Below are positions 1 through 64,000 of a stretch of DNA of 64,000 nucleotides, in pieces. The stretch is from an uncultured bacterium (GTDB taxonomy: Bacteria; Edwardsbacteria; AC1; EtOH8). The first letter of the stretch is position 1. Each line of letters starts with the position of its first letter. The translations under genes and the position numbers were made by a program. The stretch is taken from positions 143 to 64,142 of the forward strand of contig CAZPNX010000001.1 of assembly GCA_964588285.1 (NCBI GenBank), given 5' to 3'. A model generated the notes under the pieces. The model was given only the letters and a program-made list of their open reading frames with translations, was not told where the DNA came from and did not search any database.

Positions 1-8
1 GGGAAGAG

Positions 9-1283
9 GTGGCCGGGCTGGTGATGGAGTTCAAGCCCAAGTTGGTAGTTGTGGATACCAGCACCCCCAGCATCTACAACGACGTCGAAGTGGCGGCCCG
101 GATAAAGGAATTGTCTCCGGATATCTTCACGGTCCTGGTAGGCCCGCATGTGTCAGCCTTGCCTAAAGAGACGTTGCAGCTGAACGCCAAAGTAGACGCC
201 GTGGCCCTCAAGGAATACGAGCACACCATGGCCGACCTGGCCAAGGCGCTGGAGGAGGGGAAGGACCCGGCCGCGGTTCCAGGGCTGGTATTGCAAAAGG
301 AAGGCCGGCTTATCACCACGCCGGCCCGCCCATTGGTCGAAGATCTGGACTCGATACCCTTCGTCAGCAAAGCATACAAGAGGCACCTGGATTATAAGAA
401 TTACTTCTACGCCCACAGCAAGTACCCCATCGTCACCATCATCACCGGGCGGGGATGTCCCTACCAATGCGTCTACTGCGTCTACCCCCAGGTGTTCTGC
501 AGCCACAAACCCAGGCTGCGCAGCATCCCCAACGTGGTGGACGAGATCGAGTACATCCTGCATGAGTTTCCCGACATCAAGGAGATCATGTTCGAGGACG
601 ACACCCTGACCTTCGACAAGAAACGCTGCCTGGAATTCTCCGAGGAGGTGCTGCGGCGCGGGGTAAAGTTCAAATGGTCGGCCAATTCCCGCTGCGATCT
701 GGACCTGGAGACCATGAAGGCCCTCAAGCGGGCCGGGGCCAGGCTGTTCTGCGTGGGGGTGGAGAGCGGCGACCAGGGCGTTCTGGATAGGATGAAGAAG
801 AGCCTGAAGGTGGAACGGGTGCGCCGGTTCTTTGCCGACGCCAAGCGGGCCGGGATAAAGATACACGGGTGCTTCATGGTGGGCAACCCGGGCGAGACCA
901 AGGAGACCCTGGAGACCACCCTGAGGTTCGCCATCGAGCTGGAGCCGGACACGGCCCAGTTCTTTCCCATCATGGTCTATCCCGGCACCGAGGCCTACGA
1001 CTGGGCCAAGCGAGAGGGGTATCTGACCACCGACAATTTTAGGGAGTGGCTGACGCCTGACGGCCTGCACAACAGCATCGTCAGCCGGCCCGGGCTTTCG
1101 AACACCGAGCTGGTCGAGTTCTGCGACCGGGCCAGGCAAAAGTTCTACATGCGTCCGTCCTATATCGCCAAAAAACTGGGGCAGAGCCTGACCGATTTTC
1201 AGGAGTTCAAGCGTCTGGCCAAGGGCGGTCTGACCTTGGGCCGCTATCTGTTCCGCGGCACCTATGGAAAGCCAAGGACATGA
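9..1283 (+). CDS. B12-binding domain / radical SAM protein (class B radical SAM; likely 5'-truncated by window edge)
   Basis: CxxxCxxC motif 'CPYQCVYC' after an N-terminal Rossmann-like B12-binding region. Frame is open to base 1, so the true start is probably upstream. Confidence 0.8.
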   Translation: MAGLVMEFKPKLVVVDTSTPSIYNDVEVAARIKELSPDIFTVLVGPHVSALPKETLQLNAKVDAVALKEYEHTMADLAKALEEGKDPAAVPGLVLQKEGRLITTPARPLVEDLDSIPFVSKAYKRHLDYKNYFYAHSKYPIVTIITGRGCPYQCVYCVYPQVFCSHKPRLRSIPNVVDEIEYILHEFPDIKEIMFEDDTLTFDKKRCLEFSEEVLRRGVKFKWSANSRCDLDLETMKALKRAGARLFCVGVESGDQGVLDRMKKSLKVERVRRFFADAKRAGIKIHGCFMVGNPGETKETLETTLRFAIELEPDTAQFFPIMVYPGTEAYDWAKREGYLTTDNFREWLTPDGLHNSIVSRPGLSNTELVEFCDRARQKFYMRPSYIAKKLGQSLTDFQEFKRLAKGGLTLGRYLFRGTYGKPRT

Positions 1284-2287
1284 AGGCTTCGGTCATCATA
1301 CCGGCCTATAACGCCGAGGAGTTGCTGCCCGAATGCTTGCGGTCGCTATCCGACCAGACCATCCCCAGGGACCAGTACGAGGTCATCGTGGTGGACGACG
1401 GGTCGACTGACGGCACGGCCGGGGTTGCCGGATCTTTTCCGGGCGTCAGGGTCATCAGCCAAAAGAACCAGGGGCCGGCGGCCGCCAGGAACCTGGGCGC
1501 CAAAGAGTCGAAGGGCGAGTTCATCCTTTTCACCGACTCCGACTGCGTGCCGGAGCGGGACTGGCTGGAGCGCATGCTGGAGCCGTTCGTCGATGACCAA
1601 AAGCTGGCCGGCGACAAGGGGCGGTACCTGACCAGACAGAAGGAGCTGGCGGCGCGTTTCGTCCAGGCCGAGTACCAAGACAAGTACCGCCTGCTGGAGA
1701 GGCACCGGGAGATTGACTTCATAGATACCTACTCGGCCGGGTTCCGCCGTGACGTCTTTCTACGCTACGGGGGCTACGACACCAGCTTTCCGGTGGCCTG
1801 CGCCGAGGATGTCGAGCTTTCGTACCGAATGTCCAACGGCGGGGAGAGGATGGCCTACGTGCCCGGGGCCGTGGTCTACCATCGCCATCCCGACCGCTGG
1901 GGGGCATATTTTCGCAAGAAGTACAAGTTCGCCTACTGGAGGATGCTGGCGGTGCGCAAGAACCCCAATAAGGTTATCAAGGATTCGCACACCCCCCAGT
2001 TGATGAAGCTGCAGCTGCTGCTGGCCCCGGCATCTCTGGCGGCGCTGGCGGCGGGTATCGCATTCAAACCTTTTCTTTGGCTGGCGGCAGCGCTGGCGTT
2101 TTTTTCCCTGATTTCCTCGATCCCTTTCGCATTGAGGGAGGGTAAAAGGGACGCGGCGGTTGGGCTGGCCGCTCCGGCCGCGCTTTTCGTGCGGGCCCTG
2201 TACCAGTTCGCCGGCGTGGCCGCGGGTACCGTGGATTCATTGCTGCTGGGAAGGCACAACCGACCGATAGGTGCGGCCAACGTCTAA
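1280..2287 (+). CDS. glycosyltransferase family 2 with C-terminal membrane anchor
   Basis: N-terminus 'VIIPAYNAEELL...VIVVDDGSTDGT...DSDC' (GT-A DxD-type fold signature); hydrophobic C-terminal helices; ATGA overlap with the upstream gene. Confidence 0.85.
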   Translation: MKASVIIPAYNAEELLPECLRSLSDQTIPRDQYEVIVVDDGSTDGTAGVAGSFPGVRVISQKNQGPAAARNLGAKESKGEFILFTDSDCVPERDWLERMLEPFVDDQKLAGDKGRYLTRQKELAARFVQAEYQDKYRLLERHREIDFIDTYSAGFRRDVFLRYGGYDTSFPVACAEDVELSYRMSNGGERMAYVPGAVVYHRHPDRWGAYFRKKYKFAYWRMLAVRKNPNKVIKDSHTPQLMKLQLLLAPASLAALAAGIAFKPFLWLAAALAFFSLISSIPFALREGKRDAAVGLAAPAALFVRALYQFAGVAAGTVDSLLLGRHNRPIGAANV

Positions 2288-3374
2288 AATTGCCATCGTC
2301 CACGACTGGCTGGTGAGGTCAGGAGGGGCGGAGAGGGTGCTGGAGCGCCTGCTCGGCATTTTCCCGGAGTCCGATCTCTACACGCTCTTTCGCATCCCCG
2401 GGGCGGTTCCCCGAACTATCGAATCGAGGATCAAGGGCGTTTCGTTCCTCCAGGGCCTGCCAGGGCTGGAACGCAACTATGGAAGATACCTGCCGCTGTT
2501 CCCCAAGGCGGTAGAGTCCCTGCCGCTGTCCGGATACGACCTGGTGGTGTCCTCGAGCTACTGCGTGGCCAAGGGGGCGGTGGCGGGCGGGAACGCCAGG
2601 CACCTGTGCTACTGCCACACGCCGATGCGCTATGTCTGGCACCAGCAGGCATTCTACGAAAAAGGATTAGATCCGGTTTCCAAAGCTCTTTTTAGGATAA
2701 CCGCTAAAAAGCTCAGAAAGTGGGATGTCTCAAGCGCGGCAAGGGTTGACATTTTTACCGCCAACAGCCGGTGTGTGGCCCAGCGCATAAAAGAATATTA
2801 CGGCCGGACGGCTGTGGTAATCCACCCTCCGGTGGATGTAGGTTTCTTTACTCCCGGCAAGTCCGGCAGCCGGGGAGAATATTATCTAACCGTCGGCGCC
2901 CTGGTCCCGTATAAGGGTTTCATGAGGGCAATCGCGGCCTGCGCCAGAACGAAACGAGGCCTGATCGTGGTCGGCGATGGGCCGGAAGCAAAAAACCTAA
3001 AAAAAATAGCCGGTTCTGGAATCACTTTCGTCGGCTGGCAGGACCGGGATGGCGTAAGAGAATTGATGCGGGGATGTCGTGCCCTGCTGTCTCCGGGTGA
3101 GGAGGACTTTGGCATAGTTTTGGCCGAAGCCCAGGCTTGCGGGCGGCCGGTGATCGCCCTGGACCGCGGCGGCGCCGGGGAGACGGTGGTTGACGGTGTG
3201 ACCGGCGTCCTATATCAAGAGGATACGGTCGAAGGCTTGATAGGTGCTTTGGAAAAAGCCGAGAACTGCCGTTTTGACCCCGAGGCCATCCGAAAGCATT
3301 CCTTGAAGTATTCGGCCGGTTTTTTCAAAGAAGGCATAACTTCCATGGTCAAGCGATTGACAAGAGGAAGCTAA
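2271..3374 (+). CDS. glycosyltransferase family 4 (GT-B, group 1)
   Basis: C-terminal 'EDFGIVLAEAQACGRPVIALDRGGAGETV' is the typical GT4 E-x7-E region; GTG start overlapping the upstream gene. Confidence 0.8.
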   Translation: MRPTSKIAIVHDWLVRSGGAERVLERLLGIFPESDLYTLFRIPGAVPRTIESRIKGVSFLQGLPGLERNYGRYLPLFPKAVESLPLSGYDLVVSSSYCVAKGAVAGGNARHLCYCHTPMRYVWHQQAFYEKGLDPVSKALFRITAKKLRKWDVSSAARVDIFTANSRCVAQRIKEYYGRTAVVIHPPVDVGFFTPGKSGSRGEYYLTVGALVPYKGFMRAIAACARTKRGLIVVGDGPEAKNLKKIAGSGITFVGWQDRDGVRELMRGCRALLSPGEEDFGIVLAEAQACGRPVIALDRGGAGETVVDGVTGVLYQEDTVEGLIGALEKAENCRFDPEAIRKHSLKYSAGFFKEGITSMVKRLTRGS

Positions 3375-3375
3375 A

Positions 3376-4794
3376 ATGCTGAGGAAAGGGCAGATCCCAT
3401 TTTCCGGCATACTGATGCTGGTTGACGCCGCCTTGGTATTCGCCTCATTCCTGATCGCCTTCATGTTCCGGTTCTATTCCGGCTGGATTCCGCTGCGCCA
3501 TGCGGTGCCGCCGTTCCAGCCCTATCTGGTGGGCTCGCTGGTGGTGGCCGCCTTGTGGATACTTGTCTTCTGGCTGCTGGGGCTGTACGAGACCCGCCTC
3601 CGGCTGACCAAGGACGAGGAGGTGTACCGGGTGGTCAAGGGCACCTTCGTCTGCGTGGTGGCGGTGATGGCCTTTTCATTCTTCTACCGCGAGGTGGTCT
3701 GGTCGCGGTTGGTGCTGATCATGGCGGTGGGCGTCTCCCTGGTCCTGGTGAGCGCGGAGAGGGTGGTGCTGGTAGGGGTCTTTCGCCGCTGGATGGCCGT
3801 CCACGGCTACGGCATCAAACGCTCGGCCCTCATCGGCAGCGGCAAGACCGCCAAGCACATACTGGAATACATAAACCAGCATCCGGAATACGGCTATCGA
3901 ATCGACTGTCTGCTGAGCGTCGAGGGTCTGGCGGAATCCGGTTGGCGCGGCTCCAAATCACTCCTCTGCGAGCGGGTGTCATCGATGTCCGGGCTATCCG
4001 ACGCCATAGATCGGCATCGACTGGATGCTCTGTTCATTGTTCTGCCCCATGAGCTGCAGCCCCGGGTGATGGACATCGTCAGCAGCACCGAACACCGGCC
4101 GGTGGAACTGAAATTTGTGCCCGATCTAATTGACGTCATCAGCAGCAATACCCGGGTCTCCCAGCTGGGCGAGATTCCGGTCATCGGCCTGCGGGAGCTT
4201 CCCTTGACCGCCTGGGATATAATCATCAAATCGGCCTTCGACTTCATTTTCGCTCTGCTGGGAATCATCCTAATATCGCCGCTGCTTCTGATAATCGCCG
4301 TCATGGTGAAGCTGACCTCGAAAGGGCCTTTGATCTATACCCAGGAGCGGGTGGGATTCGACGGCCGGGTTTTTAAGATGTATAAATTCCGCTCCATGAA
4401 AGTGGATGCCGAAAAGGAAACCGGCCCGGTCTGGGCCAAGGAGGGGGACGACCGGCGCACTCCCATAGGGGCTTTCCTGCGCAAATACAGTTTGGACGAA
4501 CTTCCCCAGCTTTTCAACGTTCTTAAGGGCGACATGAGTTTGGTCGGACCCAGACCAGAGAGACCTTTCTTCGTAAAGCAGTTCGAACAGAGGATTCCGG
4601 GCTACGCTTCCCGCCACCGGATGAAGTCGGGCATCACCGGCTGGGCCCAGGTTCACGGTCTGCGCGGGGACACCTCCATCGAGAAAAGGACCGCCTTCGA
4701 CATCTATTACATACAGAACTGGTCGCTGCTTTTGGACCTGAAGATCCTTATCAGAACCGTTCTCCAGGTGATCATCCCTGACAACGCCTATTGA
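3376..4794 (+). CDS. polyprenyl-phosphate hexose-1-phosphate transferase, WbaP/WcaJ-type initiating phosphoglycosyl transferase
   Basis: Four or five N-terminal TM helices, then the C-terminal bacterial sugar transferase domain 'KGPLIYTQERVGFDGRVFKMYKFRSM...DELPQLFNVLKGDMSLVGPRPE'. Confidence 0.85.
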   Translation: MLRKGQIPFSGILMLVDAALVFASFLIAFMFRFYSGWIPLRHAVPPFQPYLVGSLVVAALWILVFWLLGLYETRLRLTKDEEVYRVVKGTFVCVVAVMAFSFFYREVVWSRLVLIMAVGVSLVLVSAERVVLVGVFRRWMAVHGYGIKRSALIGSGKTAKHILEYINQHPEYGYRIDCLLSVEGLAESGWRGSKSLLCERVSSMSGLSDAIDRHRLDALFIVLPHELQPRVMDIVSSTEHRPVELKFVPDLIDVISSNTRVSQLGEIPVIGLRELPLTAWDIIIKSAFDFIFALLGIILISPLLLIIAVMVKLTSKGPLIYTQERVGFDGRVFKMYKFRSMKVDAEKETGPVWAKEGDDRRTPIGAFLRKYSLDELPQLFNVLKGDMSLVGPRPERPFFVKQFEQRIPGYASRHRMKSGITGWAQVHGLRGDTSIEKRTAFDIYYIQNWSLLLDLKILIRTVLQVIIPDNAY

Positions 4795-4803
4795 GGTGGC
4801 CTT

Positions 4804-5535
4804 ATGTCCTCAGAATACGTTATCGACATCTTCGAGCTGTGGCGCATCGTCCTGCGCAGACGGTGGCTGGTGTTGGCTTCTGTGCTGCTTTTTGTCGCCG
4901 GTACCGGCGTGGCAACCCTTTTAACACCTCGTATCTACCGCTGTCGTTCGACGATCTCCCTGCCTGGTGAGCCATACCGGTGGATCGGGATACCCGAGGT
5001 TAAGGAAATGGTGACCGCGGCCTGGGCTAGGGCCAATCGAGGGAAATTATTGAATGGGATGAAATCCGAAGATGTAAATAAAATAAAAGCGATTAAAGTT
5101 CAGGAAATACCAGGTAGTGAGACAATTTTTAAATTAGTAGTAACGACTAAAAATGATGCCAACCTGGCAAGGGAAATCTCAGGCGTTATTTTCCAATTTC
5201 TTGCCACAGATTCCACAGTTCAATCCCGGCTTAAGGTAGTGGCCCAAGGAGCCGATTCCGTAATTGCTTTTGCCGAGAAAATATTTCGCAATTACCAAAG
5301 CCGCAATCGTTTTCCAAATATGCGGGATGCGGAGTTAGTGGCCTTATATGATAAAGTTATAGAATATCGTATACGTAGGGCAAATATGCGCAATTTCGAG
5401 TATATAAGCCCGCCGGAATTGGAACTTTCTCCAGTCAGCCCCCGTCCTTGGATCAATTTATCCGTGGCTTCTCTGGTAGGGTTGATGGTTGGTATTTTGT
5501 TGTCGGTAACAATCGATCGCAAAAATGACTGTTGA
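4804..5535 (+). CDS. Wzz-like polysaccharide chain-length determinant (PCP) family protein, short
   Basis: N-terminal TM 'WLVLASVLLFVAGTGVATLL', soluble middle and C-terminal TM 'LSVASLVGLMVGILLSVTI' give a Wzz-type topology. The 3' half is markedly AT-rich. Confidence 0.5.
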   Translation: MSSEYVIDIFELWRIVLRRRWLVLASVLLFVAGTGVATLLTPRIYRCRSTISLPGEPYRWIGIPEVKEMVTAAWARANRGKLLNGMKSEDVNKIKAIKVQEIPGSETIFKLVVTTKNDANLAREISGVIFQFLATDSTVQSRLKVVAQGADSVIAFAEKIFRNYQSRNRFPNMRDAELVALYDKVIEYRIRRANMRNFEYISPPELELSPVSPRPWINLSVASLVGLMVGILLSVTIDRKNDC

Positions 5536-5579
5536 TCTTCCTTACCATACAATCTTGTTTTAACTACGATAACATTCAG

Positions 5580-7373
5580 ATGGCACGTTTCCGATACCGG
5601 GTGTTGTTCCTGACCAGCTGGTATCCTCACCCGGAGAATCCATATAACGGAATTTTCGTAAAGCGAAAGGCGGAGGCCCTAAAGCACCGCGCCGATGTCG
5701 CGGTGCTATTTGTTATTGGTGTGAAAGACACAAGGGGAAGATACCAAATTAAATCTTCTTACGAGTCTGGTATAAAGACTTGGAGGATATTTTATCGTTC
5801 TCCTTACTCCAAGCTGGGTCCTTTTAAAGTATTAACCGATCGGTTGCGATATCTTAGGTCTTGTCTGATAGGCCTTAGGATGGTTAAAGATGGTTTTGGA
5901 CGTCCTGACTTGGTTCATCTTCATGTCGTTCATCCAGCCGGATACGCGGCCTTGGCATTAAAACTATTTACCGGCATTCCTTATGTGCTGACAGAGCATT
6001 GCGATCTGGCCCTCAGGATTTCCCGAGGGCTGCAGAGGATCGGTCCAATCTCAAGGTGGCTGATGAGGCTGGTGATGGATCAGGCAGTAAAGGTAATGGT
6101 TGATTCCACCGCCATGCGCCAGGCATTGTGTGCCGAGGGTTTTCGAGACGATGCCGTGGTTATCGCCAATATCGTTGAGCCGGTTTCTGACACTGCGATT
6201 CGCCGACGGAAAGATAATGGATTTCGCTTGGTGCATGTGTCCTCGTTATGGGATCGGCAAAAAAATGTTTCCGGACTGTTGCATGCTTTAGTTGCTGCTG
6301 TCAAACAGTTGGTCCCGGAGAAAATTGTTCTCGATATTATCGGGGACGGGCCGGATAGAGAAATTTTACAATCTCTGGCTGGGGAACTTGGACTACTGGG
6401 GAAAGAGGTGCGTTTTCATGGGCAGCTGGATGAAGTAAATAAAAAAAAGCTTTTATTACAAGCCGATTGTTTTATATTAAGCAGCCGTTTTGAGGGTTTT
6501 TCTGTGGCCACCGCCGAAGCGTTATCTGCCGGATTGCCGGTGATCGTTACCGACTGCGGCGGTCCCCGTGACTTCGTGAATGAAGAAAACGGGATAACGG
6601 TACCGCCAGATGATCACCTTGCGCTTTCCCAAGCCATTGTCAGGATGTGCCGCGAAAGAGACAAGTATTCCCGGTTGGCAATCCAGAAGCAGGCCCAAAA
6701 AGCATTCGATTCGGAGAGCCTTATCAATGCCACTTTGGCAATTTATGACCAAGTGCCGGTGCGTTGGACGGCTGGCCTAAGCTGGGAAAGGATCGAGGTA
6801 AATCCAGAATGGCTGGTGCTGGATGTCGGCAGCGGCCACAACCCGAACGGACGGGCCGACATCCTGCTGGATCGCGGCCTGGAGCCCTCGGAACACCGTA
6901 CCGGGCAGCGAACGGTCATCCCTACAGGGAGAGGAATGGTCATCGGCGATGCCACCGCCATGCCATTTATTAACGGCGCCTTTGACTACGCCATCGCCTC
7001 CCACATAGCCGAACATGTGGAGCAAGTAGAGGCCCTGATGTCGGAACTACAGCGGGTTGCCCAGAGGGGGTATCTGGAGACTCCGGGTCTCTTGACCGAA
7101 TATATAAGCAACGTGCCTTATCACCGTTGGCTGGTGCGTAAAACCATTGATGGGATTGTATTTGAGCGAAAGAAAATATTCCGAGTTCCCAACCCGCTGC
7201 TCTTCGCTTTTTTTAATTTGAACGACAGCATAGACGGCAGAAAAACATATAAAAGCCATAATTCATTCTTGATGGCCGTCCACCGATCGATAACTAGAGT
7301 CTGGAAATTTCTGCCGTCGGCTTACACTAAATACCACTGGCAGGGAAACATAAAATATCAAGTCCGACGTTAG
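5580..7373 (+). CDS. GT4 glycosyltransferase fused to a C-terminal class I SAM-dependent methyltransferase domain
   Basis: N-terminal GT4 region ('RYRVLFLTSWYP', 'EGFSVATAEALSAGLPVIVTDCGGPRDFV'). C-terminal region has 'LVLDVGSGHNPNGRADILLDRGLEP...DATAMPFINGAFDYAIASHIAEHV' (SAM-binding motif I plus the Methyltransf_11-like post-I region). Start chosen at the internal Met 'MARFRY'. Confidence 0.75.
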   Translation: MARFRYRVLFLTSWYPHPENPYNGIFVKRKAEALKHRADVAVLFVIGVKDTRGRYQIKSSYESGIKTWRIFYRSPYSKLGPFKVLTDRLRYLRSCLIGLRMVKDGFGRPDLVHLHVVHPAGYAALALKLFTGIPYVLTEHCDLALRISRGLQRIGPISRWLMRLVMDQAVKVMVDSTAMRQALCAEGFRDDAVVIANIVEPVSDTAIRRRKDNGFRLVHVSSLWDRQKNVSGLLHALVAAVKQLVPEKIVLDIIGDGPDREILQSLAGELGLLGKEVRFHGQLDEVNKKKLLLQADCFILSSRFEGFSVATAEALSAGLPVIVTDCGGPRDFVNEENGITVPPDDHLALSQAIVRMCRERDKYSRLAIQKQAQKAFDSESLINATLAIYDQVPVRWTAGLSWERIEVNPEWLVLDVGSGHNPNGRADILLDRGLEPSEHRTGQRTVIPTGRGMVIGDATAMPFINGAFDYAIASHIAEHVEQVEALMSELQRVAQRGYLETPGLLTEYISNVPYHRWLVRKTIDGIVFERKKIFRVPNPLLFAFFNLNDSIDGRKTYKSHNSFLMAVHRSITRVWKFLPSAYTKYHWQGNIKYQVRR

Positions 7374-7383
7374 GATCCACGCC

Positions 7384-8661
7384 TTGTTGCGAATAATGAT
7401 GCATACCTTCATGTTTCGAGTGGCCGCTGCGCTGCTGTCGCTTGGACTTCTGATAGCCAGCACCAGGTATCTAGGGGCTGATGGCCGTGGTGTCCTGAGT
7501 TTGGCCTTGACCGGTATTGGGATCATTGGTATGCTGAGCGGCTTCATGGGTGGATCCAGCATGGTCTACCTGCTTTCCCAGAGAAAGGACAGAGCACATC
7601 GCCAACGAATCATCGGAATAGCAGCTGTTTGGTCGATAGTTTCCTCGGTTATAGGAACAATATTCATGGGGCTTTTAGGGATCATACCCCAGCCAGTTAT
7701 CGTTCACGTTTTCTTATTGGGAATGCTGGCAAATCTGTTGGCTATTTTTTCCTATGCACTTCTTTCAATCGAAAGGATAACTTATTATAATCGAATCGCT
7801 TTTCTCCAAGTGGCCACTACCTTGGCTATCTTCGGGCTATGGCCAAAGCTGGGGGGGAGGGCAAACGTAGGGCTATATTTGGCTGCATTGTATTGTTCCT
7901 ATCTGATATGTCTGGGAATAGCATCGGCTCTATTGGGCAGAATCAAACAGGCGCCCGAACCGATTGTTGAAAAAAACAGCAGCATAATTGATACAGCCCG
8001 GCAAGTTCTTGGCTATGGGATGATTTCCCAGGCCGGTTTGGTCATACAATTCTTAAATTATCGCCTGAGCTATTTTTTTCTGGACCATTATGCCGGCAGG
8101 GCGGCGGTCGGGATTTATTCAGTAGGGGCGATTTTAGCCGAGTCTCTATGGATGTTTCCCGGAAGCATCGCTCTGGTCCTTTACGCCAGGGTATCCTCGG
8201 TTGGCGAAAGCCGGACAGTTCAGGAAACGACTATCGCTCTGTCCAAATTGAGTTTGGTTGTCACCGCCGCAATGTTGATTGTTTTACTGGCAGTGCCGCC
8301 GGCTTCTTTATCCGCTATATTCGGGAAAGATTTCATCGGCGTGAGCCGGGTAATCTTGTGTTTGTCTCCAGGGATAATGGCCCTCAGTTATGCCATGATC
8401 ATTAACCATTATATGGCGGGTATAGGCCGTTTCAGGGTGAATACCGAGGCTGCGGCCTTGGGTTTGGTATTGACTGTAACCGGCAACGTTCTTTTAGTCC
8501 CCCGGCTAGGGTTGATGGGCGCGGCCCTAGCTGCCAGCATGGCTTATATGGCGGCCGCGGTATATGCAACCAGCTATTTTATAAAACGATCAGGGTTAAA
8601 ATTTGTAGAACTGCTTCCTGGTCGGGACGATTTTTTAAGGTTTAAGTCAATAATTACGTAA
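7384..8661 (+). CDS. Wzx-type oligosaccharide flippase (MOP superfamily polysaccharide biosynthesis protein)
   Basis: About 12 predicted TM helices across 425 aa; positioned between GT genes and asnB. TTG start; alternative ATG at 7396. Confidence 0.75.
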   Translation: MLRIMMHTFMFRVAAALLSLGLLIASTRYLGADGRGVLSLALTGIGIIGMLSGFMGGSSMVYLLSQRKDRAHRQRIIGIAAVWSIVSSVIGTIFMGLLGIIPQPVIVHVFLLGMLANLLAIFSYALLSIERITYYNRIAFLQVATTLAIFGLWPKLGGRANVGLYLAALYCSYLICLGIASALLGRIKQAPEPIVEKNSSIIDTARQVLGYGMISQAGLVIQFLNYRLSYFFLDHYAGRAAVGIYSVGAILAESLWMFPGSIALVLYARVSSVGESRTVQETTIALSKLSLVVTAAMLIVLLAVPPASLSAIFGKDFIGVSRVILCLSPGIMALSYAMIINHYMAGIGRFRVNTEAAALGLVLTVTGNVLLVPRLGLMGAALAASMAYMAAAVYATSYFIKRSGLKFVELLPGRDDFLRFKSIIT

Positions 8662-8668
8662 AAAGCGT

Positions 8669-10648
8669 ATGTGTGGTATAGCCGGATTCCACCTTCCAAA
8701 TTCAGAAAACATGTCTGACGCGCTGGAAGCCATGGCCCAAGCCCTCAGGCATCGCGGTCCTGACGATGAGGGCTATCTAGTTGTAGAATGCTCTACAGGT
8801 AAAACCAACCAGCTGGGGGGCGCTGATTGTCAGCTCGAATTGCCTCCGATAAAAACCTATCGGGGCAAGGCCGATCTCTATCTGGCTCATCGCCGTCTGT
8901 CGATTATCGACACCTCGCCCCGAGGCCATCAGCCAATGCCATCCCCAGACGGAAGACATTGGATAGTATTCAACGGAGAGATATATAATTTTGTAGAACT
9001 TAGGGGGGAGCTTAAATCACATGGCCATCGCTTTCGTACCGGCACCGATACCGAAGTGGCGCTGGCTGCTTATGGTACTTGGGGAATTGAAGCTTTGCAT
9101 CGCTTTAACGGCATGTGGTCTTTCGCTCTTTATGATGTCGAGAAAAAAGAATTGATTTTATGCCGGGACCGGTTCGGGGTTAAGCCCCTCTATTATTTTC
9201 ACCTGAATGACATATTTGCCTTTGCTTCCGAAATAAAATCTCTAGCCTCTTTCCCTCAGTTCAATTTAAATACCGACCTGGCACAAGTGTTTGACTATCT
9301 TCTTTTCGGATGGGAGGGAGAGGCGGGAAAGACCTTGTTCCAAGAAATACGGGAGTTGGAGCCCGGCTCAGTGCTGCGATATCGGCTGGACCGGCGTTCA
9401 CTAAAAATCAACAAGTATTATCAACTTCCGCAAAATGATGATTGTCCCGCTTATAATTCTGTTCTAGCACAGAATTATTCGCAGGAAATATCCTATCTTC
9501 TGAGGCAAGCAGTTGAGCTGAGGTTGCGTTCTGATGTGCCTATCGGTTCCTGTTTAAGCGGCGGATTAGACAGTTCAACTATCGTCTGCACCATTGACCG
9601 TCTTTTAAAAAAGGGGAAACTGGAGCAGGTGGGGGAAAAGCAAGCCGTTTTTACTGCAGGATATCATGATTACTCTAAGGATGAAACAAAATGGGCTAAA
9701 ATGGTAGCGGAATCTGTCGCCTTAACATGGTACATTTCATATCCTCGGGCGAGGGAACTTTTAACAGACATAGAAGATCTAGTATATTACCAAGAAATAC
9801 CATTTATTTCCACCAGCATCTATGCCCAGTACCGGATCATGAAATTGGCCAGGGAGCAAGGGATAAAGGTTCTTTTGGACGGCCAGGGCGGAGATGAGCT
9901 ATTTGGCGGTTATGCCAGCTTTTATGCGATGCAGCATCGAGAGATGTTGACAAATGGCAAATGGAGCGCCTTGTGGCAGGAATGGAAGTCACAAAAAGAA
10001 GCCTCGGTAAGCTTATGGGCGACCCTATTAAATCTAATTATGCCCGCCATTAAGCGGTTGGCGCCTTCCGACTTTATGTCGACCATGTACCGCAGCATTA
10101 GACCCGAGTGCAAATATATTTCAGGAGATTTCTGGAGGCATTATCGGCATCGGACCGAGGCTATAACGGAGAGATATCATCGTGGTTTGAACCATATGCT
10201 TCGTGATATGATGACCGGCCTCAGCCTTAAAAACCTTCTCCGTTACGAAGACCGTAATTCTATGCGTTTTTCCATAGAATCACGGACTCCTTTTGCCGAC
10301 GACCTGCCTCTGATTGAACGGCTTTTCTCAATACCCGGGATATACAAAATCCATCATGGATGGAGCAAGCATCTATTGCGCATGGCCGCCAAAGATTTAG
10401 TGCCAGAACCCATCCGCTGGCGTCACGATAAAATAGGATTTGCCACTCCGGAGTCCAAGTGGCTAAGGGAGATAGGGCCTTCTCTATTGGCCTACATGGA
10501 CCACAGGCTGTCGTCGGTTATCGATATCGGAAAATTTATAAGGGACTGGCCGTCCATTATCAATAATCAGAGCCGGGAAGGAGTGACCACTGTCTGGCGC
10601 TTTCTTAACCTAGGAATATGGGCCAGGGTTTTCAAGCTGAATTTATGA
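8669..10648 (+). CDS. asnB: asparagine synthetase (glutamine-hydrolysing) family amidotransferase
   Basis: N-terminal 'MCGIAGF' (Ntn Cys2 nucleophile) and PP-loop 'SGGLDSS'. The position suggests a sugar-amidating role, as for WbpS-like enzymes. Confidence 0.9.
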   Translation: MCGIAGFHLPNSENMSDALEAMAQALRHRGPDDEGYLVVECSTGKTNQLGGADCQLELPPIKTYRGKADLYLAHRRLSIIDTSPRGHQPMPSPDGRHWIVFNGEIYNFVELRGELKSHGHRFRTGTDTEVALAAYGTWGIEALHRFNGMWSFALYDVEKKELILCRDRFGVKPLYYFHLNDIFAFASEIKSLASFPQFNLNTDLAQVFDYLLFGWEGEAGKTLFQEIRELEPGSVLRYRLDRRSLKINKYYQLPQNDDCPAYNSVLAQNYSQEISYLLRQAVELRLRSDVPIGSCLSGGLDSSTIVCTIDRLLKKGKLEQVGEKQAVFTAGYHDYSKDETKWAKMVAESVALTWYISYPRARELLTDIEDLVYYQEIPFISTSIYAQYRIMKLAREQGIKVLLDGQGGDELFGGYASFYAMQHREMLTNGKWSALWQEWKSQKEASVSLWATLLNLIMPAIKRLAPSDFMSTMYRSIRPECKYISGDFWRHYRHRTEAITERYHRGLNHMLRDMMTGLSLKNLLRYEDRNSMRFSIESRTPFADDLPLIERLFSIPGIYKIHHGWSKHLLRMAAKDLVPEPIRWRHDKIGFATPESKWLREIGPSLLAYMDHRLSSVIDIGKFIRDWPSIINNQSREGVTTVWRFLNLGIWARVFKLNL

Positions 10649-11898
10649 TGGCCGATAAAGGTCGTAAGACCAATATATTATTTGTCTCGGCGCTGGATTT
10701 TAAGGAAAAATCGATTCAGGTTATTCGCAAAACCCCAGAAGCTTTCCGAGATAGCGGCTGGGAAGTGACTTTTATTGTCGCCCGGGACGAATCTAAATCC
10801 GGCGATTACTTCTACGAAAGGGTTTTTAACCCGACTGGGATAAGGGTGGTAAGGATCAATTGGCCGTTATCACGGCTGCAGGATCGGACCCGGGGAAGTG
10901 TCAAAGGGACCATCGTTTCAAAGCTGAGAAGCTATTTGGCCATCATTGGACTGGCGGCCAAGGCCGCCGGAATGCTGTCTATCGAGAGATTCGATGTTGT
11001 TTATGGATATGAAGTCCACGGCTATCTGGCCGTCTGCCTGATGCGTTTGTTAGGAATGGTCCGCGGAGCCAGGGTAGTGGCCCGTTTCCAAGGATTCAAA
11101 CAGAAACAAGGGTTGATGGCCCTGCTTAATTGGGAAATGTTTCTGGCGCTTTTAGTTCCGGCTCATGTTTGCATCATGACCGACGATGGGACCCAGGGAG
11201 ACCGGGTGCTGCGCTATCTGAGATCAGCCAATGCGGCTGGCCTCAGGTTCTGGACCAATGGTGTCGATCCAGTTCCCCCTTTATCAGAGAGTGAGAATAT
11301 TTGTATAAGACAGAAGATGGGATGCCCTAGTAAATGTTTTCTGTTGGTATCCATCAGCCGGTTGGTGCCCTGGAAACGGGTGGACCGGGGCATAAGGATA
11401 GTGGAACGTTTGGTCAAGGAGTACGGCCGAAAGAACATCTTCTATTGCATCGTCGGAGGAGGAATTGAGAGCGGCCGGCTGCAGAACCTGATAGCCGAAC
11501 TGGACCTGACCAGCCATGTCAAACTGGCCGGGCCGCTCGAGCATTCCAAGGCGCTGGATTTACTGAGAGCGGCCGACGCCTTTATCTCGACTTACGACCT
11601 CTCCAACGTCGGCAACCCCCTGCTGGAGGCCATCCGGGCCCACAAGATGATCTTCACCCTGGACAACGGCGATACTGGGAAATGGATAAAGCACGACGAG
11701 AACGGCTTCCTTTATTTACCCAACGATGAGTCGATCCCGGCCATAGCGCGCGACCTGGACCGGCTGATGGGATCCCCGGAACTTGCTATCGCTATAAAAA
11801 AAGGTATACTCAAAACCGAACACCGCCTATGGACCTGGGAACAGAGGATGAAGGCCGAGGTGGATGAAATCGCCGGGCTGGTCCAAGCATGTCGATGA
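10645..11898 (+). CDS. glycosyltransferase (GT-B, group 1-like)
   Basis: ATGA start/stop overlap with asnB. GT4-like C-terminal region 'LLEAIRAHKMIFTL...'. Divergent sequence. Confidence 0.65.
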   Translation: MMADKGRKTNILFVSALDFKEKSIQVIRKTPEAFRDSGWEVTFIVARDESKSGDYFYERVFNPTGIRVVRINWPLSRLQDRTRGSVKGTIVSKLRSYLAIIGLAAKAAGMLSIERFDVVYGYEVHGYLAVCLMRLLGMVRGARVVARFQGFKQKQGLMALLNWEMFLALLVPAHVCIMTDDGTQGDRVLRYLRSANAAGLRFWTNGVDPVPPLSESENICIRQKMGCPSKCFLLVSISRLVPWKRVDRGIRIVERLVKEYGRKNIFYCIVGGGIESGRLQNLIAELDLTSHVKLAGPLEHSKALDLLRAADAFISTYDLSNVGNPLLEAIRAHKMIFTLDNGDTGKWIKHDENGFLYLPNDESIPAIARDLDRLMGSPELAIAIKKGILKTEHRLWTWEQRMKAEVDEIAGLVQACR

Positions 11899-13208
11899 TT
11901 GGTGTCCTGTTGAAGGCTTTTCTGCTGTCCGCATTTATCGGACTTGGCATCAGTTACGGACCGTTCTACCTATCGCATATTGCTCTGGCCGGAGTGCTGG
12001 TTGTTATCCTGGTTCATCTCTATAAGCGGAGAGGTCTTTTACAATTACCCCGTTTGACCACCAACCTGCACCTTTTCCCGGCATTGATGTTAGCTTGGTA
12101 TCTGGTGACCTGTCTGTGGAGCCCCAACCTGACGGTCAGCCTAAAATATCTACTGTATCTGACGTTCGGTGCCTGTATATCGCTGGGGGTGGTTTATTAT
12201 TCCAGGAGCGAACAGCGTCTTCTATGGTTGATCCGGGCATTTCTGATACTTCTGGGGATTGAGATAGTTCTGAGCCTGTTGGAAGCTTTTACTCCTTTTC
12301 GGTATCCTATCTCGCCCCAATCTACGTTGGCGGCTTATTTCGGACGGGAGATGCTGTTGGAGCCTTGGACTATGGCAAAAAAAACGCTGGAGGTGGTGAC
12401 CAGCTATCCCACCGGTTTTCGTTGGAATCCAAACAATCTGGCTACGGTCCTGAACCTTTTCCTCCCATTCATTCTGATGCAGCGTCAGCGGGGGGTGAAA
12501 GCAGCCGGGGCCGGTTCGATTCTGTTGATCATAGTCATGACCAGCTCCAGAATAAATCTGGCTGTCTGCATATTAATCATTGCCCTTTACCTGATTTTCT
12601 TTTCTACCCACCGTGGTCTTTATACCGTTATGCTGTTGCTGGTTGTAACCACCTGGCTTTTGGCCATGCCTCTATTAAATGATAATTATGAGGGTCGGAT
12701 GCCACAATCCCTGAACGAGGTTCTGCACACCTGGGATGCAGTGAAGCGTTTTTTCTCGGAGGAAAGGTTCGTTGGAGACTCAGTCACTCTAAGAAGAAAT
12801 TACCTTAAAAACGGTCTGGAGGCCATTGCCGGTTCCGGCGGCTGGGGGGTGGGGGCAGGATGCGCTGGCGAGGAGCTATATCAATCCGGCGCAATAGCCC
12901 CGGGTGCGGAAAGGGCCAGCCTGCACAATTACTGGCTGGAGATGGCAGTCGATGCCGGTCTTCTCTTCGCTTTTCTTTTCTGGATGTGGTATGCTACTAT
13001 CGTTATTTGGTTGTTACGACTGTATGGTCGAAGCCTCAAGTCTACAATCAGATATCTGGCTTCGACGTCTGGCTTGGCTTTAATCGGAATGGTTCCGGCC
13101 GCGACCGGCACCAGCAGCGTTGTTTATGAGCCAGTCCTGTGGTTGATGTACGGCATCGGCATAGCCACCATCAATCTTGGCTATGCGGACAATCTAAAAG
13201 CCGGTTGA
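11889..13208 (+). CDS. Wzy-like O-antigen polymerase / O-antigen ligase family membrane protein
   Basis: At least 10 TM helices with a large loop late in the protein carrying 'HNYWLEMAVDAGLLFAFLF' (Wzy_C-like motif). Confidence 0.65.
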   Translation: MSMIGVLLKAFLLSAFIGLGISYGPFYLSHIALAGVLVVILVHLYKRRGLLQLPRLTTNLHLFPALMLAWYLVTCLWSPNLTVSLKYLLYLTFGACISLGVVYYSRSEQRLLWLIRAFLILLGIEIVLSLLEAFTPFRYPISPQSTLAAYFGREMLLEPWTMAKKTLEVVTSYPTGFRWNPNNLATVLNLFLPFILMQRQRGVKAAGAGSILLIIVMTSSRINLAVCILIIALYLIFFSTHRGLYTVMLLLVVTTWLLAMPLLNDNYEGRMPQSLNEVLHTWDAVKRFFSEERFVGDSVTLRRNYLKNGLEAIAGSGGWGVGAGCAGEELYQSGAIAPGAERASLHNYWLEMAVDAGLLFAFLFWMWYATIVIWLLRLYGRSLKSTIRYLASTSGLALIGMVPAATGTSSVVYEPVLWLMYGIGIATINLGYADNLKAG

Positions 13209-13209
13209 G

Positions 13210-14286
13210 GTGATGAAGATAATGATGCTGGCTCCGGCCAGCTCGATTCACACTAGGAGGATTGCATCTTCGCTGGCGGACAGAGGATGCCTTGTGGAGG
13301 TAGCCACCTATCATCCCGGTTTGATCCCTGGAGTCAGGATCCACGTATTGCCCAGGATCCCGATGTTTAGAAAAATCGGATATCTTTCGGCGATCCCTGC
13401 AATTAAGATCCTGATTAGGCTTATGAATCCTGACATTCTTCATGCCCATTACCTTTCGAGTTACGGAGCGGCAGCCTGGATCTGCGGTTTTCATCCCTTG
13501 GTAGTATCCGCCTGGGGCACCGACATCTTTGTTTTCCCTCATCATAGCCTGATAAATCGGTGGCTGATACGGCGGATTACGGATTCAGCCGATGCTATTT
13601 TGTCCACCAGCCGTTTCATGGCCTCCGAAGTTAAACGATACACCGCCAAGCAGGTGATGGTGACTCCATTTGGGGTGGACACCTCGCTGTTCCGGCCCAT
13701 GCCGATGATTAGAAGAAAAGGCCAAGAGGAAACTATCGGCTCGGTCAAGGCGCTGGAACGGCAATATGGCATGGATGTGGTCATAAAGTCATTCGCCGGA
13801 GTTGTTGCTGATAAAAAAAAGAAACCGCTGAAGCTGGAGATTGTGGGCTCGGGACAACAGGAGGGTGAACTTAAGAGATTGGCCATCCATTTAGGAATAG
13901 CTAGCAAGGTCAATTTTGCCGGTTTTATAGAGCATTCGAAACTTCCAGAAATATTCAACAGTTTTTCGGTGGCCGCCTATGGGTCGATATGTCCGGAATC
14001 ATTCGGGGTTTCCCTCTTGGAAGCCCAAGCTTGCGGGGTGCCGGTGGTGGCCAGCGATATCGGCGGTTTTCGCGAGGTGGTGCGTCATGGTTTTACTGGC
14101 CTTCTGGTACCTGCGGGCAATCATCAGGCTATGGCCGAAGCCATTGGGGAATTACTTGATGATCATGAGAAAAGAAAACGTTTCTCTCGTGCCGCCAGAG
14201 AATTCGTCGCAGCCGAGTATTTCTGGGAGAAAACAATCGACTGTTTTATGGCACAATACTACAGGCTAATCTCTACTGACAAATGA
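13210..14286 (+). CDS. glycosyltransferase family 4
   Basis: 'ESFGVSLLEAQACGVPVVASDIGGFREVV' is the GT4 consensus. Confidence 0.8.
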   Translation: MMKIMMLAPASSIHTRRIASSLADRGCLVEVATYHPGLIPGVRIHVLPRIPMFRKIGYLSAIPAIKILIRLMNPDILHAHYLSSYGAAAWICGFHPLVVSAWGTDIFVFPHHSLINRWLIRRITDSADAILSTSRFMASEVKRYTAKQVMVTPFGVDTSLFRPMPMIRRKGQEETIGSVKALERQYGMDVVIKSFAGVVADKKKKPLKLEIVGSGQQEGELKRLAIHLGIASKVNFAGFIEHSKLPEIFNSFSVAAYGSICPESFGVSLLEAQACGVPVVASDIGGFREVVRHGFTGLLVPAGNHQAMAEAIGELLDDHEKRKRFSRAAREFVAAEYFWEKTIDCFMAQYYRLISTDK

Positions 14287-15512
14287 GGCGGACTGCCAGA
14301 CAGACTACAGATACAGGGTTCGATTTCCTGATCGACAATTTACTGCGGGCCTCATTGGTAGGTTTTGTCGGCTCAATGCCGGTTTCCATAGCCTTTTGCC
14401 AAATTTCTTTAGGGGTTGCCTGGCTGTCATGGCTCGCTATTTGTTGGCGGAAAAAGCGGTGGCTTGGCTACGCCACCGGGCTCGAAATTGCAGTGGGCCT
14501 TTTCCTTGCTGCCTGTGTCCTATCTACGATTTTATCCGCCCAGCCTTTGGACAGCCTAATTGGTCTAAAGAAATTTTACCTGGCCTCGTCCCTTTTCCTA
14601 GTAGCCTATGCCTGCCATTCACCTGAAGATGGCAGAAAATTAATAACAGTCTTTCTTTTCTTTTCATCTCTTACAGCAGGCTATGGTCTGCTGATGTACC
14701 TTGCCGGAATGCAGGGAAGGGTGACCGGCATTCAAACCATGGCCCTGACGGCCGGCGGCATATTTATGATGGCCGCCTTGTTGTCACTAGTTTTTGCTAT
14801 CCAGGGAAGAATATTAACGCGCTGGCTATCGGTGCCCATTTCAATTATATTGTTAGCGGCATTATTATTAAGCCAAAGCGCCGGTTCGTTGGTATCACTT
14901 ATTATAGGGTCGATTAGCGTGCTTATTTTATCTCGTCGTTGGAAGATATTGGCGGCGACAGCAATAGCCGCTACCGTTATAACGGTTTTCTTTTTCAAAC
15001 TACCATCAGGGACTGGGTCGACAGTGGCGATCCAGAAGTCCAACACTTGGGAACTGCGGAAAACCATCTGGAACGTGGGATGGAAGGTTTTTAAGGAAAA
15101 ACCAGTGACTGGCCATGGGCTGATAGACCTGGGGGAAGCCTACCACCGAAACCGGGAGCGTTGGGACTTGGAAAGAGACCCATGGAACACCTGGAATTAC
15201 GGACACCTGCACAATATTTTTCTCCAGATTGCCGCCAACACCGGGGTGATTGGATTAGCGGCTTTTATTTTTCTGCTTTATTCGGTGCTGTCATTATCAT
15301 TGGGATTGATAAAATGCGTGAAACAAGACATAAAGGCTCTGGGTTTGGCTCTATCCGGTGTTATTATTGGGTTTATAGTCAATGGTTTGGCCGAATGGAA
15401 CTTTGGAGACTCCGAAGTAGTGACTGTCTTCTGGTTTGCCGTGGGGCTTTCGGTCCTGTTGAAGAAATCAATAAAATGGAATCCGATTGTTTCAGATAAT
15501 GCCGGCTATTAA
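14283..15512 (+). CDS. O-antigen ligase (Wzy_C) family membrane protein; WaaL/PglL-like
   Basis: Multi-TM protein with 'NYGHLHNIFLQIAANTGVIGLAAFIFLL', the Wzy_C/O-antigen-ligase hallmark (conserved His in the periplasmic loop). Confidence 0.7.
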   Translation: MRRTARQTTDTGFDFLIDNLLRASLVGFVGSMPVSIAFCQISLGVAWLSWLAICWRKKRWLGYATGLEIAVGLFLAACVLSTILSAQPLDSLIGLKKFYLASSLFLVAYACHSPEDGRKLITVFLFFSSLTAGYGLLMYLAGMQGRVTGIQTMALTAGGIFMMAALLSLVFAIQGRILTRWLSVPISIILLAALLLSQSAGSLVSLIIGSISVLILSRRWKILAATAIAATVITVFFFKLPSGTGSTVAIQKSNTWELRKTIWNVGWKVFKEKPVTGHGLIDLGEAYHRNRERWDLERDPWNTWNYGHLHNIFLQIAANTGVIGLAAFIFLLYSVLSLSLGLIKCVKQDIKALGLALSGVIIGFIVNGLAEWNFGDSEVVTVFWFAVGLSVLLKKSIKWNPIVSDNAGY

Positions 15513-16764
15513 ATTGAAACTACTATTTTTAACCCACTACTTTCCACCCGAGGTGGGCGCCCCTCAATCGCGCATTGATGAGATAGCGAAGGTACTAGCA
15601 AAGCGGGGCCATAAGGTATCGGTGCTGACCAATTTCCCCCATTATCCCGATGGTGTCATCAAAACGCCTTATCAAAGGGCTGTACTGCTTAAAGAGTCCA
15701 GGGGCGAGGTGGATGTAATCCGTTCCTATGTCTGGGCCAGACCCAATAAGGGTTTCGCCAGCAGAATGGCCAATCATCTTTCTTTCTGCATTACCTCGTT
15801 GGTAGCGGCATCCAAACTGCCGCCGTGCGATGTGGTGGTGACGGAATCGCCGCCCCTGTTCCTGGGATTCAGCGGTTGGATAATTTCCCGGATGCTGGGC
15901 GCCTCCCATATTTTCAATGTGGCCGACGTCTGGCCACAATCGGCAGTGGAAATGGGTGCCCTAACCAACCGAACAGCCGTTACGATGGCAGAATGGTTGG
16001 AACGTTTCATCTACGACCATAGCCATCTGATAACGGTGGTCACTGAGGGCATCAGAAAAGACCTGTTGGCCCGCGGGCTGGCGACAGAGAAGGTAGCCAC
16101 CCTGACCAATGGGGTGGACCTGGATTTTTTCCAGTCTCAGGGAAAGGGTTTGTCTGTTAAAAATGAACTAAATCTATCCGGCAAGTTCATAGCATTATAC
16201 GCCGGCACTCATGGGATGGCCCAGGGCTTGCATGTGGTGCTTAGAGCCGCAGGAATATTGGCAAACGAACCGAATATTGTTTTTGTGATGGCGGGCGACG
16301 GTGCCGAAAAAGCGGGGCTGGTGGAAACTGCCCAAAAAATGAACCTAAAAAATGTGAGATTTCTGAATACTTGGCCAAAATCACGCATGCCCGAGTTGCT
16401 CGAGGCCGCCGATGTCTGTCTGGTGACTCTGAGGAAACTGCCGGTTTTTCGACGGGCACTTCCGTCCAAGATGTACGAGGCTATGGCCATGGCCAGGCCT
16501 CTGGTTGTTTCCGCCGAGGGCATGGCCGCCGAATTGGTGGACTCAACCAACTGCGGAATGGCCATCCCTCCGGAAAATCCGGAAAAGCTTGCAGAAGCGG
16601 TTAAAGACCTGTTTCGGAATCCCTCTAAAAGAGCCAAAATGGGGCTTCGGGGAAGGAATTTGGTGGAGAGGGAATACTCACGTGAAAAGATTGCCGGGAA
16701 ATGGGAGCGCCTGCTGGCGGAAACGGCTGAGAGAATAGATTTGCAATCGTTGTATGGACAATGA
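15487..16764 (+). CDS. glycosyltransferase family 4 (WcaI-like)
   Basis: 'LKLLFLTHYFPPEVGAPQSRIDEIAKVLAKRGHKVSVLT' N-terminus and C-terminal GT4 region 'VSAEGMAAELVDS'. Confidence 0.8.
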   Translation: MFQIMPAIKLKLLFLTHYFPPEVGAPQSRIDEIAKVLAKRGHKVSVLTNFPHYPDGVIKTPYQRAVLLKESRGEVDVIRSYVWARPNKGFASRMANHLSFCITSLVAASKLPPCDVVVTESPPLFLGFSGWIISRMLGASHIFNVADVWPQSAVEMGALTNRTAVTMAEWLERFIYDHSHLITVVTEGIRKDLLARGLATEKVATLTNGVDLDFFQSQGKGLSVKNELNLSGKFIALYAGTHGMAQGLHVVLRAAGILANEPNIVFVMAGDGAEKAGLVETAQKMNLKNVRFLNTWPKSRMPELLEAADVCLVTLRKLPVFRRALPSKMYEAMAMARPLVVSAEGMAAELVDSTNCGMAIPPENPEKLAEAVKDLFRNPSKRAKMGLRGRNLVEREYSREKIAGKWERLLAETAERIDLQSLYGQ

Positions 16765-17315
16765 AAAGAGTATTTGATATAATTATTTGTTTTACATTGC
16801 TGCCGCTTCTTTTGCCTCTGATGCTGGCGGCTGGTTTGGCGGTGGTCATCGATTCCGGGCCTCCGGCGCTCTTTTTACAGGAAAGGGTGGGCCGCGGCGG
16901 AAAAATTTTTCGCATTTACAAGTTTCGCACCATGATTCGGGACGCCGAATCCAAGGGGCCTTTACTGGCGGAACGGGGAGATCCCCGGGTGACCAAGGTG
17001 GGAAGGTTTCTGAGACGCTGGAGTTTGGACGAGCTGCCCCAGTTATTTAATGTTATCAAGGGGGAAATGAGCCTGGTGGGGCCGCGGCCGGAGCTGCCGC
17101 CGCTGGTGGACGTCTATACTCCCTGGCAGCGACAAGTGCTTTCGGTGCTGCCGGGCGTCACCGGGTTTTCCCAGGTTCACGGCCGCGATGATCTTTCCAT
17201 GGACACCAAGCTACGTCTGGATGTTTACTATATAAAACACCGCAGCCTGGCGATGGACCTCTGGATCATCTGGCGTACCGCCTTCGAGCTTGTTTCCGGA
17301 CGGGGGGCTTTCTGA
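16761..17315 (+). CDS. small monotopic phosphoglycosyl transferase, PglC/WecP-like (bacterial sugar transferase)
   Basis: 184 aa with a single N-terminal re-entrant helix, then 'RVGRGGKIFRIYKFRTM...DELPQLFNVIKGEMSLVGPRPE'. This is the second initiating transferase in the cluster. Confidence 0.85.
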   Translation: MKRVFDIIICFTLLPLLLPLMLAAGLAVVIDSGPPALFLQERVGRGGKIFRIYKFRTMIRDAESKGPLLAERGDPRVTKVGRFLRRWSLDELPQLFNVIKGEMSLVGPRPELPPLVDVYTPWQRQVLSVLPGVTGFSQVHGRDDLSMDTKLRLDVYYIKHRSLAMDLWIIWRTAFELVSGRGAF

Positions 17316-17318
17316 CAT

Positions 17319-18011
17319 ATGGGAGAGGCCGAGAGGATTGCCGAACGCTATCAACGCCGCAAGATCTTGCCGGCCGGTCGTTATTCCATGTTCGATCCCG
17401 GCAACCTTTTCATCATCCACCAACGCGAGAGGCTTCTACTGCGGTTGCTCCGAAAACATGGTCTGGCAAACCTGGCCGGGGCCACCCTTCTGGAGGTTGG
17501 CTGCGGCGACGGTTGGTGGTTAAGAAGGTTTGTGGAATACGGGTTCAGGCCGGAGAACCTAAGGGGCATAGAGCTTTTGCCGGAGAGGGTGGAGCGGGCC
17601 ATGTTTTTAAGCCCCAACATCAGGATAGAGTCGGGCGATGCCTCTTGCCTGGCTCTTCCGGATGGTTCATTTGATATAATTTTCCAGAGCACCGTCTTCA
17701 GTTCGATGCTCGATACGGCTATGCGGCGGGAGACGGCCAAGGAGATGCTTCGAGTCCTTCGGCCGGGCGGGATGATCATCTGGTACGATCTTCGGGTGAA
17801 CAATCCAAGCAACCCCGACGTTAAGGGACTGGGCCGCCGGGAGATTGAATCTCTTTTTCCGGGTTGCTGCTACTGCTTCCATCGAACTACTTTGGCTCCG
17901 CCTTTGGCGAGAACCCTGGCTCCGGTAAGCTGGTCGCTCTGCCATCTGCTTTCGCGGCTGCCCCTACTTCTTACCCATTATCTGGCGTTCATATCCAAAC
18001 CCGCTTTCTAA
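17319..18011 (+). CDS. class I SAM-dependent methyltransferase
   Basis: 'LLEVGCGDGWW' (motif I) ... 'LRPGGMIIWYDL' (motif III/post-II). Confidence 0.75.
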   Translation: MGEAERIAERYQRRKILPAGRYSMFDPGNLFIIHQRERLLLRLLRKHGLANLAGATLLEVGCGDGWWLRRFVEYGFRPENLRGIELLPERVERAMFLSPNIRIESGDASCLALPDGSFDIIFQSTVFSSMLDTAMRRETAKEMLRVLRPGGMIIWYDLRVNNPSNPDVKGLGRREIESLFPGCCYCFHRTTLAPPLARTLAPVSWSLCHLLSRLPLLLTHYLAFISKPAF

Positions 18012-18014
18012 GCG

Positions 18015-19892
18015 ATGGAGAGATTCGAAAAAAGGCGCTGGTTTCTTTTTCTGGCAGATATCCTGCTGGTGAATTTGGCTCTGTGGCTGGCATTCGCTTT
18101 GCGATTCGAATGGGCCATCCCCGAGGTCTATCGGCCTTACTACTGGCAGATAGCGGTTTTCGTCACCCTTCTCAGGATAACGCTACTGGCGTTGCTAGGG
18201 CTTTATCGCGGTGTCTGGCGATACATCGGAATCAGCGACCTGATGGCCATCCTCAAGGCGGTCAGCCTGGGAACGGTGATGATGGCGGCTTCCGCTTTCC
18301 TGGCCAGGCGTTTGGATTACGCCTCCTGGGGATTGCCGCTGGAATGGCTGGAGGGCTATCCCCTGAGCGTGATGGTGGCCGAGTGGCTGGGAGCCATCAT
18401 CCTGATCGGTGGCCTGCGTCTGGGTCTGAGGCTACTGCAGCGGCACCGGGTGATTACCCGATACCGCCACCTGGAAAGGAAGCGGGTTTTGATCATCGGA
18501 GCAGGCGATGCCGGCGAAATGGTGGCCAGGCAGCTGCTGGCCCATCCCGAGTTCGGCTATCAGCCGGTTGGCTTTATCGACGACGATCCCCGCAAGCAAA
18601 ATAGGCGCATACACGGCCTGCCCATTATAGCCGGACGCGACCAGATATTCCAGGTGGTACTGGAACGCCGAGTGGAGGAGATCATTATCGCCATCCCCTC
18701 GGCCCCAGGCTCAGTTGTCCGGGAACTGGTGGAGCAGTGTCGTCGGGCCAAGCTCAAATTCAAGATCGTGCCCGGCATCAAGGACATCATCGAGGGGGAG
18801 GTCAGCCTCAGCCAGATCCGGGAGGTGGAGCTTGAGGATCTGTTGGGGCGCCAGCCGGTCAGCCTCAATATGGATGAGATCTCGGGTTATCTGACCGGAA
18901 AAAGAGTGCTGGTGAGCGGGGCCGGCGGCTCCATCGGAGCTGAGCTCTGTCGTCAGATAGCCGGTTTAGGACCGGAACGGTTGGTGATGTTGGGCAAGGG
19001 CGAGAACAGCCTCTACGAGATCGAGTATGAACTTACCCATCGCTTTAAGGGGCTTCCCCTGATAGCGGCGGTGGGGGATGTGGGCGACCGGGCGCGGATG
19101 GAACAAATCTTTGGAGAGTACCGGCCCCAAGTGGTATTTCATGCGGCCGCCCACAAGCATGTTCCCTTGATGGAAGCCAATCCCGGCGAGGCTGTTAAAA
19201 ACAACGTTTTCGGCACCAAAACGCTAGCCGAGGCCTCTATTGCGGCTGGTGTGGAACGCTTCGTATTCATCTCTACAGACAAGGCGGTCAATCCCACCAG
19301 CATTATGGGGGCCACCAAGCGGCTGGCCGAGGATGTGCTTTCCGCTTTGGAGGCTAAAGGCCGAACCAAGTTCATCACCGTCCGCTTCGGCAATGTGCTG
19401 GGCAGCCGCGGCAGCGTGGTGCCTCTCTTCAAGCGGCAGATCGCGGCCGGGGGGCCGGTCACCGTCACCCACCCGGAAGTGGAGCGCTATTTCATGACCA
19501 TCCCCGAGGCGGTGCAGCTGGTGATCCAAGCTGGGGCTATGGGCCGGGGCGGCGAGATCTTCGTCTTGGACATGGGCAAACCCGTCAAGATAGTGGATCT
19601 GGCCCGAGACCTGATAATCCTTTCCGGCTTGGAGCCGGAAACCGACATTTCCATCGAGTTCACCGGACTGCGGCCGGGAGAGAAACTCTATGAGGAATTG
19701 ATGACGGCCGAGGAGGGGGTAAACGCCACCAGACATTCCCAGATTTTCGTGGCCCGGGCCAGACGTTTCCAGCCGGGCCAACTCGACAAGATCCTGAAAC
19801 GTCTGGAGAATGCCTCACGTAGAGGACACCACAGACAGATCGTAAGCGCCCTGAAAAGCTGTCTTCCCAGCTATCGGCCGAGCGAAAAATGA
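18015..19892 (+). CDS. membrane-anchored UDP-N-acetylglucosamine 4,6-dehydratase (PglF/WbpM/CapD family)
   Basis: Four N-terminal TM helices, then two Rossmann domains: 'VLIIGAGDAGEMV' and 'VLVSGAGGSIGAELCRQI'; 'FISTDKAVNPTSIMGATKRLAE' catalytic region. Confidence 0.9.
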   Translation: MERFEKRRWFLFLADILLVNLALWLAFALRFEWAIPEVYRPYYWQIAVFVTLLRITLLALLGLYRGVWRYIGISDLMAILKAVSLGTVMMAASAFLARRLDYASWGLPLEWLEGYPLSVMVAEWLGAIILIGGLRLGLRLLQRHRVITRYRHLERKRVLIIGAGDAGEMVARQLLAHPEFGYQPVGFIDDDPRKQNRRIHGLPIIAGRDQIFQVVLERRVEEIIIAIPSAPGSVVRELVEQCRRAKLKFKIVPGIKDIIEGEVSLSQIREVELEDLLGRQPVSLNMDEISGYLTGKRVLVSGAGGSIGAELCRQIAGLGPERLVMLGKGENSLYEIEYELTHRFKGLPLIAAVGDVGDRARMEQIFGEYRPQVVFHAAAHKHVPLMEANPGEAVKNNVFGTKTLAEASIAAGVERFVFISTDKAVNPTSIMGATKRLAEDVLSALEAKGRTKFITVRFGNVLGSRGSVVPLFKRQIAAGGPVTVTHPEVERYFMTIPEAVQLVIQAGAMGRGGEIFVLDMGKPVKIVDLARDLIILSGLEPETDISIEFTGLRPGEKLYEELMTAEEGVNATRHSQIFVARARRFQPGQLDKILKRLENASRRGHHRQIVSALKSCLPSYRPSEK

Positions 19893-21085
19893 GCGACCGA
19901 GACGATTTTCTCCAAACAAGACGGCCTCTCAGACAAGAGATGCTGGCCTTTTCGCCTCCCGATATCAGCCAGGCCGAGATAGACGAAGTAGTAGATACCC
20001 TTCGCTCCGGATGGCTGACTACCGGGCCAAAAACCCAGAGGTTCGAGCGGGAATTCGCCGAATATGTAGGCGCCCGTTCCTGCCTGGGTCTGGGATCGGC
20101 CACGGCTGGGCTTTTTTTGGGTCTGAAAGCTTTGGGGGTTGGCTCGGGCGACGAGGTAATCACCACTCCCTACACCTTTGCCGCCACGGTCAATGTCATT
20201 CTTCACGTCGGGGCCAAGCCGGTGTTGGCCGACGTCAAGGAGCACGATTTCAACATCGACCCGGAGATGGTGGAGCGGGCGGTTACCTCGAGGACCAAGG
20301 CCCTCATCCCGGTTCATTTTGCCGGCCATCCCTGCGATATGGACGCCTTGGGAGAGATTGCGAAAAAAAACGGCTTGGTTGTTATCGAGGATGCTGCCCA
20401 TGCCGTCGGCGCCGAATACAAGGGCAAAAGGATCGGCTCCATAAGCCGGCTGACGGTCTTCAGTTTGCATGCCGTCAAGAACGTGACCACCGGCGAGGGG
20501 GGCATGGCGGCCTCGAACGATGACCAGCTTCTGCAGCGCCTGCGGGTTCTTTGCCTGCACGGCATGGACAAGGATGCCTGGTGCCGCTTCGCCCCGGGCG
20601 GAAAATGGAAGTACGACATCGTAGAGGCGGGCTACAAGTGCAACCTGATGGACATTCAATCGGCCATCGGCCTCCACCAGCTTAAGCGGGCCGAGAGCAT
20701 GCTGGCTCGGCGGCGGGAGATAGTTGCTCTTTATCGAAAACGTTTGGAGGGAGTGGAATATCTGAGGCTGCCGCCGGATGCCACAAACGGACGTCATGCC
20801 TGGCACCTGTTTCCGGTCATCATCGACTTCGACAAGCTAAGGTTAGATCGCGACGGCTTTATCGAACAGCTGGCGGCCAGGAAAATAACCGCCAACGTCC
20901 ATTATCAGCCGGTTCACCTATTCAGCTATTACCGAAGCCTGGGCTTTGCTCCCGGTGATTTTCCGGTAGCCGAGCGTCTGGCGCAAAACGAGGTCACCTT
21001 GCCGCTGTATACCCGGATGACCGATGAGGATGTTGAGGATGTGGCTGTTGCGGTCTGCGAGATCATCAAAGAGCATAGTAAATAA
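19889..21085 (+). CDS. DegT/DnrJ/EryC1/StrS-family PLP-dependent sugar aminotransferase (PglE/WbpE-like)
   Basis: 'DEVVDTLRSGWLTTGPKTQRFEREFAEYVGA', 'VIEDAAHAVGAEYKGKRIGS', and Lys in 'FSLHAVKNVT'. Confidence 0.9.
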   Translation: MSDRDDFLQTRRPLRQEMLAFSPPDISQAEIDEVVDTLRSGWLTTGPKTQRFEREFAEYVGARSCLGLGSATAGLFLGLKALGVGSGDEVITTPYTFAATVNVILHVGAKPVLADVKEHDFNIDPEMVERAVTSRTKALIPVHFAGHPCDMDALGEIAKKNGLVVIEDAAHAVGAEYKGKRIGSISRLTVFSLHAVKNVTTGEGGMAASNDDQLLQRLRVLCLHGMDKDAWCRFAPGGKWKYDIVEAGYKCNLMDIQSAIGLHQLKRAESMLARRREIVALYRKRLEGVEYLRLPPDATNGRHAWHLFPVIIDFDKLRLDRDGFIEQLAARKITANVHYQPVHLFSYYRSLGFAPGDFPVAERLAQNEVTLPLYTRMTDEDVEDVAVAVCEIIKEHSK

Positions 21086-21100
21086 ATAAAAGGATCAAAA

Positions 21101-21676
21101 ATGTCCGACTACTTCGTCCATCAGAGCGCCTTTGTCGACGAGCCGGTGGAGATAGGCGCCGGCACCAAGATCTGGCATTTCTGCCACGTCTCCAAGGGTG
21201 CCAAAATCGGAAAAGCATGTTCGTTGGGCCAGAACGTCTATGTGGGCAGCCGGGTGGTCATTGGTAACAACTGCAAGATTCAAAATAATGTCTCGGTTTA
21301 CGACCTGGTGACTTTGGAGGACGATGTTTTCTGCGGGCCATCCATGGTGTTCACCAACGACATGAACCCACGGGCGGCATTTCCCAAAGGGGGAAAGTGG
21401 ATACCGACTTTGGTCAAAAAGGGCGCCAGCTTGGGAGCCAATTGCACCATCGTCTGCGGCATCACCATCGGCAGCCATGCCTTTGTGGCCGCCGGCTCCT
21501 TGGTGCGCAAGGACGTGCCGGACTACGCGGTGGTGGCCGGGGTCCCTTCGAGAATAATAGGCTGGATGTGCCAGTGCGGGGGAAGGCTCAATTTCGAAAA
21601 GTCCGACCAGGAGGCCTGCGCACTTTGTCAGAGGAAATATCATAAGAGCGGAGATAAGGTCTCCATTGTTGATTGA
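21101..21676 (+). CDS. left-handed beta-helix (hexapeptide) sugar N-acetyltransferase, PglD/WbpD-like, with C-terminal Cys4 tail
   Basis: Tandem hexapeptide repeats ('IGAGTKIWHFCHVSKGAKIGKACSLGQNVYVGSRVVIGNNCKI'); C-terminal 'CQCGG...CALCQ'. Confidence 0.8.
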   Translation: MSDYFVHQSAFVDEPVEIGAGTKIWHFCHVSKGAKIGKACSLGQNVYVGSRVVIGNNCKIQNNVSVYDLVTLEDDVFCGPSMVFTNDMNPRAAFPKGGKWIPTLVKKGASLGANCTIVCGITIGSHAFVAAGSLVRKDVPDYAVVAGVPSRIIGWMCQCGGRLNFEKSDQEACALCQRKYHKSGDKVSIVD

Positions 21677-21732
21677 GCGATACAATTCAACAAACCAACG
21701 GCGATTGTTGGAAATAGTCTGATAGATTTTAT

Positions 21733-22803
21733 ATGTCCTTTGCCGAATTGGATGAAACCCGACGTCTGGAATGGGACCGTTCCGACATGGGAAGCCTGCT
21801 GGCGCAGTTCTCCCACCAGTGCCGACAGGCGATGGAGATAGGCTCTAATTTTCGCGCGGGGATGGCATCCGGCAAACCCCGCTGTGCCCTAGTCTGCGGC
21901 ATGGGCGGGTCGGCCATCGCTGGGGATGTGGCTGCGTCCTGGGCCGAAAGAACATTGGCCGGCCCCCTTTTGGTCCATCGCAACTACGACCTGCCGCACT
22001 GGGCTGGCCCCGAAGATCTGGTGGTAACCAGCAGCTATTCGGGAGACACCGAGGAAACGCTATCCTCCTATGCCAGAGCACGCCAGGTCGGAGCCGAAAT
22101 ATTGGCCATCACCACCGGCGGAGAGCTGGCGAGGAGGTGTGCGGCTGACGGCGTTCCCTTGATAAAAATACCGGGCGGCATGCCGCCGCGCTGCGCCTTC
22201 GGTTTTTCTTTTTTTACCCTGATCCATGCTTTGGCTGATCGCCATGTTATTGAAATCGGCCAAAACCAGTTATCCGAAGCAATAGAGACGTTGGAGCGGC
22301 TATCACAGGAATGCCATTGGTCGACAGCCGAGCATACCAACCAGGCAAAACAGATCGCCCGGCATCTGGAGAAATCCTTGCCGGTGATCTATGCCTCAGC
22401 CGATCTTTTGGGACCGGCGGCCAGGCGCTGGGCCAACCAGATTAATGAAAATGCCAAGCAGCCGTCGTATGCCGCATTTTTCCCGGAGCTTTGCCATAAT
22501 GAGATAGTGGGATGGGATCTTGGCGAGGGACCGGCCAAGGGGATGTCGGTGGTGATGCTGGGAGATCCCGACGATCATAGACGCAACGTTATCAGGTCCC
22601 AAGCGGTGGCCGAGCTGGTGGGAGACGCGGCCCGGGCGGTATTAAGGCTTGAGGGCAAGGGACAAGGGCTGCTGGCCCGGATGCTATACCTGATACATCT
22701 GGGGGACTGGGTGAGCTATTATCTGGCTTGGTTGAACCGAGTAGACCCCACCCCCATTGGGCCGATCGTAAAACTGAAGAACATCCTCAAGGAAGCGAAA
22801 TGA
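21733..22803 (+). CDS. bifunctional phosphoglucose/phosphomannose isomerase family protein (SIS domain)
   Basis: SIS motif 'ALVCGMGGSAIAGDVAASW'; ~350 aa is the typical size for the PGI/PMI family. Confidence 0.7.
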   Translation: MSFAELDETRRLEWDRSDMGSLLAQFSHQCRQAMEIGSNFRAGMASGKPRCALVCGMGGSAIAGDVAASWAERTLAGPLLVHRNYDLPHWAGPEDLVVTSSYSGDTEETLSSYARARQVGAEILAITTGGELARRCAADGVPLIKIPGGMPPRCAFGFSFFTLIHALADRHVIEIGQNQLSEAIETLERLSQECHWSTAEHTNQAKQIARHLEKSLPVIYASADLLGPAARRWANQINENAKQPSYAAFFPELCHNEIVGWDLGEGPAKGMSVVMLGDPDDHRRNVIRSQAVAELVGDAARAVLRLEGKGQGLLARMLYLIHLGDWVSYYLAWLNRVDPTPIGPIVKLKNILKEAK

Positions 22804-23777
22804 AGGCGATCATACCGGTGGCCGGGGCCGGGACCAGGCTGCGGCCGCACACCCACAGCACCCCCAAGGTGCTGATCGAGCTGGCCGGCAAGCCCATCAT
22901 CGGACACATCCTGTCCCAGCTGGAAGGCCTGCCCATCGACGAAGTGGTGATGGTGGTGGGGCAAAAGGGAGAGATGATCAAAGATTACGTCGACGCCCAC
23001 TACAAGATCAAAACCTCCTTTATAATACAGGAGGAAGCCAAGGGACTGGGCGACGCCATCTACCTCACCAAAGCAGCGGTGGGCAAAGATGCGGCGCTTA
23101 TTATTCTGGGGGACACCATCTTCAAGGCCGACTTCGGCTCACTGCTGGACAAGCCCACCAGCCTGATCGGGGTCAAAGAGGTGGAGGATCCCAGGAGGTT
23201 CGGAGTGGTGGAGCTGGAGGGCCGGCGGATAACCCGGCTGGTGGAGAAGCCCGAGCACCCAAAAAGCAAACTGGCTATCGTCGGTATTTACCTGATAAAG
23301 GAAACGGCCGGACTCTACCAGGCCATCGAAACCCTTTACCACCGCAAATTACGCACCAAAGGAGAATACCAACTGACCGACGCTCTCCAAGTGATGCTGG
23401 AACAGGGCACCGAGATGGAGGCTTTTCCGGTTGAAGGCTGGTTCGACTGCGGCAAGCCGGAGACCCTGCTGGAGACCAACCGCCAGCTGTTGGAGATGGC
23501 GGGCGACGTTGCGCCGTCTTACCCGGGCTCGGTGATCATCCCTCCGGTGTTCATCGATCCCAGCGTAAAAATCGAACATTCCATTGTCGGCCCCCATGTC
23601 TCCATCGCTGCCGGAAGCCAGATCAAGCAGACGGTGGTCAGCAACACCATCATCGGCGGCAATGTTCTGGTGGAGCGGGCCCTGCTACAAGGTTCTCTGC
23701 TGGGAGACAACGCCACCGTTAGGGGCAAGCTGGGAAGGCTCAACGTGGGGGACGACTCGGAGGTGGATATTTATTAA
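22800..23777 (+). CDS. sugar-1-phosphate nucleotidyltransferase with C-terminal hexapeptide domain (RmlA/ManC-like)
   Basis: 'MKAIIPVAGAGTRLRPHTHSTPKVL' (G-x-G-T-R-L NTP-transferase motif); C-terminal LbH repeats. ATGA overlap with the upstream gene. Confidence 0.8.
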   Translation: MKAIIPVAGAGTRLRPHTHSTPKVLIELAGKPIIGHILSQLEGLPIDEVVMVVGQKGEMIKDYVDAHYKIKTSFIIQEEAKGLGDAIYLTKAAVGKDAALIILGDTIFKADFGSLLDKPTSLIGVKEVEDPRRFGVVELEGRRITRLVEKPEHPKSKLAIVGIYLIKETAGLYQAIETLYHRKLRTKGEYQLTDALQVMLEQGTEMEAFPVEGWFDCGKPETLLETNRQLLEMAGDVAPSYPGSVIIPPVFIDPSVKIEHSIVGPHVSIAAGSQIKQTVVSNTIIGGNVLVERALLQGSLLGDNATVRGKLGRLNVGDDSEVDIY

Positions 23778-23893
23778 TTAATCTCACACAGATGATATCA
23801 ATAAAAACAGTTTTTCGCCGATCAACATTTCTTGAATAATATTCCTGTAAATACATGTATTAAATAAGCATATCAAACACGAAAGGCAAACAC

Positions 23894-25039
23894 ATGATTG
23901 AAAAAAGGCTTCTGACCTCGGAGTCGGTGACCGAGGGCCACCCCGACAAGATGTGCGACCAGATATCCGACGCCATCTTGGACGCCATCCTGGACAACGA
24001 CCCCAACGGCCGGGTGGCCTGCGAGACCCTGGTGACCACCGGGCTGGTGATGGTGGCCGGCGAGATCTCCACCTCGGCCTACATCGACATCCCGGGCCTG
24101 GTGCGGGAAACGGTCAAGGAGATCGGCTACACCGACGCCAAGAGCGGGCTGGACTACGAGACCTGCGGCGTCATTACCGCCATCCAGGAGCAGTCGTCGG
24201 ACATCGCCCTGGGGGTGAACACCGGCGGAGCCGGGGACCAGGGGATGATGTTCGGCTTCGCCTGCAACGAGACCCCGGAGCTGATGCCCATGCCCATCAT
24301 GATGGCCCACAAGCTCTGCCGCCGGCTGACCGAGGTGCGCAAGTCCGGGACCATGGACTACCTGCGCCCCGACGGCAAGTCCCAGGTGACGGTGGAGTAC
24401 GACAACGGGAAGCCCAAGAGGATCGACACCATCATCATCTCCGCCCAGCACCATCCCGACGTCCCCGAGGCCAGGGTGAAGAAGGACGTTGTAAAGCACG
24501 TCATCGCCCGGGTGGTCGACAAAAAGCTGATGGACGACAAGACCAAGATCCTGGTCAATCCCACCGGTCGCTTCGTCATCGGCGGGCCCCAGGGCGACTC
24601 AGGCCTGACCGGCCGCAAGATCATCGTCGACACCTATGGCGGGCTGGGGCGGCACGGCGGCGGCTGCTTCTCGGGCAAGGATCCCACCAAGGTCGACCGA
24701 TCGGCCGCCTACGCCGCCCGCTATATAGCCAAGAACGTGGTGGCTGCCGGACTGGCGGAGCGCTGCGAAATCCAGCTGGCCTATGCCATCGGCGTGGCCG
24801 ATCCGGTGTCCATCGCCGTCGATACCTTCGGCACCGGCCGGGCCGACGAGGCCAGGCTGTGCAAGGCCATCCGCCAGCACTTCGACCTGACGCCGCACGG
24901 GATAATTGACATGCTTAAATTGAAACGGCCCATCTACCGGCGGACCGCTGCTTACGGGCACTTTGGGCGTGAGGAGGAGGGCTTCACCTGGGAGAAGACC
25001 GACGTGGCCGCCAAGCTGAAAGCGGCGTTAAAGAAGTAA
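23894..25039 (+). CDS. metK: S-adenosylmethionine synthetase
   Basis: '[18 protein letters not shown]', '[12 protein letters not shown]', '[28 protein letters not shown]' are canonical MetK motifs. Confidence 0.95.
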
Positions 25040-25140
25040 CGAAAATTCACCACAAAGACACCAAGGCACTAATCCGGATAAATTTCGTATCTTTGCGCCT
25101 TGGTGGTTAACCCCGGTTCCAACCGGATTAGGAGATTTGA
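25040..25140 (+). ncRNA. candidate structured 5' leader of ahcY (pseudoknot-like; possible SAH-responsive element)
   Basis: Two interleaved perfect 9-bp helices: 25059-25067 with 25097-25105, and 25069-25077 with 25123-25131. The second overlaps the SD 'AGGAG' (25130-25134) of ahcY. Confidence 0.35.
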
Positions 25141-26397
<1,257 letters not shown>

Positions 26398-26659
26398 AAG
26401 CGAAGGTGCGAAACTGAGAAGTTGAGAGAATAAAATGGGTGGGTCCCCGCCGCCAGGAAGAACCCGCCCTAACCCATCTTACAGGGAGAATATCTAGCAG
26501 ACGCCTGAATGTAGGTTGTCCCGGCATCGTCAGACGAAACGATGGCACCGGAGCCAGAAGGCCCGGTGAAGGGACGGCCTATATTCAGGCGTATTTTTTG
26601 GCATCAGGCCGGAATTATCCGGGCAGATGTTGGGCCCGGCTCTTTGAACCAGAATCCGT

Positions 26660-27742
26660 TTACTTGGGAGCCCGGTGGAGCAGCCAGGCGCCCACCATTC
26701 CAAATACCAAGTTGGGCAGCCAGGCCGCCAGCAGGGGTGAGAGGGAGCCGCCGTGTCCTAAGGCCCGTCCCGTCTGGAGGATGCCCCAGAAGGCAAAACA
26801 GATGAGCATGGAGACGGCAAAGCTGAGGGCGGCCCCGCTGCGGCGGGCATTGGCCATAAGAGGAAGGCCGAACAGCAGGATAATAAGGTTGGCGAAGGGA
26901 AAAGAGAGCTTGAGATAGAGGTCGACCACCGGCCGACGGACGTCCCCACCGGAGCGGCGAATGCGGTCAATATATTTGCGCAGCTCGAAAAAGCCCATCT
27001 CATCGGGTAGCAGCACCGGCTCCACAAAGTCGGCCGGAGTTTCCGGGCAATCCTCCAACACCAGGCTGGCCAGGCTGTCGGCCTGCTCCGAGCCGTCGGG
27101 TCCGAAGCGGCGGCGGATGACCCCCGAGAGAACCCAGCGTCCTTCCCGCCATACCCCCCGGCCTGCGTCGAGGCGCAGCACGATGTTGTGGTTTTTGTCC
27201 AGCTGCAGCAGGCTGAGGGAATCCATCACCCCGCGGTCAGCGTCAAGGCGCTTGATGTAGTATTGGCGGCCCTGAGCTCCGTCGTATAGGAAATGATGGC
27301 GAAGGCTGCGGTCCACCTGAGCTTCCTGGCGGATGCGACGGCGCTCCAGCTCTCCCTTGAGCCGGTTGGTGGCCGGTATCAGGGTCTCGCCCACCGTCAG
27401 GGTGGCCAAGCTGACGGCCAAGCCCAGCAGGAAAAGGGGCAGAAAGATGCGGTAGAGGTGAAGGCCGGCCGCCTTCATGGAGATCATCTCATTATGGCGG
27501 GCCAGAGACCCGGTGACGGCCATGCTGGCCAGAAGCATGGCCACCGGCATCACCAGAACCGTGATGTAGGGGATCTGATAAAGATAATAGAGAAACGCCA
27601 GGGAGACGGTCACCCTGTGGTCTATTAAAAAATCGAGCTTTTCGAAAACATCCACCAGGACGAATATCAAAATGAAGGCCAACAGGCTGAAAAGCAGGGC
27701 CTGGAGAAATTCGGCTAGCAGATAGCGGTCTAAAAGTTTCAT
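26660..27742 (-). CDS. lptG: LptF/LptG-family LPS export permease (YjgP/YjgQ)
   Basis: 'MKLLDRYLLAEFLQALLFSLLAFILIFVLVDVF' is the family N-terminus; 6 TM plus a periplasmic beta-jellyroll insert. Assignment as G rather than F is by gene order only. Confidence 0.8.
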   Translation of the reverse strand: MKLLDRYLLAEFLQALLFSLLAFILIFVLVDVFEKLDFLIDHRVTVSLAFLYYLYQIPYITVLVMPVAMLLASMAVTGSLARHNEMISMKAAGLHLYRIFLPLFLLGLAVSLATLTVGETLIPATNRLKGELERRRIRQEAQVDRSLRHHFLYDGAQGRQYYIKRLDADRGVMDSLSLLQLDKNHNIVLRLDAGRGVWREGRWVLSGVIRRRFGPDGSEQADSLASLVLEDCPETPADFVEPVLLPDEMGFFELRKYIDRIRRSGGDVRRPVVDLYLKLSFPFANLIILLFGLPLMANARRSGAALSFAVSMLICFAFWGILQTGRALGHGGSLSPLLAAWLPNLVFGMVGAWLLHRAPK

Positions 27743-27743
27743 C

Positions 27744-28979
27744 TCAAAGATCTCCTTGTCCGGAACGGGTGCGGCGCCGAACCAGCCTCAGTTCCCATTG
27801 CTGCTTCAGGGTCAAAGCCAGGCCGCAGCAACCCAATATGATATTGGCCGCCCACATGGCCAGAACCGGAGACATCAGCTGTCGATCGGCCAGCTCTTCG
27901 CCGCCGATGAGGCAGGCCCAGTAAAGCAGGAAGAAAGCCAGGGACAGCCCGGCGCTGACGCCGAAGCCACCCCGCCGGGTAACGACACCTAAAGAGGCCC
28001 CCAACAGGACAAAGACGATGCAGGCGGCCGGGATGGCCAGCTTTTTCTGAATCTCAACCTCCAGGCTTCTTTTCTGGCGACACTGGCTCTTGATGTCGTT
28101 TTCCAGCTGCTGACGTTGCCAGTCCGCCGATGGGCCGGCTCCGGAAAGCTGGGCGCGCAGCGGAGCCACCTGGCTGTCGATTTTAGCGATGGCTTGGCGC
28201 ATCATGGCGATGGACATCTCGCGGTCTCCCCGATGCTCCCGGACTTGATGCCGAATCTTATCGTCCAGAGGTAGGTTGATGGTGTGGCGGGAGAAACTCA
28301 TGCGGTGGTAGCGGCCGGGATCGCCGGCGTCCAGTTCGTGGATCTCGCCCCGGGACAACTCCAGGCGCAGTACGTTAAGATCGGGCAGGGATATCAGCCG
28401 GCCTTTTTCGGCGATGATGGTGCGGGGAGTGGCGCCCACCCCCTGCTCGTAGATGGTGATGCCGTAAAGTTGGGATTTGGCCTCATCCACTCGCCGAATG
28501 AGAATGTTATAGCCGGGGAAGTCGCTGATAAAGGCGTTTTCCTGAAGCTTGACGGCCGGCTTGGCCTGGTGGATGTCCATCAGAAGATTTTTGAAGGCGT
28601 GGTTGGCTTCGGGCAGCACCCGGTCGGAAAACCAGAAAAGGCCCAGGCAGATCAGGACCGAGGCCATTCCGGGGAAGGCCAGCAGCCTGGCAAAAGAAAC
28701 ACCGCTGGAGCGCAGGGCGGTGAACTCGTTGTCCTGGGTGAGGCGGCCGAAGGTCATCAGCACCGACACCAGCACCGCCATGGGCACAGTCAGGGCGACG
28801 ATGTTGGGTAGGCCCAGGCCGAAAAGCTTTATCACCAAGCCCAGAGGTACCTTCTTGTTGACGAACAGGTTGATCAGCTCGAACAGCCGATCCATCAGCA
28901 AGATGAAGGTGCACACCGACAATGCCAGCAGGAAAGGCGCCAGGTGTTCGCGAAGCAGGTAGCGATCTATAATGCGCAA
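27744..28979 (-). CDS. lptF: LptF/LptG-family LPS export permease (YjgP/YjgQ)
   Basis: 'MRIIDRYLLREHLAPFLLALSVCTFILLMDRLFE'; tandem with the paralogue downstream. Confidence 0.8.
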   Translation of the reverse strand: MRIIDRYLLREHLAPFLLALSVCTFILLMDRLFELINLFVNKKVPLGLVIKLFGLGLPNIVALTVPMAVLVSVLMTFGRLTQDNEFTALRSSGVSFARLLAFPGMASVLICLGLFWFSDRVLPEANHAFKNLLMDIHQAKPAVKLQENAFISDFPGYNILIRRVDEAKSQLYGITIYEQGVGATPRTIIAEKGRLISLPDLNVLRLELSRGEIHELDAGDPGRYHRMSFSRHTINLPLDDKIRHQVREHRGDREMSIAMMRQAIAKIDSQVAPLRAQLSGAGPSADWQRQQLENDIKSQCRQKRSLEVEIQKKLAIPAACIVFVLLGASLGVVTRRGGFGVSAGLSLAFFLLYWACLIGGEELADRQLMSPVLAMWAANIILGCCGLALTLKQQWELRLVRRRTRSGQGDL

Positions 28980-29158
28980 GGGTCGAATATCTTTTGATTC
29001 ACGGATGCAAAGAGATATTTGATTTTTCAGGTATCGTCAGAGCGGGCCGGATCAAGGTAACCGGGCACGGGCCTTACATCCATAATATTAACCTTTATCG
29101 GCTGAAATATCAAGATTTATCTGTTGCCATCAACTGGCGGGTATGATAAACTAAAGCC

Positions 29159-32100
29159 ATGCCTAAAAGTAGGCTCAAGATAATTAAGGCTGCCGCCGGG
29201 CTGCTTTTGCTATTGCTGGCGGGAAAGCTGGAGGCCCAGGGCTTTGGGGCCATGGATTCCCTGGCCGGGACAGTGGCCGGCCGCGACCTGCAGATGCCCG
29301 CCACCACTGTTCAGTACGATCCCGACCTCGACCTCTGGCTGGAGCAGGAACTGGCCCAGGGCATCGTCTTTGATCTGCGCTACCGCACCTTTGATGGTCA
29401 ATGGCAGAGGCGGAGGGAGGAATCGTTGGAATCCCTGACCAGGGCCAGCCGCTACGATTTTCTCTCCAAACCGGCCGAAGCCAGGACCGGCGAAGGGCTG
29501 ATCCCGGATATCTCGGTGCCTCTGCCGGGGCTGGACAAAGTGCTGGGGGCCGGGGCCCAGGTCAAGATCAACGGCAATCAGAAGATCTCGGTGGGCGGCG
29601 AGCAGACGGTCTATCCCAACAGCAAGAGCACCTCGGAGCTGGAGAGGGCCCGAAGCAATTTCGACCTGAAGATCAAGCAGGAGCAGCGCATCAACTTGGA
29701 GGGGGTTATCGGCGACCGTGTCCACGTGCTCATCGACCACGACAGCCAGGCCGATATCGACAAAAAAAGCAAGGTGCGGCTGCGCTACGAGGGCAAGGAG
29801 GACGAAATCATAGAAAGCCTGGAGGCCGGGGACACCGAGTTCTCCATCCAGGGCTCCTCTCTGGTGGGCGGCCTGACCACGGTCCACAAGGGCCTGTTCG
29901 GCATAAAGGGGGTGGCCCGGCTGGGGGGACTGGAGCTTTCGGCCATCGCCAGCAAGGACGAGGGCCAGAGCCAAAGCGAAAGCTATACCGGCCAGAGCCA
30001 GAAGGACAGTTTCGCTTTGCGCGATTACGAGTTCATCAACTATCGATTCTATCGTCTGCCCCTGGCCCAGGGCGACTCCATCATGGACCTGCGGGTCTAC
30101 GTCAACGACAACACCCAGACCAGCCAGGCCATCAATGCCTGGCTCCTGGACCACAGCTGGCGGGACTTCGGCTATGACCCCAGCCGGGTTGACACCCTCT
30201 ACGGCAGCCTGACCCAGATCATGCTTAAGGAGAACCTTACCGACTACGTGCTGGATGACCGCCGCAACGGGATTCTGTACACCCGGCACAGCCTGGACCG
30301 CAGCCACATCATGGCGGTGGCCATGAAGGTCTACAATCCGGGATACGGCGTCCGCTACTATCCGGATTCCACCGCCTTCTATCCCGGAGTCTTCATCAAC
30401 CCCAACCTGGCGGTGATGAAGCGAAGCAACCCCCAGCCTCCGGACAGCATCAACGGCTACAGCTGGCTCTATCAGGAGCGGCGTTTCTACGACCTGCGCA
30501 AGCCGCAGATTATCCAGTCCAGCCTCAAGATCAGGATCTACAAGGACACCGGGGAGAATGTGTTGTTGGAGCGCGACACCCTGATGCCGGGCCGGCCGAC
30601 CTTCATCCACCGGCTGGGGCTGGACCGTGACGACAACGGCGAAATCGACCCCGATTTCCTCCGCCTGGGCGACGAGGGTTTCTTCTATTTCCCCTATAGC
30701 GAACCGTTCGCCATGGACAGTCTGCTTACGGATCCCAACACCGTCATCTACCGCAAGGTTGACCCCGAGCCCAGCGACTCCAAATACCGGGTGGTGATAA
30801 CCTTCCTGACGTCCACCGCCATTTTCAACCTGAGGGCGCCGGGCCGCATCATCGAGGGCAGCGTCAAAGTCTATGTCGGCGGACAGCTGCTGCCAGAGAG
30901 CGATTACCAAATGGACTACGACACGGGATTGATTACCTTTACCGCGGCGGCTTCGGACCGCATCAACCGGCCGGACGTCCAACTGAAGATAGACTATCAA
31001 TACTATCCCATCTTCGCCTTAGGATCCAAGACTCTGGCCGGGGTCCGCGGCCTCTACAAGTTCAACGAATCGTCCCAGCTGGGGGCCACCTGGATGTACC
31101 GCAGCGAACGGACGCCCGAGGACAAGCCGCGCTTGGGCGAAGAGCCGCGGCGCATCATCGTAGCCGGAGTTGACGGAAGTTTTACAGCCAAGCCCGAGCT
31201 GATGACCAGGTTGGCCGATGCCCTACCCGGAGTCGAGACAGAAGCCCCCTCCCGGATGAGCTTTTCTGGCGAGGCGGCCGCCAATTTTCCCAACCCCAAC
31301 ACCAAGGGTCAGGTCTATATAGATGACATGGACGGGGCCAAGCTTTCCGACGAGTTCACCCTGTCGCGGCTCAATTGGGCCCGCTCCAGCGTTCCGACCG
31401 GCAAGCAGGCGTCCCAGCTGGCCCGGACCTTCTATTGGTACAACCCCCGCAACCGGGTTACCATGGGCGAGCTCAACCCCAACCTAACCGACCCGGCCGA
31501 ACGCTCCCAGCAGCTGACCACCCTCAAGATGCACTTAGTGCCGGACACGGCCGCCGGGCCGGCCGATTCCTCTTGGGCCGGGATCACCACAGTCCTCAGC
31601 AAGACGGGTTTGGATCTCACGGAGCGCCGGCTGCTGAATGTTTGGGTGAGGTCGATACGGAGCGATCAGCCGACGGCCGGCCAGGGAAAGCTGCATATCG
31701 ACATCGGCAAGAGCATCCACGAGGACCAGGCCCGGCGCAACGCAGCCGGTCTGCTGGTGGGGCCCAACGATTCGGTGAACGGAGAGCCTCTGAGCGCCGC
31801 CGGGGAGCAGGTGACCACCGACGCCAACGATATCGGCATCGACGGCTTCGCCAACGGCAGCCCCTACGATGACGGCAGCGACGACTTCAACCGGGACGAC
31901 TCCACCCGGATGAACGGCACCGAGGGCAACGGCTACTACGACACCGAGGACCTGCTGTTGACCGGCAAGCCGCTGGGGACGCCCTACGGCACCCCTCAGA
32001 ACAACTACCACACCTTCAGCTTCGATCTTTCCGGCGGCTCGGGTTGGCAGAAACTGACGATCGCCTTGGACAGCGCCCGGCAGGTGGGCAACATCGCCCG

Positions 32101-34780
32101 GAACGAATGGAACAATCTGGTCTACGCCCGGGTCTGGATGGACGGGCTGTCGGCGCCGGGCGACATAGAATTGGCCATGGTCGAGGTCACCGGCAACCGC
32201 TGGCTTTCCCAGGGGGTGGCCACCGAGGACACGGCCAATCCGGTGGATCCGCAATCCGAACGTTTTGACATCAGCGTCAAGAACAACCGGGACGACGCCG
32301 ACTATTCCCAGAATCCGCCTTACACCCCGGACAAAGACGAACAGGGCCGGGTCAAATTCGAGCAGAGCCTGGTGTACAAGATCGCCTCCCTGGACTCGGG
32401 ACATACGGTCAGCGCCAGGAGGAGCCTAAGGGAGGGCGAGAACAACTACACCGGCTACCGTACCATGAGGCTCTACGTCCGCAACCACGGCCGGGCGGTG
32501 CGGGGCTCGTTCTTCGTCAGGCTGATAGCCAGCGACAGCAACAGCTACTATGAATACCGGGAGCCGTTGACCGGCTATTGGCGGGACGTGGGCATCGAGC
32601 TCGACCGTTTCAGCGATCTTAAAAAGCTGCCCCGGGATTCCGGCCAGATCTTTGTCCGACAGGGCAATTACAGCATGCGGGGCCGCCCCAACCTTACCCA
32701 GCTATCGCGCATCGCCCTGGGAGCCTATGTCGATGAAAACGTCGCCACCGGGGACAACGTCGAGGTTTGGTTCGACGACCTGCGGCTGGACGACGTTCGT
32801 CGCGACGGAGGCGCCGCCATGATCACCCGGCTGGACCTGGGCTTCGCCGATCTGCTAGATGTCAACCTGAGCTACAACGACCGGAGCAGCCATTTCTATC
32901 GGATCGATGAGAGGCCGCCGACTTCGGGCAGCCGCAGCCAGGCCTTTGGGGCCAGCGGCACCATCAGGCTTCATAAGTTTTTCCTGGAGAAGCTGGGGCT
33001 GACCCTGCCGCTAACCTACCGTTATGCCGCCAGCAACACCTATCCCGAATTCGGCCGGGACGATATCCGTTTGAACAAGGAGGAGAGCCGGGAGGAAGCG
33101 ACGCGCCGCCGGGAATTGGGCTTTGGGGCCGGCATCAGCAAAAGCCTGTCCAAGTATTGGCTGACCAACCTGACGGTGGACCGTCTGTCTCCCTCTGTCA
33201 GCTGGAGCCGGAACACCGGACGGGATCCCAATTCGGCCGACAGCAACACCACCCTCACCATGGCTTTGGGCTACCGTTGGTCCCCGGCGACTCGGAGGGA
33301 GCTCAAGGTATTCCGGGGTTGGAAACTTTCCTACCTGCCCTCCAACCTCTCTTGGGACTGGAATAGCTCACAAACCAGGATATGGCGCTGGGACAAGCTG
33401 GCCAATGTGGTGAGCACTGTCGGCAGCGGCCGGACCCGCACTGCCCAAGGCCAGTTCGGCTGGCAGCCGGTGGAGCAGCTGACCTACAGTTTTGGCACCC
33501 AGCGCAACCTGCTGCAGAAAAGGATGGCCGGCCATCTGGCCCAGAGGCTGGGGCTGGGTTCGGAGGTGGGCCGCAATCAGAGTATAGATTACCGCACCAA
33601 CGTCAAATGGCTGAAGGTGGTTCAACCCACCGTCTCCTACACCGTCCGGTACAACGAGAGCCACCAGATGTACGGAGGCCAGGCCGGCGCCGACTCGGTG
33701 GACGTTATGGCCACCACCAACTCCAACAGCTTTTCCTCATCGGCCGGATTGGGCCTGGGCAAATGGATGTCCTTCTTGACCGGGCTGCGAAACGAGAAGC
33801 ACGACACCTCGGCCGAAGCCGGCAGTCCCAGGTGGGCGGTGATCCAGTTGGAGAAGTTCTTCAAGAGATGGAACGGAGTCTCGCTGGAATTTTCCCAGAC
33901 CAAGTCCAGCCAGACTTCGGGACTGTTGAGCCGGCCCGGATTTCTCTATCAGATCGGATGGCAAAGGGATCCTTCAGGCATCGCCCGCTACCGGCAGGCC
34001 GGCTCGGATCAGAGCAGTTTGGGCAACAACTATTCGGCCACCACCCAGGCGTCTATGGGAAGGATAAGCCTGGACCTGGCCTGGAGGCTGGGCGATGAAT
34101 GGAGGTGGTCGGGAGGCGTCACCAGCAGCCGCCGAAGCTTGACCTGGCCGGACGTCAGGGCCACCATGGGGTCTCTGGAGAGGCTGGGTTTTTGGAGGAA
34201 GGCCATGTCCAGCTCCAGCCTGACCGCCAACTACAGCCTGACCGCCGACAGCAGCTGGCAGCAGGACCGCGGATTTTTAAGCAAGGGCCAAAGGCAGAGG
34301 ATAGGAGCCGCCTGGAACGGCCGCTGGAAGAACCAAATCAACTCAGACCTGTCGGCCGATTATTCGCTGGAGGAAACCCGCGAGCCCAACCAGAACTATC
34401 CCGACGGCATCTTCCACAAGGTGACCTCCAGCCGCAAGCTTTCCACTTCGCTCTCCTATGCTTTCAGCGCCCCCAAGGGACTGGTGCTGAATTTTGGCAA
34501 GCTGGGTAAGCGACGCTTTAGATTCACAAGCTCCTTGAGCATGTCGCTGCGGGCCGAGTACACCGAGCGCGAGGAGAAAAGCAACTCGGTCGCCTCCAGG
34601 GATCTGGTGCCGTCGCGGCGTAGCCAGGAACTTTCTGTAGCCCCCAGCGCCAGCTACAATTTCTCCCGCAGCATTACCGGAAACCTGGCTATGGAGTACG
34701 CCTTCAACAAAGACAGGATCTCCTCGGTCAACAATTGGCGCCGCTATAGCCTTAACGCCGCGGTGGATATCAAGTTCTGA
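29159..34780 (+). CDS. giant (1873 aa) secreted outer-membrane protein; predicted very large beta-barrel (SprA-like?)
   Basis: Sec signal peptide 'MPKSRLKIIKAAAGLLLLLLAGKLEAQG'. Long C-terminal region of alternating-polarity beta-strand patterns rich in W/Y/S/R/N. C-terminus 'LNAAVDIKF' matches the OMP beta-signal (terminal Phe). No secretin motif seen. Confidence 0.8.
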   Translation: MPKSRLKIIKAAAGLLLLLLAGKLEAQGFGAMDSLAGTVAGRDLQMPATTVQYDPDLDLWLEQELAQGIVFDLRYRTFDGQWQRRREESLESLTRASRYDFLSKPAEARTGEGLIPDISVPLPGLDKVLGAGAQVKINGNQKISVGGEQTVYPNSKSTSELERARSNFDLKIKQEQRINLEGVIGDRVHVLIDHDSQADIDKKSKVRLRYEGKEDEIIESLEAGDTEFSIQGSSLVGGLTTVHKGLFGIKGVARLGGLELSAIASKDEGQSQSESYTGQSQKDSFALRDYEFINYRFYRLPLAQGDSIMDLRVYVNDNTQTSQAINAWLLDHSWRDFGYDPSRVDTLYGSLTQIMLKENLTDYVLDDRRNGILYTRHSLDRSHIMAVAMKVYNPGYGVRYYPDSTAFYPGVFINPNLAVMKRSNPQPPDSINGYSWLYQERRFYDLRKPQIIQSSLKIRIYKDTGENVLLERDTLMPGRPTFIHRLGLDRDDNGEIDPDFLRLGDEGFFYFPYSEPFAMDSLLTDPNTVIYRKVDPEPSDSKYRVVITFLTSTAIFNLRAPGRIIEGSVKVYVGGQLLPESDYQMDYDTGLITFTAAASDRINRPDVQLKIDYQYYPIFALGSKTLAGVRGLYKFNESSQLGATWMYRSERTPEDKPRLGEEPRRIIVAGVDGSFTAKPELMTRLADALPGVETEAPSRMSFSGEAAANFPNPNTKGQVYIDDMDGAKLSDEFTLSRLNWARSSVPTGKQASQLARTFYWYNPRNRVTMGELNPNLTDPAERSQQLTTLKMHLVPDTAAGPADSSWAGITTVLSKTGLDLTERRLLNVWVRSIRSDQPTAGQGKLHIDIGKSIHEDQARRNAAGLLVGPNDSVNGEPLSAAGEQVTTDANDIGIDGFANGSPYDDGSDDFNRDDSTRMNGTEGNGYYDTEDLLLTGKPLGTPYGTPQNNYHTFSFDLSGGSGWQKLTIALDSARQVGNIARNEWNNLVYARVWMDGLSAPGDIELAMVEVTGNRWLSQGVATEDTANPVDPQSERFDISVKNNRDDADYSQNPPYTPDKDEQGRVKFEQSLVYKIASLDSGHTVSARRSLREGENNYTGYRTMRLYVRNHGRAVRGSFFVRLIASDSNSYYEYREPLTGYWRDVGIELDRFSDLKKLPRDSGQIFVRQGNYSMRGRPNLTQLSRIALGAYVDENVATGDNVEVWFDDLRLDDVRRDGGAAMITRLDLGFADLLDVNLSYNDRSSHFYRIDERPPTSGSRSQAFGASGTIRLHKFFLEKLGLTLPLTYRYAASNTYPEFGRDDIRLNKEESREEATRRRELGFGAGISKSLSKYWLTNLTVDRLSPSVSWSRNTGRDPNSADSNTTLTMALGYRWSPATRRELKVFRGWKLSYLPSNLSWDWNSSQTRIWRWDKLANVVSTVGSGRTRTAQGQFGWQPVEQLTYSFGTQRNLLQKRMAGHLAQRLGLGSEVGRNQSIDYRTNVKWLKVVQPTVSYTVRYNESHQMYGGQAGADSVDVMATTNSNSFSSSAGLGLGKWMSFLTGLRNEKHDTSAEAGSPRWAVIQLEKFFKRWNGVSLEFSQTKSSQTSGLLSRPGFLYQIGWQRDPSGIARYRQAGSDQSSLGNNYSATTQASMGRISLDLAWRLGDEWRWSGGVTSSRRSLTWPDVRATMGSLERLGFWRKAMSSSSLTANYSLTADSSWQQDRGFLSKGQRQRIGAAWNGRWKNQINSDLSADYSLEETREPNQNYPDGIFHKVTSSRKLSTSLSYAFSAPKGLVLNFGKLGKRRFRFTSSLSMSLRAEYTEREEKSNSVASRDLVPSRRSQELSVAPSASYNFSRSITGNLAMEYAFNKDRISSVNNWRRYSLNAAVDIKF

Positions 34781-34855
34781 TCGCAGAAGACCCCGGCCTG
34801 CAAATCGGCGGCTCCAGGGATGCTTGAAAAGAGCACAACTTAGGATGGTTTTTTA

Positions 34856-35299
34856 ATGCTGGGATTAACCAAGGACGAAAAGCTGGTCATCGTTTTCCTC
34901 AGCATCAGCCTGGCGGCGGGGAGCTTGTTGTTGCTCTATAAAAGATTTCACCCCTCCTTCGCTACCGGACTACTCCGGTCGGACAAAGTTCTGCCGGCTC
35001 CGCTTACGGATACACTGTTTTCAGAGGCATCAGATTCCCTGCTTTCCCAGGAACCGGCCGCTGTCCGGACGGAAAAAATTGGTCCCGCCCGGGTTCCCTT
35101 GGCTCCGGTAAACATCAACACTGCCGGCCAAAAGACACTGGAAGCCCTGCCGCATATCGGCCCCTCAATGGCCAAGAGGATCATCGAGTACCGCAGCGCC
35201 TCGGGCGGATTTACCAACATCGAGCAACTGGGAAGGGTCAAAGGCATCGGCCCCAAGCGTCTGGAACAGCTCAGGCAGCATGTGACGGTTGACAGATGA
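34856..35299 (+). CDS. comEA: ComEA-family competence protein (membrane-anchored helix-hairpin-helix DNA-binding protein)
   Basis: N-terminal TM 'LVIVFLSISLAAGSLLLLY'; C-terminal tandem HhH 'ININTAGQKTLEALPHIGPSMAKRIIEYR...GFTNIEQLGRVKGIGPKRLEQL'. Confidence 0.8.
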   Translation: MLGLTKDEKLVIVFLSISLAAGSLLLLYKRFHPSFATGLLRSDKVLPAPLTDTLFSEASDSLLSQEPAAVRTEKIGPARVPLAPVNINTAGQKTLEALPHIGPSMAKRIIEYRSASGGFTNIEQLGRVKGIGPKRLEQLRQHVTVDR

Positions 35300-35355
35300 C
35301 GGCCGGAGGACAAAGTTTGACCGCCGGCCTTTATATTCCGGGCTTAGTTTTTTTC

Positions 35356-35384
35356 TTGACAAGCTCGGCTGGGTGTGATATAGT
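35356..35384 (+). promoter_or_regulatory. sigma-70 consensus promoter for the pilB operon
   Basis: TTGACA (35356-35361), 17-nt spacer, TGaTATAGT extended -10 (35376-35384), then SD 'AAGGGGAGGA' and ATG at 35408. Preceded by a GGCCGG...CCGGCC hairpin after comEA. Confidence 0.55.
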
Positions 35385-35407
35385 AAAATCAAGGGGAGGA
35401 AAGGTTT

Positions 35408-37102
35408 ATGGCGTTGAAACTCGGCGATTTCCTGGTTCAGAATAAGCTGATCACCAATGATCAGTTAAATGCCGCTTTGGCCGAGCAGAAGAACTCCGGC
35501 GAGCGACTGGGCTCCTGCCTGATCAAGCTGAAGTTCATCTCCGAGGAAAAGATCACCGAGGCTCTGGGCAAGCAGTTCAACCTGCCCACGATCAACCTCT
35601 CCAATATTGAGATCGATCCCCAGATACTGAAGCTGATACCGCACGAGATGGCTCACAAGTTCCAGATCGTCCCCATATCCAAGACCGGCCGCGTTCTGCA
35701 GCTGGCCATGTCCAACCCAGCCGACGTCTTTACCATCGACAACATCCAGTTTCTTACCGGACTGGAGGTAAAACCGGTGGTCTGCGCCGAGACCGCCATT
35801 GCCCGGGCGGTGGACAAGCTCTACGCCGCCTCAACCGGCCTGACCGAGGCCATGAAGGCGGTGCAGGAGGAGGAGGCCGCCGAGGTGGAGTTCGTGGAGA
35901 GGGAGGCCGAGCAGAACGTCACCCAGGCCGACATCGACGCCGCCCCGGTGGTCAAGCTGGTCAACAGCATGATCTTTGACGCCATCAAGCGGGGAGCCTC
36001 GGACATCCACATCGAGCCCTACGAGAAGGTGCTGCGGGTGCGCTTCCGCATCGACGGGGTTCTTCAGGAGACCATGTCGCCTCCAAAGCGCATTGCGGCC
36101 GCGGTAGCCTCGCGCATCAAGGTGCTCTCCAAGCTCAATCTGACCGAGCGCCGCCTGCCCCAGGACGGACGCTTCTCGGTCAAATCCGGCGACCAGAACG
36201 TCGACTTCCGCGTCTCCACCATGCCCATCAAGCACGGGGAGAAAATCTGCATCCGCATCCTGCGGCAGTCCGGCCTGTCCGGGGACCTTAACAAGCTGGG
36301 CCTTCAAGGCAAACCGCTGGAAGACCTTCTCAGTGCCATTGCCAAACCTCAGGGCATGGTGCTGATCACCGGACCCACCGGTTCGGGCAAGACCAACACC
36401 CTCTACTCCTGCATCAGCCGGCTGAACACGCCCAAGGTCAACATCAGCACCGCCGAGGATCCGGTGGAATACGACATCATGGGCATCAACCAGGTAAACG
36501 TTCAGACCGAGATCGGCTACACCTTCGCTAAGGCGCTCAAGGCCTTTCTGAGGCAGGATCCCAACATCATCCTGGTGGGCGAGATCCGGGACCGGGAGAC
36601 CGGCCAGATCGCCATGGAGGCGGCCATGACCGGCCACATGGTGCTTTCCACCCTGCACACCAACGACGCCCCCAGCACCCTGAACCGCCTGATCGAGATG
36701 GAGATCCCCACCTTCCTGATCGCGGCCACGGTCATCCTGATCGAGGCCCAGCGGCTGGTGCGCACCATCTGCCCCCACTGCAAGCAGCCTGACAAGCTGA
36801 GCCCGGACGACATCGCCAAGATGGGGGTGGACCCCCAGCTTTTGGCCGGAGCCACCCTCTACAAGGGGGCCGGCTGCATGGAATGCAACCGCACCGGCTA
36901 CAAGGGCCGGGTGGGCCTGTTCGAGATCCTGCCGGTGACCCCGGCCATCCGGGCGGCCATTTTGGCCAAGGCCACCTCGGACGAGATTAGAAAGATCGCG
37001 GTCAGGGAGGGGGTGAAGCTGTTGCGCGAAGACGGACTGGACAAGGTGCGGGCCGGGATCACCACCCTGGAGGCGGTCATCGCCAAGACGGTGGTCGACT
37101 GA
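35408..37102 (+). CDS. pilB: type IV pilus assembly ATPase PilB/GspE family (paralogue 1) with MshEN-type N-domain
   Basis: Walker A 'GPTGSGKT', Asp box, His box, tetracysteine 'CPHC...CMEC'. N-domain repeats 'KLGDFLVQNKLITNDQLNAALAEQ' and 'RLGSCLIKLKFISEEKITEALGKQ' match the 24-residue c-di-GMP-binding MshEN motif. Confidence 0.9.
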   Translation: MALKLGDFLVQNKLITNDQLNAALAEQKNSGERLGSCLIKLKFISEEKITEALGKQFNLPTINLSNIEIDPQILKLIPHEMAHKFQIVPISKTGRVLQLAMSNPADVFTIDNIQFLTGLEVKPVVCAETAIARAVDKLYAASTGLTEAMKAVQEEEAAEVEFVEREAEQNVTQADIDAAPVVKLVNSMIFDAIKRGASDIHIEPYEKVLRVRFRIDGVLQETMSPPKRIAAAVASRIKVLSKLNLTERRLPQDGRFSVKSGDQNVDFRVSTMPIKHGEKICIRILRQSGLSGDLNKLGLQGKPLEDLLSAIAKPQGMVLITGPTGSGKTNTLYSCISRLNTPKVNISTAEDPVEYDIMGINQVNVQTEIGYTFAKALKAFLRQDPNIILVGEIRDRETGQIAMEAAMTGHMVLSTLHTNDAPSTLNRLIEMEIPTFLIAATVILIEAQRLVRTICPHCKQPDKLSPDDIAKMGVDPQLLAGATLYKGAGCMECNRTGYKGRVGLFEILPVTPAIRAAILAKATSDEIRKIAVREGVKLLREDGLDKVRAGITTLEAVIAKTVVD

Positions 37103-37142
37103 ACTGGGTTGCTGAACTATAATAATATAGCAAAATAGGTAG

Positions 37143-38867
37143 ATGGCACTCAAGATAGGCGACATGCTGCTCAAGGCCGGTCTGATTTCCGGCGAGCAGC
37201 TGGACAAGGCCCTCAAGGAGCAGCAAAACACCAGCGGCCGGCTGGGATCCATCCTGGTGAAGCTGGGCTTCATCACCGAGGACGAGATCGTCCAGTTCCT
37301 CTCCAAACAGTTCAACGTGCCCTCGGTCAACCTGTCGGAGTACAAGATAGACGCCGCCACCATCAAGCTGATCCCTCCCCACATCGCCCAGAAGTACGGG
37401 GTCATCCCCCTGACTCGGCTGGGCCGGGTGATCACCGTGGCCATGGTCAATCCCAACGACGTTCTGGCCATGGACGACATCAAGTTCTCCACCGGCTTCG
37501 ACGTCCGGCCGGTGGTGGCCTCGGAGGGAGCCATCTGGTCGGCCATCGACAAGCAATACGGGTCGGCCGGAATGCTGGAGGACATGATGAAGTCATTGGA
37601 CGAGGCCATGGAGTCCGAGGACGAAGCGGGGCTGGAGGTGCTGGAGGAGGAGAAGGAGGACCAGAACGACGCCGCCTCGGAGATGGCGGCCGCCATCGAG
37701 AACAGCCCGGCCGCCAAGCTGGTCAACAAGCTGATAGCCGAGGCGGTGCAGCGCAGGGCCACCGACATCCACATCGAACCCTATGAGAAGGAGATGAGGG
37801 TGCGGATGTCGGTGGACGGGGTGCTCCACGAGATCATGAACCCACCGCTGAAGATGAAATCGTCGCTGGTGGCCCGCACCAAGATCATCTCCAAGCTCAA
37901 GGTGGAGGAAAAGCGCCTGCCCCAGGACGGCCGCATCCGGATGGTGCTTCAGGGCAAACCCATCGACATCCGGGTGTCCATCGTCCCCACCGCCTTCGGG
38001 GAGAAGGTGGCCATGCGCATCCTGGACCGGAGCAACGTCTCCTTCGACTTCAAGGACCTGGGGTTCGAGGAGGGTCCGCTGAAGCACCTGATCAAGGCCA
38101 TCACCACCCCCTTCGGCATCGTGCTGGTGACCGGCCCCACCGGCTGCGGCAAGACCACCACTCTCTACGCCTGTCTGGAGTACGTCAACAAGCCGGACAC
38201 CAACGTCATGACGGCCGAGGAGCCGGTGGAATACAGCTTGGTGGGAATCAACCAGGTCCCGGTCAAGGAGGAGGGGGGCACCACCTTCGCCGCCGCCCTC
38301 AAGGCCTTCCTGCGGCAGGACCCAAACATCATCATGGTGGGCGAGATCCGGGACAAGGAGACGGCCGAGATCGCCATCCGCTCCTCTCTCACCGGCCACC
38401 TGGTGATGTCCACCGTCCACACCAACAGCGCCGCCCTGACCATCACCCGTCTGGTGGACATGGGGGTCGAGCCTTTCATGATCGCCTCGTCCCTGCTGTG
38501 CGTCGAATCGCAGCGTCTGGTGCGGAGGATCTGCCCCTACTGCAAGGAAGAGCACCGGCCGGACGAGAAGCTGACGGCCGAGTTTTTAGGCAAGCACGTG
38601 GACATGCGCAGCATGAAGTTCTACCGGGGGAGGGGCTGCGCCGAGTGCCGCAACACCGGCTACAAGGGGCGGCTGGGGCTCTACGAGATCCTGCCCATCA
38701 CTCCGGCCATCAGGGACCTGATCCTGCAGAGCGCCACCACCGAAATCATCGAGAAAAAGGCGGTGGAGGAGGGCATGCCCACTCTGCGGCGCGACGGCAT
38801 CCTCAAGGTCTCCAAGGGTCTGACCACCATCGAGGAAGTCATCAAGGAAACCGTGGCCGAGGACTAG
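37143..38867 (+). CDS. pilB: PilB/GspE-family ATPase (paralogue 2) with MshEN-type N-domain
   Basis: '[10 protein letters not shown]', 'CPYC...CAEC'. N-domain '[24 protein letters not shown]' / '[24 protein letters not shown]'. Confidence 0.9.
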
Positions 38868-38921
38868 GATTTCGCGACCACTTGTCACCAAAAAATTGAT
38901 CATTCTTTGCAAGATTAGATA

Positions 38922-40694
38922 ATGGCGCAGAACCTGGCCGAGATGCTGATGAAGATGGGCCTTTTAACCAAGGCCCAGTACGATAAAGCGGTGCTGGAGC
39001 AGAAGACGGCGGCCGAGCCTCAGGCGGCCACCTTGGTGCGCCTGGGCATGGTCACCGAGAACGTCATGACCCAGTTTCTCTCCCGCCAGTTCAACGTACC
39101 CTCCATGGACCTGTCAAACTTTCAGGTGGAGCCGGCAGTGCTGAAGCTGGTCAAGGCCGACGTGGCCAACCGCTTCCTGGCGGTGCCCATCAAGCGGTTG
39201 GGCCGCAGCCTGACGGTGGCCATGGTCGATCCCTCGGATATCTTCGCCCTGGAGGATATCAAGTTTCTCACCGGGCTGGAGGTCAAGCCGGTGGCCGCCG
39301 GCTACAACGCCATCCGCAAACTCTTGGAGCAGCATTATCCTCTGGGAAAGGACCTGACGGTCATCTCGGAGACGGCCGGAAATCTTGCCCAGATCAAGGA
39401 TCAGGTTCTGGAGGAGCTGCCCGTATCCGAACTGGCCGAGGCCGGCTCCGGGGACATGGAGATGGAGTGGGTGGACGATGGGGAGGTCGAGGAGGACGTG
39501 GACATCTCCCAACTGCAGCAGGCCGGCCAGGCCACCCCGGTGGTCAAGATGGTAAACTACATCATGACCGAGGCGGTGCGGCGAGGGGCCTCGGACATCC
39601 ACATTGAGCCCTACGAGAAACTGTTCCGGGTGCGCCTGCGTCAGGACGGGGTGCTGCAGACCCTGATGGAGCCGCCCCTGAGGATGAAGGCTCCGTTGGT
39701 GGCCCGCATCAAGGTCATGTCCAAGCTCAACGTCACCGAGAGGCGCAAGCCCCAGGATGGCCGCATCGCCCTCAAGGTGCTGGGGAAGAAGATCGACCTG
39801 CGGGTTTCCACACTGCCGGTGCTGTTCGGCGAAAAGGTGGTGATGCGTATCTTGGACGCCAGCTCCCTGACGCTGGACCTGGCCAACTTTGGCTTTACAG
39901 AGCTGGCCCTGCGCAACTTCATGAAGGCCATCCACGCCCCCTACGGCATTCTGCTGATAACCGGCCCCACCGGCTCGGGCAAGACCACCACATTGTACTC
40001 GGCCCTGTCCCAGCTGAACACGCCCGACCGCCACATTCTGACGGTGGAGGACCCCATCGAGTACAACCTTAAGGGCATAAACCAGATCCAGGCCGAGCCC
40101 CAGATAGGCCTGACCTTTGGGGCGGCCCTGAGGGCCATGCTCCGGCAGGCGCCCAATATCATCATGCTGGGCGAGATCCGTGACGGGCCGACGGCCGAAA
40201 TCGCGGTCCGGGCGGCTCTCACCGGACACCTGGTTCTATCCACCCTGCACACCAACGACGCCCCGTCCTCGGTGTCGCGTCTGATAGACATGGGCATCGA
40301 GCCGTTCCTGGTGGCCTCCTCGTGCATTCTGATCCAGGCCCAGCGTTTGGTGCGCCGCATTTGCAAACAGTGTAAGGCCCCGGCCAATGTCAACCCCCAG
40401 CTTTTGTACGACATGGGATACAAACCCGAGGACATCAAGGATGTGGCCTTCTTCAAGGGCAAAGGCTGCTCGGTCTGCAACAATACCGGATACAAGGGCC
40501 GGGTGGGTCTGTACGAGGTGATGCCCATCACCCCGGAGATACGGGAGATGATACTTACCAAGCAGGCGGTGACCACCATTCGGGCCAAGGCGGTGGAGCA
40601 GGGCATGCTCACCCTGCGCATGGACGCCTGGGGCAAGGTCAAGCAGGGGATGACCACGGTGGAGGAGATGATCCGGGAAACGGCCGAAGGCTAA
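38922..40694 (+). CDS. pilB: PilB/GspE-family ATPase (paralogue 3); N-domain MshEN motifs degenerate
   Basis: 'GPTGSGKTTT', 'CKQC...CSVC'. N-domain 'NLAEMLMKMGLLTKAQYDKAVLEQ' (LG to LA) and 'AATLVRLGMVTENVMTQFLSRQ' (leading RLG lost). Confidence 0.9.
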   Translation: MAQNLAEMLMKMGLLTKAQYDKAVLEQKTAAEPQAATLVRLGMVTENVMTQFLSRQFNVPSMDLSNFQVEPAVLKLVKADVANRFLAVPIKRLGRSLTVAMVDPSDIFALEDIKFLTGLEVKPVAAGYNAIRKLLEQHYPLGKDLTVISETAGNLAQIKDQVLEELPVSELAEAGSGDMEMEWVDDGEVEEDVDISQLQQAGQATPVVKMVNYIMTEAVRRGASDIHIEPYEKLFRVRLRQDGVLQTLMEPPLRMKAPLVARIKVMSKLNVTERRKPQDGRIALKVLGKKIDLRVSTLPVLFGEKVVMRILDASSLTLDLANFGFTELALRNFMKAIHAPYGILLITGPTGSGKTTTLYSALSQLNTPDRHILTVEDPIEYNLKGINQIQAEPQIGLTFGAALRAMLRQAPNIIMLGEIRDGPTAEIAVRAALTGHLVLSTLHTNDAPSSVSRLIDMGIEPFLVASSCILIQAQRLVRRICKQCKAPANVNPQLLYDMGYKPEDIKDVAFFKGKGCSVCNNTGYKGRVGLYEVMPITPEIREMILTKQAVTTIRAKAVEQGMLTLRMDAWGKVKQGMTTVEEMIRETAEG

Positions 40695-40789
40695 CACTAA
40701 GAAACACAAAATACAAAATCCAAATCTCAAAAGATCAGCGCCAAAGCCGTACTTTGAATTTTGAATTTTGGATTTAGAGGAGTAAAGAG

Positions 40790-41863
40790 ATGATCACCCT
40801 GCAGCAGCTTCTGGAGGAACTGATCCAAAAGAAGGCCACCGACCTCCACCTGACGGCCGGGGTGCCCCCGGTTTTCCGCATCGACGGGGAGCTGGTCCAG
40901 TCCAACCACGAGATCATGACCCCGCAGATGACCGAGCAGCTGGCCTACAGCATTCTTACCGACCAGCGGAAAAAGCGCTTTGAAATGGAAAAGGAACTGG
41001 ACCTGTCCATAGGCATCACCGGCCTGTCGCGATTTAGGGGCAACGTCTTCCTGCAGCGGGGCGGGGTGGCCATGGCCCTGCGCACCATTCCCTGGGAGAT
41101 CCGCTCCTTCCAGGCCCTGGGTCTGCCTCCGGTGGCGGCCGAGCTGTCCGACAAGCCCAAGGGGCTGGTGCTGGTGACCGGGCCCACCGGTTCCGGCAAA
41201 TCCACCACCCTGGCCACCATGCTGGACAAGGTCAATTCCGAGCGCCGCTCCCACATTCTGACAGTGGAGGACCCCATCGAATATATGCACCACCACAAGA
41301 AGTGCATCGTCAACCAGCGGGAATTGGAGTCAGACACCAAGAGCTTCGGAAACGCCCTGAAGTACGCCCTGCGCCAGGATCCGGACGTGGTGCTGATAGG
41401 CGAAATGCGGGACCTGGAAACCATCGAGGCCGCTTTGCGCATCTCGGAGACCGGGCACCTGACCTTTGCCACCCTGCACACCAACTCGGCCATGGAGTCC
41501 ATCCACCGCATCATCGACGTCTTCCCGCCGCACCAGCAGTCACAGGTGCGGGCCCAGCTGGCCTTTGTGCTGGAGGGGGTGATGACCCAGCAGCTGGTGC
41601 CTATGACCCGCGGGGGCCGCTGTCTGGCGTTGGAGATCATGATCTGCACCCCGGCCATCAAAGCCCTGATCCGCGACGACAAGGTTCACCAAATCTACTC
41701 CCTGATGCAGGCCGGCCAGAAGTACGGCATGCAGACCATGAACCAATCACTGTTCCAGCTGTTTATGGACAAGAAGATTTCTTTAGACACGGCCCTGGAT
41801 TACTCTCCGGCTGTGGAAGAGCTGGATCAGATGATCAAGCGGAGAACGGCAAACGCGGTGTGA
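40790..41863 (+). CDS. pilT: twitching motility retraction ATPase PilT
   Basis: Lacks the GspE N-domain. 'ATDLHLTAGVPPVFRIDGEL', Walker A 'GPTGSGKSTT', 'AIKALIRDDKVHQIYSLMQAGQKYGMQTMNQSL' PilT C-terminal motif. Confidence 0.9.
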   Translation: MITLQQLLEELIQKKATDLHLTAGVPPVFRIDGELVQSNHEIMTPQMTEQLAYSILTDQRKKRFEMEKELDLSIGITGLSRFRGNVFLQRGGVAMALRTIPWEIRSFQALGLPPVAAELSDKPKGLVLVTGPTGSGKSTTLATMLDKVNSERRSHILTVEDPIEYMHHHKKCIVNQRELESDTKSFGNALKYALRQDPDVVLIGEMRDLETIEAALRISETGHLTFATLHTNSAMESIHRIIDVFPPHQQSQVRAQLAFVLEGVMTQQLVPMTRGGRCLALEIMICTPAIKALIRDDKVHQIYSLMQAGQKYGMQTMNQSLFQLFMDKKISLDTALDYSPAVEELDQMIKRRTANAV

Positions 41864-42227
41864 GAGGACAGGAATTTTCATCCCGCGCATTTCCCATGCC
41901 TGGCAAATTGATGAGGTGCCCTGAGGCGGGCATACACGACTGCATGCGAAGGGGATGACGAGCAGAGTCGCCCTTCAGTTTGCCGGGCAGGGAGCCATCC
42001 CTCGGCAGGCGTTTGACCGAGCTCAAGCCTAGGTCTCGGGACAAGACTCAGGGTGACAAGTAAGCAGAAAACCTGTCATCCCGAGAAAGGCGGAGTGCCC
42101 GACAGGCTGTGGGATGACGATAAAGCAGAAAAGCCTCACCCTTCATCCAGTCAGGCGAGAATGCCAGATTCAGGGTGACAGCATGGAAGGTTAATAACAC
42201 TAGATAAACCCCATAGGGAGCACCAAA
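41864..42227. repeat. cluster of 4-5 imperfect ~40-nt dispersed repeats in the pilT-pilC spacer
   Basis: Units such as 'GGGGATGACGAGCAGAGTCGCCCTTCAGTTTGCCGGGCAGGG' and 'GGGATGACGATAAAGCAGAAAAGCCTCACCCTTCATCCAGTCAGGC'. Related copies lie at ~43490-43560 and 61930-62005. Confidence 0.5.
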
Positions 42228-43442
42228 ATGCCAGTCTACGTATGGAAGGGGCGGGACTCCAAGTCCGGCATTGCTACCGGCGAGATGACGGCCGAAAACG
42301 AGGCGGCAGTCATCGAGGCCCTGCGCAAACGGAACGTCATCGTCTCCTCGGTCAGGCCCAAGCCCAAAGAGCTGAAGATGCCGGGCTTCATGGCCAGCAA
42401 GGTCTCCAGCCGGGACCTGTCCATCTTTACCCGCCAGTTTGCCACCATGATCAACGCCGGCCTGCCCCTGGTGCAGTGCCTGGAGATCCAGGCCGCCCAG
42501 CAGGAGAGCCCGGTGTTCAAGAAGGTTATCGAACAGGTGAAAACCGACGTCGAGGGCGGCTCCACCTTGGCCGAGGCCCTTAAGCGGCAGAAGCAGGTCT
42601 TCTCCGAGCTATACATCAACATGGCCGCGGCCGGAGAGGCCGGCGGTATTTTGGACAACATCCTTCTCCGCCTGGCGGTCTACTTGGAGAAGGCCGAGGC
42701 CCTGGCCCGGAAGATCAAAGGGGCCATGATCTACCCGGTGATCATGATCTGCGTGGCCATCGGCGCGGCCGCGGTGCTCTTGATATTCGTCATCCCCATC
42801 TTCGAGAAAATGTTCGGCGAGATGGGGGCCAAGCTGCCGGGCCCAACCCTGTTTGTCATCGGGCTTTCCAAATTTCTTCAAAAATATATAATTCTGATAA
42901 TTGCCGTCATTGCCGGAGCCATCTTCGCCATTCGCAACTGGTACAAAACAGACAAGGGCCAGTTATTTTTAGACCAGTTGATGCTGAAGATTCCCATTCT
43001 GGGAGACCTGCAGCAGAAATCTTCCATCGCCCGGTTCGCCCGGACCCTGGGGACGCTCTTGGCCTCGGGCGTGGCCATTTTGGACGCTCTGGAGATCACG
43101 GCCAAGACGGCCGGCAACCGGGTGGTCCAGGACGCCATTTTGTCGGCCCGCAAGTCAATCGGCGGCGGCGAGACCATCTCGGCGCCTTTAAAGACCATGA
43201 AGATCTTCCCGCCGATGGTGGTCCAGATGATCTCGGTGGGCGAGGCCACCGGCGGCCTGGACGAGATGCTCAACAAGATCGCCGATTTCTACGACGAGGA
43301 GGTGGACACCGCGGTGGAGAACCTGACCGCGGCCATGGAGCCCATGATCATGGTGGTTTTGGGCTTGGGCATTGGCGGCCTGGTGATCTCCATGTATCTG
43401 CCCATCTTCACCATGACCTCGGCCCTGATGGGCGGTAAATGA
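42228..43442 (+). CDS. pilC: type IV pilus platform protein PilC (GspF family)
   Basis: Duplicated GspF domains, 3 TM helices, 'MPVYVWKGRDSKSGIATGEMTAENEAAVIEALRKRNV' N-terminus. Confidence 0.9.
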   Translation: MPVYVWKGRDSKSGIATGEMTAENEAAVIEALRKRNVIVSSVRPKPKELKMPGFMASKVSSRDLSIFTRQFATMINAGLPLVQCLEIQAAQQESPVFKKVIEQVKTDVEGGSTLAEALKRQKQVFSELYINMAAAGEAGGILDNILLRLAVYLEKAEALARKIKGAMIYPVIMICVAIGAAAVLLIFVIPIFEKMFGEMGAKLPGPTLFVIGLSKFLQKYIILIIAVIAGAIFAIRNWYKTDKGQLFLDQLMLKIPILGDLQQKSSIARFARTLGTLLASGVAILDALEITAKTAGNRVVQDAILSARKSIGGGETISAPLKTMKIFPPMVVQMISVGEATGGLDEMLNKIADFYDEEVDTAVENLTAAMEPMIMVVLGLGIGGLVISMYLPIFTMTSALMGGK

Positions 43443-43687
43443 CGGACACTCCTGTTAAAGCGATGTCCTGAGGTGGGCAAAGAGGAGGGAATGATTCTAG
43501 CGTCATTCCCTACGAAGTCAAACCAGAGATAGTGCTCGGCCTCATCCTTCAACCAGTAGGGCATGGACCAATCTCTCGGTGGCAGAAAACGAACCACCCC
43601 TCGTTCCTCTCAATAAAAATAGAGGGGAGTAAGGGGTGGTCAATTATAAGGATCAACTATTGTTAAGTACACCTCTAAAATCTACTC

Positions 43688-45904
43688 ATGAACCTTAAAA
43701 CCCCGTTTGCCGGCAATATTTCCTGGCTGGTTCGGTTGGGGCTTATGGTCCTGCTCCTGACCAGCGCGGCCGCCCTGGGCCGAATGGGCGTTCTTTCGAT
43801 CCGGCTGGGATGGGCTTTGTTGTTCAGCGCCGTATATCTGGCGGCCACCGCCGGACTGGCCGTCTGGAGGCGTCCGGATCTGAGGGCTGCAGCCGATTAC
43901 GCTCACATTTTGCTGGATATTTTATGGATTTTCGCCTTCATCCGGGCCGTGGGCGGGGCAGAAAGCCCGTTCTCACTGCTCTTCTTCCTGACCATCATCC
44001 AGGCGGCCAACGTCCGTTTTTTACGGGGGGCCATCGGGTCGGCGGCGCTCTCCAGCTTGGCCTTTGCCCTTTTGCTAGTCATGGAGTATAAATCCTGGGC
44101 CGCCGTTCAGCAGGGGGCGGGGTCGGCCGAGCTGATGGCCGCCTTCAGGGCCGACTTCCTTTTCCGGGGATATGTCTACGCCATCTGCTTCTTTGTGGTG
44201 GCCGCGCTTTCCGGCATCCTGGCCGAGAGGCTACGCCTTAAGGGCCGCCAGCTGGAGGCGGCCGCCCGCGGCTGGGAGGAGTTCCGTCTCTCCACCGGAG
44301 ACATCCTCAAGAAAATGGGCTCCGGCCTGCTGACGGTCAACGCCAACGGCCAGGTACGCTATTGCAACCGGACCGGGGCCGAAATTTTGGGCCTAGCAGA
44401 AGACAATATCGAGGGTTTGCAGATCAGCGAGGCCTTTAAGGGGAGGAACAACGCCTTTGGTTCGATTCTGGAATCAACCCTGCGGGCCGATCTGGAGCCG
44501 CCGGATGATGAAAGCCAGAGTGCCCAGGCCTCCAAGCGCCGATTGACCGATGTCCGTCGGGAACTGATTCTGCAGCGGGAGGATGGGTCGGAAATACCAA
44601 TCGGCATAAGCACCACCACGGTGCGGGACGCCGAGGGCAGGGTGCAGGGTCTGATCGCCATTTTCCAAAACCTGACAGAGGCCAAGCGCATTGAGGGCCG
44701 CCTGCAACAGATGGAGAAACTGGAGGCCCAGAACGAGCACACCCATATATTGTTGACCATGGTCCAGCCGATGCTGGCCGGCATCGAGCAGGACATCGGC
44801 CGGGCGACCGAGCGCTTTTCCGGGGCCGAGCTTGAAGAGTTGTCCCGGGACATCGGGGCCAAGGTGGAATCGGTGCGCCGGGTGATTGAGGACTTCATGC
44901 GCTATGCCCGGATCGAGATCCCCCAGGAACGCCGTGAGGACGGGGGGAATCCGCCGTCCGAAGAGAAGGCGGTCATCGGACGTTCCCGTATTTTTCTAAA
45001 AACCATGGAGCTGGTGGGACAGGTGGCGGCCTCTGACAGCACGGTGCTGCTCCAGGGCGAGTCCGGCACCGGCAAGGAGCTGCTGGCCCGGGAGATCCAC
45101 CGGTTAAGCAAGCGGCGCCACGGGCCTTTCGTCACCATCAACTGCGCCGCCCTGCCCGAGGGTCTTTTGGAGTCCGAGCTTTTTGGGCATGTCCGGGGCT
45201 CGTTCACCGGGGCGGTGCGGGACAAGGACGGTCTGTTTAGGGCAGCCGACGGGGGCACCTTCTTTTTGGACGAGGTTTCCGAGACTTCGCCGGCCATCCA
45301 GGTCAAGCTTTTAAGGGTGCTGCAAGAGAGGGAGATCGTTCCGGTCGGCGGTTCCAAGCCCATCAAGGTGGATGTCAGGTTGATTTCGGCCACCAATGCC
45401 GTTTTGGCAGACTTGGTGGAAAAGGGCCGGTTCCGCAGCGACCTGTTCTACCGGCTTAATGTAATCCCCATAAGCATTCCGCCCCTAAGGGAGCGGGAGG
45501 ATGACATCCTGCTGTTGGCCGAGCACTTTATCGCCAAATACTGCCAAAAGACGGGAAAGCCAATGATGGGGTTTTCCGAGCGGGCCGAGAAGGCCTTAAA
45601 ATCGTATAGATGGCCTGGGAACGTCAGGGAGCTGGAGAACGCCATGGAAAGGGCGGTGGTGGTTTCAGATTCGGTCAAAATAGAATTGGAGGACCTGCCC
45701 AAGAACGTTCAGGAGGCTGGGAAGTCACAGAAACAAATCCCTGAAATCAGGGCCGGCGAAGGGACCCTGCGCGAAAAGGAGATGGAGTCCATTGTCCGCG
45801 CTCTTAGGGAGGAGAAAGGCAACAAGAAGCTGGCGGCCAAAAGGTTGGGGATACATTACGCCACGCTGTATCGGAAGATCAAGCAGTATGGGCTGGAAGG
45901 CTAA
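43688..45904 (+). CDS. sigma-54-dependent transcriptional activator with N-terminal integral-membrane sensor and PAS domain (no receiver domain)
   Basis: ~190-aa N-terminus with 5-6 TM helices, then a PAS-like region ('[22 protein letters not shown]'). AAA+ sigma54 domain '[18 protein letters not shown]', 'GSFTGA', 'GGTFFLDEV'. C-terminal Fis-type HTH '[23 protein letters not shown]'. Confidence 0.85.
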
Positions 45905-45993
45905 CATACCCACCTCGAACATGCCCTTCGGCTATGCTCAGGGCAGCGCTCGGTATATGCCACGTTCCCATCGATTCTAAGTGAACAAGGCAT

Positions 45994-46025
45994 ATTGCAA
46001 AATGCGAAAAGTTGCATTTTGCAAT
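45994..46025. promoter_or_regulatory. perfect 12-bp inverted repeat (candidate enhancer/UAS) upstream of the pilin sigma-54 promoter
   Basis: ATTGCAAAATGC-gaaaagtt-GCATTTTGCAAT, ~115 bp upstream of the -24 element. Confidence 0.45.
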
Positions 46026-46138
46026 ATAAAAGAACAGTAAGAAAATTAAGAAAACATTGCTGGAAATATCTGTGATTTATAAACTCTTTATATTCAAAGA
46101 CTAACAAAATCATAAAAATTATAAAAAACTGTTGACTT

Positions 46139-46154
46139 TGGCACTTCGATTGCA
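46139..46154 (+). promoter_or_regulatory. sigma-54 (-24/-12) promoter of the major pilin gene
   Basis: TGGCAC-ttcga-TTGCA exactly matches the TGGCAC-N5-TTGC(A/T) consensus, 67 nt upstream of the pilin ATG and directly downstream of the sigma-54 activator gene. Confidence 0.75.
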
Positions 46155-46220
46155 TTATAATTTAATGGAATTCTAACAAAACCAACAACCAACCATTTAA
46201 CACTTTAGGAGGCAAAACGG

Positions 46221-46763
46221 ATGAACAACAAAGGCTTCACCCTCATCGAGCTGATGATCGTGGTGGTCATCATCGGCATCTTGGCAGCCATCGCCATCCC
46301 CAACTTCATCTCCATGCAAAACCGGGCTAAGGAAGCCAGCGTCAAGTCTAACATGCATACAATCCAGTTGGCGGCCGAGGACTTTAGCACCATTACCGAG
46401 GGAACATATCCTTCGGACTGCGCTACAACCATAGGGCAAGTAAGAACAGTCATTTTCGGCGCTGGCGATCCATTGGCAGCCGATCCTCGCTCGCTTTGTG
46501 GCGCAGCTGCCGGCTTAACTCCTGCCGCTGCCAACAGCATGGTCCCATCCAACATGAGAAATCCGATAGTGGGCGCCAATAACGCGTTCCAGTCGGTAGG
46601 TATCAATGCGGTGCACGCTCCCGGCACTTCGGGGACAGTCGGTTTCGAATCCTTTGACAACGCGGCAGCTACACCAGCTGCGATCGGAGCTGCCGTGCGG
46701 TACGAGATTGATGGTGACGGTGTCACCGCAGTCATAGCGACTGTATTGACCTCTGGTCAGTAA
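46221..46763 (+). CDS. pilA: type IVa major pilin (PilA-like)
   Basis: Prepilin leader 'MNNKG' then 'FTLIELMIVVVIIGILAAIAIPNF' (class III signal, Glu+5). SD AGGAGG. Ala/Pro/Ser/Thr-rich C-terminal half. Confidence 0.9.
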   Translation: MNNKGFTLIELMIVVVIIGILAAIAIPNFISMQNRAKEASVKSNMHTIQLAAEDFSTITEGTYPSDCATTIGQVRTVIFGAGDPLAADPRSLCGAAAGLTPAAANSMVPSNMRNPIVGANNAFQSVGINAVHAPGTSGTVGFESFDNAAATPAAIGAAVRYEIDGDGVTAVIATVLTSGQ

Positions 46764-46780
46764 TAATCAGCTCGATGGAA

Positions 46781-46815
46781 GATGGGCCGTATTGTAAAAT
46801 ACGGCCCATCTTTTT
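46781..46815 (+). terminator. rho-independent terminator after the pilin gene
   Basis: GATGGGCCGTAT-tgtaaa-ATACGGCCCATC followed by TTTTT. Confidence 0.75.
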
Positions 46816-46901
46816 CGAAATTCACAAAATGAATTTTAGGCGGACAGGAAATCTCTCGCCTCCTTTTCTCGAGAGAAGGGGTAAGGTGATGGGTTAAATT
46901 C

Positions 46902-47276
46902 TTGGATAAAAGATTATTAGCTTCTCTAGCTGTGATCGGACTCATGTCCTGCGCCTCCGACACGCCCGAGGCCGGGGTCAAACGCTACTGGCAGGCGGTG
47001 GCCGAGGGCAATGCCGACAAAATGCTGCGCACCCAGATTTACTATCGACCGGGGATGACCTCGGAATATCTGATGACGATAAAGGACATCGAATGGCTGT
47101 ATCTGGACAGCTGTTCCACGGTCTACCAGAGCCCGGCCCGAGCCATCGTCTACTACCAGGTGGTTTTTAAAAAAAGAGGACGGGCAAAGTCAACAAGATA
47201 TGCGACCGGCACCATGGTTATTCTACGCAACAGAAAGTGGCTGGTTGGGCGGCCGGTGGGTGCGATTCGCCGATGA
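46902..47276 (+). CDS. small predicted lipoprotein, unknown function
   Basis: TTG start; signal peptide with lipobox 'LMSC'. Sits between the two pilin genes. Confidence 0.5.
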   Translation: MDKRLLASLAVIGLMSCASDTPEAGVKRYWQAVAEGNADKMLRTQIYYRPGMTSEYLMTIKDIEWLYLDSCSTVYQSPARAIVYYQVVFKKRGRAKSTRYATGTMVILRNRKWLVGRPVGAIRR

Positions 47277-47360
47277 GTAATGCCGTCAATTATCCGGCCG
47301 GAATCTTAGCGAAGAGGTTGGGAAAAAATCGTTTTTTGCAGAAGAATACTGGAGGCCGAC

Positions 47361-48359
47361 ATGAAGCACGGGAACAGAAGAAAAAGCATTCTGCTCAATA
47401 AGCGGATGCAGCTTAGCCTGGTATTCAGGATACTTGGAATTTCTTTGATCAGCATCCTGCTGATTGGCGGTTGCATATATCTGACCATCTGGATCCACGT
47501 AACATCTTCGGCCTTTGCTTCCGGAAAGATGTCGATGATCCAGATTTTCGACCGAGTCCATATGTTGCTGGCAGCGGTCCTTCCGGCGGCAGTCCTCTTA
47601 GTATTGTGGATGGGATTGCACATTTCCCATTCGATACTGGGGCCGCTGGTGAGGCTGGAAAACGAGTTCAAATCCATCAGACAGAATGGCTGGCATGGCC
47701 AGCCATTGAAGTTCAGGAAAAACGACGGCTTCGCCGAGCTAGCGATGGAGTTCAACGCCATGATGGATAGTCTGCAGCCTCAGGGAAAACCCTCCATTGG
47801 CCCTACAACTCCTGCTACTGAGCCTGGGAAAGAAAAATTCAAGTACGCCGGAGGCTTCACCCTCATCGAGTTGATGATCGTAGTCGTCATTATCGGCATA
47901 TTAGCGGCTATCGCGGTCCCCAACTACATCTCTATGCGTTTGCGGGCGCTTGAGGCCTCCTTAAAAGCGAATATGCATACCCTACAATGCGTTGTCGAGG
48001 AGTTCAACACCATGGCCGACGGCACATACCCGGGCGGTCTTGATGTCAGAGTGTCTGCCGTCATTCCAGCAGGGATAAATTCGTCCATTGCCGAAGGCGT
48101 CAGGATACCACCATTCCCCGCCAATGCGCTTATAAGCCCCCATGCAGGATATGCTAACCCGTTCAACCGCGCGTCAAATGCACTAGATGACTTAGCGGCT
48201 GGACCACCAGCGGTTGCACCCAGCGGTAACGTTTATTATACAGCCTATAATCAATTAGGTAATGTGACAAACGGCGTAGAAAACGCCGCATCAAGATATG
48301 TAATAACAGCTTATGGCAATAATGCACCGCTAAGCTTAGTGTTGAGATCCGGGCAATAG
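47361..48359 (+). CDS. 2TM-HAMP module fused in frame to a type IV pilin domain (or pilin with an extraordinarily long leader)
   Basis: Residues 1-135: two TM helices plus HAMP-like 'ILGPLVRLENEFKSIRQNG...NDGFAELAMEFNAMMDSL'. Then a Pro/Thr-rich linker, then 'KFKYAGG|FTLIELMIVVVIIGILAAIAVPNY' at residue 166 (F codon at 47856). No stop codon between the two parts. Confidence 0.7.
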   Translation: MKHGNRRKSILLNKRMQLSLVFRILGISLISILLIGGCIYLTIWIHVTSSAFASGKMSMIQIFDRVHMLLAAVLPAAVLLVLWMGLHISHSILGPLVRLENEFKSIRQNGWHGQPLKFRKNDGFAELAMEFNAMMDSLQPQGKPSIGPTTPATEPGKEKFKYAGGFTLIELMIVVVIIGILAAIAVPNYISMRLRALEASLKANMHTLQCVVEEFNTMADGTYPGGLDVRVSAVIPAGINSSIAEGVRIPPFPANALISPHAGYANPFNRASNALDDLAAGPPAVAPSGNVYYTAYNQLGNVTNGVENAASRYVITAYGNNAPLSLVLRSGQ

Positions 48360-48412
48360 TGATTTGTGTGGTAGAAATATGGTTTTAGCAAGTTAATTGT
48401 TGGATACAAGAC

Positions 48413-49357
48413 ATGCACCTACCCATCCTCCAGATCGTAAACCTCTCCAAGACCTTCCACGACTGGGAGCACCTCAGATTCCGCCCCATCCCTGTGCTCA
48501 AGAGTATCTCGTTGGAGGTGCAAAAAGGGGAGATCTTTGGCTTTTTGGGCCCCAACGGGGCCGGCAAGACCACTACCATCAAGACCCTGATGGGCATCAT
48601 CCGGCCAACCTCGGGCACGGCCCGCATCCTGGGCCATGACCTGGTGGAGCATTCCCAGGAGGTGAAAAAACGCACCGGATTCCTGCCGGAGAACCCATAT
48701 TTTTACGATTACCTGAAGGTGGGCGAGTTCGTGGAATTCTGCGGGTCGCTGTTCGGCCAGGACCGGGCTTTCCGCCGTCGACGAGCGGCCGAGCTTTTGG
48801 AGATGGTGGGCATGTCTCATGCCGCCAACCTGCCCTTGAGAAAATGCTCCAAAGGGATGCTGCAGAGGACCGGCATCGCACAGTCCCTGGTCAACGACCC
48901 CGACTTCCTGGTGTGGGACGAGCCGGTCTCGGGCCTGGACCCGATAGGGAGGAAGGAGATCAAGGACCTGATGCTGGACTTGAGAAGGCGGGGCAAGACC
49001 ATCTTCTTCAGTTCCCACATCCTGCCCGATGCCGAGGCCCTGTGCGACAGGGTGGCCATTATTATCAATGGAGAAGTGAATACCATCGGAACCCTTCCCG
49101 AACTGATGAAAGACGCGGTTTCGTGGGTTGAAATCGTGGCCGAGGACCTCAAGCAAGGCTTTAAGTACCGGGAGGCGACGGTGGAGAACGTGGCCAATCA
49201 GACAATCTTTAAGATAAAAGATATCAAGCATTTAGATAATATTCTTAAAGCGATTATTGAGAAAAAAGGCAGAGTAATCTCCGTGACCCCACAAAGGGAG
49301 AACCTGGAAACCTACTTTGCCAGGCAGGTTAAGGCCCGGGGCCGGAAGCCGGGTTGA
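48413..49357 (+). CDS. ABC transporter ATP-binding protein (ABC-2 type exporter)
   Basis: Walker A 'GPNGAGKTTT', signature-like 'CSKGMLQRTGIAQSL', Walker B 'FLVWDEP'. Confidence 0.85.
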   Translation: MHLPILQIVNLSKTFHDWEHLRFRPIPVLKSISLEVQKGEIFGFLGPNGAGKTTTIKTLMGIIRPTSGTARILGHDLVEHSQEVKKRTGFLPENPYFYDYLKVGEFVEFCGSLFGQDRAFRRRRAAELLEMVGMSHAANLPLRKCSKGMLQRTGIAQSLVNDPDFLVWDEPVSGLDPIGRKEIKDLMLDLRRRGKTIFFSSHILPDAEALCDRVAIIINGEVNTIGTLPELMKDAVSWVEIVAEDLKQGFKYREATVENVANQTIFKIKDIKHLDNILKAIIEKKGRVISVTPQRENLETYFARQVKARGRKPG

Positions 49358-49359
49358 GG

Positions 49360-49965
49360 ACCTTACCCTCTGTTCCCTCCCCCGCAGGGAGAGGGACGGC
49401 CCCTTCCCCTGCGGGGAAGGGGCCGGGGTTAGGTCAAAGGGCTGGCTGGTCGTTGAGTGCCGCCTTGTCCCGATAAAACCTACGGCCACTTGACATGCGG
49501 CGGGTGTACTTGTGCCGAGCCGGGTCGAGGCTTCGAGACGGCCGGCGGCCCCCTCTCCGGGATCGGAGAGGGCAGGGTGAGGGCATGTCCCGCTTGGTGC
49601 GCCATGCCCGAAGCTTGAGACAGGGTTCCACTGATGCCGAAAGGTTATTGTGGAGGCATTTAAGGGATAGAAGACTGGCGGGTTTCAAATTCAGAAGGCA
49701 GTCCCCTATAGGTAGATATATAGTAGATTTCGTCTGCTTCGAAGCCAAGGTGATATTGGAATTGGATGGAAGCCAGCATGCCGAGGAAGCTCAGGCCGAG
49801 AGGGATTGTGTCAGGGACGAGTGGCTGGGAAGCCAGGGGTTCGAGGTGCTTAGGTTTTGGAACACGGAAGTGATAAAGAACGTAAGTGGTGTGCTGATGA
49901 AGATAAGGGAGGCGTGCCAGCGCACCCTCACCTAAGTCCTCTCCCATCAAGGGAGAGGTGTCGAG
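49360..49965. mobile_element. DUF559 (Vsr-like endonuclease) mini-element with flanking CCCTCTCC/GGAGAGGG hairpins, inserted between the ABC ATPase and permease genes
   Basis: Hairpins at 49398-49424 (GGCCCCTTCCCC-tgc-GGGGAAGGGGCC), 49551-49572 (CCCTCTCCG-ggat-CGGAGAGGG) and 49938-49958 (CCTCTCCC-atcaa-GGGAGAGG). Inverted GGGTGAGGG (49575-49583) / CCCTCACC (49924-49931) bracket the ORF. Confidence 0.65.
49585..49935 (+). CDS. DUF559 domain protein (very-short-patch-repair endonuclease-like fold)
   Basis: 'ERLLWRHLRDRRLAGFKFRRQSPIGRYIVDFVCFEAKVILELDGSQH...DEWLGSQGFEVLRFWNTEV' is the characteristic DUF559 sequence. Start chosen at internal Met 'MSRLV'. Confidence 0.75.
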   Translation: MSRLVRHARSLRQGSTDAERLLWRHLRDRRLAGFKFRRQSPIGRYIVDFVCFEAKVILELDGSQHAEEAQAERDCVRDEWLGSQGFEVLRFWNTEVIKNVSGVLMKIREACQRTLT

Positions 49966-49992
49966 CGGAGTAAGTAGAATCGGGTACAAGCC

Positions 49993-50760
49993 ATGAAACG
50001 CATACTTGCCATCGCCCAAAACACCTTCAAGGAGACGGTGCGGGACCGGATCCTCTACGGACTGGTGGTCTTCGTCCTGTTGCTGCTGCCGGGCTCCCGC
50101 CTGGTGATACCCCTGGCCATCGGCCAGGAGCTGAAAATCATGAAGGACTTCGGCTTTGCCGCCATCGCCCTGTTCGGGCTGATGATCGCAGTGGTGGTGG
50201 GCACCGCCTTGGTGCACAAGGAACTGGACAAACGGACCATCTACGTGCTGGTGGCCAAACCGGTGCGGCGCTGGGAGCTTTTGGTGGGCAAGTATTTCGG
50301 CCTGATGGCCACCATTCTGCTGGCCTTTCTGGTGATGTTCGCAGTTTTGGCGGCCACGGTGCTGTCGCTGGGAGGCAGGCTGGACTGGCTGCTGGTCCTG
50401 ACCGTGGCCGGTCTTTTCCTGCAACTGGCGGCGGTGACCGGCCTGGCCATTTTCTTTTCCACCTTGGCCTCCCCGGCCCTATCGGCCGTTTTCACCATCT
50501 GCCTTTATATCGCAGGCACGGCCGCCGATCAGCTGCGACTGTTCGCCGAGCGCATGCCGGGGACCTTCGTCAAGCTGGCGGTCAAGGGTGCCTCATATCT
50601 GGTACCCAACCTCCACCTGTGCAGCTTCCGCAACGAGGCCGTCTACGGACTGCCGGTGTCTGGGGGCAAGGTGCTGATCATGCTGGCATATATACTGATC
50701 TACACCTCCCTGGTCCTGCTGATATCCTCGGCCATCCTGGAGAGGAAGGACCTTAAGTGA
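49993..50760 (+). CDS. ABC-2 family transporter permease
   Basis: Six TM helices; 'MKRILAIAQNTFKETVRDRILYGLVVFVLLLL' is the typical ABC-2 permease N-terminus. Confidence 0.8.
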   Translation: MKRILAIAQNTFKETVRDRILYGLVVFVLLLLPGSRLVIPLAIGQELKIMKDFGFAAIALFGLMIAVVVGTALVHKELDKRTIYVLVAKPVRRWELLVGKYFGLMATILLAFLVMFAVLAATVLSLGGRLDWLLVLTVAGLFLQLAAVTGLAIFFSTLASPALSAVFTICLYIAGTAADQLRLFAERMPGTFVKLAVKGASYLVPNLHLCSFRNEAVYGLPVSGGKVLIMLAYILIYTSLVLLISSAILERKDLK

Positions 50761-50809
50761 CGGATTGTCGTCAGGCCGTGCAAGGTCGAATCATGACCTG
50801 ACTCGGCGC

Positions 50810-51658
50810 ATGAAAAAGCTTCTCCTCATAGTCATCATCCTGGCCCTGCTGGCCTCGGCCGTCTGGCTGCTGCAGGCCCATGACCGCAGTTATTTGAGCA
50901 GCGAGGAATCGGTGCGGGAACTGATGTACTTTCCCACCGCCCAAGCGGTCAGGCTCTTGGCGGCCGGCAACGAGCTGGTGGCGGCCGACTACCTGTGGCT
51001 GAGGATGATTCAGTACTACGCCTATCATATGCGCCGCGATCAGAAGTACGAATATCTCTTTCCCATTATCGACCGGCTGACCGACCTCGACCCCCGCTTT
51101 GTTTATCCCTACACCTTCGGGGCCCTGCTTTTAGTGCACGACGCACAGGATAGTATCCAATCGCTAAAACTTTTGGACAAGGCCAAGAGGCTGAATCCGG
51201 ATCGTTGGGAGTTTCCTTATATGAAGGGTTTCATCCTCTACACCTTTCTGCGCCGGGACGAGGAGGCGGCCCTCCAGTTTGTCGAAGCCTCCAAGAAACC
51301 CAACGCCTGGGAAGGCGCCTTGCGTTTTGCCGGATGGATATACCGCAAGACCGGCCGGCGCGAGGTTTCCAAGGCCATGTGGCAGGAGCTCTTCGATACC
51401 GCCAAAGATCCTCTGGATCGGGCGGTGGCCGAGTATTATTTGAGGGCCATCGCCATGGAGGAGGAGTTGGAGCGCTTAAACTCGCTGGCGGCCCGCTTCC
51501 GTTCGGAGCAGGGCCGGTGGCCGTCAGGTTTTCGCGATCTGATGATGGCCGAACTGCTTTCTGAAATACCGAAGGAACCCTTCGGCAGAAAATATTACTG
51601 GGATTTATCATCGAACACCTTTAAAAGCCAGACCAGGCTGAATAAAAGGGTCTACTGA
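50810..51658 (+). CDS. membrane-anchored hypothetical protein (TPR-like helical repeats?)
   Basis: N-terminal signal anchor 'MKKLLLIVIILALLASAVWLL'; helical Trp/Tyr-rich repeats. Co-oriented with the ABC transporter. Confidence 0.45.
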   Translation: MKKLLLIVIILALLASAVWLLQAHDRSYLSSEESVRELMYFPTAQAVRLLAAGNELVAADYLWLRMIQYYAYHMRRDQKYEYLFPIIDRLTDLDPRFVYPYTFGALLLVHDAQDSIQSLKLLDKAKRLNPDRWEFPYMKGFILYTFLRRDEEAALQFVEASKKPNAWEGALRFAGWIYRKTGRREVSKAMWQELFDTAKDPLDRAVAEYYLRAIAMEEELERLNSLAARFRSEQGRWPSGFRDLMMAELLSEIPKEPFGRKYYWDLSSNTFKSQTRLNKRVY

Positions 51659-51745
51659 AGTATAGTTTTAAGTTGTTCCGGATAAGATCAGTAGCCGCAG
51701 CCCGGCTACTTTTTTACTTTATGGGGCGGAAGCGTCCGGACGGGG

Positions 51746-51774
51746 TTGACAAAAGCGCCTTCATAGTGTATCAT
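51746..51774 (+). promoter_or_regulatory. sigma-70 consensus promoter of topA
   Basis: TTGACA (51746-51751), 17-nt spacer, TATCAT (51769-51774), ~35 nt before the topA ATG. Confidence 0.5.
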
Positions 51775-51809
51775 AGCCGTCCTTTGATGAAATCCAATCT
51801 CTGAACACG

Positions 51810-54050
51810 ATGGCCAAGAAGCTCGTCATAGTGGAATCGCCGGCCAAGTCCCGCACCATCGGCAAGTACCTGGGGCGGGAGTACTCGGTGGTATCCTCCA
51901 TGGGACACGTCCGCGACCTGCCGGCCAGCAAGCTGGGGGTGGATCTCAAGAAGGATTTCCAGCCCACCTATGTCCCCATCAAGGGCAAGGCCAAGGTCCT
52001 GGCCCAGATCAAGGCCGCGGCCGCCAAGGCCGAGAAAATCTTCATCGCCACCGACCCGGACCGCGAGGGCGAGGCCATTGCCTGGCACATCGCCGGAGAG
52101 ATCAAGGGCAAGGGCGGCAAGATCAGCCGGGCCATGTTCTACGAGATCACCAAGGAGAGCGTAGCCAAAGCCATCGCCCATCCCGGCAAAATTGACCAGA
52201 AGAAGGTGGACGCCCAACAGGCCCGGAGGATACTGGACCGGCTGGTGGGCTATCAGGTGAGCCCGTTTTTATGGAAGACGGTGCGAAGGGGCCTTTCGGC
52301 CGGACGGGTTCAGACAGTGGCCCTGCGCCTCATCTGCGAGCGCGAGGAGGAGATAAAAAATTTCAAGCCTCAGGAGTATTGGACCCTGGCCGCTCGCCTC
52401 CAGGGCAGGGATGACGGCCCGTTCGAGGCCGCCCTGGTCAAGATAGACGAAAAGAAACCGCACATCAAGGACCAGGAGGCCAGCCGGCGGATCGTCAACG
52501 AGCTGAGGGGTGCCGAGTTTGCGGTGTCCGGGGTCGACACCCGGGACAAAAAGCGCCACCCCTATCCGCCCTTCATCACCAGCACCATGCAGCAGGCGGC
52601 CTACCGCAGCCTGGGTTTTTCGGCCAAAAAGACCATGTCGGTGGCTCAGCAGCTCTACGAGGGAGTGGAGCTGGGGGCGGAGGGAGCGGTGGGCCTGATC
52701 ACCTACATGAGGACCGATTCGGTGCGCCTGGCTCCCGAGGCGGTGGCCGCGGCCCGGTCCTTCATTACCTCGCATTTTGGGAATGCCTATCTGCCGCCCG
52801 AGCCCCAGCATTATCGCTCCCGCAAGAGCGCCCAGGAGGGCCACGAGGCCATCAGGCCCACTGCGGCTGAGCGCACGCCGGAAAGCGTCAAACAGTACCT
52901 GACTCCCGACCAATTCAAGCTCTACGGCCTCATCTGGAGCCGTTTTCTGGCCTGCCAGATGACCTCGGCCGTCTACTCGGTGCGGTCGGCCGACATCAAG
53001 GCCGGCAGGTTTTTGTTCCGGGCCAGCGGCTCCAAACTGGTCTTCAACGGTTTTTTGGCCGCCTACGGCGTGCAGGAGGAAGACAGTGAGCAGTATGACG
53101 AGTCGAAAGACCTTCCGTTGCTGGAACCGGGCGAGGTCCTGAAGCTTTTGGAACTCTTGCCCAAACAACACTTCACCGAGCCGCCGCCGCGCTACAACGA
53201 GGCCAGCCTCATCAAGGCCCTGGAGGCCGACGGCATCGGCCGGCCCTCGACCTACGCCGTCATCCTGAGCACTATCATCGACCGGGAGTACGTCACCAAG
53301 GAGCGGGGGCCGCTGGAGCCCACAGAGCTGGGGATGGTGGTCAACCGCATCCTGACCGAGAAGTTCCCCCACGTCTTTCAGGTGCAGTTCACCGCCGACA
53401 TGGAGGGGGAGCTGGACAAGATAGAGCAGGGGAAGCTGGAGTGGGTCCAGGCACTGAAGGATTTCTACGGTCCGTTTTCCCAGGATTTGAAGTCTGCCGA
53501 AGCCGGACGCCAGGAAGTGAAGAGATCTTTGGAGGTGAAGACCGATATCGCCTGTCCGGAGTGCGGCCAGCCCATGGTCATCAAATGGGGCCGCTTCGGC
53601 AAGTTCTACGCCTGTTCCCGCTATCCGGACTGCAAAACCACCATGCCCCTGGACGCCGAGCAGGACCTGAAGGACGCCGAGGGCCAGACCTGCGAAAAGT
53701 GCGGCAGTCCCATGAAGGTCAAGCGAAGCAAGTTCGGAAAATTTCTGGCCTGCTCCAACTATCCCCAGTGCCAAAGCACTCGGCCTATCACCACCGGCGT
53801 CCCCTGCCCCGAGCCGGATTGCGGCGGAGAACTGGCCGAGAGGCGCTCCAAGCGGGGCAAAAGCTTCTATTCCTGCACCCGTTATCCCGACTGCAAGTAT
53901 GCGGTCTGGAACCGTCCCCTAGCCAAGGCCTGCGAATCCTGCGGCTTCGGACATCTGGTGCAGCGTTACAGCAAAGCCCGAGGCCAGTATCTGGCCTGTC
54001 CCAAGTGTAAGTGGGAGCCGCCGACCGAGGAGACCAAGAGGAATGAATGA
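51810..54050 (+). CDS. topA: DNA topoisomerase I with three C-terminal Cys4 zinc ribbons
   Basis: TOPRIM 'LVIVESPAKSRTIGKYLG...VVSSMGHVRDLP'. Active-site region 'GLITYMRTDS' (catalytic Tyr). Zinc ribbons 'CPECGQPM...C', 'CEKCGSPM...C', 'CPEPDCGG...C'. Confidence 0.95.
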   Translation: MAKKLVIVESPAKSRTIGKYLGREYSVVSSMGHVRDLPASKLGVDLKKDFQPTYVPIKGKAKVLAQIKAAAAKAEKIFIATDPDREGEAIAWHIAGEIKGKGGKISRAMFYEITKESVAKAIAHPGKIDQKKVDAQQARRILDRLVGYQVSPFLWKTVRRGLSAGRVQTVALRLICEREEEIKNFKPQEYWTLAARLQGRDDGPFEAALVKIDEKKPHIKDQEASRRIVNELRGAEFAVSGVDTRDKKRHPYPPFITSTMQQAAYRSLGFSAKKTMSVAQQLYEGVELGAEGAVGLITYMRTDSVRLAPEAVAAARSFITSHFGNAYLPPEPQHYRSRKSAQEGHEAIRPTAAERTPESVKQYLTPDQFKLYGLIWSRFLACQMTSAVYSVRSADIKAGRFLFRASGSKLVFNGFLAAYGVQEEDSEQYDESKDLPLLEPGEVLKLLELLPKQHFTEPPPRYNEASLIKALEADGIGRPSTYAVILSTIIDREYVTKERGPLEPTELGMVVNRILTEKFPHVFQVQFTADMEGELDKIEQGKLEWVQALKDFYGPFSQDLKSAEAGRQEVKRSLEVKTDIACPECGQPMVIKWGRFGKFYACSRYPDCKTTMPLDAEQDLKDAEGQTCEKCGSPMKVKRSKFGKFLACSNYPQCQSTRPITTGVPCPEPDCGGELAERRSKRGKSFYSCTRYPDCKYAVWNRPLAKACESCGFGHLVQRYSKARGQYLACPKCKWEPPTEETKRNE

Positions 54051-54056
54051 GGGAAA

Positions 54057-54080
54057 GCGGGGGACACCCCGCTTTTTTAT
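54057..54080 (+). terminator. rho-independent terminator after topA
   Basis: GCGGGG-gaca-CCCCGC followed by TTTTTTATT. Confidence 0.6.
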
Positions 54081-54350
54081 TGCTTGGTTAAATAAACTAG
54101 TACACTAAATCGGTTGTCATACCCTTGAAAAATAATATTCAGGTCTTGATTGCCTTTGGTTCTTGCTTCTGTATTTCCGCCGGAGCCTGGACCGAACCCA
54201 TCATGTCTTTCAGATTATGCTTTGTGGACGTGCGGGAATGACAAAAGAAAGGAAATGGCATAAGGCTAGATTTAGCTGTCAACCCATTGGGCCGGTTCGA
54301 GCTCTTAAAAAATACTTTGTGTCTTCGTGTCTTTATGGTAAAATATTCCC

Positions 54351-54989
54351 ATGCGAAATTCACGGGAGAAACCGCGCTGCCCCGTTTGCCTGATGGTCCG
54401 GGAATTATGCCTCTGCTCCTTAGCTCCGCGGCTTGAGCTTAAGACCAGGGTGGGTCTGATCATGCACGTTTCGGAGCGCGGCCGCACCAGCAATACCGGG
54501 CGTTTGGTGCCGCTGGCGCTTTCAAACAGCTATGTTTGTCTTCGCGGAGACAGGAACGGGCCGACCGAGTCCTCGGGCCTGGTGCCTGATGGCTATTGCG
54601 GCCTGGTGCTTTACCCTTCGTCCGATTCCGTGGCTCTGGACAGGGCCTTTGCTGAAGGACTGGACGGCCCGGCGGCCCTGATCGCCCTGGACGGCAGCTG
54701 GAGCCAGGCAGCCAGAATGGCCCGGCGAGAGCCTTCGGTGAGAAACCTGACCAGGGTCAGACTTCCGCCAGGAGGGCCATCATCCTACCGCCTTAGGACG
54801 CAAAGCCACCCGTCCAGGGTCTGCACCTTCGAGGCCGTGGCCAGGGCTTTGGGCGTTCTGGAGGGGCCGGCGGTTAAGAGTGTCCTAGAAAGATTTTTCT
54901 GCATCATGGTAGAAAGGATGCTGTGGGCCCGGGGAAAACTCAAACCTGAGGAAGTAACCGGCGGTCTGCCGTTATCCGCTTTATCTTGA
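54351..54989 (+). CDS. DTW-domain tRNA-uridine aminocarboxypropyltransferase (TapT/YfiP family)
   Basis: N-terminal 'CPVCLMVRELCLCS' Cys cluster and 'ALDGSWSQA' (DTW/DxxW motif). Confidence 0.7.
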   Translation: MRNSREKPRCPVCLMVRELCLCSLAPRLELKTRVGLIMHVSERGRTSNTGRLVPLALSNSYVCLRGDRNGPTESSGLVPDGYCGLVLYPSSDSVALDRAFAEGLDGPAALIALDGSWSQAARMARREPSVRNLTRVRLPPGGPSSYRLRTQSHPSRVCTFEAVARALGVLEGPAVKSVLERFFCIMVERMLWARGKLKPEEVTGGLPLSALS

Positions 54990-55014
54990 TTTTGCCTTCA
55001 TCTTGGTGTAAGCT

Positions 55015-56376
55015 TTGAATTTTAAAACCGGCAAATCGGTGGCAGTCATCGGCGGAGGTCTGGCCGGGTGCGAGGCTGCTTGGCAGCTGGCCGAACGCGG
55101 GGTCGGGGTGGAATTGTACGAAATGAGGTTCACCGGCAGACAGCAGCCGGCGGCCCGGACTACCCCGGCCCACAGCACCGGCCTTCTGGCCGAGCTGATC
55201 TGCAGCAATTCTCTCAAATCGGTGGAAAGATGCAACGCCCACGGATTGCTGAAAGCCGAGCTGGAGGTGCTGGATTCTGTAGTGATTAAATCCGCCAAAA
55301 CCTGCGCCGTGCCGGCAGGCAAGGCCCTGGCAGTCGACCGAATGATGTTTGCTTGGGAGATGACCCAAAAAATCATTTCCCACCCCTTGATAAAAGTTAT
55401 ACCCGAAGAGTTCAATTCGGTTCCCCAAGCGCCGGCCATAGTGGCCACCGGCCCGCTGACCTCGGAACCGATGGCAGCCTCCCTGGCCGCGCTGTTCGGA
55501 TCGGAAAATCTGTTCTTCTTTGATGCCATCGCTCCCATCATTTCGGCCGAATCCATAGACCTGGCCAAGCTTTTCAGGGCCAGCCGCTACGGCCGGGAGG
55601 GCGGAGATTATCTCAACATTCCCCTGGACCGCCGGCAGTACCAAAGACTGGTCGAAAACCTGATAACGGCCAGGCGTCACCAGCCTCACGGTTTCGAGGA
55701 AGGCAGATATTTCGAGGGCTGCTTGCCGGTTGAGGTACTGGCCTCCAGGGGCGTAAACACTCTACGATTCGGCTTGATGAAACCGGTCGGACTGCGCGAT
55801 CCGGCCACCGGCCAAAGGCCTTACGCCGTAATCCAGCTAAGAGCCGAAGACCGTCAAGGCTCCATGTATAACCTGGTGGGCTTTCAGACCCAGCTGGTTC
55901 GGGAGGAGCAGAGGCGGGTGTTCCGCCAGCTCCCGGGTCTGGAAAGGGCTGAGTTCCTGCGCTATGGCAGCATGCACCGCAACACCTTTATTGACTCGCC
56001 CCGCGTCTTGTCGGAAAGCCTGGAGTCAAGAGGCCTAGCCGGTCTTTTCATTGCCGGCCAGCTGTGCGGTGTGGAGGGCTATGTGGAGTCGGCGGCAGCC
56101 GGTCTGCTGGCCGGTATAAACTGTGCCCGGGTTTTGTTAGGAAAGCCGGCCTCAACCCCACCCCGTGAGACCATGATCGGGGCCCTCGGCCGCTATGTAT
56201 CCCAAGGCCCGGCCCAAGGGTTTTTCCAACCGATGAATGCCAATTTTGGGCTATTGCCGCCGCTGGGTTCCAGGATCCGGGATAAAAGACAGAAGGGGCA
56301 GGCCCTGGCCGAAAGAGCGCTGCAGTCTTTATGTCAATGGATTAGGTCTGACTTTATCCAAACAACAAAGCAGTGA
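55015..56376 (+). CDS. trmFO: methylenetetrahydrofolate--tRNA-(uracil54-C5)-methyltransferase (FADH2-oxidising)
   Basis: 'VAVIGGGLAGCEAAWQLAERG' FAD-binding motif. 'GQLCGVEGYVESAAAGLLAGINCAR' matches the TrmFO/Gid C-terminal FAD region. TTG start; GTG alternative at 55039. Confidence 0.9.
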   Translation: MNFKTGKSVAVIGGGLAGCEAAWQLAERGVGVELYEMRFTGRQQPAARTTPAHSTGLLAELICSNSLKSVERCNAHGLLKAELEVLDSVVIKSAKTCAVPAGKALAVDRMMFAWEMTQKIISHPLIKVIPEEFNSVPQAPAIVATGPLTSEPMAASLAALFGSENLFFFDAIAPIISAESIDLAKLFRASRYGREGGDYLNIPLDRRQYQRLVENLITARRHQPHGFEEGRYFEGCLPVEVLASRGVNTLRFGLMKPVGLRDPATGQRPYAVIQLRAEDRQGSMYNLVGFQTQLVREEQRRVFRQLPGLERAEFLRYGSMHRNTFIDSPRVLSESLESRGLAGLFIAGQLCGVEGYVESAAAGLLAGINCARVLLGKPASTPPRETMIGALGRYVSQGPAQGFFQPMNANFGLLPPLGSRIRDKRQKGQALAERALQSLCQWIRSDFIQTTKQ

Positions 56377-56386
56377 TGAACCGTAG

Positions 56387-57256
56387 ATGGAATACGGAAA
56401 GCTAATCAAGGATGCCCTGGGTTTGGCCTGGCGCAAAAGATACCTATGGGTGTTCGGCTTTTTCGCCGGGGCTGGTTCGCCCAATATCGACAACAAGATG
56501 GCGGCCGAGAAGCTTGGCGATGCCTGGGAATGGGCGGCCGCCAATCCGGGGCTGGTGGCTGTATTGCTCTTGGCGGCCTTGGCTTTGGGGCTGGTCTTCT
56601 GGGTTCTGCAGGTGGTCTCGCAGGGAAGCCTAGTGCGCGGGGCTTCCGACGCCGAACAGGGGATGGAGAGCGGTTTCGAAACGGCTCTGTCGCATGGCCT
56701 GAGATCTTTCTGGCCGGTGTTGGGCCTTCAATTGCTGCTGATCGCCGCCATCGTCGGAGCCGTGGCCCTGACGGCCGGCCCGCCTATTATGATGGTCATC
56801 TTCGGCGGCACCGGCGTCAAGGTGCTGGGCGTGGCTTGGCTGGTGGCCGCGGCCATACCCCTGCTGGCCGGTTTGGTAACCGCCGGGCTGATCTGGAACT
56901 ACTCGTTGCGCTTTTGCGTGCTGCACCGGCAACGGGTTTTCCAGTCGATCGGCTCCTCTTGGTCGCTTATTAAGTGCGATTTTTCGGAATCGGTCATCCT
57001 GTTCGCCATCGGCTTGGGCATCGGGCTGGCCCTGGGGCTGGCGGTGGTTCTGGCTTTAATTGTACTGGCCATTCCCTTTGTCATCCTGGGGATCATCAAT
57101 TTGGCGCTGGGTCTGGTGCCCGGACTTCTCATCGGCGTTCCGGCTTTCATTTTATCTATCTGCATTCTGGGCGTCTTCCAGTCGGCCTACTGGACTTTAG
57201 GGTTCATGCGCCTGCCTTCGATCAGGTGCCGGCCGCCGGAGCCGACTGAGCCGTGA
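56387..57256 (+). CDS. polytopic membrane protein, unknown function
   Basis: Six to seven predicted TM helices; no recognisable catalytic motif. Confidence 0.5.
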   Translation: MEYGKLIKDALGLAWRKRYLWVFGFFAGAGSPNIDNKMAAEKLGDAWEWAAANPGLVAVLLLAALALGLVFWVLQVVSQGSLVRGASDAEQGMESGFETALSHGLRSFWPVLGLQLLLIAAIVGAVALTAGPPIMMVIFGGTGVKVLGVAWLVAAAIPLLAGLVTAGLIWNYSLRFCVLHRQRVFQSIGSSWSLIKCDFSESVILFAIGLGIGLALGLAVVLALIVLAIPFVILGIINLALGLVPGLLIGVPAFILSICILGVFQSAYWTLGFMRLPSIRCRPPEPTEP

Positions 57257-58248
57257 AAAGAATCCTGCTTATCAGGCTGGGGGCCATCGGAGATATCGTC
57301 CTGGCCACCGCGGCGATCGAGGCTCTTAAAAAGGCTTTCTCCCAAGCCTCGGTCGAGTTTCTGGTTAAGGAGCGTTTCTCAGGCCTGCTGGAAGGAGATT
57401 CCCGGATCTCAAGACTCTGGTGTTTCGACGAACAGGGCAGACACCGGGGCACCAGGGGCCTGCTGTCCTTTATGCGACAGATCCAATTCCAGCACTTTGA
57501 CCTGGCGGTGGACCTGCAGGATAACCTACGAAGCCGGATGATCTGCCGTTGTCTTAGGGCGGCCCGGGTTTTGAGATGGGACAAGAGAGCCTGGCAAAGA
57601 AGGCTGATGCTTTTGGGCCGGAGCTCTGTCGAAGCCGGCGCTCCGGTATATGTACGCTATCTGGAAGCATTGCGACCGTTGGGGATCAACCTGGATGGTA
57701 TTCGCCCAAAATTAAAACCCCAAAAAGCCGGCACCGATACCGGAGCAAAAAAAGAATTCATGGCCATGGCTCCCGGAGCCCACTGGCCTTCCAAGAGGTG
57801 GCCGGCCGGCCACTATGCGGAGCTGGCCGCCCGCATCATTAAGGAGACATCCTTCGATCTGGTCCTGTTCGGCAGCGCCGAAGACCGGGAGGTTTGCGAA
57901 AAAATCCAAACAGCGAGTTCCGAAAGGATAGTCAACCTTTGTGGCCAGTTAGAATTGAAACAGCTGGTTTCAAACATTGCCGGAGCCAGAATACTGATAA
58001 CCAATGACACCGGCCCCATGCACATCGCCGAGGCGGCGGGGGTTCCGGTGCTGGCCTTCTTCGGCCCCACGGTCAGGGGCTTCGGTTTTGCGCCCTGGAT
58101 GAGTGAGAGCCGGGTGCTGGAGAGGGAGATGACATGCCGCCCCTGCAGTTTGCACGGACGCAAGCCATGTCGCCGAAAAAGCAGATGTCTGTCGGACATT
58201 TCACCGCAGGAGGCTTGGCGGGTGTTGAAGGGAATGCTGGATGGCTGA
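57253..58248 (+). CDS. ADP-heptose:LPS heptosyltransferase (GT9)
   Basis: 'ILLIRLGAIGDIVLATAAIEALKKAF' GT9 N-terminus and C-terminal 'ITNDTGPMHIAEAAGVPVLAFFGPT'. Confidence 0.85.
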   Translation: MKRILLIRLGAIGDIVLATAAIEALKKAFSQASVEFLVKERFSGLLEGDSRISRLWCFDEQGRHRGTRGLLSFMRQIQFQHFDLAVDLQDNLRSRMICRCLRAARVLRWDKRAWQRRLMLLGRSSVEAGAPVYVRYLEALRPLGINLDGIRPKLKPQKAGTDTGAKKEFMAMAPGAHWPSKRWPAGHYAELAARIIKETSFDLVLFGSAEDREVCEKIQTASSERIVNLCGQLELKQLVSNIAGARILITNDTGPMHIAEAAGVPVLAFFGPTVRGFGFAPWMSESRVLEREMTCRPCSLHGRKPCRRKSRCLSDISPQEAWRVLKGMLDG

Positions 58249-59236
58249 GCGGATTCTGGTTCGGGCGCCCAACTGGATCGGCGACGCGGTGATGTCGCTG
58301 GGCTTTCTGGCCGCACTGAGAAAAGCCTCTCCGGAGGCCGGGATCTCGGTGCTGGCCAACGAAGCCGTGACCGATATATTCCGATGGCATCCGGCGGTGG
58401 GCGGATTGATGGAGTTTCGTAGGGGCGAGTCGCTTTTTTCGATCGCTTTGAGATCGAAAAGCTATCGGTTCGACTCCTGCTATATTCTGCCTCTCTCTTT
58501 CTCCTCGGCCGCCATCGCCTTTCTGTCCGGGATCCCGGAGAAGATAGGATTTGATTCGGAATGTCGCGGCTGGCTGTTGACGAAAAGGTATCCGTACCGA
58601 AAGAATGATTTCCGCTCCCGCCATCTGTTGCTGGACTATTGCCGGCTTTTGGGAGGGGATTCGCCGCCGGAAGATCCGGTTGTCAAATTATTAGAGGAGG
58701 AGTTAGTTTCTGCCGACAAATGGCTTGCCAAAAAAGATATCCGTGTAATGCCGATCGGCCTTGGCCCCGGCGCCACCTATGGACCAGCCAAAAGATGGCC
58801 TGAGGATCGCTGGATAGAATTGGGACGGGCGCTGATAAAGAATGGCCGCCGCCTTATAATTTTCGGCTCGGCGGCCGAGGCGGATCTTTGCCGGCGGATT
58901 GCGGCCGCTATCGGTAGTGGTGCCTCATCCTGCGCCGGGGAGACGGACCTGCGGCAGAGCGCGGCCTTGCTCTCGAAATGCCGCCTGTTCGTCAGCAACG
59001 ACACCGGTGTCATGCACCTGGCGGCTGCCGCAGGGACTAAAGTGGTGGCCCTGTTCGGCTCCACCAACACGGGCTGGACCAGGCCCTGGGGAAGCGGTCA
59101 TTTGGTGATCTATGAGAAAGAACCGTGCAGCCCCTGCTATGGCCGCACCTGCCGCTACGGCCATTATCGCTGCTTGACGAAAATATCGGCAGCATCGGTG
59201 ATCGAGGCCATTGACAAAGAAGCCCAAATTCGATAA
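58241..59236 (+). CDS. ADP-heptose:LPS heptosyltransferase (GT9), second paralogue
   Basis: 'ILVRAPNWIGDAVMSLGFLAALRK' and 'VSNDTGVMHLAAAAGTKVVALFGST'. Confidence 0.85.
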   Translation: MAERILVRAPNWIGDAVMSLGFLAALRKASPEAGISVLANEAVTDIFRWHPAVGGLMEFRRGESLFSIALRSKSYRFDSCYILPLSFSSAAIAFLSGIPEKIGFDSECRGWLLTKRYPYRKNDFRSRHLLLDYCRLLGGDSPPEDPVVKLLEEELVSADKWLAKKDIRVMPIGLGPGATYGPAKRWPEDRWIELGRALIKNGRRLIIFGSAAEADLCRRIAAAIGSGASSCAGETDLRQSAALLSKCRLFVSNDTGVMHLAAAAGTKVVALFGSTNTGWTRPWGSGHLVIYEKEPCSPCYGRTCRYGHYRCLTKISAASVIEAIDKEAQIR

Positions 59237-59297
59237 AATTATATGAGATTTCGGAGGCAATTCGCCAGCGCCAGATTGAGGGCGCAGTTGTATATAA

Positions 59298-59372
59298 GCG
59301 GGTGTAGTTCAGTGGTAGAACGTCAGCTTCCCAAGCTGAATATTGTGGGTTCGATTCCCATCACCCGCTCCA
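59298..59372 (+). tRNA. tRNA-Gly (anticodon CCC), CCA encoded
   Basis: GCGGGTG acceptor stem pairs with CACCCGC; D-arm 'TAGTTCAGTGGTAGAAC'; anticodon loop 'TTCCCAA'; T-arm 'GGGTTCGATTCCC'; 3' 'TCCA'. Confidence 0.85.
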
Positions 59373-59425
59373 ATAAATAGATTATGGGAGATGGAGTTCT
59401 CCTTAGCGCCGAAAGGCTGATGACT

Positions 59426-59462
59426 CCTATCGGATACTTCAATCCGATAGGCTTTTTGTTTT
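59426..59462 (+). terminator. rho-independent terminator after tRNA-Gly
   Basis: CCTATCGGAT-acttca-ATCCGATAGG followed by CTTTTTGTTTT. Confidence 0.6.
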
Positions 59463-59483
59463 GCGATCGATGAGGAGACGAAC

Positions 59484-60686
59484 ATGGAGCATATCTTCAC
59501 CGTGGCCTTTGTTTGGCTTGGACTGGCGGTGCTCTCGGCCATCATCGCCTATCACCTTAAGATCTCCATCGCCCTGGTGGAGATCTGTGTCGGCATCTTG
59601 GCCGCCGCCGTAGCCGCCAGGATGGGGTTGATGGAGCTGCTGGGGCCGAATCAGGAATGGCTGCGCTTTTTGGCATCATCAGGAGCGGTTCTGCTCACCT
59701 TTCTGGCCGGGGCCGAACTGGACCCCGAGGTCATCAGGACCAAGTGGAAAGAGGTGTCCGTCATCGGTCTGGTCGGTTTCTTAGCGCCGTTTCTAGGATG
59801 CAGCGCCGTGGCTTTTTTTCTCCTTCACTGGAGCGTCAAGTCTAGCCTGCTTTGCGGGGTGGCCCTGTCCACCACCTCCATGGCTGTGGTCTACGCGGTG
59901 ATGCTGGAGACCGGACTCAATAAGACCGAATTCGGCAAGGGGATACTGGCAGCCTGCTTTGTAAACGATCTGGGAACGGTGATCGCCTTAGGCCTGTTGT
60001 TTGCCCCCTTCACTTACCGGACGCTGATCTTCGTGGCCGTCATGGCCGCCGCGCTCTGGGCCCTGCCCCATCTCACCCACTGGCTGACCAAGTTATACGC
60101 CTACCGGACCGCGGCCATCAGAACCAAATGGGTGATGCTCATCGTCTTTGGATTGGGAGCCTTAGCCCTGTGGTCGGGCAGCGAGGCGGTGTTGCCGGCC
60201 TATCTCATCGGCATGGTGCTGGCCGAGTTCTCCAGCGCCGACACCTTCTGGATCCGGCGCCTCCGCACCTTGACGGTGGGTCTTTTGACTCCGTTCTACT
60301 TCATCCGGGCCGGATCGCTGGTCTCATTGCCGGCCCTGGTTTCGGCGCCGCTGGTGTTTTTGGTATTGTTCTTATCCAAGGTGGCCTCTAAGATATTCGG
60401 ACTTTTTCCGATGGTCAGCCGTTTCCGACAGGAACATCATGAGCGCTGGTATTACACCTTGCTGATGTCCACCGGCCTCACCTTCGGGACCATTTCCGCC
60501 CTCTACGGATATTCGCACGGGATAATCGACGCCGGCCAGTACTCCTTCCTGGTGGCCGTGGTCATCGCCAGCGCCGTGATCCCGACCCTGATTGCGGGAT
60601 ACGCCTTCCTGCCCAAACACCTTCTGCCAAAGGTCAAACAGGAGATCGGGGTATTGCCCGAGGAGGACCTGGAGGAGGAGGGATGA
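59484..60686 (+). CDS. cation:proton antiporter (CPA family Na+/H+ or K+/H+ exchanger)
   Basis: ~12 TM helices; 'FLAGAELDPEVIRTKWKEV' and 'VNDLGTVIALGLLFAP' are typical Na_H_Exchanger family segments; acidic C-terminal tail. Confidence 0.8.
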   Translation: MEHIFTVAFVWLGLAVLSAIIAYHLKISIALVEICVGILAAAVAARMGLMELLGPNQEWLRFLASSGAVLLTFLAGAELDPEVIRTKWKEVSVIGLVGFLAPFLGCSAVAFFLLHWSVKSSLLCGVALSTTSMAVVYAVMLETGLNKTEFGKGILAACFVNDLGTVIALGLLFAPFTYRTLIFVAVMAAALWALPHLTHWLTKLYAYRTAAIRTKWVMLIVFGLGALALWSGSEAVLPAYLIGMVLAEFSSADTFWIRRLRTLTVGLLTPFYFIRAGSLVSLPALVSAPLVFLVLFLSKVASKIFGLFPMVSRFRQEHHERWYYTLLMSTGLTFGTISALYGYSHGIIDAGQYSFLVAVVIASAVIPTLIAGYAFLPKHLLPKVKQEIGVLPEEDLEEEG

Positions 60687-60766
60687 GCTTGGATGATTTT
60701 CGGATTGATAGTCAAGAGGGTGGGGCCGCGGTCCCACCCTCTTGACTATGGGATGCCTAAAGAAGG

Positions 60767-61081
60767 CTATTTCTTGTTCGGGGGCTGGCCGTCGAACTTG
60801 AATCCCATGGCCTTCTCCTCCGGCCCGGGCACCTTGATGGTCCCGAACTGGGCCTCGAACTTCTTGATGTTTTCCTCCAAGGCCATTAAAAACATCTTGG
60901 CGTGCTGTGGGGTGGTGACTATCCGGGCATGAACCTTGGCCTTGGGGACTCCAGGCAGCACCCGGGCAAAGTCGATGATGAACTCTGATGGGGAGTGGGT
61001 GATGAAGGCCAGGTTGGAGTAAACTCCCTCGGCCTCCTTCTCGCCGATCTCGATGTTCAGCTGCGGGGGCATGTTTTCCAT
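60767..61081 (-). CDS. DUF3467 family protein
   Basis: 'LNIEIGEKEAEGVYSNLAFITHSPSEFIIDFARVLPG...AKVHARIVTTPQHAKMFLMALEENIKKFEAQFG' is the conserved DUF3467 sequence. The only minus-strand gene in the 3' half. Confidence 0.75.
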   Translation of the reverse strand: MENMPPQLNIEIGEKEAEGVYSNLAFITHSPSEFIIDFARVLPGVPKAKVHARIVTTPQHAKMFLMALEENIKKFEAQFGTIKVPGPEEKAMGFKFDGQPPNKK

Positions 61082-61273
61082 TTAAGCTTCCTCTCGTAAA
61101 GCAGATTTCCCTTTGGCCATTATTATAGGCCAGTCGGAGCCATATGTCAAGCGATGTAAAATGATTACCGTTTGCGCCTTCCTCTCTTTATCCTTGAAAT
61201 AATGTCCAACTCGTGTTATACTAAATCTGAATTTTAAGGAAAGAACCGTAGAATCATATAAGAAAGCATAGCC

Positions 61274-61909
61274 ATGGCTGGACAGGAATTCGAAAAAACA
61301 CTAAAGCCCGGCGAGGTACTCTTTAAGCAGGGCGATCCCGGCAACGAGATGTTCCTTATCCGCTCCGGCAAGATCAAGATAACCCGAAGCGCCGGCGGAC
61401 AGGAGAAGACCTTGGCGGTGCTCAAGGAGGGGGACTTTTTCGGGGAGATGGCGGTCATCGACGGCAGCCCCCGGTCGGCCACGGCTTCGGCCGCCGAGGA
61501 AGTCAAACTGCTGATCATTGACCGGGAGGCCTTCAAGGCCCACCTCAAGAGCAATCCCATGATCGAATACGTACTGGAAACCATGGCCCGCCGTCTGAGG
61601 GATACCAACAAGATGGTGGAGTTCCTGATGATCCGCGACGAGCTGCGGCGGGTGGTCTCGCTGCTGGTGAACATGGCCAACGAACGCGGCGCCCAGACTC
61701 CGGAAGGCATCATCGTCGATTTCCCTTACGACTACAACGCTCTAGGTGACATGGTTGGCATCGAGGGCGCCAAGGTGGAGGAGATCGTCAAAAAGCTGGT
61801 AGATCTGAAGCTGGTGAGGATTTCGGACCGGAAACTGGTCATTCCCAGTCTGGCCAACATCGACGAGTACCTGCGGTTCATAACCCTCAAGGAGAAGTTC
61901 GGGGCCTAA
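61274..61909 (+). CDS. Crp/Fnr-family transcriptional regulator (cNMP-binding + HTH)
   Basis: 'LKPGEVLFKQGDPGNEMFLIRSGKIKITR...GDFFGEMAVIDGSPRSATASA' cNMP-binding fold; C-terminal HTH 'YNALGDMVGIEGAKVEEIVKKLVDLKLV'. Confidence 0.85.
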   Translation: MAGQEFEKTLKPGEVLFKQGDPGNEMFLIRSGKIKITRSAGGQEKTLAVLKEGDFFGEMAVIDGSPRSATASAAEEVKLLIIDREAFKAHLKSNPMIEYVLETMARRLRDTNKMVEFLMIRDELRRVVSLLVNMANERGAQTPEGIIVDFPYDYNALGDMVGIEGAKVEEIVKKLVDLKLVRISDRKLVIPSLANIDEYLRFITLKEKFGA

Positions 61910-62044
61910 GGCCCATCACCCGTCATCCTGGGGTCTCTTCTCGCCTTGCAAGCTGAAGGATGACGTGAACGCGTTAGAGTCACCCTTCAGCCCGTAGGGC
62001 AGGAGCACCAACATCAAGGCGACAATTGTAGATAGTATGAATCG

Positions 62045-63337
62045 ATGATCGAACGCTACACCCGGCCCCGGATGGGGGCCATCTGGTCGGAACAGCACAA
62101 GTTTGACACTTGGCTGCGTATCGAGCTTTTAGCCTGCCAGGCCCAGCACCGGCTGGGTCGAATCCCGGACGGAGACCTCAAGGCCATCGAGGAGAAGGCC
62201 GGGTTCGACATCGAACGCATAAGCGAAATTGAAAACGAAGTCCAGCACGACGTCATTGCCTTCCTGACGGCAGTGGGGGAGAGAGTAGGGCCTTCATCTC
62301 GATACATCCACCTGGGCATGACATCGTCCGACGTCTTGGACACGGCCTGGGGGGTGCTGATGAAAGAGGCCGGTGAAGAGCTTCTTTCCGGACTGGACAG
62401 GCTGGCCCAGGCTTTAAGGGAGCGGGCCGTCGAGCACAAATACACCGCCATGATGGGCCGAAGCCACGGGGTGCACGCCGAGCCCACCACCTTCGGATTG
62501 AAGCTGGCCCTGTGGTGGCAGGAATGCCTCCGCCAACGGGAACGTCTGAAAAGGTCGGTGGAATCGGTTTCCTGCGGCAAAATATCAGGGGCGGTGGGGA
62601 CTTTCGCCCATATCGATCCCTCGGTGGAGGAATACGTCTGCCGGGAGCTGGGGCTGACCCCGGAGCCGGTATCCACCCAGGTGGTGCAGCGGGACCGTCA
62701 CGCCGAATTCCTCTGCTCTTTGGCCCTTTGCGCCGCCTCCCTCGAGAAGATGGCCTTGGAGATCCGCCACCTGCAGCGCACCGAGGTGCGCGAGGCCGAG
62801 GAGCCTTTCTCCGCCGGGCAGAAGGGTTCATCGGCCATGCCCCACAAACGCAATCCCATCGTCTGCGAGCGGCTGTGCGGCCTGGCCAGGCTGGTGAGGG
62901 CCAACGCTGTGGCCGGCCTGGAGAACGTGGCTCTGTGGCACGAACGCGACATTTCCCACTCCTCGGCCGAGCGAGTGATAATACCCGACAGCACCATCAT
63001 CCTGGACTACATGCTGAACAAGGCTGTCTGGCTGGTGCAGGGGCTGCGGGTCTATCCGGAGCGGATGAAAGCCAACCTCGAGTCCTCAGGGGGACTTTTC
63101 CACTCCCAAGCCCTATTGCTGGCTTTGGTGGGTTCCGGGCTTTCCCGCGAGGAGGCCTATGCCGTTGTCCAGAAAAACTCAATGGAGGTCTGGGAAAAGG
63201 GCGGCTCGCTCCGCCAATTGGCCGGCAGCGATCCTTTGATCTCCCAGAGGCTTTCTTCCCAGCAACTTGACGTCGTTTTCGACCTGGGACGTTACCTCGA
63301 CAAGGTGGACTACATTTTCCAGCGGATCGGATTGTAA
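62045..63337 (+). CDS. purB: adenylosuccinate lyase
   Basis: 'MIERYTRPRMGAIWSEQHKFDTWLRIELLA', 'GSSAMPHKRNPIVCERLCG' (fumarate-lyase signature S-S-x-M-P-x-K-x-N). Confidence 0.95.
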   Translation: MIERYTRPRMGAIWSEQHKFDTWLRIELLACQAQHRLGRIPDGDLKAIEEKAGFDIERISEIENEVQHDVIAFLTAVGERVGPSSRYIHLGMTSSDVLDTAWGVLMKEAGEELLSGLDRLAQALRERAVEHKYTAMMGRSHGVHAEPTTFGLKLALWWQECLRQRERLKRSVESVSCGKISGAVGTFAHIDPSVEEYVCRELGLTPEPVSTQVVQRDRHAEFLCSLALCAASLEKMALEIRHLQRTEVREAEEPFSAGQKGSSAMPHKRNPIVCERLCGLARLVRANAVAGLENVALWHERDISHSSAERVIIPDSTIILDYMLNKAVWLVQGLRVYPERMKANLESSGGLFHSQALLLALVGSGLSREEAYAVVQKNSMEVWEKGGSLRQLAGSDPLISQRLSSQQLDVVFDLGRYLDKVDYIFQRIGL

Positions 63338-63355
63338 ATAAAGGGAGGATCCGGC

Positions 63356-64000
63356 ATGACCATGCTTTTCATTGTGGCCGCCGCGGCCGCGGTGATATTC
63401 TTTATCTCCTTTTTGGTGACCAGTAGCAAGGCGGCCAAACTGGCCCTCGAGAACAAGGCCAGGGAGGAGGAGGCGGCCCGCTTCCGTCTGGAGGAGCGGC
63501 GGCTAAAGGAGATGGCCACCAACCTCAAGTGTAGCTTGAGCAATCTGGAGAAGGAAAGCCACGAGCGTTCCCATGCCTTCATGGTGCTGCTGGAACTGGC
63601 CCGAACCCTGGGCGGCAAGGTTGAGCAGGAAAAACTTCCCCAATTGCTCATCCGCATCGCCCAACAGCTGTTCGATGCCGAGGAGTTGGCTTTCTTCCGC
63701 TATAACGAGGGGCGTCAGGATCTGGTGGTCTTCACCTCCATCGGCATTGCCCCCGAGACGGCCAACAACCTTATCGTCAAGGTGGGTGACGGCTACGTGG
63801 GGCACACCGCCGCCAAGCGGGTGACCATGACCAAGGAGGATTTCCAGCTGGAAAGCAACTTGATCAAGCAGCGTCTGGAGCAGACCAAGGAGAAGGGCAT
63901 CAATCCGGTATTCTGCATTCCGTTCATCCAGCATGATATCCTGCTGGGGGTGGTGGAGGTGGGCAAGATCCAGAGGCGCTCCAAGGAGGAACGCGACCTG
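63356..64000 (+). CDS. membrane-anchored GAF-domain protein (3'-partial; runs off window)
   Basis: ATG at 63356 preceded by SD 'AAGGGAGGA'. N-terminal TM 'LFIVAAAAAVIFFISFLV', coiled-coil, then GAF-like 'LLELARTLGG...VVFTSIGI...GYVGHTAAK...FCIPFI..LLGVVEVG'. Absent from the ORF track because no stop occurs within the window. Confidence 0.55.
   Translation, partial: MTMLFIVAAAAAVIFFISFLVTSSKAAKLALENKAREEEAARFRLEERRLKEMATNLKCSLSNLEKESHERSHAFMVLLELARTLGGKVEQEKLPQLLIRIAQQLFDAEELAFFRYNEGRQDLVVFTSIGIAPETANNLIVKVGDGYVGHTAAKRVTMTKEDFQLESNLIKQRLEQTKEKGINPVFCIPFIQHDILLGVVEVGKIQRRSKEERDL

Follow-up and report, generated by a model that had tools for sequence, protein, structure and literature searches.

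A variant type IVa pilus gene cluster with three PilB paralogues, a PilS-PilR fusion and a HAMP-leader prepilin in Edwardsbacteria

Type IVa pilus (T4aP) clusters of the Myxococcus xanthus/Geobacter type are organised as pilB-pilT-pilC-pilS-pilR-pilA, followed in Myxococcus by pilGHI, which belongs to the cluster, and pilD. Motors, platform, sigma-54 regulator(s), major pilin and an ABC transporter are encountered in this sequence (PMC6060248). In most genomes, pilMNOPQ is clustered apart from pilBTC, and other T4aP genes are dispersed (PMC6060248). A plain version of the arrangement is found in the related FCB candidate phylum WOR-3, where locus L070 reads pilB-pilT-pilC-pilS-pilR-pilA-pilD, with the encoded domains confirmed, including those of pilD. 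Here, we analyze a 64-kb stretch of DNA (the window) from an uncultured Edwardsbacteria bacterium that, in all likelihood, carries a conserved core T4aP cluster of Edwardsbacteria/UBP2 derived from the Myxococcus/Geobacter-type order pilB-pilT-pilC-pilS-pilR-pilA-(ABC exporter).

An original prediction had listed, in order, genes for a giant outer-membrane protein, ComEA, three assembly ATPases, PilT, PilC, a one-component membrane-bound sigma-54 activator, a pilin behind a sigma-54 promoter, a lipoprotein and a HAMP-pilin. ORF and domain searches recovered every one of these genes on the + strand and in this order, and the three ATPases, the activator, the promoter and the HAMP-pilin all proved to be conserved in related loci. 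The further claim that no described T4aP, T4bP, Tad, Com or T2SS layout matches had to be abandoned, since the core order is that of the Myxococcus/Geobacter-type T4aP and recurs, with separate PilS and PilR and a following ABC transporter gene, in WOR-3, Myxococcales, delta, Acidobacteriota and Gemmatimonadota loci. Locus synteny comparison also revealed the order pilB-pilT-pilC-pilS-pilR-pilin in Thermodesulfobacteriota. Within Edwardsbacteria/UBP2, gene order was identical in all nine recovered loci, with SprA identities as low as about 38-47%, and the arrangement is therefore not due to chance. The cluster varies a known T4aP layout and does not represent a novel type of machine, and its lineage-specific features are three: a triple PilB, a PilS-PilR fusion and a prepilin with a two-transmembrane-helix (2TM) HAMP leader of the membrane-signalling type. 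Compared with Myxococcus and Geobacter, the window encodes three PilBs instead of one and a fused PilS and PilR that has lost kinase and receiver, while pilD and pilMNOPQ are missing from the cluster and sprA and comEA are located upstream. The WOR-3 locus shares the gene order and a PilS with the same 6TM_PilS and PAS sensor, but differs by its single PilB, its intact two-component pair (HisKA, HATPase_c, REC), the presence of pilD in the cluster and the lack of sprA or comEA upstream.

The missing pilMNOPQ and pilD had been regarded as an unusual trait. The absence itself is borne out: Pfam scans of the window, covering the large ORFs on either side of 13210-18011, detected no pilM, pilN, pilO, pilP, pilQ or pilD and no separate pilS or pilR, and tblastn with the WOR-3 PilD as query gave no PilD in the window. 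Likewise, searches of the window, its ±10 kb flanks and every fetched Edwardsbacteria locus revealed neither a secretin nor PilMNOP, PilD or minor pilins. Since such genes are usually encoded elsewhere, their absence from 64 kb says little and represents the usual situation (PMC6060248). We assume that the pilus machine is complete in Edwardsbacteria, with pilMNOPQ, pilD and minor pilins expected at other sites in the genome.

The upstream part of the region begins with the giant outer-membrane protein (29159-34780, + strand; 1873 aa, starting with a signal peptide and ending in Phe), which on sequence grounds is a homologue of SprA/Sov, the translocon of type IX secretion (T9SS). It scores 407.9 bits against the NCBIfam equivalog TIGR04189 (cutoff 200) and matches Pfam SprA_N, and its sole PDB matches are to SprA from F. 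johnsoniae (6h3i/6h3j, E 3e-29). The window protein differs from this only solved relative in being ~500 residues shorter (1873 vs 2403 aa), in its origin from another phylum than Bacteroidota and in that its gene adjoins comEA and pil genes. Synteny of the sprA-like gene extends over all Edwardsbacteria and Gemmatimonadota loci compared, and the gene is probably a conserved upstream neighbor that lies outside the pilus machine.

Directly 3' of sprA in every related locus follows comEA (34856-35299, +), encoding a protein with a predicted N-terminal membrane anchor (hydrophobic segment at residues 10-28) and a C-terminal helix-hairpin-helix DNA-binding domain. This protein scores 79 bits against HHH_3 and 52.9 bits against TIGR00426 (cutoff 53.1), and its PDB matches include the ComEA structures 8dfk, 8dss and 2duy. 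The gene was found upstream of pilB in 9/9 Edwardsbacteria and 7/7 Gemmatimonadota loci, which have the order sprA…comEA-pilB-pilT-pilC in common, and in none of roughly 60 other loci. The view of ComEA as embedded next to the motor genes thus holds for its position upstream of pilB but not for its grouping with the motors: the gap between sprA and comEA measures 11-75 nt and that between comEA and pilB1 86-400 nt, and the latter contains a strong sigma-70-like promoter (35356-35384, +; TTGACA-17-TATAGT with extended TG, a consensus match only, at 11/12 positions). Given the proximity to sprA and the promoter before pilB1, the operon partner of comEA looks like sprA, not the motor genes, and comEA is, like sprA, most likely a conserved neighbor of the pilus genes. 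The boundaries drawn earlier need revision at both ends: all listed genes are present, but the giant protein and ComEA are probably neighbors instead of machine parts, and the right edge excluded an ABC-2 exporter that belongs to the conserved unit.

These data bear on the earlier reading of the 19-kb block as a self-contained, non-canonical DNA-uptake machine that lacks secretin and alignment complex and uses the giant protein as conduit and ComEA as receptor. Although the contiguity of the sprA-like gene, comEA and pilB-pilT-pilC in two phyla and the absence of a secretin from all fetched sequence searched are in line with such a machine, we consider it very improbable. The giant protein scores above the cutoff of the equivalog model of the T9SS translocon and has SprA as its only solved relative, and a T9SS-sorted cargo gene present within the phylum, in the L006 copy of the locus, suggests that SprA has an ordinary job to do. 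Moreover, pilMNOPQ is normally encoded apart from pilBTC, comEC, dprA and comF were not found in the window, and the promoter-like site divides comEA from pilB1. An ordinary T4aP core with natural transformation as its main role, i.e., a competence pilus with ComEA, is compatible with our explanation but rather unlikely. This role would suit the invariable location of the ComEA-like gene upstream of pilB in Edwardsbacteria and Gemmatimonadota, the resemblance of its product to solved ComEA proteins and the presence of a retraction ATPase; however, the window protein scores below or at the ComEA family cutoffs, the nearer of the two genes flanking comEA is sprA, not pilB1, and no other competence genes were seen. 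In addition, ComEA-family helix-hairpin-helix proteins are widespread, and T4aP usually have several functions.

The motor genes comprise pilB1 (35408-37102), pilB2 (37143-38867), pilB3 (38922-40694) and, downstream, pilT (40790-41863), all on the + strand. Each PilB consists of MshEN and T2SSE domains. PilB1 exceeds the cutoff of the T4a PilB model TIGR02538 (692.7 bits, cutoff 675.65), reaches 71.9 bits with NF053729 (cutoff 38) and has Geobacter PilB 6olj as its best PDB match (E 5e-178). PilB2, with the Walker A sequence GPTGCGKT, remains just under the TIGR02538 cutoff (668.5 bits) and scores 74.6 bits with NF053729, while PilB3, which has a longer linker, scores 681.5 bits with TIGR02538 and just 32.0 bits with NF053729, below the cutoff. 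The MshEN c-di-GMP motif is intact in PilB1 and PilB2 and degenerate in PilB3, where RLG is lost in both repeats, a loss common to 6/6 PilB3 orthologues; the c-di-GMP site thus appears to be kept in the first two proteins and lost in the third. Paralogues are ~50% identical to each other, compared with 64-95% between orthologues, and PilB1, PilB2 and PilB3 form three clades in a tree. Walker A, Walker B, His box and four Cys are retained in all three. The PilBs are ancient paralogues, all predicted to be catalytically competent.

Multiple extension ATPases usually serve distinct machines and are not interchangeable (PMC11656802), raising the question of whether the three PilBs power separate type IV filament systems, e.g., a T2SS, an MSH-like or a competence pilus, with the other genes located elsewhere. 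Consistent with this scenario, all three score 567-583 bits against the T2SS GspE model, although below its cutoff of 630, and a 4.3-kb gene lies between pilB1 and pilB2 in L006. We nevertheless regard separate machines as unlikely, because all three proteins score best as T4a PilB and are encoded in tandem beside a single pilT and a single pilC in 9/9 genomes. A precedent for two extension ATPases that apparently act on a single pilus system is also known from the competence T4aP of A. baylyi, with PilB and TfpB (PMC11656802). The window differs in having three such enzymes, in tandem, which are PilB-type paralogues scoring far below the TfpB cutoff (443-466 vs 850) and of which one has lost the c-di-GMP motif.

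PilT is a retraction ATPase (TIGR01420, 487.5 bits, cutoff 319). The platform protein PilC (42228-43442, +) matches T2SSF twice, and among NCBIfam models it is closest to the Myxococcus-type PilC NF052606 (499 bits, below the cutoff of 700); as for the pilins, the best model is thus a Myxococcus one.

In place of separate pilS and pilR genes, the window contains a single-chain PilS-PilR fusion (43688-45904, +; Pfam 6TM_PilS, PAS, Sigma54_activat and HTH_8). The 738-aa protein combines a PilS-type multi-TM region, a PAS domain, a degenerate DHp, a sigma-54 AAA+ domain with the GSFTGA motif and a Fis-type HTH; neither HATPase_c nor a receiver domain was detected by Pfam. Residues 89-412 align with residues 97-395 of WOR-3 PilS (E 4e-22) and residues 429-736 with residues 146-452, the AAA+/HTH part, of WOR-3 PilR (56% identity). 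The phospho-acceptor His position of DHp is substituted in 11/11 orthologues, and the fusion architecture is confined to ~45 clusters. PilS and PilR appear to have collapsed into one membrane protein, the domain architecture being directly observed, in which the membrane and PAS sensor would control the AAA+ domain directly through the DHp dimerization remnant, without phosphotransfer. P. aeruginosa PilS-PilR is similar in that a six-TM PilS-type sensor controls the sigma-54 activator of the major pilin gene, but in the window, sensor and AAA+ domain constitute one membrane-tethered polypeptide devoid of phosphotransfer, with the DHp His substituted and the ATP-binding and receiver domains absent. 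In P. aeruginosa, PilS is reported to detect inner-membrane pilin (Kilmury and Burrows 2016). Pilin sensing would fit the fusion as well, and its signal may be the membrane pilin pool.

From an upstream palindrome, the fusion protein would then activate the sigma-54 promoter that precedes the major pilin gene. The candidate activator site is a perfect 14-nt inverted repeat, ATATTGCAAAATGC / GCATTTTGCAATAT, at 45992-46027, and a related TTGCA-N3-TGCAA motif occurs upstream of pilin1 in L004, L006, L056 and L087. The promoter, TGGCACTTCGATTGCA (46139-46154, +), is an exact match to the -24/-12 element TGGCAC-N5-TTGCA, sits 82 nt before the pilin start codon and overlaps a sigma-70-like match at 46132-46161 (11/12 positions). 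A similar element is located 71-82 nt upstream of pilin1 in L004, L006 and L056; upstream of the pilins in L009, none was found. The major-pilin candidate (46221-46763, +; Pfam N_methyl) has the short leader MNNKG/FTLIELM (the slash marks the cleavage site), follows an AGGAGG ribosome-binding site and has a terminator of its own, and its best NCBIfam match is the Myxococcus-type PilA, in the N-terminal part only. The intrinsic terminator hairpin (46772-46818, +; dG -32 kcal/mol, z -7.55) was equalled by 0/200 shuffles, and a like hairpin is seen 3' of pilin1 in L004. Downstream, a small protein (46902-47276, +) conserved in L004, L042 and L056 has no Pfam or NCBIfam match. With its lipobox-like LMSC (…VIGLMSC…), it is a putative lipoprotein only if translation starts at TTG; the JGI annotation is shorter, at 110 aa.

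The second pilin gene (47361-48359, +), preceded by a GGAGG ribosome-binding site before its ATG at 47361, encodes a 332-aa prepilin in which a 165-residue leader of two TM helices, a HAMP-like domain and a linker precedes G/FTLIELM and the pilin domain. Hydrophobic segments span residues 18-36, 68-86 and 168-186, the prepilin motif covers residues 163-185, and the HAMP-like stretch, at 22.9 bits, does not reach the Pfam cutoff of 25. AlphaFold gave a poor model (mean pLDDT 51). The N-module is a member of a family of standalone 2TM-HAMP proteins, and in close relatives it is either encoded on its own or missing; its nearest standalone homologue is encoded in L087, where a pilin gene driven by sigma-54 follows 340 nt downstream. 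This separation, the short-leader orthologous pilins of L056 and the nearest relative L004 (PilB 95% identical), and, in some aligned homologues, a Met located 5-19 residues ahead of the cleavage site could suggest that the gene is misassembled, miscalled or decaying and that only a short internal prepilin is made. We judge this to be highly unlikely: the same ORF is present, with identical product, in four independent assemblies, and ~20 full-length homologues stay in a single frame despite linkers that vary in length. Furthermore, the 13 aligned homologues share an invariant N-module and cleavage motif, with 30-odd invariant N-module residues. The window sequence offers no in-frame ATG, GTG or TTG within 28 codons of the cleavage site, no internal sigma-54 element was found in the gene, and the two-TM topology exactly suits the correct pilin orientation. 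As a genuine fusion, the protein resembles modular type IV pilins such as Streptococcus sanguinis PilB (PMC8179133), in which a pilin is joined to an extra functional module. In the known examples, this module is C-terminal and displayed on the filament, whereas the window module is located N-terminal to the class III signal peptide and would be lost on processing. The topology would put the G/F cleavage site at the cytoplasmic face, and a prepilin peptidase would release an ordinary pilin, with a small HAMP protein staying behind in the membrane. We know of no precedent for processing of a prepilin with a 165-residue leader.

Beyond the pilins, the conserved unit continues through the ABC-2 exporter. 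An ABC transporter ATPase (48413-49357, +; ABC_tran; PilH/GldA-like, with 192 bits against GldA TIGR03522, below cutoff) is encoded 3' of the pilins in L004, L006 and L042, and is followed in the window by an ABC-2 permease (49993-50760, +; ABC2_membrane_2, weak GldF match, synteny) and, probably as part of the unit, an uncharacterised 297-aa protein (50765-51658, +) with one N-terminal hydrophobic segment and no Pfam or NCBIfam match. ATPase, permease and 297-aa protein, then PilD, also occur 3' of pilBTC in the Acidobacteriota loci L063 and L069, and the 297-aa protein is probably an accessory exporter subunit. The exporter would correspond to the pilGHI-type transporter that is linked to the pilus in Myxococcus; the matches of its ABC proteins to GldA and GldF all remain below cutoff.

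For pilus biology in Edwardsbacteria, this organization suggests that the sigma-70-type promoter drives pilB1-pilB2-pilB3-pilT, supplying three extension motors and one retraction motor, and that pilC would provide a single platform on which the three PilBs probably work with divided regulation. The conserved upstream neighbors sprA and comEA are common to Gemmatimonadota, and through ComEA, the pilus may take part in DNA uptake.

The large open reading frames of the window, those at 13210-18011 apart, were scanned against Pfam and NCBIfam, which resolved a pil block running on the + strand as one continuous gene series from 29159 to 51658. It opens with the gene for a secreted protein of 1873 aa (29159-34780) and continues with a ComEA-like protein of 147 aa (34856-35299), three PilB-type ATPases of 564, 574 and 590 aa (PilB1, 35408-37102; PilB2, 37143-38867; PilB3, 38922-40694), PilT and then PilC. 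These are followed by a 738-aa protein that combines a PilS-type multi-transmembrane (TM) region, a PAS domain, a sigma-54 AAA+ domain and a Fis-type HTH (43688-45904), a 180-aa pilin (46221-46763), a putative 124-aa lipoprotein, and a 332-aa protein whose prepilin part is fused to a pair of TM helices with a HAMP-like stretch (47361-48359). The series closes with an ABC ATPase (48413-49357), a DUF559 gene, an ABC-2 permease (49993-50760) and an uncharacterised 297-aa protein (50765-51658). On its 5' side, lptF and lptG lie on the opposite strand, with a polysaccharide cluster farther upstream, and topA lies on its 3' side. PilT scored 487.5 with TIGR01420 (cutoff 319), PilC gave two T2SSF matches in Pfam, and the 180-aa pilin carries a short class III signal peptide, MNNKG/FTLIELM, of the G/F...E5 type.

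To place this series among known pilus clusters, we scanned a genome collection with PilB2, recovered 79 loci and mapped the window proteins onto them by tblastn. The original prediction had proposed a non-canonical type IV pilus or DNA-uptake locus and a comparison of synteny in related genomes. A single order, lptFG (on the - strand), giant gene, comEA, pilB1, pilB2, pilB3, pilT, pilC, fused activator, pilins and ABC genes, was found in all nine Edwardsbacteria/UBP2 loci, among which identity of the giant protein falls to about 38-47%. The arrangement is not due to chance. In seven Gemmatimonadota loci the shared set is lptFG (-), the giant gene and comEA with only one pilB, then pilT and pilC. 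Most of the remaining loci, from Myxococcales, other delta lineages, Acidobacteriota, Thermodesulfobacteriota and WOR-3, contain pilB-pilT-pilC followed by a gene matching the N-terminal half of the window activator, a gene matching its C-terminal half, and then a pilin. In the WOR-3 locus L070 this pair encodes a full PilS (6TM_PilS, PAS, HisKA, HATPase_c) and a full PilR (REC, sigma-54 AAA+, HTH), followed by pilA and pilD. In two Acidobacteriota loci, pilBTC is followed by the equivalent ABC ATPase, ABC-2 permease and 297-aa protein and then by pilD.

The Myxococcus xanthus cluster has the order pilB-pilT-pilC-pilS-pilR-pilA-pilGHI-pilD. Both pilGHI and pilRS are established members of that cluster (PMC6060248). 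Since the core of this order recurs across the WOR-3, Myxococcales, delta and Acidobacteriota loci, the claim that the unit corresponds to no described layout is not supported: its core is a cluster of the Myxococcus xanthus type. Identity as a T2SS, T4bP, Tad or Com system was rejected because GspE, ComGA, TadA and BfpD models or structures all scored below the T4a PilB model; PilT is present, and the window has no GspD, Flp or ComG genes. The locus represents a genuine T4aP core cluster, conserved and of the Myxococcus/Geobacter type, which bears three lineage-specific changes (a fused regulator, a triple PilB and a leader-module pilin) and two conserved non-pilus neighbours.

Pfam scans of the large open reading frames, with the same exception of 13210-18011, detected no pilM, pilN, pilO, pilP, pilQ, pilD or separate pilS/pilR in the window, and a tblastn search of the window for PilD was empty. 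With the listed genes present and these absent, the original prediction had described the gene content correctly. Neither PilMNOP nor the PilQ secretin turned up in the window or within 10 kb on either side of it, flanks that hold only polysaccharide, purine and lipid genes. None of the Edwardsbacteria loci fetched contains PilD, and a database query with the WOR-3 PilD returned 120 matches, none attributable to Edwardsbacteria. Yet this absence, which had been read as a mark of unusual architecture, carries little weight within 64 kb, since pilMNOPQ are usually clustered apart and the remaining T4aP genes are dispersed (PMC6060248). PilQ, PilMNOP, PilD and minor pilins are expected elsewhere in the genome, as judged from the analogy of nearly all bacteria that carry T4aP.

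The two leftmost genes of the series are the non-pilus neighbours. The giant protein matches the NCBIfam equivalog for the T9SS translocon SprA/Sov (TIGR04189, 407.9 bits, cutoff 200), and its only PDB matches are Flavobacterium johnsoniae SprA (6h3i/6h3j). In L006, another locus of the Edwardsbacteria/UBP2 group, a 1429-aa protein encoded between pilB1 and pilB2 (5631-9920) carries a T9SS type A sorting domain (TIGR04183, 44 bits, cutoff 23). This inserted gene, the one cargo protein found, suggests that the phylum has T9SS cargo, and hence that SprA probably has its ordinary role. The ComEA-like protein has a TM anchor and a C-terminal HhH domain predicted to bind DNA (HHH_3, 79 bits); it scored 52.9 with TIGR00426 (cutoff 53.1) and 66.9 with TIGR01259 (cutoff 152), and matched ComEA structures at E 6e-10. 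In every Edwardsbacteria locus comEA starts 11-75 nt after sprA, as against 86-400 nt before pilB1, and in the window a sigma-70-like promoter with 11 of 12 consensus positions lies between comEA and pilB1. The placement of comEA had been taken to suggest DNA uptake. Its position next to pilB in two phyla is a real hint at such a link, but neither comEC nor dprA was found in the window to support it. The neighbourhood of lptFG (-), sprA-like gene, comEA, pilB, pilT and pilC was observed in the Gemmatimonadota loci L011, L016, L059, L060, L064 and L065; in L011, sprA and comEA are separated by a peptidase M28 gene, and the ComEA encoded there contains a pair of HhH units.

The three assembly ATPases noted in the original prediction are real, occur in tandem in all nine Edwardsbacteria/UBP2 loci, and in the window retain Walker A, Walker B, the His box and the four zinc-binding Cys residues. 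PilB1 (692.7) and PilB3 (681.5) score above the TIGR02538 cutoff of 675.65, and PilB2 (668.5) just below it. A motif scan of their orthologues recovered most catalytic motifs, gaps being ascribed to over-strict search patterns. The paralogues are about 50% identical to one another, as compared with 64-95% to their orthologues in other genomes, and form three separate Edwardsbacteria clades in a neighbour-joining tree of PilB calculated without bootstrap. NCBIfam model scores ruled out that any of them is TfpB. The paralogues differ in the N-terminal MshEN c-di-GMP motif, for which the consensus served as the basis of comparison: it is intact in PilB1 and PilB2 (NF053729, 72 and 75 bits) and degenerate in PilB3 (32 bits, under the cutoff of 38), where all six orthologues lack the R/K-L-G of MshEN repeat 2 as well as the basic residue of repeat 1. 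This motif of PilB has been described previously (PMC11656802). Three long-separated, catalytically intact ATPases might alternatively power separate machines; from the tandem genes beside one pilT and one pilC, and from the differing MshEN motifs, we infer instead that PilB1-3 divide regulatory labour on one platform. Two further genes lie within 15-25 kb of the PilBs with c-di-GMP motifs, namely a GGDEF diguanylate cyclase gene just past the right end of the window (11312-12532 of locus L083) and a cNMP-binding Crp-type regulator (61274-61909). An Rfam scan of the whole window found no riboswitches, such as those for c-di-GMP, near the pil genes.

The second lineage-specific change concerns the activator. 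Pfam assigns it 6TM_PilS (33.4 bits), Sigma54_activat (229 bits) and HTH_8 (44 bits), with no match to HisKA, HATPase_c or REC (Response_reg). Its residues 89-412 align to the WOR-3 PilS across the TM, PAS and DHp regions, ending at the end of DHp (E 4e-22), and residues 429-736 align at 56% identity to PilR from just past its receiver domain. In 11 of 11 aligned orthologues the position of the phospho-acceptor His is occupied by T, Q, K or A within a DHp-like stretch that otherwise aligns to PilS, while the AAA+ domain keeps Walker A (GESGTGKE) and a loop of the GAFTGA type (GSFTGA). A search of 5.8 billion proteins returned the fused architecture in only about 45 clusters at ≥48% identity, labelled Edwardsbacteria or TA06, past which the matches fall to classic REC-PilR proteins, roughly 455 aa long. 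Judged by its sequence, the one-component membrane sigma-54 activator of the original prediction is real and consists of PilS and PilR halves joined in one chain as a fusion devoid of the phosphorelay. A separate protein, P0166 (1041 aa), has HisKA, HATPase_c, REC, sigma-54 AAA+ and HTH in one chain and so represents a full-length PilS-PilR-type fusion; this type could be an intermediate toward the reduced Edwardsbacteria form.

An exact sigma-54 element, TGGCAC-N5-TTGCA, lies 82 nt before the ATG of the 180-aa pilin, and in three other genomes the orthologous pilin is preceded by a comparable element at a distance of 71-82 nt. A perfect 14-nt palindrome, whose motif recurs in relatives, is located 112-147 nt upstream of the sigma-54 element, and a strong terminator lies 3' of the gene. 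On the basis of the sigma-54 element and the palindrome, the pilin promoter is the likely target of the fused activator. A sigma-70-like match at 11 of 12 positions (TTGACT-18-TATAAT, 46132-46161) overlaps the exact -24/-12 element, making dual promoter use at this gene possible. In locus L009, from a relative, a 163-aa open reading frame (19136-19627) lies between activator and pilins, and its N-terminus resembles an IS200/RAYT-type transposase by eye.

The third change is the HAMP-pilin. Its 332-aa reading frame is identical in four independent assemblies, which rules out an assembly artefact, and about 20 homologues of 346-362 aa cover it end to end at 44-53% identity. Alignment of 13 of them shows many invariant positions in the N-terminal module and an invariant G-F-T-L-I-E cleavage motif; the coiled-coil linker differs in length among them, with its frame always kept. 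A GGAGG precedes the first ATG, and the window offers no other in-frame start near the cleavage site. The basic N-terminus and hydrophobic segments at residues 18-36, 68-86 and 168-186 give a predicted topology in which both the HAMP-like domain and the site of cleavage are cytoplasmic and the pilin domain lies outside, as PilD needs. The HAMP-like stretch scores 22.9 against a Pfam cutoff of 25; its position after the second TM helix and its predicted helix-loop-helix are consistent with HAMP, and several standalone homologues of the module score above that cutoff, at 33-42 bits. An AlphaFold2 model of the fused pilin (mean pLDDT 51) was too poor for a fold search and served for secondary structure alone.

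An exhaustive search with residues 1-160 uncovered a large family of standalone proteins, 135-210 aa long, that possess two TM helices and HAMP (1216 representatives at E ≤ 0.001). Its closest member, P0361 (locus L087), is encoded 340 nt 5' of a sigma-54-driven pilin gene and is the only one adjoining a pilin among the standalone proteins whose neighbourhoods were read. A general pilin link of the family was rejected, as P0362, P0363 and P0367 adjoin unrelated genes; the neighbours of P0364 gave no Pfam match. In L004, the closest relative of the window organism, and in L056, the orthologous pilin has an ordinary short leader. Thus, depending on the genome, the module is a neighbour of the pilin (L087), its fusion partner (the window) or absent (L004 and L056). 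We infer from these sequence comparisons that the N-terminal module is a leader that can be removed and has a regulatory function in its own right, which would be the least precedented element of the locus.

The DUF559 gene (endonuclease-like, 49495-49935) splits the ABC ATPase from its ABC-2 permease; the two are adjacent in L006, and in locus L002 the DUF559 reading frame is just 57 aa, so that the gene resembles a small selfish insertion undergoing decay in certain strains. G+C is 0.48-0.51 at 4001-16000 (the polysaccharide cluster) and 0.49 at 46001-48000 (the pilin genes), and about 0.58-0.62 elsewhere; pilin order and number vary among related genomes. Low G+C and variable pilin content would fit exchanged, variable surface-structure cassettes. 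Toward the right end of the window, a tRNA and, after it, a fluoride riboswitch (RF01734, 48.3 bits, cutoff 34) lie at 59298-59436, with a gene of the Na_H_Exchanger family (59484-60686) directly 3' of the riboswitch.

Taken as a whole, it is a tentative and rather unlikely reading that Edwardsbacteria operate one T4aP platform whose control layer has been rewired and is made up of specialised PilBs, a phosphorelay-free fusion and a signalling-leader prepilin. The three extension ATPases may be specialised such that c-di-GMP gates two of them and the third works without it, possibly in mixed hexamers. The fusion may read the membrane pilin pool and activate sigma-54 transcription while membrane-anchored. 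The prepilin leader of 165-190 residues may be a 2TM-HAMP signalling protein freed by prepilin peptidase, and its release would couple pilin processing stoichiometrically to a signal. Far less likely than this is a further step, in which the SprA-like barrel rather than a secretin would serve as the outer-membrane route for the pilus or for DNA.

The kind of machine is unaffected by these lineage features, and it is chiefly for the three modifications themselves that the locus stands out. How several extension ATPases share one machine, as with PilB and TfpB of A. baylyi, was named an open question in a 2024 PilB review (PMC11656802), and the locus bears on it directly. A PilS sensor wired straight to an AAA+ domain bears on whether a sigma-54 activator can be controlled directly, independently of phosphotransfer, and the fused pilin on whether prepilin peptidase can handle very long, membrane-embedded leaders. 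Finally, the analysis records a sprA-comEA-pil neighbourhood conserved between Edwardsbacteria and Gemmatimonadota, as well as SprA and T9SS cargo beyond Bacteroidota.

Follow-up and report, generated by a model that had tools for sequence, protein, structure and literature searches.

Three tandem PilB paralogues with unequal c-di-GMP motifs in a type IVa pilus operon of Candidatus Edwardsbacteria

Pilus extension is generally ascribed to a single PilB homohexamer. To our knowledge, PilB and TfpB of Acinetobacter baylyi are the only studied exception to a single extension motor, and what multiple PilB homologues are for is listed among the open questions of a 2024 review. The A. baylyi motors both serve one pilus, which also takes up DNA; they are old, non-redundant paralogues, and the inhibitor CpiA acts on PilB and not on TfpB (Ellison et al., 2021; PMC8213720). 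Vibrio cholerae MshE, Myxococcus xanthus PilB, and Clostridium perfringens PilB2 share an N-terminal c-di-GMP module of 24+5+24 residues (PMC5013675; PMC11656802), and in each of these organisms the c-di-GMP-binding ATPase is the sole motor of its pilus. In Thermus thermophilus PilF, three GSPII/MshEN domains are joined in one polypeptide; two of them bind c-di-GMP, and the modules seem specialised, i.e., for twitching and adhesion versus transformation (PMC11731258). The PilB proteins of Xanthomonas and Pseudomonas have a motif-less ND0 and are regulated through PilZ-FimX, demonstrating that a degenerate module can persist for protein-protein regulation (PMC8389850).

Organization of the pilus locus

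We analyzed a 64 kb window (i.e., the whole stretch of DNA under study) from an uncultured bacterium of Candidatus Edwardsbacteria (UBP2). It contains a type IVa pilus operon in which pilB1, pilB2, and pilB3 lie head-to-tail at positions 35408–40694; after them come pilT and pilC, in one copy each, the gene of a PilS-like sigma-54 activator, and two pilin genes. All of these, and all other features given below, are on the plus strand. The three open reading frames are full-length and agree in coordinates and length with the original prediction: pilB1 (35408–37102) encodes 564 aa, pilB2 (37143–38867) encodes 574 aa, and the pilT-proximal pilB3 (38922–40694) encodes 590 aa. The intergenic spacers are 40 and 54 nt, compared to 5 and 15 nt at the equivalent positions of the more distant lineage L163, and no terminator-like sites were found between the three pilB genes. 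We hold this anatomy with high confidence.

Each of the encoded proteins (hereafter B1, B2, and B3) combines a PF05157 MshEN domain (70.6–78 bits), the N-terminal domain type already attributed to all three, with a PF00437 T2SSE domain (~450 bits). The PilB equivalog TIGR02538 (curated cutoff 675.65 bits) is the best NCBIfam model for B1 (692.7 bits), B2 (668.5 bits), and B3 (681.5 bits); B1 and B3 pass the cutoff and B2 falls 7 bits short, yet TIGR02538 remains its top model. All three match the Geobacter and Myxococcus PilB structures over their full length (E values 1e-167 to 1e-178), and the genomic context (pilT, pilC, two pilins, and the PilS-like activator directly 3') is that of PilB. 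Two other identities were rejected: TfpB (NF053534, cutoff 850) gave only 466.4, 443.0, and 464.8 bits for B1, B2, and B3, and GspE (TIGR02533, cutoff 630.25) gave 567.3, 582.8, and 575.7 bits, all lower than what the same proteins score as PilB. The Walker A motif (GPTGCGKT in B2), Asp box, Walker B core (GEIRD), His box, R-x-PQDGR motif, and tetracysteine motif are present in B1, B2, and B3. The third paralogue thus has the full catalytic set with which it had been credited (QAPNIIMLGEIRD); an A replaces the D preceding its Walker B strand (QAPNII). Judged from these motifs, all three proteins are catalytically intact PilB extension ATPases.

Upstream of the array, a 147-aa ComEA-like helix-hairpin-helix protein is encoded at 34856–35299 (PF12836 HHH_3, 79.1 bits; 52.9 bits on the ComEA HHH-region model TIGR00426, just under the cutoff of 53.1), and a ComEA-like gene also lies 5' of the pilB array in L001, L003, L161/L162, and TA06 L165/L166. 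A sigma-70-type promoter-like site precedes pilB1 at 35356–35384 (TTGACA-17-TATAGT with a TG extension, 11/12; a consensus match only). The cluster's only pilT (40790–41863, 357 aa) scores 487.5 bits on the retraction ATPase model TIGR01420 (cutoff 319.1). Its only pilC (42228–43442, 404 aa) encodes a platform protein with two PF00482 T2SSF domains (216 bits), which among NCBIfam models scores highest on PilC (Myxococcus type), at 499 bits, under the cutoff of 700. The 738-aa one-component activator (43688–45904) joins a PilS-like six-transmembrane region (PF25323 6TM_PilS, 33.4 bits) to PAS (PF13426 PAS_9), sigma-54 AAA+ (PF00158, 229 bits), and HTH (PF02954) domains, and the domain scan found neither a HisKA nor a receiver domain in it. 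A sigma-54 promoter (TGGCACTTCGATTGC, 46139–46153) lies 67 nt 5' of the pilA1 start codon and is the sole zero-mismatch TGGCAC-N5-TTGC match in the window. The type IV pilin PilA1 (46221–46763, 180 aa) has the leader MNNKG/FTLIELM and scores 37.6 bits on PF07963 N_methyl. The second pilin (47361–48359, 332 aa; N_methyl 31.3 bits at aa 163–185) is an in-frame fusion to a ~160-aa N-terminal membrane/HAMP-like extension (HAMP 22.9 bits, under the cutoff of 25), and this architecture recurs in L094 and L161/L162 (360-aa product with N_methyl). The scan of window ORFs turned up no diguanylate cyclase or phosphodiesterase genes; homologues of PilZ and FimX were not observed in the window either, and pilMNOPQ are absent from its 64 kb.

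The N-terminal c-di-GMP modules

We compared the N-termini with M. xanthus PilB (3jc8) and with NF053729, a profile HMM of the 53-residue c-di-GMP module (curated cutoff 38 bits). This model aligns to residues 4–56 of all three proteins, bearing out the original recognition of the motifs, with scores of 71.9 bits for B1, 74.6 bits for B2, and 32.0 bits for B3. The modules of B1 (35417–35575; KLG...Q, 5-residue spacer, RLG...Q) and B2 (37152–37310; KIG...Q, spacer, RLG...Q) both consist of two 24-residue motifs with a five-residue spacer and score above 38. The claim that both proteins keep their two repeats therefore stands, except that motif I opens with K rather than R and that, at position 10 of either motif, B1 has K where the turn glycine would be. 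Both motif copies of B2 fit the relaxed motif of Wang et al. (2016). Key positions are kept at 19/22 in B1, 21/22 in B2, and 12/22 in B3, and ligand-contact positions at 11/12, 11/12, and 4/12, respectively. Loss of the position-1 arginine is not decisive on its own, since K, L, or P stands there in Thermus PilF domains that do bind c-di-GMP: GSPII-B, with K and L, binds at 6 nM, GSPII-C binds with P in motif II, and the domain affinities range from 6 nM to about 400 nM (PMC11731258). B1 and B2 are predicted to bind c-di-GMP.

The B3 module (38931–39089; NLA...Q, spacer, PQA...Q) is degenerate as first described, with N-L-A for R-L-G in motif I and P-Q-A for R-[LI]-G in motif II. B3 retains the spacing of the two motifs, the glutamine that ends each of them, the turn glycine of each, and the hydrophobic core, and its domain still belongs to this fold family, matching 5htl with an E value of 8.7e-15. 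Eight of the 12 contacts are changed, including position 3 from G to A in both motifs and motif II position 2 from L to Q. Because it falls below the cutoff despite its spacing, reads NLA/PQA, and keeps only four contacts, we do not class B3 as a c-di-GMP-binding MshEN protein. In MshEN, the backbone amides of the position-3 glycines bind guanine, single mutations of conserved hydrophobic residues cut affinity more than 10-fold, and XpsE has lost binding through comparable changes (PMC5013675). B3 is predicted to have no direct c-di-GMP binding, or much weaker binding, and it is probable that the three motors respond unequally to c-di-GMP.

Divergence and conservation in related lineages

The three paralogues share 47–50% protein identity and about 65–67% DNA identity over alignable parts, indicating that they are old paralogues rather than near-identical duplicates or an assembly artefact; on the earlier question of recent duplication versus ancient paralogy, this divergence and neighbour-joining (NJ) trees speak for the latter. 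Purifying selection acts on all three pilB genes (dN/dS 0.13–0.21 versus L001 and 0.13–0.19 versus L094; B1 0.13–0.19, B3 0.13–0.17), and the degenerate segment of B3 (aa 1–58) is still strongly constrained (0.06–0.10). In these bootstrapped NJ trees, which are not maximum-likelihood trees, all pilT-proximal copies form one clade (94%), so their duplication is older than the split of Edwardsbacteria, WOR-3, and TA06, and the window B3 is orthologous to the second copy of the TA06 and WOR-3 doublets. B1 forms an orthogroup with L163_g1 (100%). B2 groups with L163_g2 (62%, or 69% with TA06 g1 added), and the B2 type is common to the first copy of both sets of doublets. Monophyly of the window's three paralogues receives a bootstrap of 3% and a clade uniting all upstream copies only 60%, such that NJ does not settle the branching order of the B1, B2, and B3 types.

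The survey of related genomes that had been proposed for the triplet recovered the order B1-B2-B3-pilT-pilC in every Edwardsbacteria relative examined (L001, L002, L003, L094, and L161/L162 plus 17 similar places) and in L163, the copies of which are only 54–57% identical to those of the window. Doublets of pilB occur in WOR-3 (L024, L028, and L036) and TA06 (L165 and L166), as well as in Omnitrophota, Lentisphaerota, Planctomycetota, and Nitrospirota MAGs. The premise that typical systems have one PilB is thus broadly right, though, of 160 related loci retrieved, about 25 have tandem doublets. The B1 type is restricted to the triplet lineages, i.e., the Edwardsbacteria loci and L163. Within each cluster examined, one pilC and one pilT stand beside two or three pilB genes, and two pilins are encoded both in triplet lineages and in the doublet WOR-3 loci. 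The B1 orthologue of L002 is frameshifted near residues 334–358, possibly as a pseudogene or through sequencing error. In the literature searched, the only discussion of such multiple genes is a one-line remark on 'three PilB paralogs' in the paper that describes the genome of Ramlibacter tataouinensis (PMC3164672).

Retention of the c-di-GMP site differs by position in the array. All 16 B1/B2-type sequences, from four lineages, have a complete site (71.3–79.1 bits on NF053729; 10–12 of 12 contacts), whereas the site is eroded in the 11 pilT-proximal copies examined, to an extent and in a manner that differ between copies (25.2–72.6 bits; 3–11 of 12 contacts). Deeper-branching B3-type copies score far over the cutoff (L003, 62.1; TA06, 66.4; WOR-3 L024, 72.6 bits), and the window B3 is among the most eroded of its type. 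About 34 B3-orthologue clusters exist; in all 14 whose sequences were read, there is no R or K at position 1 of either motif and no G at motif II position 3. The WOR-3 and TA06 doublets show an asymmetry of motif retention like that between B2 and B3. The suggestion that the motors are under different second-messenger control gains comparative support from this pattern of complete upstream and eroded pilT-proximal sites; the choice of mechanism lies beyond sequence.

Proposed alternative motors and comparison with known systems

The locus suggests one pilus machine with differently regulated motors. In the explanation that we favor, c-di-GMP binding would gate or stabilize B1 and B2, as for V. 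cholerae MshE and M. xanthus PilB, and B3 would be an extension motor not gated by c-di-GMP. The three would form separate homohexamers that dock by turns on the same PilC/PilM platform, in the manner of PilB and PilT, giving one cell c-di-GMP-dependent and c-di-GMP-independent extension modes; for example, surface attachment or twitching might be split from DNA uptake with the adjacent ComEA. For this explanation as a whole (triplet pilus operon, unequal c-di-GMP control, and alternative homohexamers), we consider the chances evenly balanced. Its component of alternative homohexameric motors on one machine, drawn by analogy with the two extension motors that A. baylyi deploys on one pilus (PMC8213720), is a tentative proposal that may well prove wrong. 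The N-terminal bundle of B3 is highly conserved and therefore does something, possibly by engaging another ligand or a PilZ-like adaptor as in Xanthomonas PilB.

Extension ATPases are generally specific to one machine, as exemplified by V. cholerae MshE versus PilB (PMC11656802), and this counts against a shared platform. Each PilB could instead drive a machine of its own (e.g., an adhesive pilus, a competence pseudopilus, or a T2SS-like secretion pilus), with the other platform proteins encoded elsewhere; the cluster has two different pilins, one of unusual architecture, as well as the ComEA-like gene, and further sets elsewhere are possible given that pilMNOPQ lie outside the window. We consider this unlikely, though worth serious attention, in view of the single pilC and single pilT in every cluster and the top scores of all three proteins as PilB, neither GspE nor TfpB. 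Where machines have been duplicated, e.g., in archaeal PilB-PilC pairs, ATPase and platform also usually co-duplicate (PMC6491452). Across lineages, the number of pilins (two) is independent of the number of pilB genes (two or three). One motor per pilin, as had been proposed, fits poorly for the same reason, i.e., because two pilins are found in triplet lineages and doublet WOR-3 loci alike. Were the machines separate, the array would amount to ordinary gene clustering.

A heterohexameric motor, e.g., (B1-B2-B3)x2 with c-di-GMP sensors on some subunits only, is improbable, and quite improbable in the form where the three subunit types map onto the three conformational pairs of a C2 ring and four of six subunits carry sensors; if real, that motor would have no heteromeric precedent among type IV filaments. 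The tight operon and short spacers favor co-expression, the PilB hexamer is C2-symmetric with three conformational pairs (PMC8389850), and a PilB review floats PilB-TfpB hetero-oligomers, citing two-hybrid contacts between ATPases. However, the solved PilB rings are all homohexamers (the PDB matches are single-species assemblies), a one-sided loss of catalytic or arginine motifs, frequent in obligate hetero-oligomers, is not seen in any of the paralogues, and two paralogues suffice in related lineages and a single one in most phyla, which argues against an ancestral fixed 2:2:2 stoichiometry. It is also rather unlikely that B3 binds c-di-GMP through a variant site, with motors that differ in affinity and so yield a graded rather than an on/off response. 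The Thermus PilF domains that bind without a position-1 arginine, including one with the same motif II proline as B3, would allow this, as would the retained spacing, glutamines, glycines, and core, the strong constraint on aa 1–58, and the B3-type copies over the cutoff; the eight changed contacts, the score of 32.0 against 38, and the >10-fold cost of one hydrophobic change speak against it. That the additional genes are redundant or in decay and have no distinct function, or are an assembly or binning artefact, is highly improbable: the frameshift in L002 and the B2 score just under the equivalog cutoff would fit, but the paralogues are divergent, under purifying selection, and intact in all motifs, and the array is kept in many independent assemblies, down to 54–57% identity.

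Together, the loci of Edwardsbacteria, L163, WOR-3, and TA06 offer a natural series, stable in evolution, that runs from one to two to three extension motors on a seemingly single platform. It has a built-in contrast between the upstream copies, where the c-di-GMP site is constant, and the pilT-proximal copy, where it has eroded repeatedly. The ATPases are soluble and heterologously expressible, so that three questions can be put to direct test although the hosts are uncultured: whether the motors mix or replace one another, whether c-di-GMP decides which of them is used, and what role the retained degenerate N-terminal bundle plays.

The closest precedent is the PilB/TfpB pair of A. baylyi, where more than one PilB-family extension ATPase likewise accompanies one pilus system. 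The present locus differs in having three motors, placed in tandem within a pilT-pilC operon and none a TfpB orthologue (443–466 bits), and in its predicted control, which would act through a c-di-GMP site encoded in cis and not through an inhibitor protein; moreover, the A. baylyi motors do act on one pilus, whereas here such sharing is a proposal. B1 and B2 have the same 24+5+24 module as MshE, M. xanthus PilB, and PilB2, and equal M. xanthus PilB in contact count (11/12), but their motif I is K-first, B1 is without the turn glycines, and binding is only predicted. Thermus PilF similarly has three MshEN-like modules of unequal c-di-GMP competence (here predicted), which serve a single system for pili and DNA uptake; its modules are fused before one ATPase domain, whereas here each module has a full ATPase and the motors are triplicated. 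B3 resembles Xanthomonas and Pseudomonas PilB in keeping the four-helix N-terminal subdomain while losing the c-di-GMP motifs, though in sequence it is far nearer to the motif-bearing PilB of Geobacter and Myxococcus than to that of Xanthomonas. The doublets of WOR-3 and TA06, orthologous to B2 and B3, share with this locus the presence of several pilB genes in one pilus cluster.

The pilB array and its surroundings

As originally predicted, three full-length pilB genes lie head-to-tail before pilT. These paralogues, numbered in gene order, are B1 (35408-37102, + strand, 564 aa), B2 (37143-38867, +, 574 aa), and B3 (38922-40694, +, 590 aa); their reading frames do not overlap and are separated by spacers of 40 nt (B1-B2) and 54 nt (B2-B3). 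Each protein pairs an MshEN/GSPII domain at its N-terminus (PF05157, 70.6-78 bits) with a T2SSE ATPase domain (PF00437, ~450 bits). The top NCBIfam model for each is the PilB equivalog TIGR02538 (cutoff 675.65 bits), with scores of 692.7 for B1, 681.5 for B3, and a sub-cutoff 668.5 for B2. GspE (567-583 bits vs a cutoff of 630) and TfpB (443-466 bits vs a cutoff of 850) were ruled out as identities of any copy. Among solved structures, PilB of Geobacter and of Myxococcus came nearest (E 1e-167 to 1e-178); judged from these alignments, homology of the array proteins to solved MshEN and PilB structures is unambiguous. Motif inspection found Walker A, the Asp box, the Walker B core, the His box, R-x-PQDGR, and the four zinc-binding cysteines intact in all copies, including the third paralogue, for which whole ATPase motifs had been claimed.

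The sole pilT (40790-41863; TIGR01420 487.5 bits) and the sole pilC (42228-43442) follow the array, and no pilMNOPQ genes were found within the 64-kb window. Upstream lie genes for a giant SprA-like protein of 1873 aa (29159-34780, +; PF14349 SprA_N, type IX secretion translocon family) and a ComEA-like HHH protein (34856-35299). The same two genes, in this order, directly precede the pilB genes in the Edwardsbacteria loci L161 and L162 and in the candidate phylum TA06 (L165), where they stand upstream of a pilB doublet, a synteny that holds across phyla.

Ahead of B1 is a strong sigma-70-like site (TTGACA-17-TATAGT), and no terminator-like site was found between the pilB genes in the window. 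Promoter-like matches in the B1-B2 and B2-B3 spacers were given no weight as signs of separate regulation because spacer sequence and length vary among relatives (5 and 15 nt in the more distant locus L163). The 95-nt pilB3-pilT spacer (40695-40789; 99 nt in L161) contains an AT-rich inverted repeat, AAAATCCAAA ... TTTGGATTT, with TCAAAAG/CTTTGA inside, which could fold into an RNA hairpin and so separate expression of pilT from that of pilB. The array spacers of L003, a deep-branching Edwardsbacteria MAG, are expanded to 201, 91, and 481 nt (5996-6196, 7910-8000, and 9774-10254) and are full of short direct repeats, e.g., CACAGATGAGCACAGATTAAGA and GATATTTGATATT units.

Further downstream is a PilS-like activator of 738 aa (43688-45904, +), in which a six-helix membrane domain and a PAS domain are joined directly to sigma-54 AAA+ and HTH domains; it contains no histidine-kinase or receiver domains and is unlike TA06 (L165), where PilS and PilR are separate. 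An ordinary pilin gene, pilA1 (46221-46763), is preceded by a perfect sigma-54 promoter (46139-46153) and by an AT-rich stretch (~45994-46030) with palindromic TGCAAAATGC/GCATTTTGCA elements. The second pilin (47361-48359, +) carries its pilin part, G|FTLIELMIVVVIIG at aa 163-185, in-frame behind a ~160-190-aa extension with membrane-like segments (HAMP 22.9 bits, below the cutoff of 25), and there is no start codon near its cleavage site. This architecture recurs in L094 (14442-15530), L161 (14504-15586), and L162 (14525-15607) as proteins of 360-363 aa with N_methyl; the second pilin could be a giant-leader pilin or a sensor-pilin fusion released by prepilin peptidase. Between the two pilin genes, a 124-aa ORF (46902-47276, +) matches no family and carries a signal resembling that of lipoproteins (…LMSC…).

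Two other features of the window were recorded. A lower-GC block (~4000-16800; 0.48-0.51 vs ~0.58-0.62 elsewhere) is a polysaccharide cluster that may have arrived by horizontal transfer; its products are glycosyltransferases, two Wzy/O-antigen-ligase-like proteins, a homologue of asparagine synthase, and sugar transferases. A DUF559 endonuclease-like ORF (49495-49935, +; PF04480 147.8 bits), apparently a small insertion, separates the ATPase gene (48413-49357) of an ABC transporter from the permease gene (49993-50760).

The c-di-GMP module in the three copies

In MshEN modules, position 1 of each motif makes a stacking contact with guanine, the base is bound by the backbone amides of glycine 3 and the next residue, leucines 2, 17, and 21 build the hydrophobic clusters, and the last glutamine contacts ribose and phosphate; one hydrophobic mutation causes a >10-fold loss of affinity, and changes at these positions abolish binding by XpsE (Wang et al., 2016; PMC5013675). 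The relaxed regular expression from that study matches B2 at both motifs but gives no match in B1 or B3. We judged it too strict for B1, which fails solely at the turn position (K in both motifs instead of G/A/S), because Myxococcus xanthus PilB, a c-di-GMP binder (PMC11656802), has N there. It was replaced by the NCBIfam profile NF053729 (cutoff 38 bits) and a position-by-position tally (22 key positions, 12 of them or others contacting the ligand) aligned in register to M. xanthus PilB.

The profile aligns to residues 4-56 of all three copies, scoring 71.9 bits for B1, 74.6 for B2, and 32.0 for B3. B1 retains 19/22 key and 11/12 contact positions, the same counts as M. xanthus PilB, and B2 retains 21/22 and 11/12; B3 retains 12/22 and 4/12. 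B1 and B2 are thus predicted to bind c-di-GMP. The repeats originally described in these two copies stood up as full profile matches, except that motif I opens with K, not R, in both. Degeneracy of the third copy was borne out: B3 (motif I, NLAEMLMKMGLLTKAQYDKAVLEQ; motif II, PQAATLVRLGMVTENVMTQFLSRQ) has alanine for the position-3 glycine in both motifs, Q for L at motif II position 2, and Y, V, or M at leucine positions. The B3 N-terminal bundle is not decaying, with dN/dS of 0.06-0.10, below the rest of the protein. No GGDEF, EAL, or HD-GYP genes were found among the window ORFs scanned.

Distribution and ancestry of the paralogues

The best genome matches were bacterium UBP2_UBA4780 (91%) and Candidatus Edwardsbacteria MAGs (65-73%). 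A protein identical to B3 has been deposited from a 275 kb NCBI contig, and ~34 B3 protein clusters share at least 65% identity, several with an Edwardsbacteria label. A scan of metagenome contigs added only L094 (on a 2.68 Mb contig) to the close loci, and protein database and contig look-ups yielded more. The order B1-B2-B3-pilT-pilC was found in all relatives with enough flanking DNA, i.e., L001, L002, L003, L094, L161, L162, 17 similar places, and L163, whose triplet matches the window copies one-to-one in order, yet is only 54-57% identical to them. Doublets precede pilT-pilC in WOR-3 (L024, L028, L036) and TA06 (L165, L166), and tandem or pilT-interrupted doublets occur in Omnitrophota, Lentisphaerota, Planctomycetota, Nitrospirota, Deferribacterota, and Hydrogenedentota (together ~25/160 fetched loci). 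Gemmatimonadota, Krumholzibacteriota, and Eisenbacteria have a single pilB. Short ORFs of 185-202 aa with 34-37% identity to PilB precede the doublets of L040 (245-850; Omnitrophota) and L152 (5566-6120; taxonomically unassigned), and could be fragments or stand-alone domains.

The paralogues share 47-50% protein identity and ~65-67% DNA identity where alignable; together with the occurrence of the array in many independent assemblies, this rules out recent duplication or an assembly artefact. In neighbour-joining distance trees (560 columns, 100 bootstraps), all pilT-proximal copies, i.e., Edwardsbacteria B3, L163 gene 3, TA06 gene 2, and the WOR-3 second genes, form a clade with 94% bootstrap. 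B1 groups with L163 gene 1 (100%) and B2 with L163 gene 2 (62%; 69% with TA06 gene 1 added), and monophyly of the window paralogues receives only 3%. The duplication separating B2-type and B3-type copies therefore appears, in these distance trees, to be older than the divergence of the candidate phyla concerned. Copies of the B1 type are confined to triplet-bearing lineages, and a clade of all upstream copies receives only 60%. The N-domain-only tree (150 columns) was uninformative, with inter-group bootstraps mostly <20%.

Across lineages, the window included, 10-12 of the 12 contact positions are kept in 16/16 B1/B2-type sequences, and NF053729 scores are 71.3-79.1 bits (n = 15 scored). B3-type sequences (n = 11) keep 3-11/12 and spread from 25.2 to 72.6 bits: WOR-3 L036 25.2, WOR-3 L028 26.0, the window 32.0, L001 35.3, L163 38.8, L161 40.9, L094 44.3, L002 49.1, L003 62.1, TA06 66.4, and WOR-3 L024 72.6. 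Their lesions differ by lineage: substitutions in Edwardsbacteria, a motif II deletion in L163, a motif I cut short at the N-terminus in TA06, and motifs altered wholesale in two genomes of WOR-3. By sequence comparison, the site stays fixed in B1/B2-type copies while that of the B3 type erodes, and the pattern looks like repeated, independent erosion after relaxed constraint on one paralogue.

Proposed alternative extension motors and known systems

The window encodes three intact, conserved, co-located PilB paralogues whose sensor modules are unequal, together with a single PilT and a single PilC. The likeliest of the readings considered, we infer, is three alternative extension motors: B1, B2, and B3 would each assemble as a homohexamer and vie for one platform. 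By analogy with MshE and M. xanthus PilB, B1 and B2 would depend on or gain stability from c-di-GMP; B3 would work independently of direct c-di-GMP binding and may be controlled through its conserved yet degenerate N-terminal bundle. Xanthomonas PilB binds PilZ through the motif-less ND0 domain (PMC8389850). The conserved ComEA-like neighbour hints at DNA uptake as one output; in Thermus, loss of c-di-GMP binding by GSPII-B reduces twitching and adhesion, not transformation (PMC11731258).

Separate machines for each PilB, with platforms encoded elsewhere, are unlikely though a serious contender, the single PilC being a count over 64 kb of genome. It is also rather unlikely that the motors form a graded-affinity series, with c-di-GMP still bound by B3. 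Thermus PilF GSPII-B, which has K and L at position 1, binds with a KD of 6 nM, and GSPII-C binds with P at motif II position 1 (PMC11731258), so the missing B3 arginines prove nothing alone; the argument against binding by B3 is instead its summed changes and sub-cutoff score. The GSPII-A domain, a non-binder, has a second motif only 45% identical at key positions (PMC11731258). Operon co-expression and the three-state C2 ring lend appeal to co-assembly of B1, B2, and B3 as a heterohexamer, but two-copy lineages speak against a fixed 2:2:2 design; we consider it improbable. That the extra copies are redundant or decaying is hardly credible, being contradicted by their conservation and by selection on each copy (dN/dS 0.13-0.21 vs the L001 and L094 orthologues), even though in L002 (2447-4041) a frameshift around the Walker A region, near residues 334-358, splits B1, reflecting sequencing error or real loss; B2 and B3 of L002 are intact.

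In the literature searched, which covered few subscription journals, neither a conserved tandem pilB triplet, nor the orthologous WOR-3/TA06 doublets, nor asymmetric MshEN-site retention between tandem copies was found described. Searches for tandem or triple bacterial pilB turned up only archaeal PilB1-PilB3, PilB1/PilB2 of Clostridium and Synechocystis, TfpB of Acinetobacter baylyi, and a one-line, unanalysed remark on 'three PilB paralogs' with one pilus machinery in the 2011 Ramlibacter genome paper (PMC3164672). Multiple homologues per genome are also known from Vibrio cholerae (MshE and PilB), A. baylyi (PilB and TfpB), and archaea (PilB-PilC pairs; PMC6491452), and a 2024 review treats their purpose as open (PMC11656802). 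The array is a natural and tractable setting in which to ask if extension motors are exchanged, mixed, or chosen by a second messenger. Its nearest experimental precedent is A. baylyi, in which PilB and TfpB both extend one pilus with distinct roles and regulation (PMC8213720).

Follow-up and report, generated by a model that had tools for sequence, protein, structure and literature searches.

Gene and domain organisation

The gene analysed here lies at positions 43688–45904 on the forward strand of the window, by which we mean the whole 64-kb stretch of DNA that was analysed. It starts at the first ATG downstream of a stop codon and encodes a protein of 738 residues. On the same strand it is preceded (35408–43442) by genes for the pilus machinery, namely three PilB-type ATPases (three T2SSE matches with MshEN), then PilT (T2SSE) and PilC (T2SSF), and it is followed by the gene for the major type IV pilin (46221–46763).

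A Pfam search of the 738-residue protein matched 6TM_PilS at residues 14–184 (33.4 bits, with a cut-off of 27), PAS_9 at 213–331 (PAS_4 and PAS were also matched), Sigma54_activat (PF00158) at 430–595 (229 bits), AAA_lid_14 at 601–683 (100 bits) and HTH_8 at 693–734 (44 bits), and no Response_reg, HisKA or HATPase_c domain. The order along the chain is six transmembrane (TM) helices, PAS, a DHp-like hairpin, a linker, AAA+, lid and helix-turn-helix (HTH). These domains cover all 738 residues, and there is therefore no space for a hidden kinase ATP-binding (CA) or receiver (REC) domain. The gene was identified in a preliminary description as a sigma-54 activator without a receiver, in which a PAS domain is followed directly by the AAA+ sigma-54 domain and a Fis-type HTH. 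The three domains are all present and the receiver is indeed missing, but PAS is not joined directly to AAA+: the DHp-like hairpin (roughly 80 residues) and a linker of roughly 18 residues intervene.

The PilS-derived half

The protein begins with a six-helix membrane module of the PilS type (residues about 11–180, positions 43718–44227). Kyte-Doolittle analysis gives six hydrophobic segments, at about residues 11–31, 35–59, 69–88, 94–112, 114–133 and 158–180, and none beyond residue 200. Six helices are also found in this module in both AF2 models, that of the full-length protein and that of the N-terminal half; the models are of moderate confidence (mean pLDDT 64 and 68), with the TM region the weakest. 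An N-in/C-in topology would fit the positions of the loops rich in lysine and arginine, at 60–72, 108–114 and 180–200. Arg16, at the start of TM1, is invariant in the family of fused proteins and is aligned by hhalign with a conserved arginine of PilS, and a study of PilS and pilin has reportedly assigned a role to the TM1 arginine of PilS. The TM segments of PilS have been reported to interact directly with PilA (PMC6058289).

The membrane module is followed by a cytoplasmic PAS domain (residues about 206–331, positions 44303–44680), modelled with a pLDDT of 75–87. It carries an acidic insert at residues 262–289 that is specific to the subclade, and the columns of this insert are 24% conserved.

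The next segment (residues 332–410, positions 44681–44917) is a hairpin of roughly 80 residues, with helices at 330–373 and 379–410 in the AF2 models. It is a homologue of the DHp (HisKA) domain of PilS that lacks the phospho-acceptor histidine. BLASTP aligns the N-terminal half with PilS kinases (E values between 5e-15 and 1e-45) and remains colinear across the DHp; hhalign aligns them with a probability of 100% (E 7.6e-40) over 364 columns, the alignment ending where the CA domain (HATPase_c) would start. Foldseek with the full-length model returned AAA+ matches only, for which reason a separate model of the N-terminal half was required; with this model, the top matches are PAS-DHp kinases. 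When residues 328–428 were searched alone, weak HisKA matches were obtained for 4 of 13 family members (best E 0.005), and a PDB sequence search gave the DHp of LvrB kinase at E 0.037, among coiled-coil noise. At the level of sequence, the homology of the hairpin to DHp is settled by the profile-profile and whole-length alignments and not by searches with the isolated segment. As judged from these alignments, the N-terminal half is derived from a PilS kinase. The roughly six TM helices that were noted previously thus hold, and what had been called a resemblance to PilS proves to be true homology.

The residues needed for phosphotransfer have gone. The PilS motif AHEIRNPL is aligned with LLTMVQPML in the 738-residue protein, where the column of the phospho-acceptor histidine holds T357; relatives have T, Q, K or A there, and P0120 has glutamate. 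The family alignment has no conserved histidine anywhere in columns 343–365, and the ExxN phosphatase motif of PilS is absent from the fused protein. The hairpin nevertheless has a column identity of 56%, with L355 and P361 invariant.

The PilR-derived half and the linker

The junction between the two halves is a variable acidic linker (residues 411–428, positions 44918–44971). Alignments to PilS stop near residues 408–417, and alignments to PilR start at 426–429. The linker is roughly 18 residues long, contains proline and is predicted to be disordered (pLDDT 30–43); its column identity is 35%. Its length is conserved, at about 17 residues, and no conserved cleavage motif was seen in it in the family alignment.

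The sigma-54 AAA+ domain and its lid occupy residues 429–683 (positions 44972–45736). Walker A (GESGTGKE), the G(S)FTGA loop and Walker B (FFLDEV) are invariant across 23 sequences. The loop that contacts sigma-54 reads GSFTGA, as it does in the unfused PilR of locus L020, and also in the Desulfovibrio protein DVU3220, a regulator of the NtrC type (PMC4641369). Foldseek matched the fold to those of ZraR, NtrC1, FleQ and PspF. The Fis-type HTH (residues 693–736, positions 45764–45895) has a column identity of 73% in the family.

Compared with two PilR proteins encoded beside a pilS, the C-terminal half has identities of 46% and 60%, the latter with the PilR of L020. The alignment begins at PilR residues 141–159, just past the receiver. 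Outside the family, its nearest matches are all REC-containing regulators of 457–479 residues, encoded in pil clusters. On the basis of these alignments, the C-terminal half is derived from PilR. An internal start giving a soluble AAA+-HTH protein was considered and rejected: the codon of V429 is GTC, and M440 has no sequence like a ribosome-binding site ahead of it.

Gene neighbourhood and the missing kinase and receiver

The fused gene stands where pilS-pilR would be in a conserved gene cluster, in which HHH_3, pilB, pilT and pilC come before this slot and pilA and ABC after it. The upstream order PilB-PilT-PilC is also found at loci L003, L005 and L008, and clusters with unfused pilS and pilR are available for comparison at L009, L020, L021 and L022. 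The earlier proposal of a PilS-PilR system in a single chain is thereby upheld, since both halves are homologous to the pair and the gene sits in its slot.

No gene for a kinase or a receiver was found in the 64-kb window, or within 8 kb of the fused gene at four related loci (L003, L005, L007 and L008). The same four neighbourhoods contain no conserved protease gene adjoining the locus. No rpoN gene was seen within the window.

The pilin gene and its control region

The pilin gene (46221–46763, forward strand) has an N_methyl match and encodes a typical N-terminus, MNNKG|FTLIELM, with Glu5. It is followed by an intrinsic terminator hairpin (46772–46818, forward strand; -32 kcal/mol, z = -7.65) and then a run of T.

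A sigma-54 type -24/-12 promoter, TGGCACTTCGATTGCA, is predicted at 46139–46154 on the forward strand, 82 nt before the pilin ATG. It is the single match to TGGCAC-N5-TTGCA in the window, where 0.07 would be expected by chance. A -24/-12 element lies 74–82 nt before the pilin ATG at L003, L005, L007, L011, L014 and L018, and one also precedes the pilin gene at L019, the locus of the divergent fusion P0120 (36% GC). The related promoters were missed by an exact TGGCAC-N5-TTGCW scan and recovered by a relaxed GG-N10-GC scan.

Between the activator gene and this promoter are two palindromes of the form TTGCA-N3-TGCAA (45995–46007 and 46012–46024), which form a candidate enhancer. The whole 64 kb contains no other match, and both copies lie within a perfect 14-nt inverted repeat (45992–46027). 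They start about 90 bp past the stop codon of the activator gene, and some 130 bp separate them from the -24 element downstream. Related loci with the fusion, L019 included, have the same motif upstream of their pilin promoter, as do the unfused loci L020 and L021; the layout downstream of the activator gene is common to loci with the fused gene and loci with unfused pilS-pilR. The spacer from enhancer to promoter (46025–46138) is rich in A-tracts, of which there are six, and has 21% GC. A scan for IHF sites gave matches with one mismatch only, and no IHF site is proposed. The view that the activator is placed to control the pilin gains from these observations, as a sigma-54 promoter and a conserved palindrome lie between the two genes.

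It is worth adding that a sigma-70-like promoter, TTGACT-18-TATAAT (46132–46161, forward strand; 11/12 consensus matches), overlaps the sigma-54 promoter, and that TTGACA-18-TATAAT is present at L003. As a strong sigma-70-like promoter overlaps the sigma-54 one at both loci, pilin transcription may not rest on the activator alone.

Family and distribution

The identical protein was found on four contigs from different samples. Fusions of the same architecture, 707–738 residues long, form about 40 clusters (at 90% identity) and are carried by TA06, UBP2 and Edwardsbacteria. The fusion is rare among PilS-like proteins; a count of fusions by Pfam covered the best 150 of 430 matches with E <= 1e-30. 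Family members are 41–75% identical, and the invariant residues of the PAS and DHp-like regions include STGDIL and GSGLLT. In a neighbour-joining tree all the fusion proteins fall in one clade, although the bootstrap value for including P0120 is 26/100. The identical copies and the conserved clusters rule out an assembly artefact. A separate candidate, L003:11345–11773, was considered as a split-off N-terminal part of a HAMP-pilin protein and was ruled out.

Proposed origin and mechanism

On the basis of these observations, we consider it likely that the gene arose by the in-frame collapse of an adjacent pilS-pilR pair, and that its product is a phosphorylation-free, membrane-integral activator of the pilin gene. 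From PilS, the protein has kept the six TM helices, the PAS domain and the DHp hairpin, and from PilR the AAA+ motor and the Fis-type HTH. The kinase ATP-binding domain, the phospho-acceptor histidine and the entire receiver domain have been lost, and no phosphotransfer is therefore possible.

We infer a mechanism in five steps. The protein would form a dimer in the inner membrane, joined by the DHp-like bundle. Through its HTH it would bind the TTGCA-N3-TGCAA palindromes, which lie some 130 bp before the -24 element. The dimers would then form an AAA+ ring on their flexible tethers of roughly 18 residues, and bending of the A-tract spacer would let the ring contact the sigma-54 RNA polymerase positioned on the pilin promoter. 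The membrane module may sense, as in PilS, how much unassembled pilin the membrane contains, so that the pilin signal would act straight on AAA+ assembly, bypassing the phosphorylation of PilR. The linker is variable and predicted to be disordered, which makes it unlikely that the signal is relayed through a rigid helix. Finally, the locus would be near the membrane while the activator and its membrane neighbours (PilC and pilin) are being inserted, which would shorten the search for the target; it would already be there because the enhancer starts about 90 bp past the activator stop codon. The preliminary description held that a membrane-tethered activator must loop DNA from the membrane, and looping of this kind may follow from the arrangement, unless the activator is released by proteolysis. 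We propose tentatively, as a possibility that falls a little short of an even chance, that a hexameric AAA+ activator here works while embedded in the membrane, switched by pilin sensed in the bilayer, on an enhancer about 90 bp past its own stop codon.

Sigma-54 activators are usually regarded as soluble, and no description of a membrane-integral enhancer-binding protein (EBP) or of a PilS-PilR fusion was found in the literature searched. If the proposal is true, this would be the first membrane-integral EBP known to us, and a clear reversion from a two-component to a one-component system, in which the chemistry of kinase and receiver can vanish while sensor and output persist. A working protein of this type would require a rethink of how AAA+ rings assemble from tethered dimers and contact the polymerase. 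It would also open the membrane sensing of PilS to study without the confounding effect of phosphotransfer, and provide synthetic biology with a natural design for coupling a membrane sensor directly to a sigma-54 promoter under tight control.

Alternative explanations

The membrane form could instead be an inactive store, from which cleavage in the linker (residues 411–428) or in the membrane frees an AAA+-HTH fragment that is active in the cytoplasm, like PspF or HrpR/S. Sigma-54 activators without regulatory domains, such as PspF, are generally active by default, and the variable, acidic, proline-containing and probably disordered linker would suit a cleavage site; sequestration at the membrane is moreover the OFF state for RedR2 (PMC10084136). 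However, what is conserved in the linker is its length and not a cleavage motif, the four related loci share no neighbouring protease gene, and the gene has neither an internal start codon nor a ribosome-binding site ahead of AAA+. The hairpin is also more constrained, in its column identity and in its invariant L355 and P361, than a mere tether needs to be. We think release by cleavage unlikely.

It seems improbable, with a slim chance at best, that the activator is constitutive and that its PilS half senses nothing, merely anchoring or localising the protein, for example at the pole or the pilus machine. The TM segments of PilS have been reported to be required for targeting to the pole (Ethier and Boyd 2000, as cited in PMC6058289), and the flexible linker offers no obvious allosteric path. 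Against this, the PAS and DHp-like residues STGDIL and GSGLLT are invariant in proteins that are only 41–75% identical, and conserved TM residues of the PilS type, which an anchor would not require, have been kept.

That the protein belongs to a phosphorelay, under a kinase encoded elsewhere or a separate receiver protein acting as its partner, is very hard to sustain, with no receiver domain, no conserved histidine in the DHp-like segment, and no kinase or receiver gene in the window or within 8 kb at L003, L005, L007 and L008. A functionless product of decay, mis-assembly or frameshift joining pilS to pilR, for which the unusual appearance of the gene is the only argument, is scarcely credible given the four identical copies, the roughly 40 clusters from several candidate phyla, the invariant catalytic motifs and the lack of room for a hidden CA or REC.

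Comparison with known systems

The closest relatives of the proposed membrane-integral activator are the PilS-PilR systems of Pseudomonas aeruginosa, Myxococcus and Geobacter, with which it shares the six-TM sensor, the PAS domain, the DHp fold, the sigma-54 AAA+ domain and the Fis-type HTH, as well as the location between the pilC and pilA genes, a pilin promoter of the sigma-54 type and, at L020 and L021, the same TTGCA-N3-TGCAA motif. It differs in being one polypeptide, without CA, phospho-acceptor histidine, ExxN or receiver. As these have gone, the activator would be membrane-integral and not switchable by phosphorylation.

In ToxR, CadC and TcpP, as in the fused protein, sensor and DNA-binding output are combined in a single membrane protein without phosphotransfer (PMC7888679; PMC6320335), and the target DNA must therefore reach the membrane. 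There is no homology, however: those proteins have an N-terminal winged helix of the OmpR type, one TM segment and a periplasmic sensor, none of which was found by Pfam in the 738-residue protein. They recruit sigma-70 polymerase as dimers, whereas the fused protein would need an ATP-hydrolysing AAA+ ring and act at a distance on sigma-54.

NifA, DmpR and many EBPs of Desulfovibrio and Clostridiales also combine a sensor with AAA+ and HTH in a fusion that lacks a receiver (PMC4641369; PMC6615313), but they are cytoplasmic, and none has a kinase-derived DHp. These surveys describe no membrane-integral EBP and stress the absence of TM regions.

A likeness to NtrC1 and DctD is that the dimeric N-terminal module may keep the AAA+ domains apart until the signal arrives. 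In those two proteins an N-terminal dimer module prevents ring assembly until it is signalled; their dimeriser is a receiver plus coiled coil, whereas here it would be the DHp bundle.

Finally, the membrane has a part in control in PspF-PspA and RedR2-BtdS as well. There, however, the partner in the membrane is another protein, and binding to the membrane turns the activator off, the membrane-bound form of RedR2 with BtdS being the OFF state (PMC10084136), whereas the fused protein would carry its membrane sensor in its own chain.

Domain organisation of the fused activator

The ORF at 43688–45904 (+) encodes a protein of 738 residues, here called the fused activator. Pfam identifies a 6TM_PilS domain (residues 14–184, 33.4 bits against a cut-off of 27), a PAS domain (206–334), Sigma54_activat (430–595, 229 bits), AAA_lid_14 (601–683) and HTH_8 (693–734), and finds no Response_reg, HisKA or HATPase_c in the 738 residues. 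NCBIfam gives no equivalog at cut-off, its matches being restricted to the AAA+/HTH part. There are six membrane-length hydrophobic segments N-terminal of residue 180 and none beyond residue 200, and the K/R-rich loops are consistent with an N-in/C-in topology. Two AlphaFold2 models (mean pLDDT 64 and 68) predict six helices followed by a PAS fold, then a helical hairpin (330–373 and 379–410), disorder at 411–428 and finally the AAA+ fold. Pfam, hydropathy and models thus bear out the preliminary description, which listed six TM helices, PAS, sigma-54 AAA+ and HTH domains without a receiver (REC), and which overlooked a domain resembling the kinase dimerisation and phospho-acceptor hairpin (DHp). 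Within the PAS domain, an insert of acidic, low-complexity sequence (44471–44554, residues 262–289; column conservation 24%, pLDDT <50) is confined to the subclade of the window protein.

Origin of the two halves

Judged by sequence comparison, the N-terminal half is a PilS that includes the DHp, without its histidine. A profile-profile alignment of the fusion family with four PilS kinases covers 364 columns (probability 100%, E 7.6e-40) and terminates exactly at the start of the kinase ATP-binding domain (CA); with the 6TM_PilS match above cut-off, it upholds the earlier proposal of a PilS-like membrane module. BLASTP alignments to PilS kinases are colinear from TM1 through the end of the DHp (residues 4–417 against 11–407 of the PilS kinase P0045, E 5e-15; E 1e-45 against PilS of L022, a locus with separate pilS and pilR). 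Beyond the fusion family, the next matches are true PilS kinases (6TM_PilS-PAS-HisKA-HATPase_c), and the top Foldseek matches to a model of the N-terminal half are PAS-DHp kinases (WalK, LOV-HK chimeras, VicK, YF1). The PilS H-box AHEIRNPL aligns with LLTMVQPML. Within the family the phospho-acceptor column is T, Q, K or A, and no conserved His is found across alignment columns 343–365.

The C-terminal half reads as a PilR minus its receiver. Residues 426–737 are 60% identical to residues 141–451 of a REC-AAA+-HTH protein encoded beside pilS in the unfused locus L020, and this half is 46% identical to PilR of unfused L009. Its closest relatives outside the fusion family are all REC-containing regulators of 457–479 residues (57–62% identity), from related candidate phyla.

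Conservation and rarity of the family

The fused activator is a conserved gene rather than an artefact. The identical protein is present on four contigs, and a search with the N-terminal 422 residues gave about 40 clusters at 90% identity, with a common architecture, 707–738 residues and 41–75% identity across the N-terminal half; some are labelled TA06 or Candidatus Edwardsbacteria. When one genome per species was scanned, the fusion turned up in nine species, UBP2 and Edwardsbacteria MAGs among them. In a 23-sequence alignment Walker A, GSFTGA and Walker B are invariant, as are many residues of the TM and PAS regions and of the hairpin.

To survey rarity, 1.84 billion cluster representatives were searched with a profile of the N-terminal half and the best 150 matches were examined. 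Among these, the only full-length proteins with the fusion architecture are P0008 (735 residues, the family representative) and the divergent P0120 (717 residues). Across the other 121 of the best 150 matches, sized 450–780 residues, motifs of enhancer-binding proteins (EBPs) occur only in P0120, and 112 have an intact H-box; all eight checked with Pfam are kinases.

P0120 is encoded at L019:110–2263 in an organism with 36% GC, and is 42% identical overall. Its H-box, DRLAGIGELAKGMLEQVREPL, is more PilS-like, with Glu in the position of the phospho-acceptor His. A neighbour-joining tree places all fusion proteins in a single clade, with weak support for including P0120 (26/100), and is therefore compatible with one or two origins of the fusion: P0120 is either a less derived family member or a second, independent fusion.

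Gene cluster

The cluster comprises an HHH_3 gene (34856–35299), three tandem PilB-type ATPase genes (35408–40694; 564, 574 and 590 residues, each MshEN plus T2SSE), pilT (40790–41863), pilC (42228–43442), the fused activator, a pilin gene (46221–46763), a small ORF (46902–47276), a 2TM-HAMP-pilin gene (47361–48359, +), and genes for an ABC ATPase (48413–49357), a DUF559 protein (49495–49935) and an ABC-2 permease (49993–50760). Fusion-bearing relatives share this order. Unfused relatives have HHH_3-pilB-pilT-pilC-pilS-pilR-pilA-ABC-ABC2; the orders match, and the fused gene therefore stands exactly in the pilS-pilR slot. The unfused PilS-PilR pair of L022 is the best match to both halves. A separate kinase or receiver gene, which the preliminary description had suggested seeking, was found neither in the 64-kb window nor within 8 kb of the fused gene in four related loci.

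The number of pilB genes is three in the window and in L003, L005 and L008, two in L007, and one in unfused relatives. The DUF559 (endonuclease-like) gene between the two ABC genes is common to the window and L003 and absent from L007, L008, L020 and L021.

The HAMP-pilin is a pilin paralogue, with counterparts at L007:10205–11284 (48% identity over the full length, E 3e-109) and L008:10555–11619. Its prepilin motif, G|FTLIELMIVVV at about residue 165, follows a conserved extension of about 165 residues that contains a pair of hydrophobic helices and a HAMP-like segment (22.9 bits, slightly under the cut-off of 25). In L007 and L008 the gene lies immediately 3' of the fused activator, with its own -24/-12-like element. 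Among the loci compared, it is found solely in fusion-bearing ones (none in unfused L009, L020 and L021), and could encode a regulatory partner of the activator.

Elsewhere in the window, a 1873-residue ORF (29159–34780) has an SprA_N domain (type IX secretion translocon), which fits an FCB-group organism. A block at about 4000–16000 of lower GC (0.48–0.51, against about 0.60 elsewhere), rich in glycosyltransferase, Wzy and Wzz-like genes and with an asparagine synthase gene, probably represents a surface-polysaccharide island that is variable or was acquired.

Pilin promoter and candidate enhancer

TGGCAC-N5-TTGCA occurs once in the window (0.07 expected by chance), 82 nt 5' of the pilin ATG; equivalent -24/-12 elements lie 74–82 nt 5' of the pilin ATG in L003, L005, L007, L011, L014 and L018. 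About 130 bp upstream of the promoter, within a perfect 14-nt inverted repeat, are two TTGCA-N3-TGCAA palindromes, with no other copies in the 64 kb; the intervening spacer is 21% GC with six A-tracts. Most fusion loci carry the palindrome upstream of their pilin promoter; in L019 it begins 3 nt past the stop codon, and in L020 and L021 it lies directly 3' of unfused pilR. Because fused and unfused loci share it, this candidate enhancer is most likely that of the ancestral PilR, retained after fusion. Two further copies between the HHH_3 gene and pilB in unfused relatives (L020:1037–1068, L021:1065–1096) suggest that PilR also controls pilB there; none lies upstream of the window pilB genes.

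A sigma-70-like promoter, TTGACT-18-TATAAT (46132–46161, 11/12 matches; TTGACA-18-TATAAT at the same place in L003), overlaps the -24/-12 element, which may give the pilin gene two promoters. Downstream of the pilin gene is a strong terminator. In L005 (10246–16472, a TA06 genome) the activator and its pilin promoter are about 6 kb apart, with GT2, spermine-synthase-like and PMT_2/TPR genes between them as well as the HAMP-pilin gene, which falls in a gap without gene calls; adjacency of activator gene and enhancer is therefore not universal.

Proposed mechanism

The fused activator retains intact sensor and output halves and lacks the phosphotransfer parts; enhancer, promoter and pilin gene lie next to one another and are conserved. 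We propose that an inner-membrane dimer, held by the DHp, would bind the palindromes, and that such dimers, joined to their AAA+ domains by flexible tethers about 18 residues long, would form an AAA+ ring that remodels sigma-54 polymerase on the pilin promoter. In this scheme AAA+ assembly would respond directly to the pilin pool. PilS-type TM residues are retained, among them the Arg where TM1 begins, reportedly required for pilin sensing in P. aeruginosa PilS, and the window pilin has Glu5. In pilin autoregulation, PilS is reported to interact directly with PilA by way of its TM segments (PMC6058289).

Coupling is the weakest step, because the linker, predicted to be disordered, speaks against a rigid relay through helices. 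The main rival is that the activator is released from the membrane by proteolysis; in RedR2/BtdS, the membrane-bound EBP is the OFF state (PMC10084136).

Comparison with known systems

Full-text searches yielded no description of a membrane-integral EBP or PilS-PilR fusion, and surveys of EBPs in Desulfovibrio (PMC4641369) and Clostridiales (PMC6615313) describe only cytoplasmic sensors. The fused activator is of interest for how an AAA+ ring might operate mechanistically from the membrane, and as a natural collapse of a two-component system into one component. Its likeness to ToxR and CadC extends no further than being a membrane protein that binds DNA. The fused activator is a genuine sigma-54 EBP. 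It differs from PilS in having neither the histidine nor the CA domain, and from PilR in having no REC, yet it would act as PilS-PilR does.

Follow-up and report, generated by a model that had tools for sequence, protein, structure and literature searches.

We analyzed a 64-kb stretch of DNA (64,000 nucleotides, here called the window) from an uncultured bacterium, whose closest genomes are uncultured Edwardsbacteria/UBP2-like bins. The intergenic region 45905–46220 of the window separates a sigma-54 activator gene from the gene of a major type IV pilin. The gene order around it is pilB-pilT-pilC-regulator-pilA-ABC transporter, which we take to resemble that of the M. xanthus pil cluster. Among the neighbors are genes for an ABC ATPase and for an ABC-2 permease, and a small ORF near the pilin gene showed no family match in Pfam. 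A strong intrinsic terminator follows the pilin gene, indicating that the pilin forms a single-gene unit driven from the upstream region. The features of the locus are as follows.

38922–40694: pilB
40790–41863: pilT
42228–43442: pilC
43688–45904, + strand: sigma-54 activator gene, one-component PilS::PilR fusion of 738 aa (Pfam and alignments)
45992–46027, no strand assigned: upstream activating sequence (predicted site), a perfect 14-N8-14 inverted repeat, from the inverted-repeat reading, with arms conserved in relatives
45995–46007, no strand assigned: distal dyad unit TTGCAAAATGCGA, TTGCA-N3-TGCAA with one mismatch, centered at about -164 from the predicted start
46012–46024, no strand assigned: proximal dyad unit TTGCATTTTGCAA, exact TTGCA-N3-TGCAA, centered at about -147 from the predicted start
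46028–46131, no strand assigned: AT-rich spacer, 22% G+C with several A-tracts, the presumed looping segment
46132–46161, + strand: sigma-70-type promoter TTGACT-N18-TATAAT, 11 of 12 positions matching TTGACA/TATAAT
46139–46154, + strand: sigma-54 -24/-12 promoter TGGCAC-N5-TTGCA (TGGCACttcgaTTGCA), read directly and conserved in 33 pilin upstream regions
46162–46220, + strand: 5' leader holding a CA-rich tract that is conserved (AACAAAACCAACAACCAACCA) and AGGAGG as Shine-Dalgarno sequence, from reading and from relatives
46221–46763, + strand: major type IV pilin gene, 180 aa, MNNKGFTLIELM..., with an N_methyl motif (Pfam and translation)
46780–46815, + strand: intrinsic terminator, a G+C-rich stem of 13 bp closed by a GTAA loop, with a T-run (-32 kcal/mol, z -7.6)
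47361–48359: membrane-HAMP-pilin fusion

The activator gene encodes a protein whose Pfam domains comprise an N-terminal 6TM_PilS domain (residues 14–184; 33.4 bits against a cut-off of 27), a PAS domain (206–334; PAS_9, 47 bits), a Sigma54_activat domain (430–595; E 3e-68), an AAA_lid (601–683) and a Fis-type HTH (HTH_8, 693–734; E 1e-11). Alignment with the Eisenbacteria proteins revealed how these parts are joined. Residues 17–367 align with PilS 51–372 and end just past the H-box region, in which AHEIRN is replaced by THILLT and the kinase dimerization helix remains as a remnant, and residues 425–737 share 55% identity with PilR 140–449 (the AAA+-HTH part, 313 residues). The protein thus carries the AAA+ domain with a GAFTGA-type loop and the Fis-type HTH of a PilR, together with the six-helix membrane domain and PAS domain of a PilS, and the Pfam search of the activator found no HisKA, HATPase_c or Response_reg (REC) domain. 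Eisenbacteria and Fermentibacteria have separate, canonical pilS and pilR genes, with the receiver domain present. The fused form occurs in ~45 protein clusters of 686–744 aa, all from Edwardsbacteria/TA06-labelled or unclassified sources, and is therefore not an assembly artefact. An activator with neither a kinase ATPase nor a receiver domain would run no phosphorelay, and its activation would not proceed by receiver phosphorylation. Judged by its domains, the protein is a PilS::PilR-derived one-component activator, neither a PilR nor a response regulator, and by alignment it is PilR-like at its DNA end. Walker A (at 457), the GSFTGA loop (at 504) and Walker B (at 525) are all intact and, with HTH_8, make it look active. 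An earlier interpretation of this locus, made from the letters and their open reading frames (the sequence-only reading), had assigned the upstream site to the adjacent activator; a sigma-54 activator does lie next door, but its nature as a membrane-anchored PilS::PilR fusion had been overlooked. With its six predicted helices, the activator is presumably integral to the membrane. How such a protein would get to an enhancer on the chromosome is a difficulty that we count against the model developed below.

Analysis of the region in front of the pilin gene confirmed the exact -24/-12 match that had been proposed at 46139–46154. Read from the sequence, TGGCAC occupies 46139–46144, ttcga forms the N5, and TTGCA lies at 46150–54, with exactly 10 bp from the GG to the GC doublet and all 11 specified positions of TGGCAC-N5-TTGCW matched. 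The element is intergenic and lies on the + strand, and the distance of 67 nt given earlier to the pilin ATG at 46221 is right, with 66 nt intervening; this distance is mostly 51–67 nt in relatives. Counting the GC at 46152–46153 as -13/-12, the predicted transcription start lies near 46165. The exact pattern TGGCACN5TTGCA has this single match in the window when both strands are searched, against a mean of 0.06 in shuffled sequences (6 of 100 shuffles held at least one). When one mismatch is allowed, three matches are found in the window against 4.8 expected; they include one at 18088, which is intragenic (within ORF 18015–19892), and one at 16217. By these shuffle counts the motif alone is mildly surprising, and its weight comes from position and conservation. 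The pattern TGGCA(C/T/A)-N5-(T/A)TGC(A/T/G) is invariant in 33 regions upstream of pilin genes, drawn from several candidate phyla: Edwardsbacteria, Eisenbacteria and Fermentibacteria, together with a sister clade that has no name. The relative L001 has ATGCA at -12, and Fermentibacteria have TGGCAA. All 33 aligned regions retain TGG(C)A-N6-(T/A)TGC, with the N5 and the flanks variable, a pattern that would be expected of a functional -24/-12 promoter and supports one here. A motif search of the six-frame translation of the window found no RpoN-box match, and we infer from the intact activator that the genome encodes sigma-54 (rpoN). No second member of the regulon was found within the window.

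The palindrome described earlier, ATTGCAAAATGC-N8-GCATTTTGCAAT at 45994–46025, is correct in place and sequence, but its arms are longer than the 12 bp reported: perfect complementarity spans 14 bases per arm (ATATTGCAAAATGC and GCATTTTGCAATAT, 45992–46027). Nor is it a single unit. A 13-bp dyad, TTGCA-N3-TGCAA, is the probable functional unit and occurs twice, and it is the placement of two such dyads with their centers 17 bp apart that gives rise to the long palindrome, while the enhancer reading attached to it has stood. Measured to the -24 GG, the two dyad centers are 122 and 139 bp upstream, against 65 to 144 bp in relatives, and the distance from palindrome to promoter, put at about 115 bp, is close to the 113 nt that we counted. 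The 13-bp core with at most one mismatch has two copies in the 64 kb, both at this site, against an expectation of 2.1, so that the count within the window is at chance level and carries no significance alone; adjacency and cross-species conservation give the site its significance. The tract between the palindrome and the promoter is AT-rich, as had been noted for the surroundings of the palindrome, with 22% G+C at 46026–46140 compared with 52–68% in the upstream activator gene. The AT-richness of the spacer is not conserved in the relative L161, and any role for it would thus be conjectural. A site for IHF in the spacer was considered and found unsupported, the spacer holding one weak IHF-like match (46078–46092, one mismatch) and the AT-richness being absent in L161.

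Comparison of related loci, for which 168 were collected with the activator protein as query and ~45 related pil loci compared, revealed that the palindrome is preserved where its surroundings are not. Three distinct relatives, with activators 75–77% identical, retain the exact 12-N8-12 palindrome (L001, L161 and L167; L168 is a second contig carrying the L167 protein). L001, whose activator is 77% identical, matches the palindrome block at 34 of 36 positions, and the rest of the intergenic region aligns poorly; L161 and L167/L168 (75–76%) have both 12-bp arms without a mismatch. The 8-nt spacer of the palindrome varies by relative (GAAAAGTT, GAAAATTA, GAAAATTC and AAAAAATG in the comparison of L001, L161 and L167/L168), and the flanks in the close relatives L161 and L167 are unrelated, with unrelated inserted repeats. 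Distant relatives keep part of the palindrome, which exposes the 13-bp unit TTGCA-N3-TGCAA. Two dyad units, also 17 bp apart, are found in L091 and L002, and a single unit in each of L086/L163, Fermentibacteria and Eisenbacteria. The dyad lies 65–145 bp upstream of the -24/-12 promoter before pilin genes of Edwardsbacteria, Eisenbacteria and Fermentibacteria, beginning 6–12 bp past the pilR stop codon in Fermentibacteria and standing at a constant 115 bp from the GG in Eisenbacteria, where the arms are fixed and the N3 and the flanks are G+C-rich and variable. The upstream site therefore occurs together with the activator gene across phyla. In 1.06 Mb of related loci, there are 23 exact copies of TTGCA-N3-TGCAA, and 20 of the 23 fall 40–200 bp upstream of a sigma-54-like element preceding a pilin, where 0.02 would be expected from windows totaling 6.6 kb. 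The other three also belong to the pil gene cluster and are located within or close to the activator-pilin intergenic region. The nominal P of 1e-53 for this enrichment overstates independence, since the loci are phylogenetically related; the Fermentibacteria, Eisenbacteria and metagenome matches were found after the motif had been fixed on other loci. Both elements are thus conserved upstream of pilA orthologues, and the refutation that the sequence-only reading had named, a lack of other occurrences and of such conservation, did not come about.

Several observations bear on the protein that binds these dyads. All clades that carry TTGCA-N3-TGCAA have (A/S)TL(Y/H)RK(I/L) at the recognition helix of the HTH. 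In the clade of L028 and L088–L092 the helix is STMFRKL, and TGTCA-N3-TGACA occurs there twice at a distance of 18 bp. That the site has changed without losing its dyad symmetry, and the helix with it, fits the adjacent activator as the probable binder, short of proof. The dyad-symmetric sites lie within the ~70–200 bp upstream of the -24/-12 element where an enhancer of a sigma-54 activator is expected. Dyad conservation at enhancer distance, together with the adjoining sigma-54 activator gene, supports the proposed enhancer function. The site-to-GG distances (65–136 bp, 23 lineage-level values) cluster at a period of 10.5–10.75 bp, with a resultant R of 0.47 that is equaled by 2.4% of random sets, a significance inflated by kinship. 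Such helical phasing is suggestive of a dependence on the face of the helix, as looping would predict. The 17-bp center spacing, by which the two dyads would sit on nearly opposite helix faces, counts against the model. The sequence-only reading had also pointed to the TTGCA within the half-site as a link with the promoter. This found no support, because half-site and -12 vary independently across clades: the L028 clade has a TGTCA site yet ATGCA at -12, and Eisenbacteria have a TTGCA site but TTGCT at -12. The link was rejected as a mechanism, and the resemblance, as far as these alignments tell, is coincidental.

Other accounts of these elements were weighed against the enhancer reading. The palindrome lies 88 nt past the activator stop codon and as RNA folds at -19 kcal/mol (z -5.1), as might be expected of a 3' hairpin terminating or stabilizing the activator mRNA; its stem, however, is AT-rich, no U-run or T-run follows 46027 or appears on the opposite strand, a terminator scan made no call at the palindrome, and no Rfam family matched it. 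Moreover, the single dyads of L086/L163, Fermentibacteria and Eisenbacteria would pair over 5 bp around a loop of 3 nt, which is not enough to hold a hairpin, and the arms conserve base identity beyond what pairing alone would maintain. The terminator or hairpin interpretation was ruled out on the missing U-run, the lack of conservation of the long hairpin and the absence of an Rfam match, and we consider an RNA element very improbable. Binding of the dyads by some other regulator, such as a repressor or a nucleoid protein, would accord with their dissimilarity to the PilR site of P. aeruginosa, which is NifA-like (TGT-N11-AGA with GTCT elements; PMC6058289). Against it, in three phyla the dyad is found at enhancer distance from a sigma-54 promoter and in the company of a pilR-type gene, and it covaries with the recognition helix of the activator, which makes this explanation unlikely in our view, though less remote than the RNA element. 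Chance matches in AT-rich intergenic DNA could be suspected from the core count, which equals its expectation in the window, and from the 6% of shuffles that hold an exact -24/-12 match, but both elements recur at the same relative positions in many independent loci, and we give chance practically no credence.

A stronger competitor arises from the sigma-70-type promoter at 46132–46161, which the sequence-only reading had overlooked and whose 18-nt spacer holds the entire -24/-12 element. The promoter matches 11 of 12 consensus positions here and all 12 (TTGACA-N18-TATAAT) in L001, L161, L167, L163/L086 and L165, with the reservation that the TTGACA/TATAAT consensus may not be that of the housekeeping sigma of this lineage. 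All seven distinct closest relatives that have this region keep the hexamers and their 18-nt spacing, which falls within the 16–18 bp typical of such promoters, and in these relatives the sigma-70-type promoter is conserved no less well than the sigma-54 element. In L091 (TTGACT-N18-TATAAT), the sigma-54 element is displaced 1 nt further along and its -24 weakened to TGGTAT, and the hexamers are intact with the 18-nt spacing kept, suggesting that the hexamers are under their own selection in this sub-clade and that sigma-70 may carry much of the transcription. In Fermentibacteria, CTTGAC is found just 5' of TGGCAA. The pilin could accordingly be transcribed mainly from the sigma-70-type promoter, with the sigma-54 site acting as a brake by occlusion or persisting as a relic, and gonococcal pilE offers the same overlap, with sigma-N hindering a sigma-70 promoter (PMC6755734). 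What argues against this is that the -35/-10 hexamers are missing from the aligned pilin upstream regions of more distant Edwardsbacteria and of Eisenbacteria, which nevertheless keep the sigma-54 element and the upstream site, that a conserved enhancer site and a conserved, GSFTGA-intact activator would make little sense without sigma-54-dependent initiation, and that the consensus itself may not suit this lineage. We regard predominant sigma-70 transcription as possible but on the whole unlikely; it is a live alternative, and partly compatible with the explanation that we favor.

That favored explanation is a control region of a single-gene pilin unit, consisting of a sigma-54 promoter and paired activator dyads, and taken as a whole we consider this mechanism probable. 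Sigma-54 RNA polymerase would sit on the -24/-12 element (46139–46154) as a closed complex, and the upstream-encoded activator would bind through its Fis-type HTH as dimers on the two TTGCA-N3-TGCAA dyads (at about -147 and -164, 17 bp apart). The activator would then form an AAA+ ring and contact the polymerase through a loop of the ~115-bp AT-rich spacer, and ATP together with the GSFTGA loop would drive promoter opening. In the sub-clade with the overlapping promoters, sigma-70 and sigma-54 holoenzymes probably compete for the overlapping DNA, so that sigma-70 would provide a basal level of expression or, alternatively, sigma-54 would occlude the promoter up to the moment of activation. The identity of the binding protein, DNA looping, and the choice and timing of promoter use are inferred.

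How a membrane-anchored activator might serve the enhancer is a more tentative matter. We propose, at slightly below even confidence, that it does so while permanently anchored in the membrane, with a PilS pilin-sensing domain and PAS domain fused, by way of the dimerization-helix remnant, to a PilR AAA+-HTH and with the whole phosphorelay deleted; the fusion architecture itself is evident from the domain searches and alignments, and its mode of action is put forward conditionally. By analogy with PilS, the signal sensed may be the level of pilin in the membrane, which the one-component activator may couple directly to promoter opening. If so, one polypeptide would turn membrane pilin level into ATP-dependent promoter opening, either the pilin promoter would need recruiting to the membrane or proteolysis would need to free the activator, and the fusion activator with the overlapping sigma-70 promoter would make a compact feedback switch. 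A literature search of incomplete coverage turned up no account of a sigma-54 activator integral to the membrane, which is weak evidence of novelty. It yielded nothing relevant on Edwardsbacteria pili, and a limited literature search returned no regulatory sites for Edwardsbacteria, Eisenbacteria or Fermentibacteria. For these three groups, TTGCA-N3-TGCAA with its promoter provides a sequence-defined candidate pilin switch, and the natural variant TGTCA-N3-TGACA with its changed HTH helix could guide work on the recognition code of the Fis-type HTH.

Among known systems, NtrC enhancers consist of paired dyads for Fis-type HTH dimers 100–150 bp upstream of glnAp2, with the site TGCACC-N5-GGTGCA, and NtrC-family activators assemble an AAA+ ring and reach the sigma-54 polymerase by DNA looping. 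The present site resembles them in having two dyads at about -150 and a Fis-family HTH; its sequence is different, and its 17-bp center spacing is shorter than that of the NtrC site pair and departs from the classic NtrC arrangement. The locus also resembles the PilS-PilR/pilA systems of P. aeruginosa, Geobacter sulfurreducens and Myxococcus xanthus: the activator gene likewise lies directly upstream of that of the major pilin, with a -24/-12 element before the pilin and activator sites further upstream, and PilR acts with sigma-54 at pilA in P. aeruginosa and Geobacter (PMC6058289; PMC2725144). The six-helix membrane domain of PilS belongs to the same Pfam family as the one found here. The differences concern the site, which in P. 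aeruginosa is TGT-N11-AGA/GTCT and here the TTGCA-N3-TGCAA dyad (PMC6058289), the two-component phosphorelay of PilS-PilR, which is replaced here by a single polypeptide, and the lineage, which is uncultured and Edwardsbacteria-like. The cis elements alone are the expected arrangement for a pilR-pilA locus, a well-known class, and what is more unusual is the conserved sigma-54/sigma-70 overlap together with the membrane-anchored activator.

For the overlap, the nearest counterpart is Neisseria pilE (gonococcal and class II meningococcal), where a sigma-70 promoter has an adjacent or overlapping -24/-12 sigma-N element whose binding can hinder sigma-70 transcription; the active promoter of N. 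elongata is the sigma-N one, served by the activator Npa (PMC6755734). In the present locus the overlap is total, with the -24/-12 element inside the 18-nt spacer. Since the activator and its GSFTGA loop look intact, the sigma-54 promoter here is probably functional and not vestigial. The locus documents a conserved sigma-54/sigma-70 overlap at a pilin gene outside Neisseria. PspF/PspA and RedR2/BtdS likewise connect a sigma-54 activator with the membrane, and in these systems membrane sequestration inhibits a soluble activator (PMC10084136; PMC6003685), whereas here the activator itself carries the six predicted membrane helices. The dyad would thus be a defined DNA target for a one-component PilS-PilR descendant, a putative membrane-integral AAA+ activator, and this is where the locus is likeliest to interest specialists.

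Analysis of the domain content indicated that the activator encoded upstream of the major pilin gene is a one-component fusion of PilS and PilR. The features of the region are listed below.

43688–45904 (+), sigma-54 activator gene, PilS::PilR one-component fusion
46132–46161, near-consensus sigma-70-type promoter, TTGACT-N18-TATAAT
46170–46200, CA-rich 5' leader of the pilin gene (AACAAAACCAACAACCAACCA), 5' of the AGGAGG Shine-Dalgarno sequence
46780–46815, strong intrinsic terminator, directly 3' of the pilin gene
47361–48359, 332-aa ORF, membrane/HAMP and pilin-like
48413–50760, ABC ATPase and ABC-2 permease, downstream of the pilin genes

The N-terminal half of the activator consists of the PilS six-helix membrane domain, a PAS domain and a remnant of the dimerisation helix, and is joined to a C-terminal half formed by an AAA+ domain with the GSFTGA motif followed by HTH_8; both the kinase ATPase domain and the receiver are absent from the protein. 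The fused form is kept in approximately 45 protein clusters and is limited to Edwardsbacteria/TA06-like bins, whereas pilS and pilR are separate genes in the sister phyla.

The sigma-54 -24/-12 element of the pilin promoter is enclosed by the sigma-70-type hexamers, which are kept with their 18-nt spacing in seven close relatives, including L091, where the sigma-54 element is weakened and moved by 1 nt. In five Fermentibacteria pil loci (L064, L072, L073, L074, and L078), a conserved CTTGAC lies directly 5' of the -24 element of the pilin promoter, ~10 bp upstream of TGGCAA, and recalls the TTGAC seen in the window clade. Of the sigma-54-like matches in the window, the second best, TGGCATTCGCTTTGCG (18088–18103), is located within the ORF 18015–19892, with no dyad upstream of it, and is probably a chance match.

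In a sister clade (L028, at about 6160–6200, L088, L089, L090, and L092), two TGTCA-N3-TGACA dyads, 18 bp apart and with AAA/TTT centres, are positioned upstream of TGGCAT-N5-ATGCA and form a long palindrome, as in the window. The HTH helix of the activator in this clade reads STMFRKL in place of (A/S)TL(Y/H)RK(I/L). Two other related loci, L161 (4715–4965) and L167 (4186–4405), have gained G+C-rich repeated elements (cacacccctcgttcccctc...agaggggac) in the intergenic DNA that separates the enhancer from the stop codon of the activator gene. These elements, which the window lacks, resemble REP-like or other small mobile repeats.

The pilin leader, which has similar CA-rich counterparts in L001, L002, L004, L091, and L161, may be unstructured and act as a translation-enhancing or regulator-binding segment. 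The terminator, which was not called by the consensus scan, has a G+C-rich 13-bp stem capped by a GTAA loop, with TTTTT after it (-32 kcal/mol). Further downstream, the 332-aa ORF carries membrane segments and a HAMP domain in its N-terminal ~160 residues; after these come the pilin N-terminus GFTLIELM and a pilin-like domain. This architecture is matched in L005 (from 6442). If prepilin peptidase cut this product, the freed "leader" would be unusually long. The adjacent ABC ATPase and ABC-2 permease pair is reminiscent of the pilGHI genes in the Myxococcus pil cluster.
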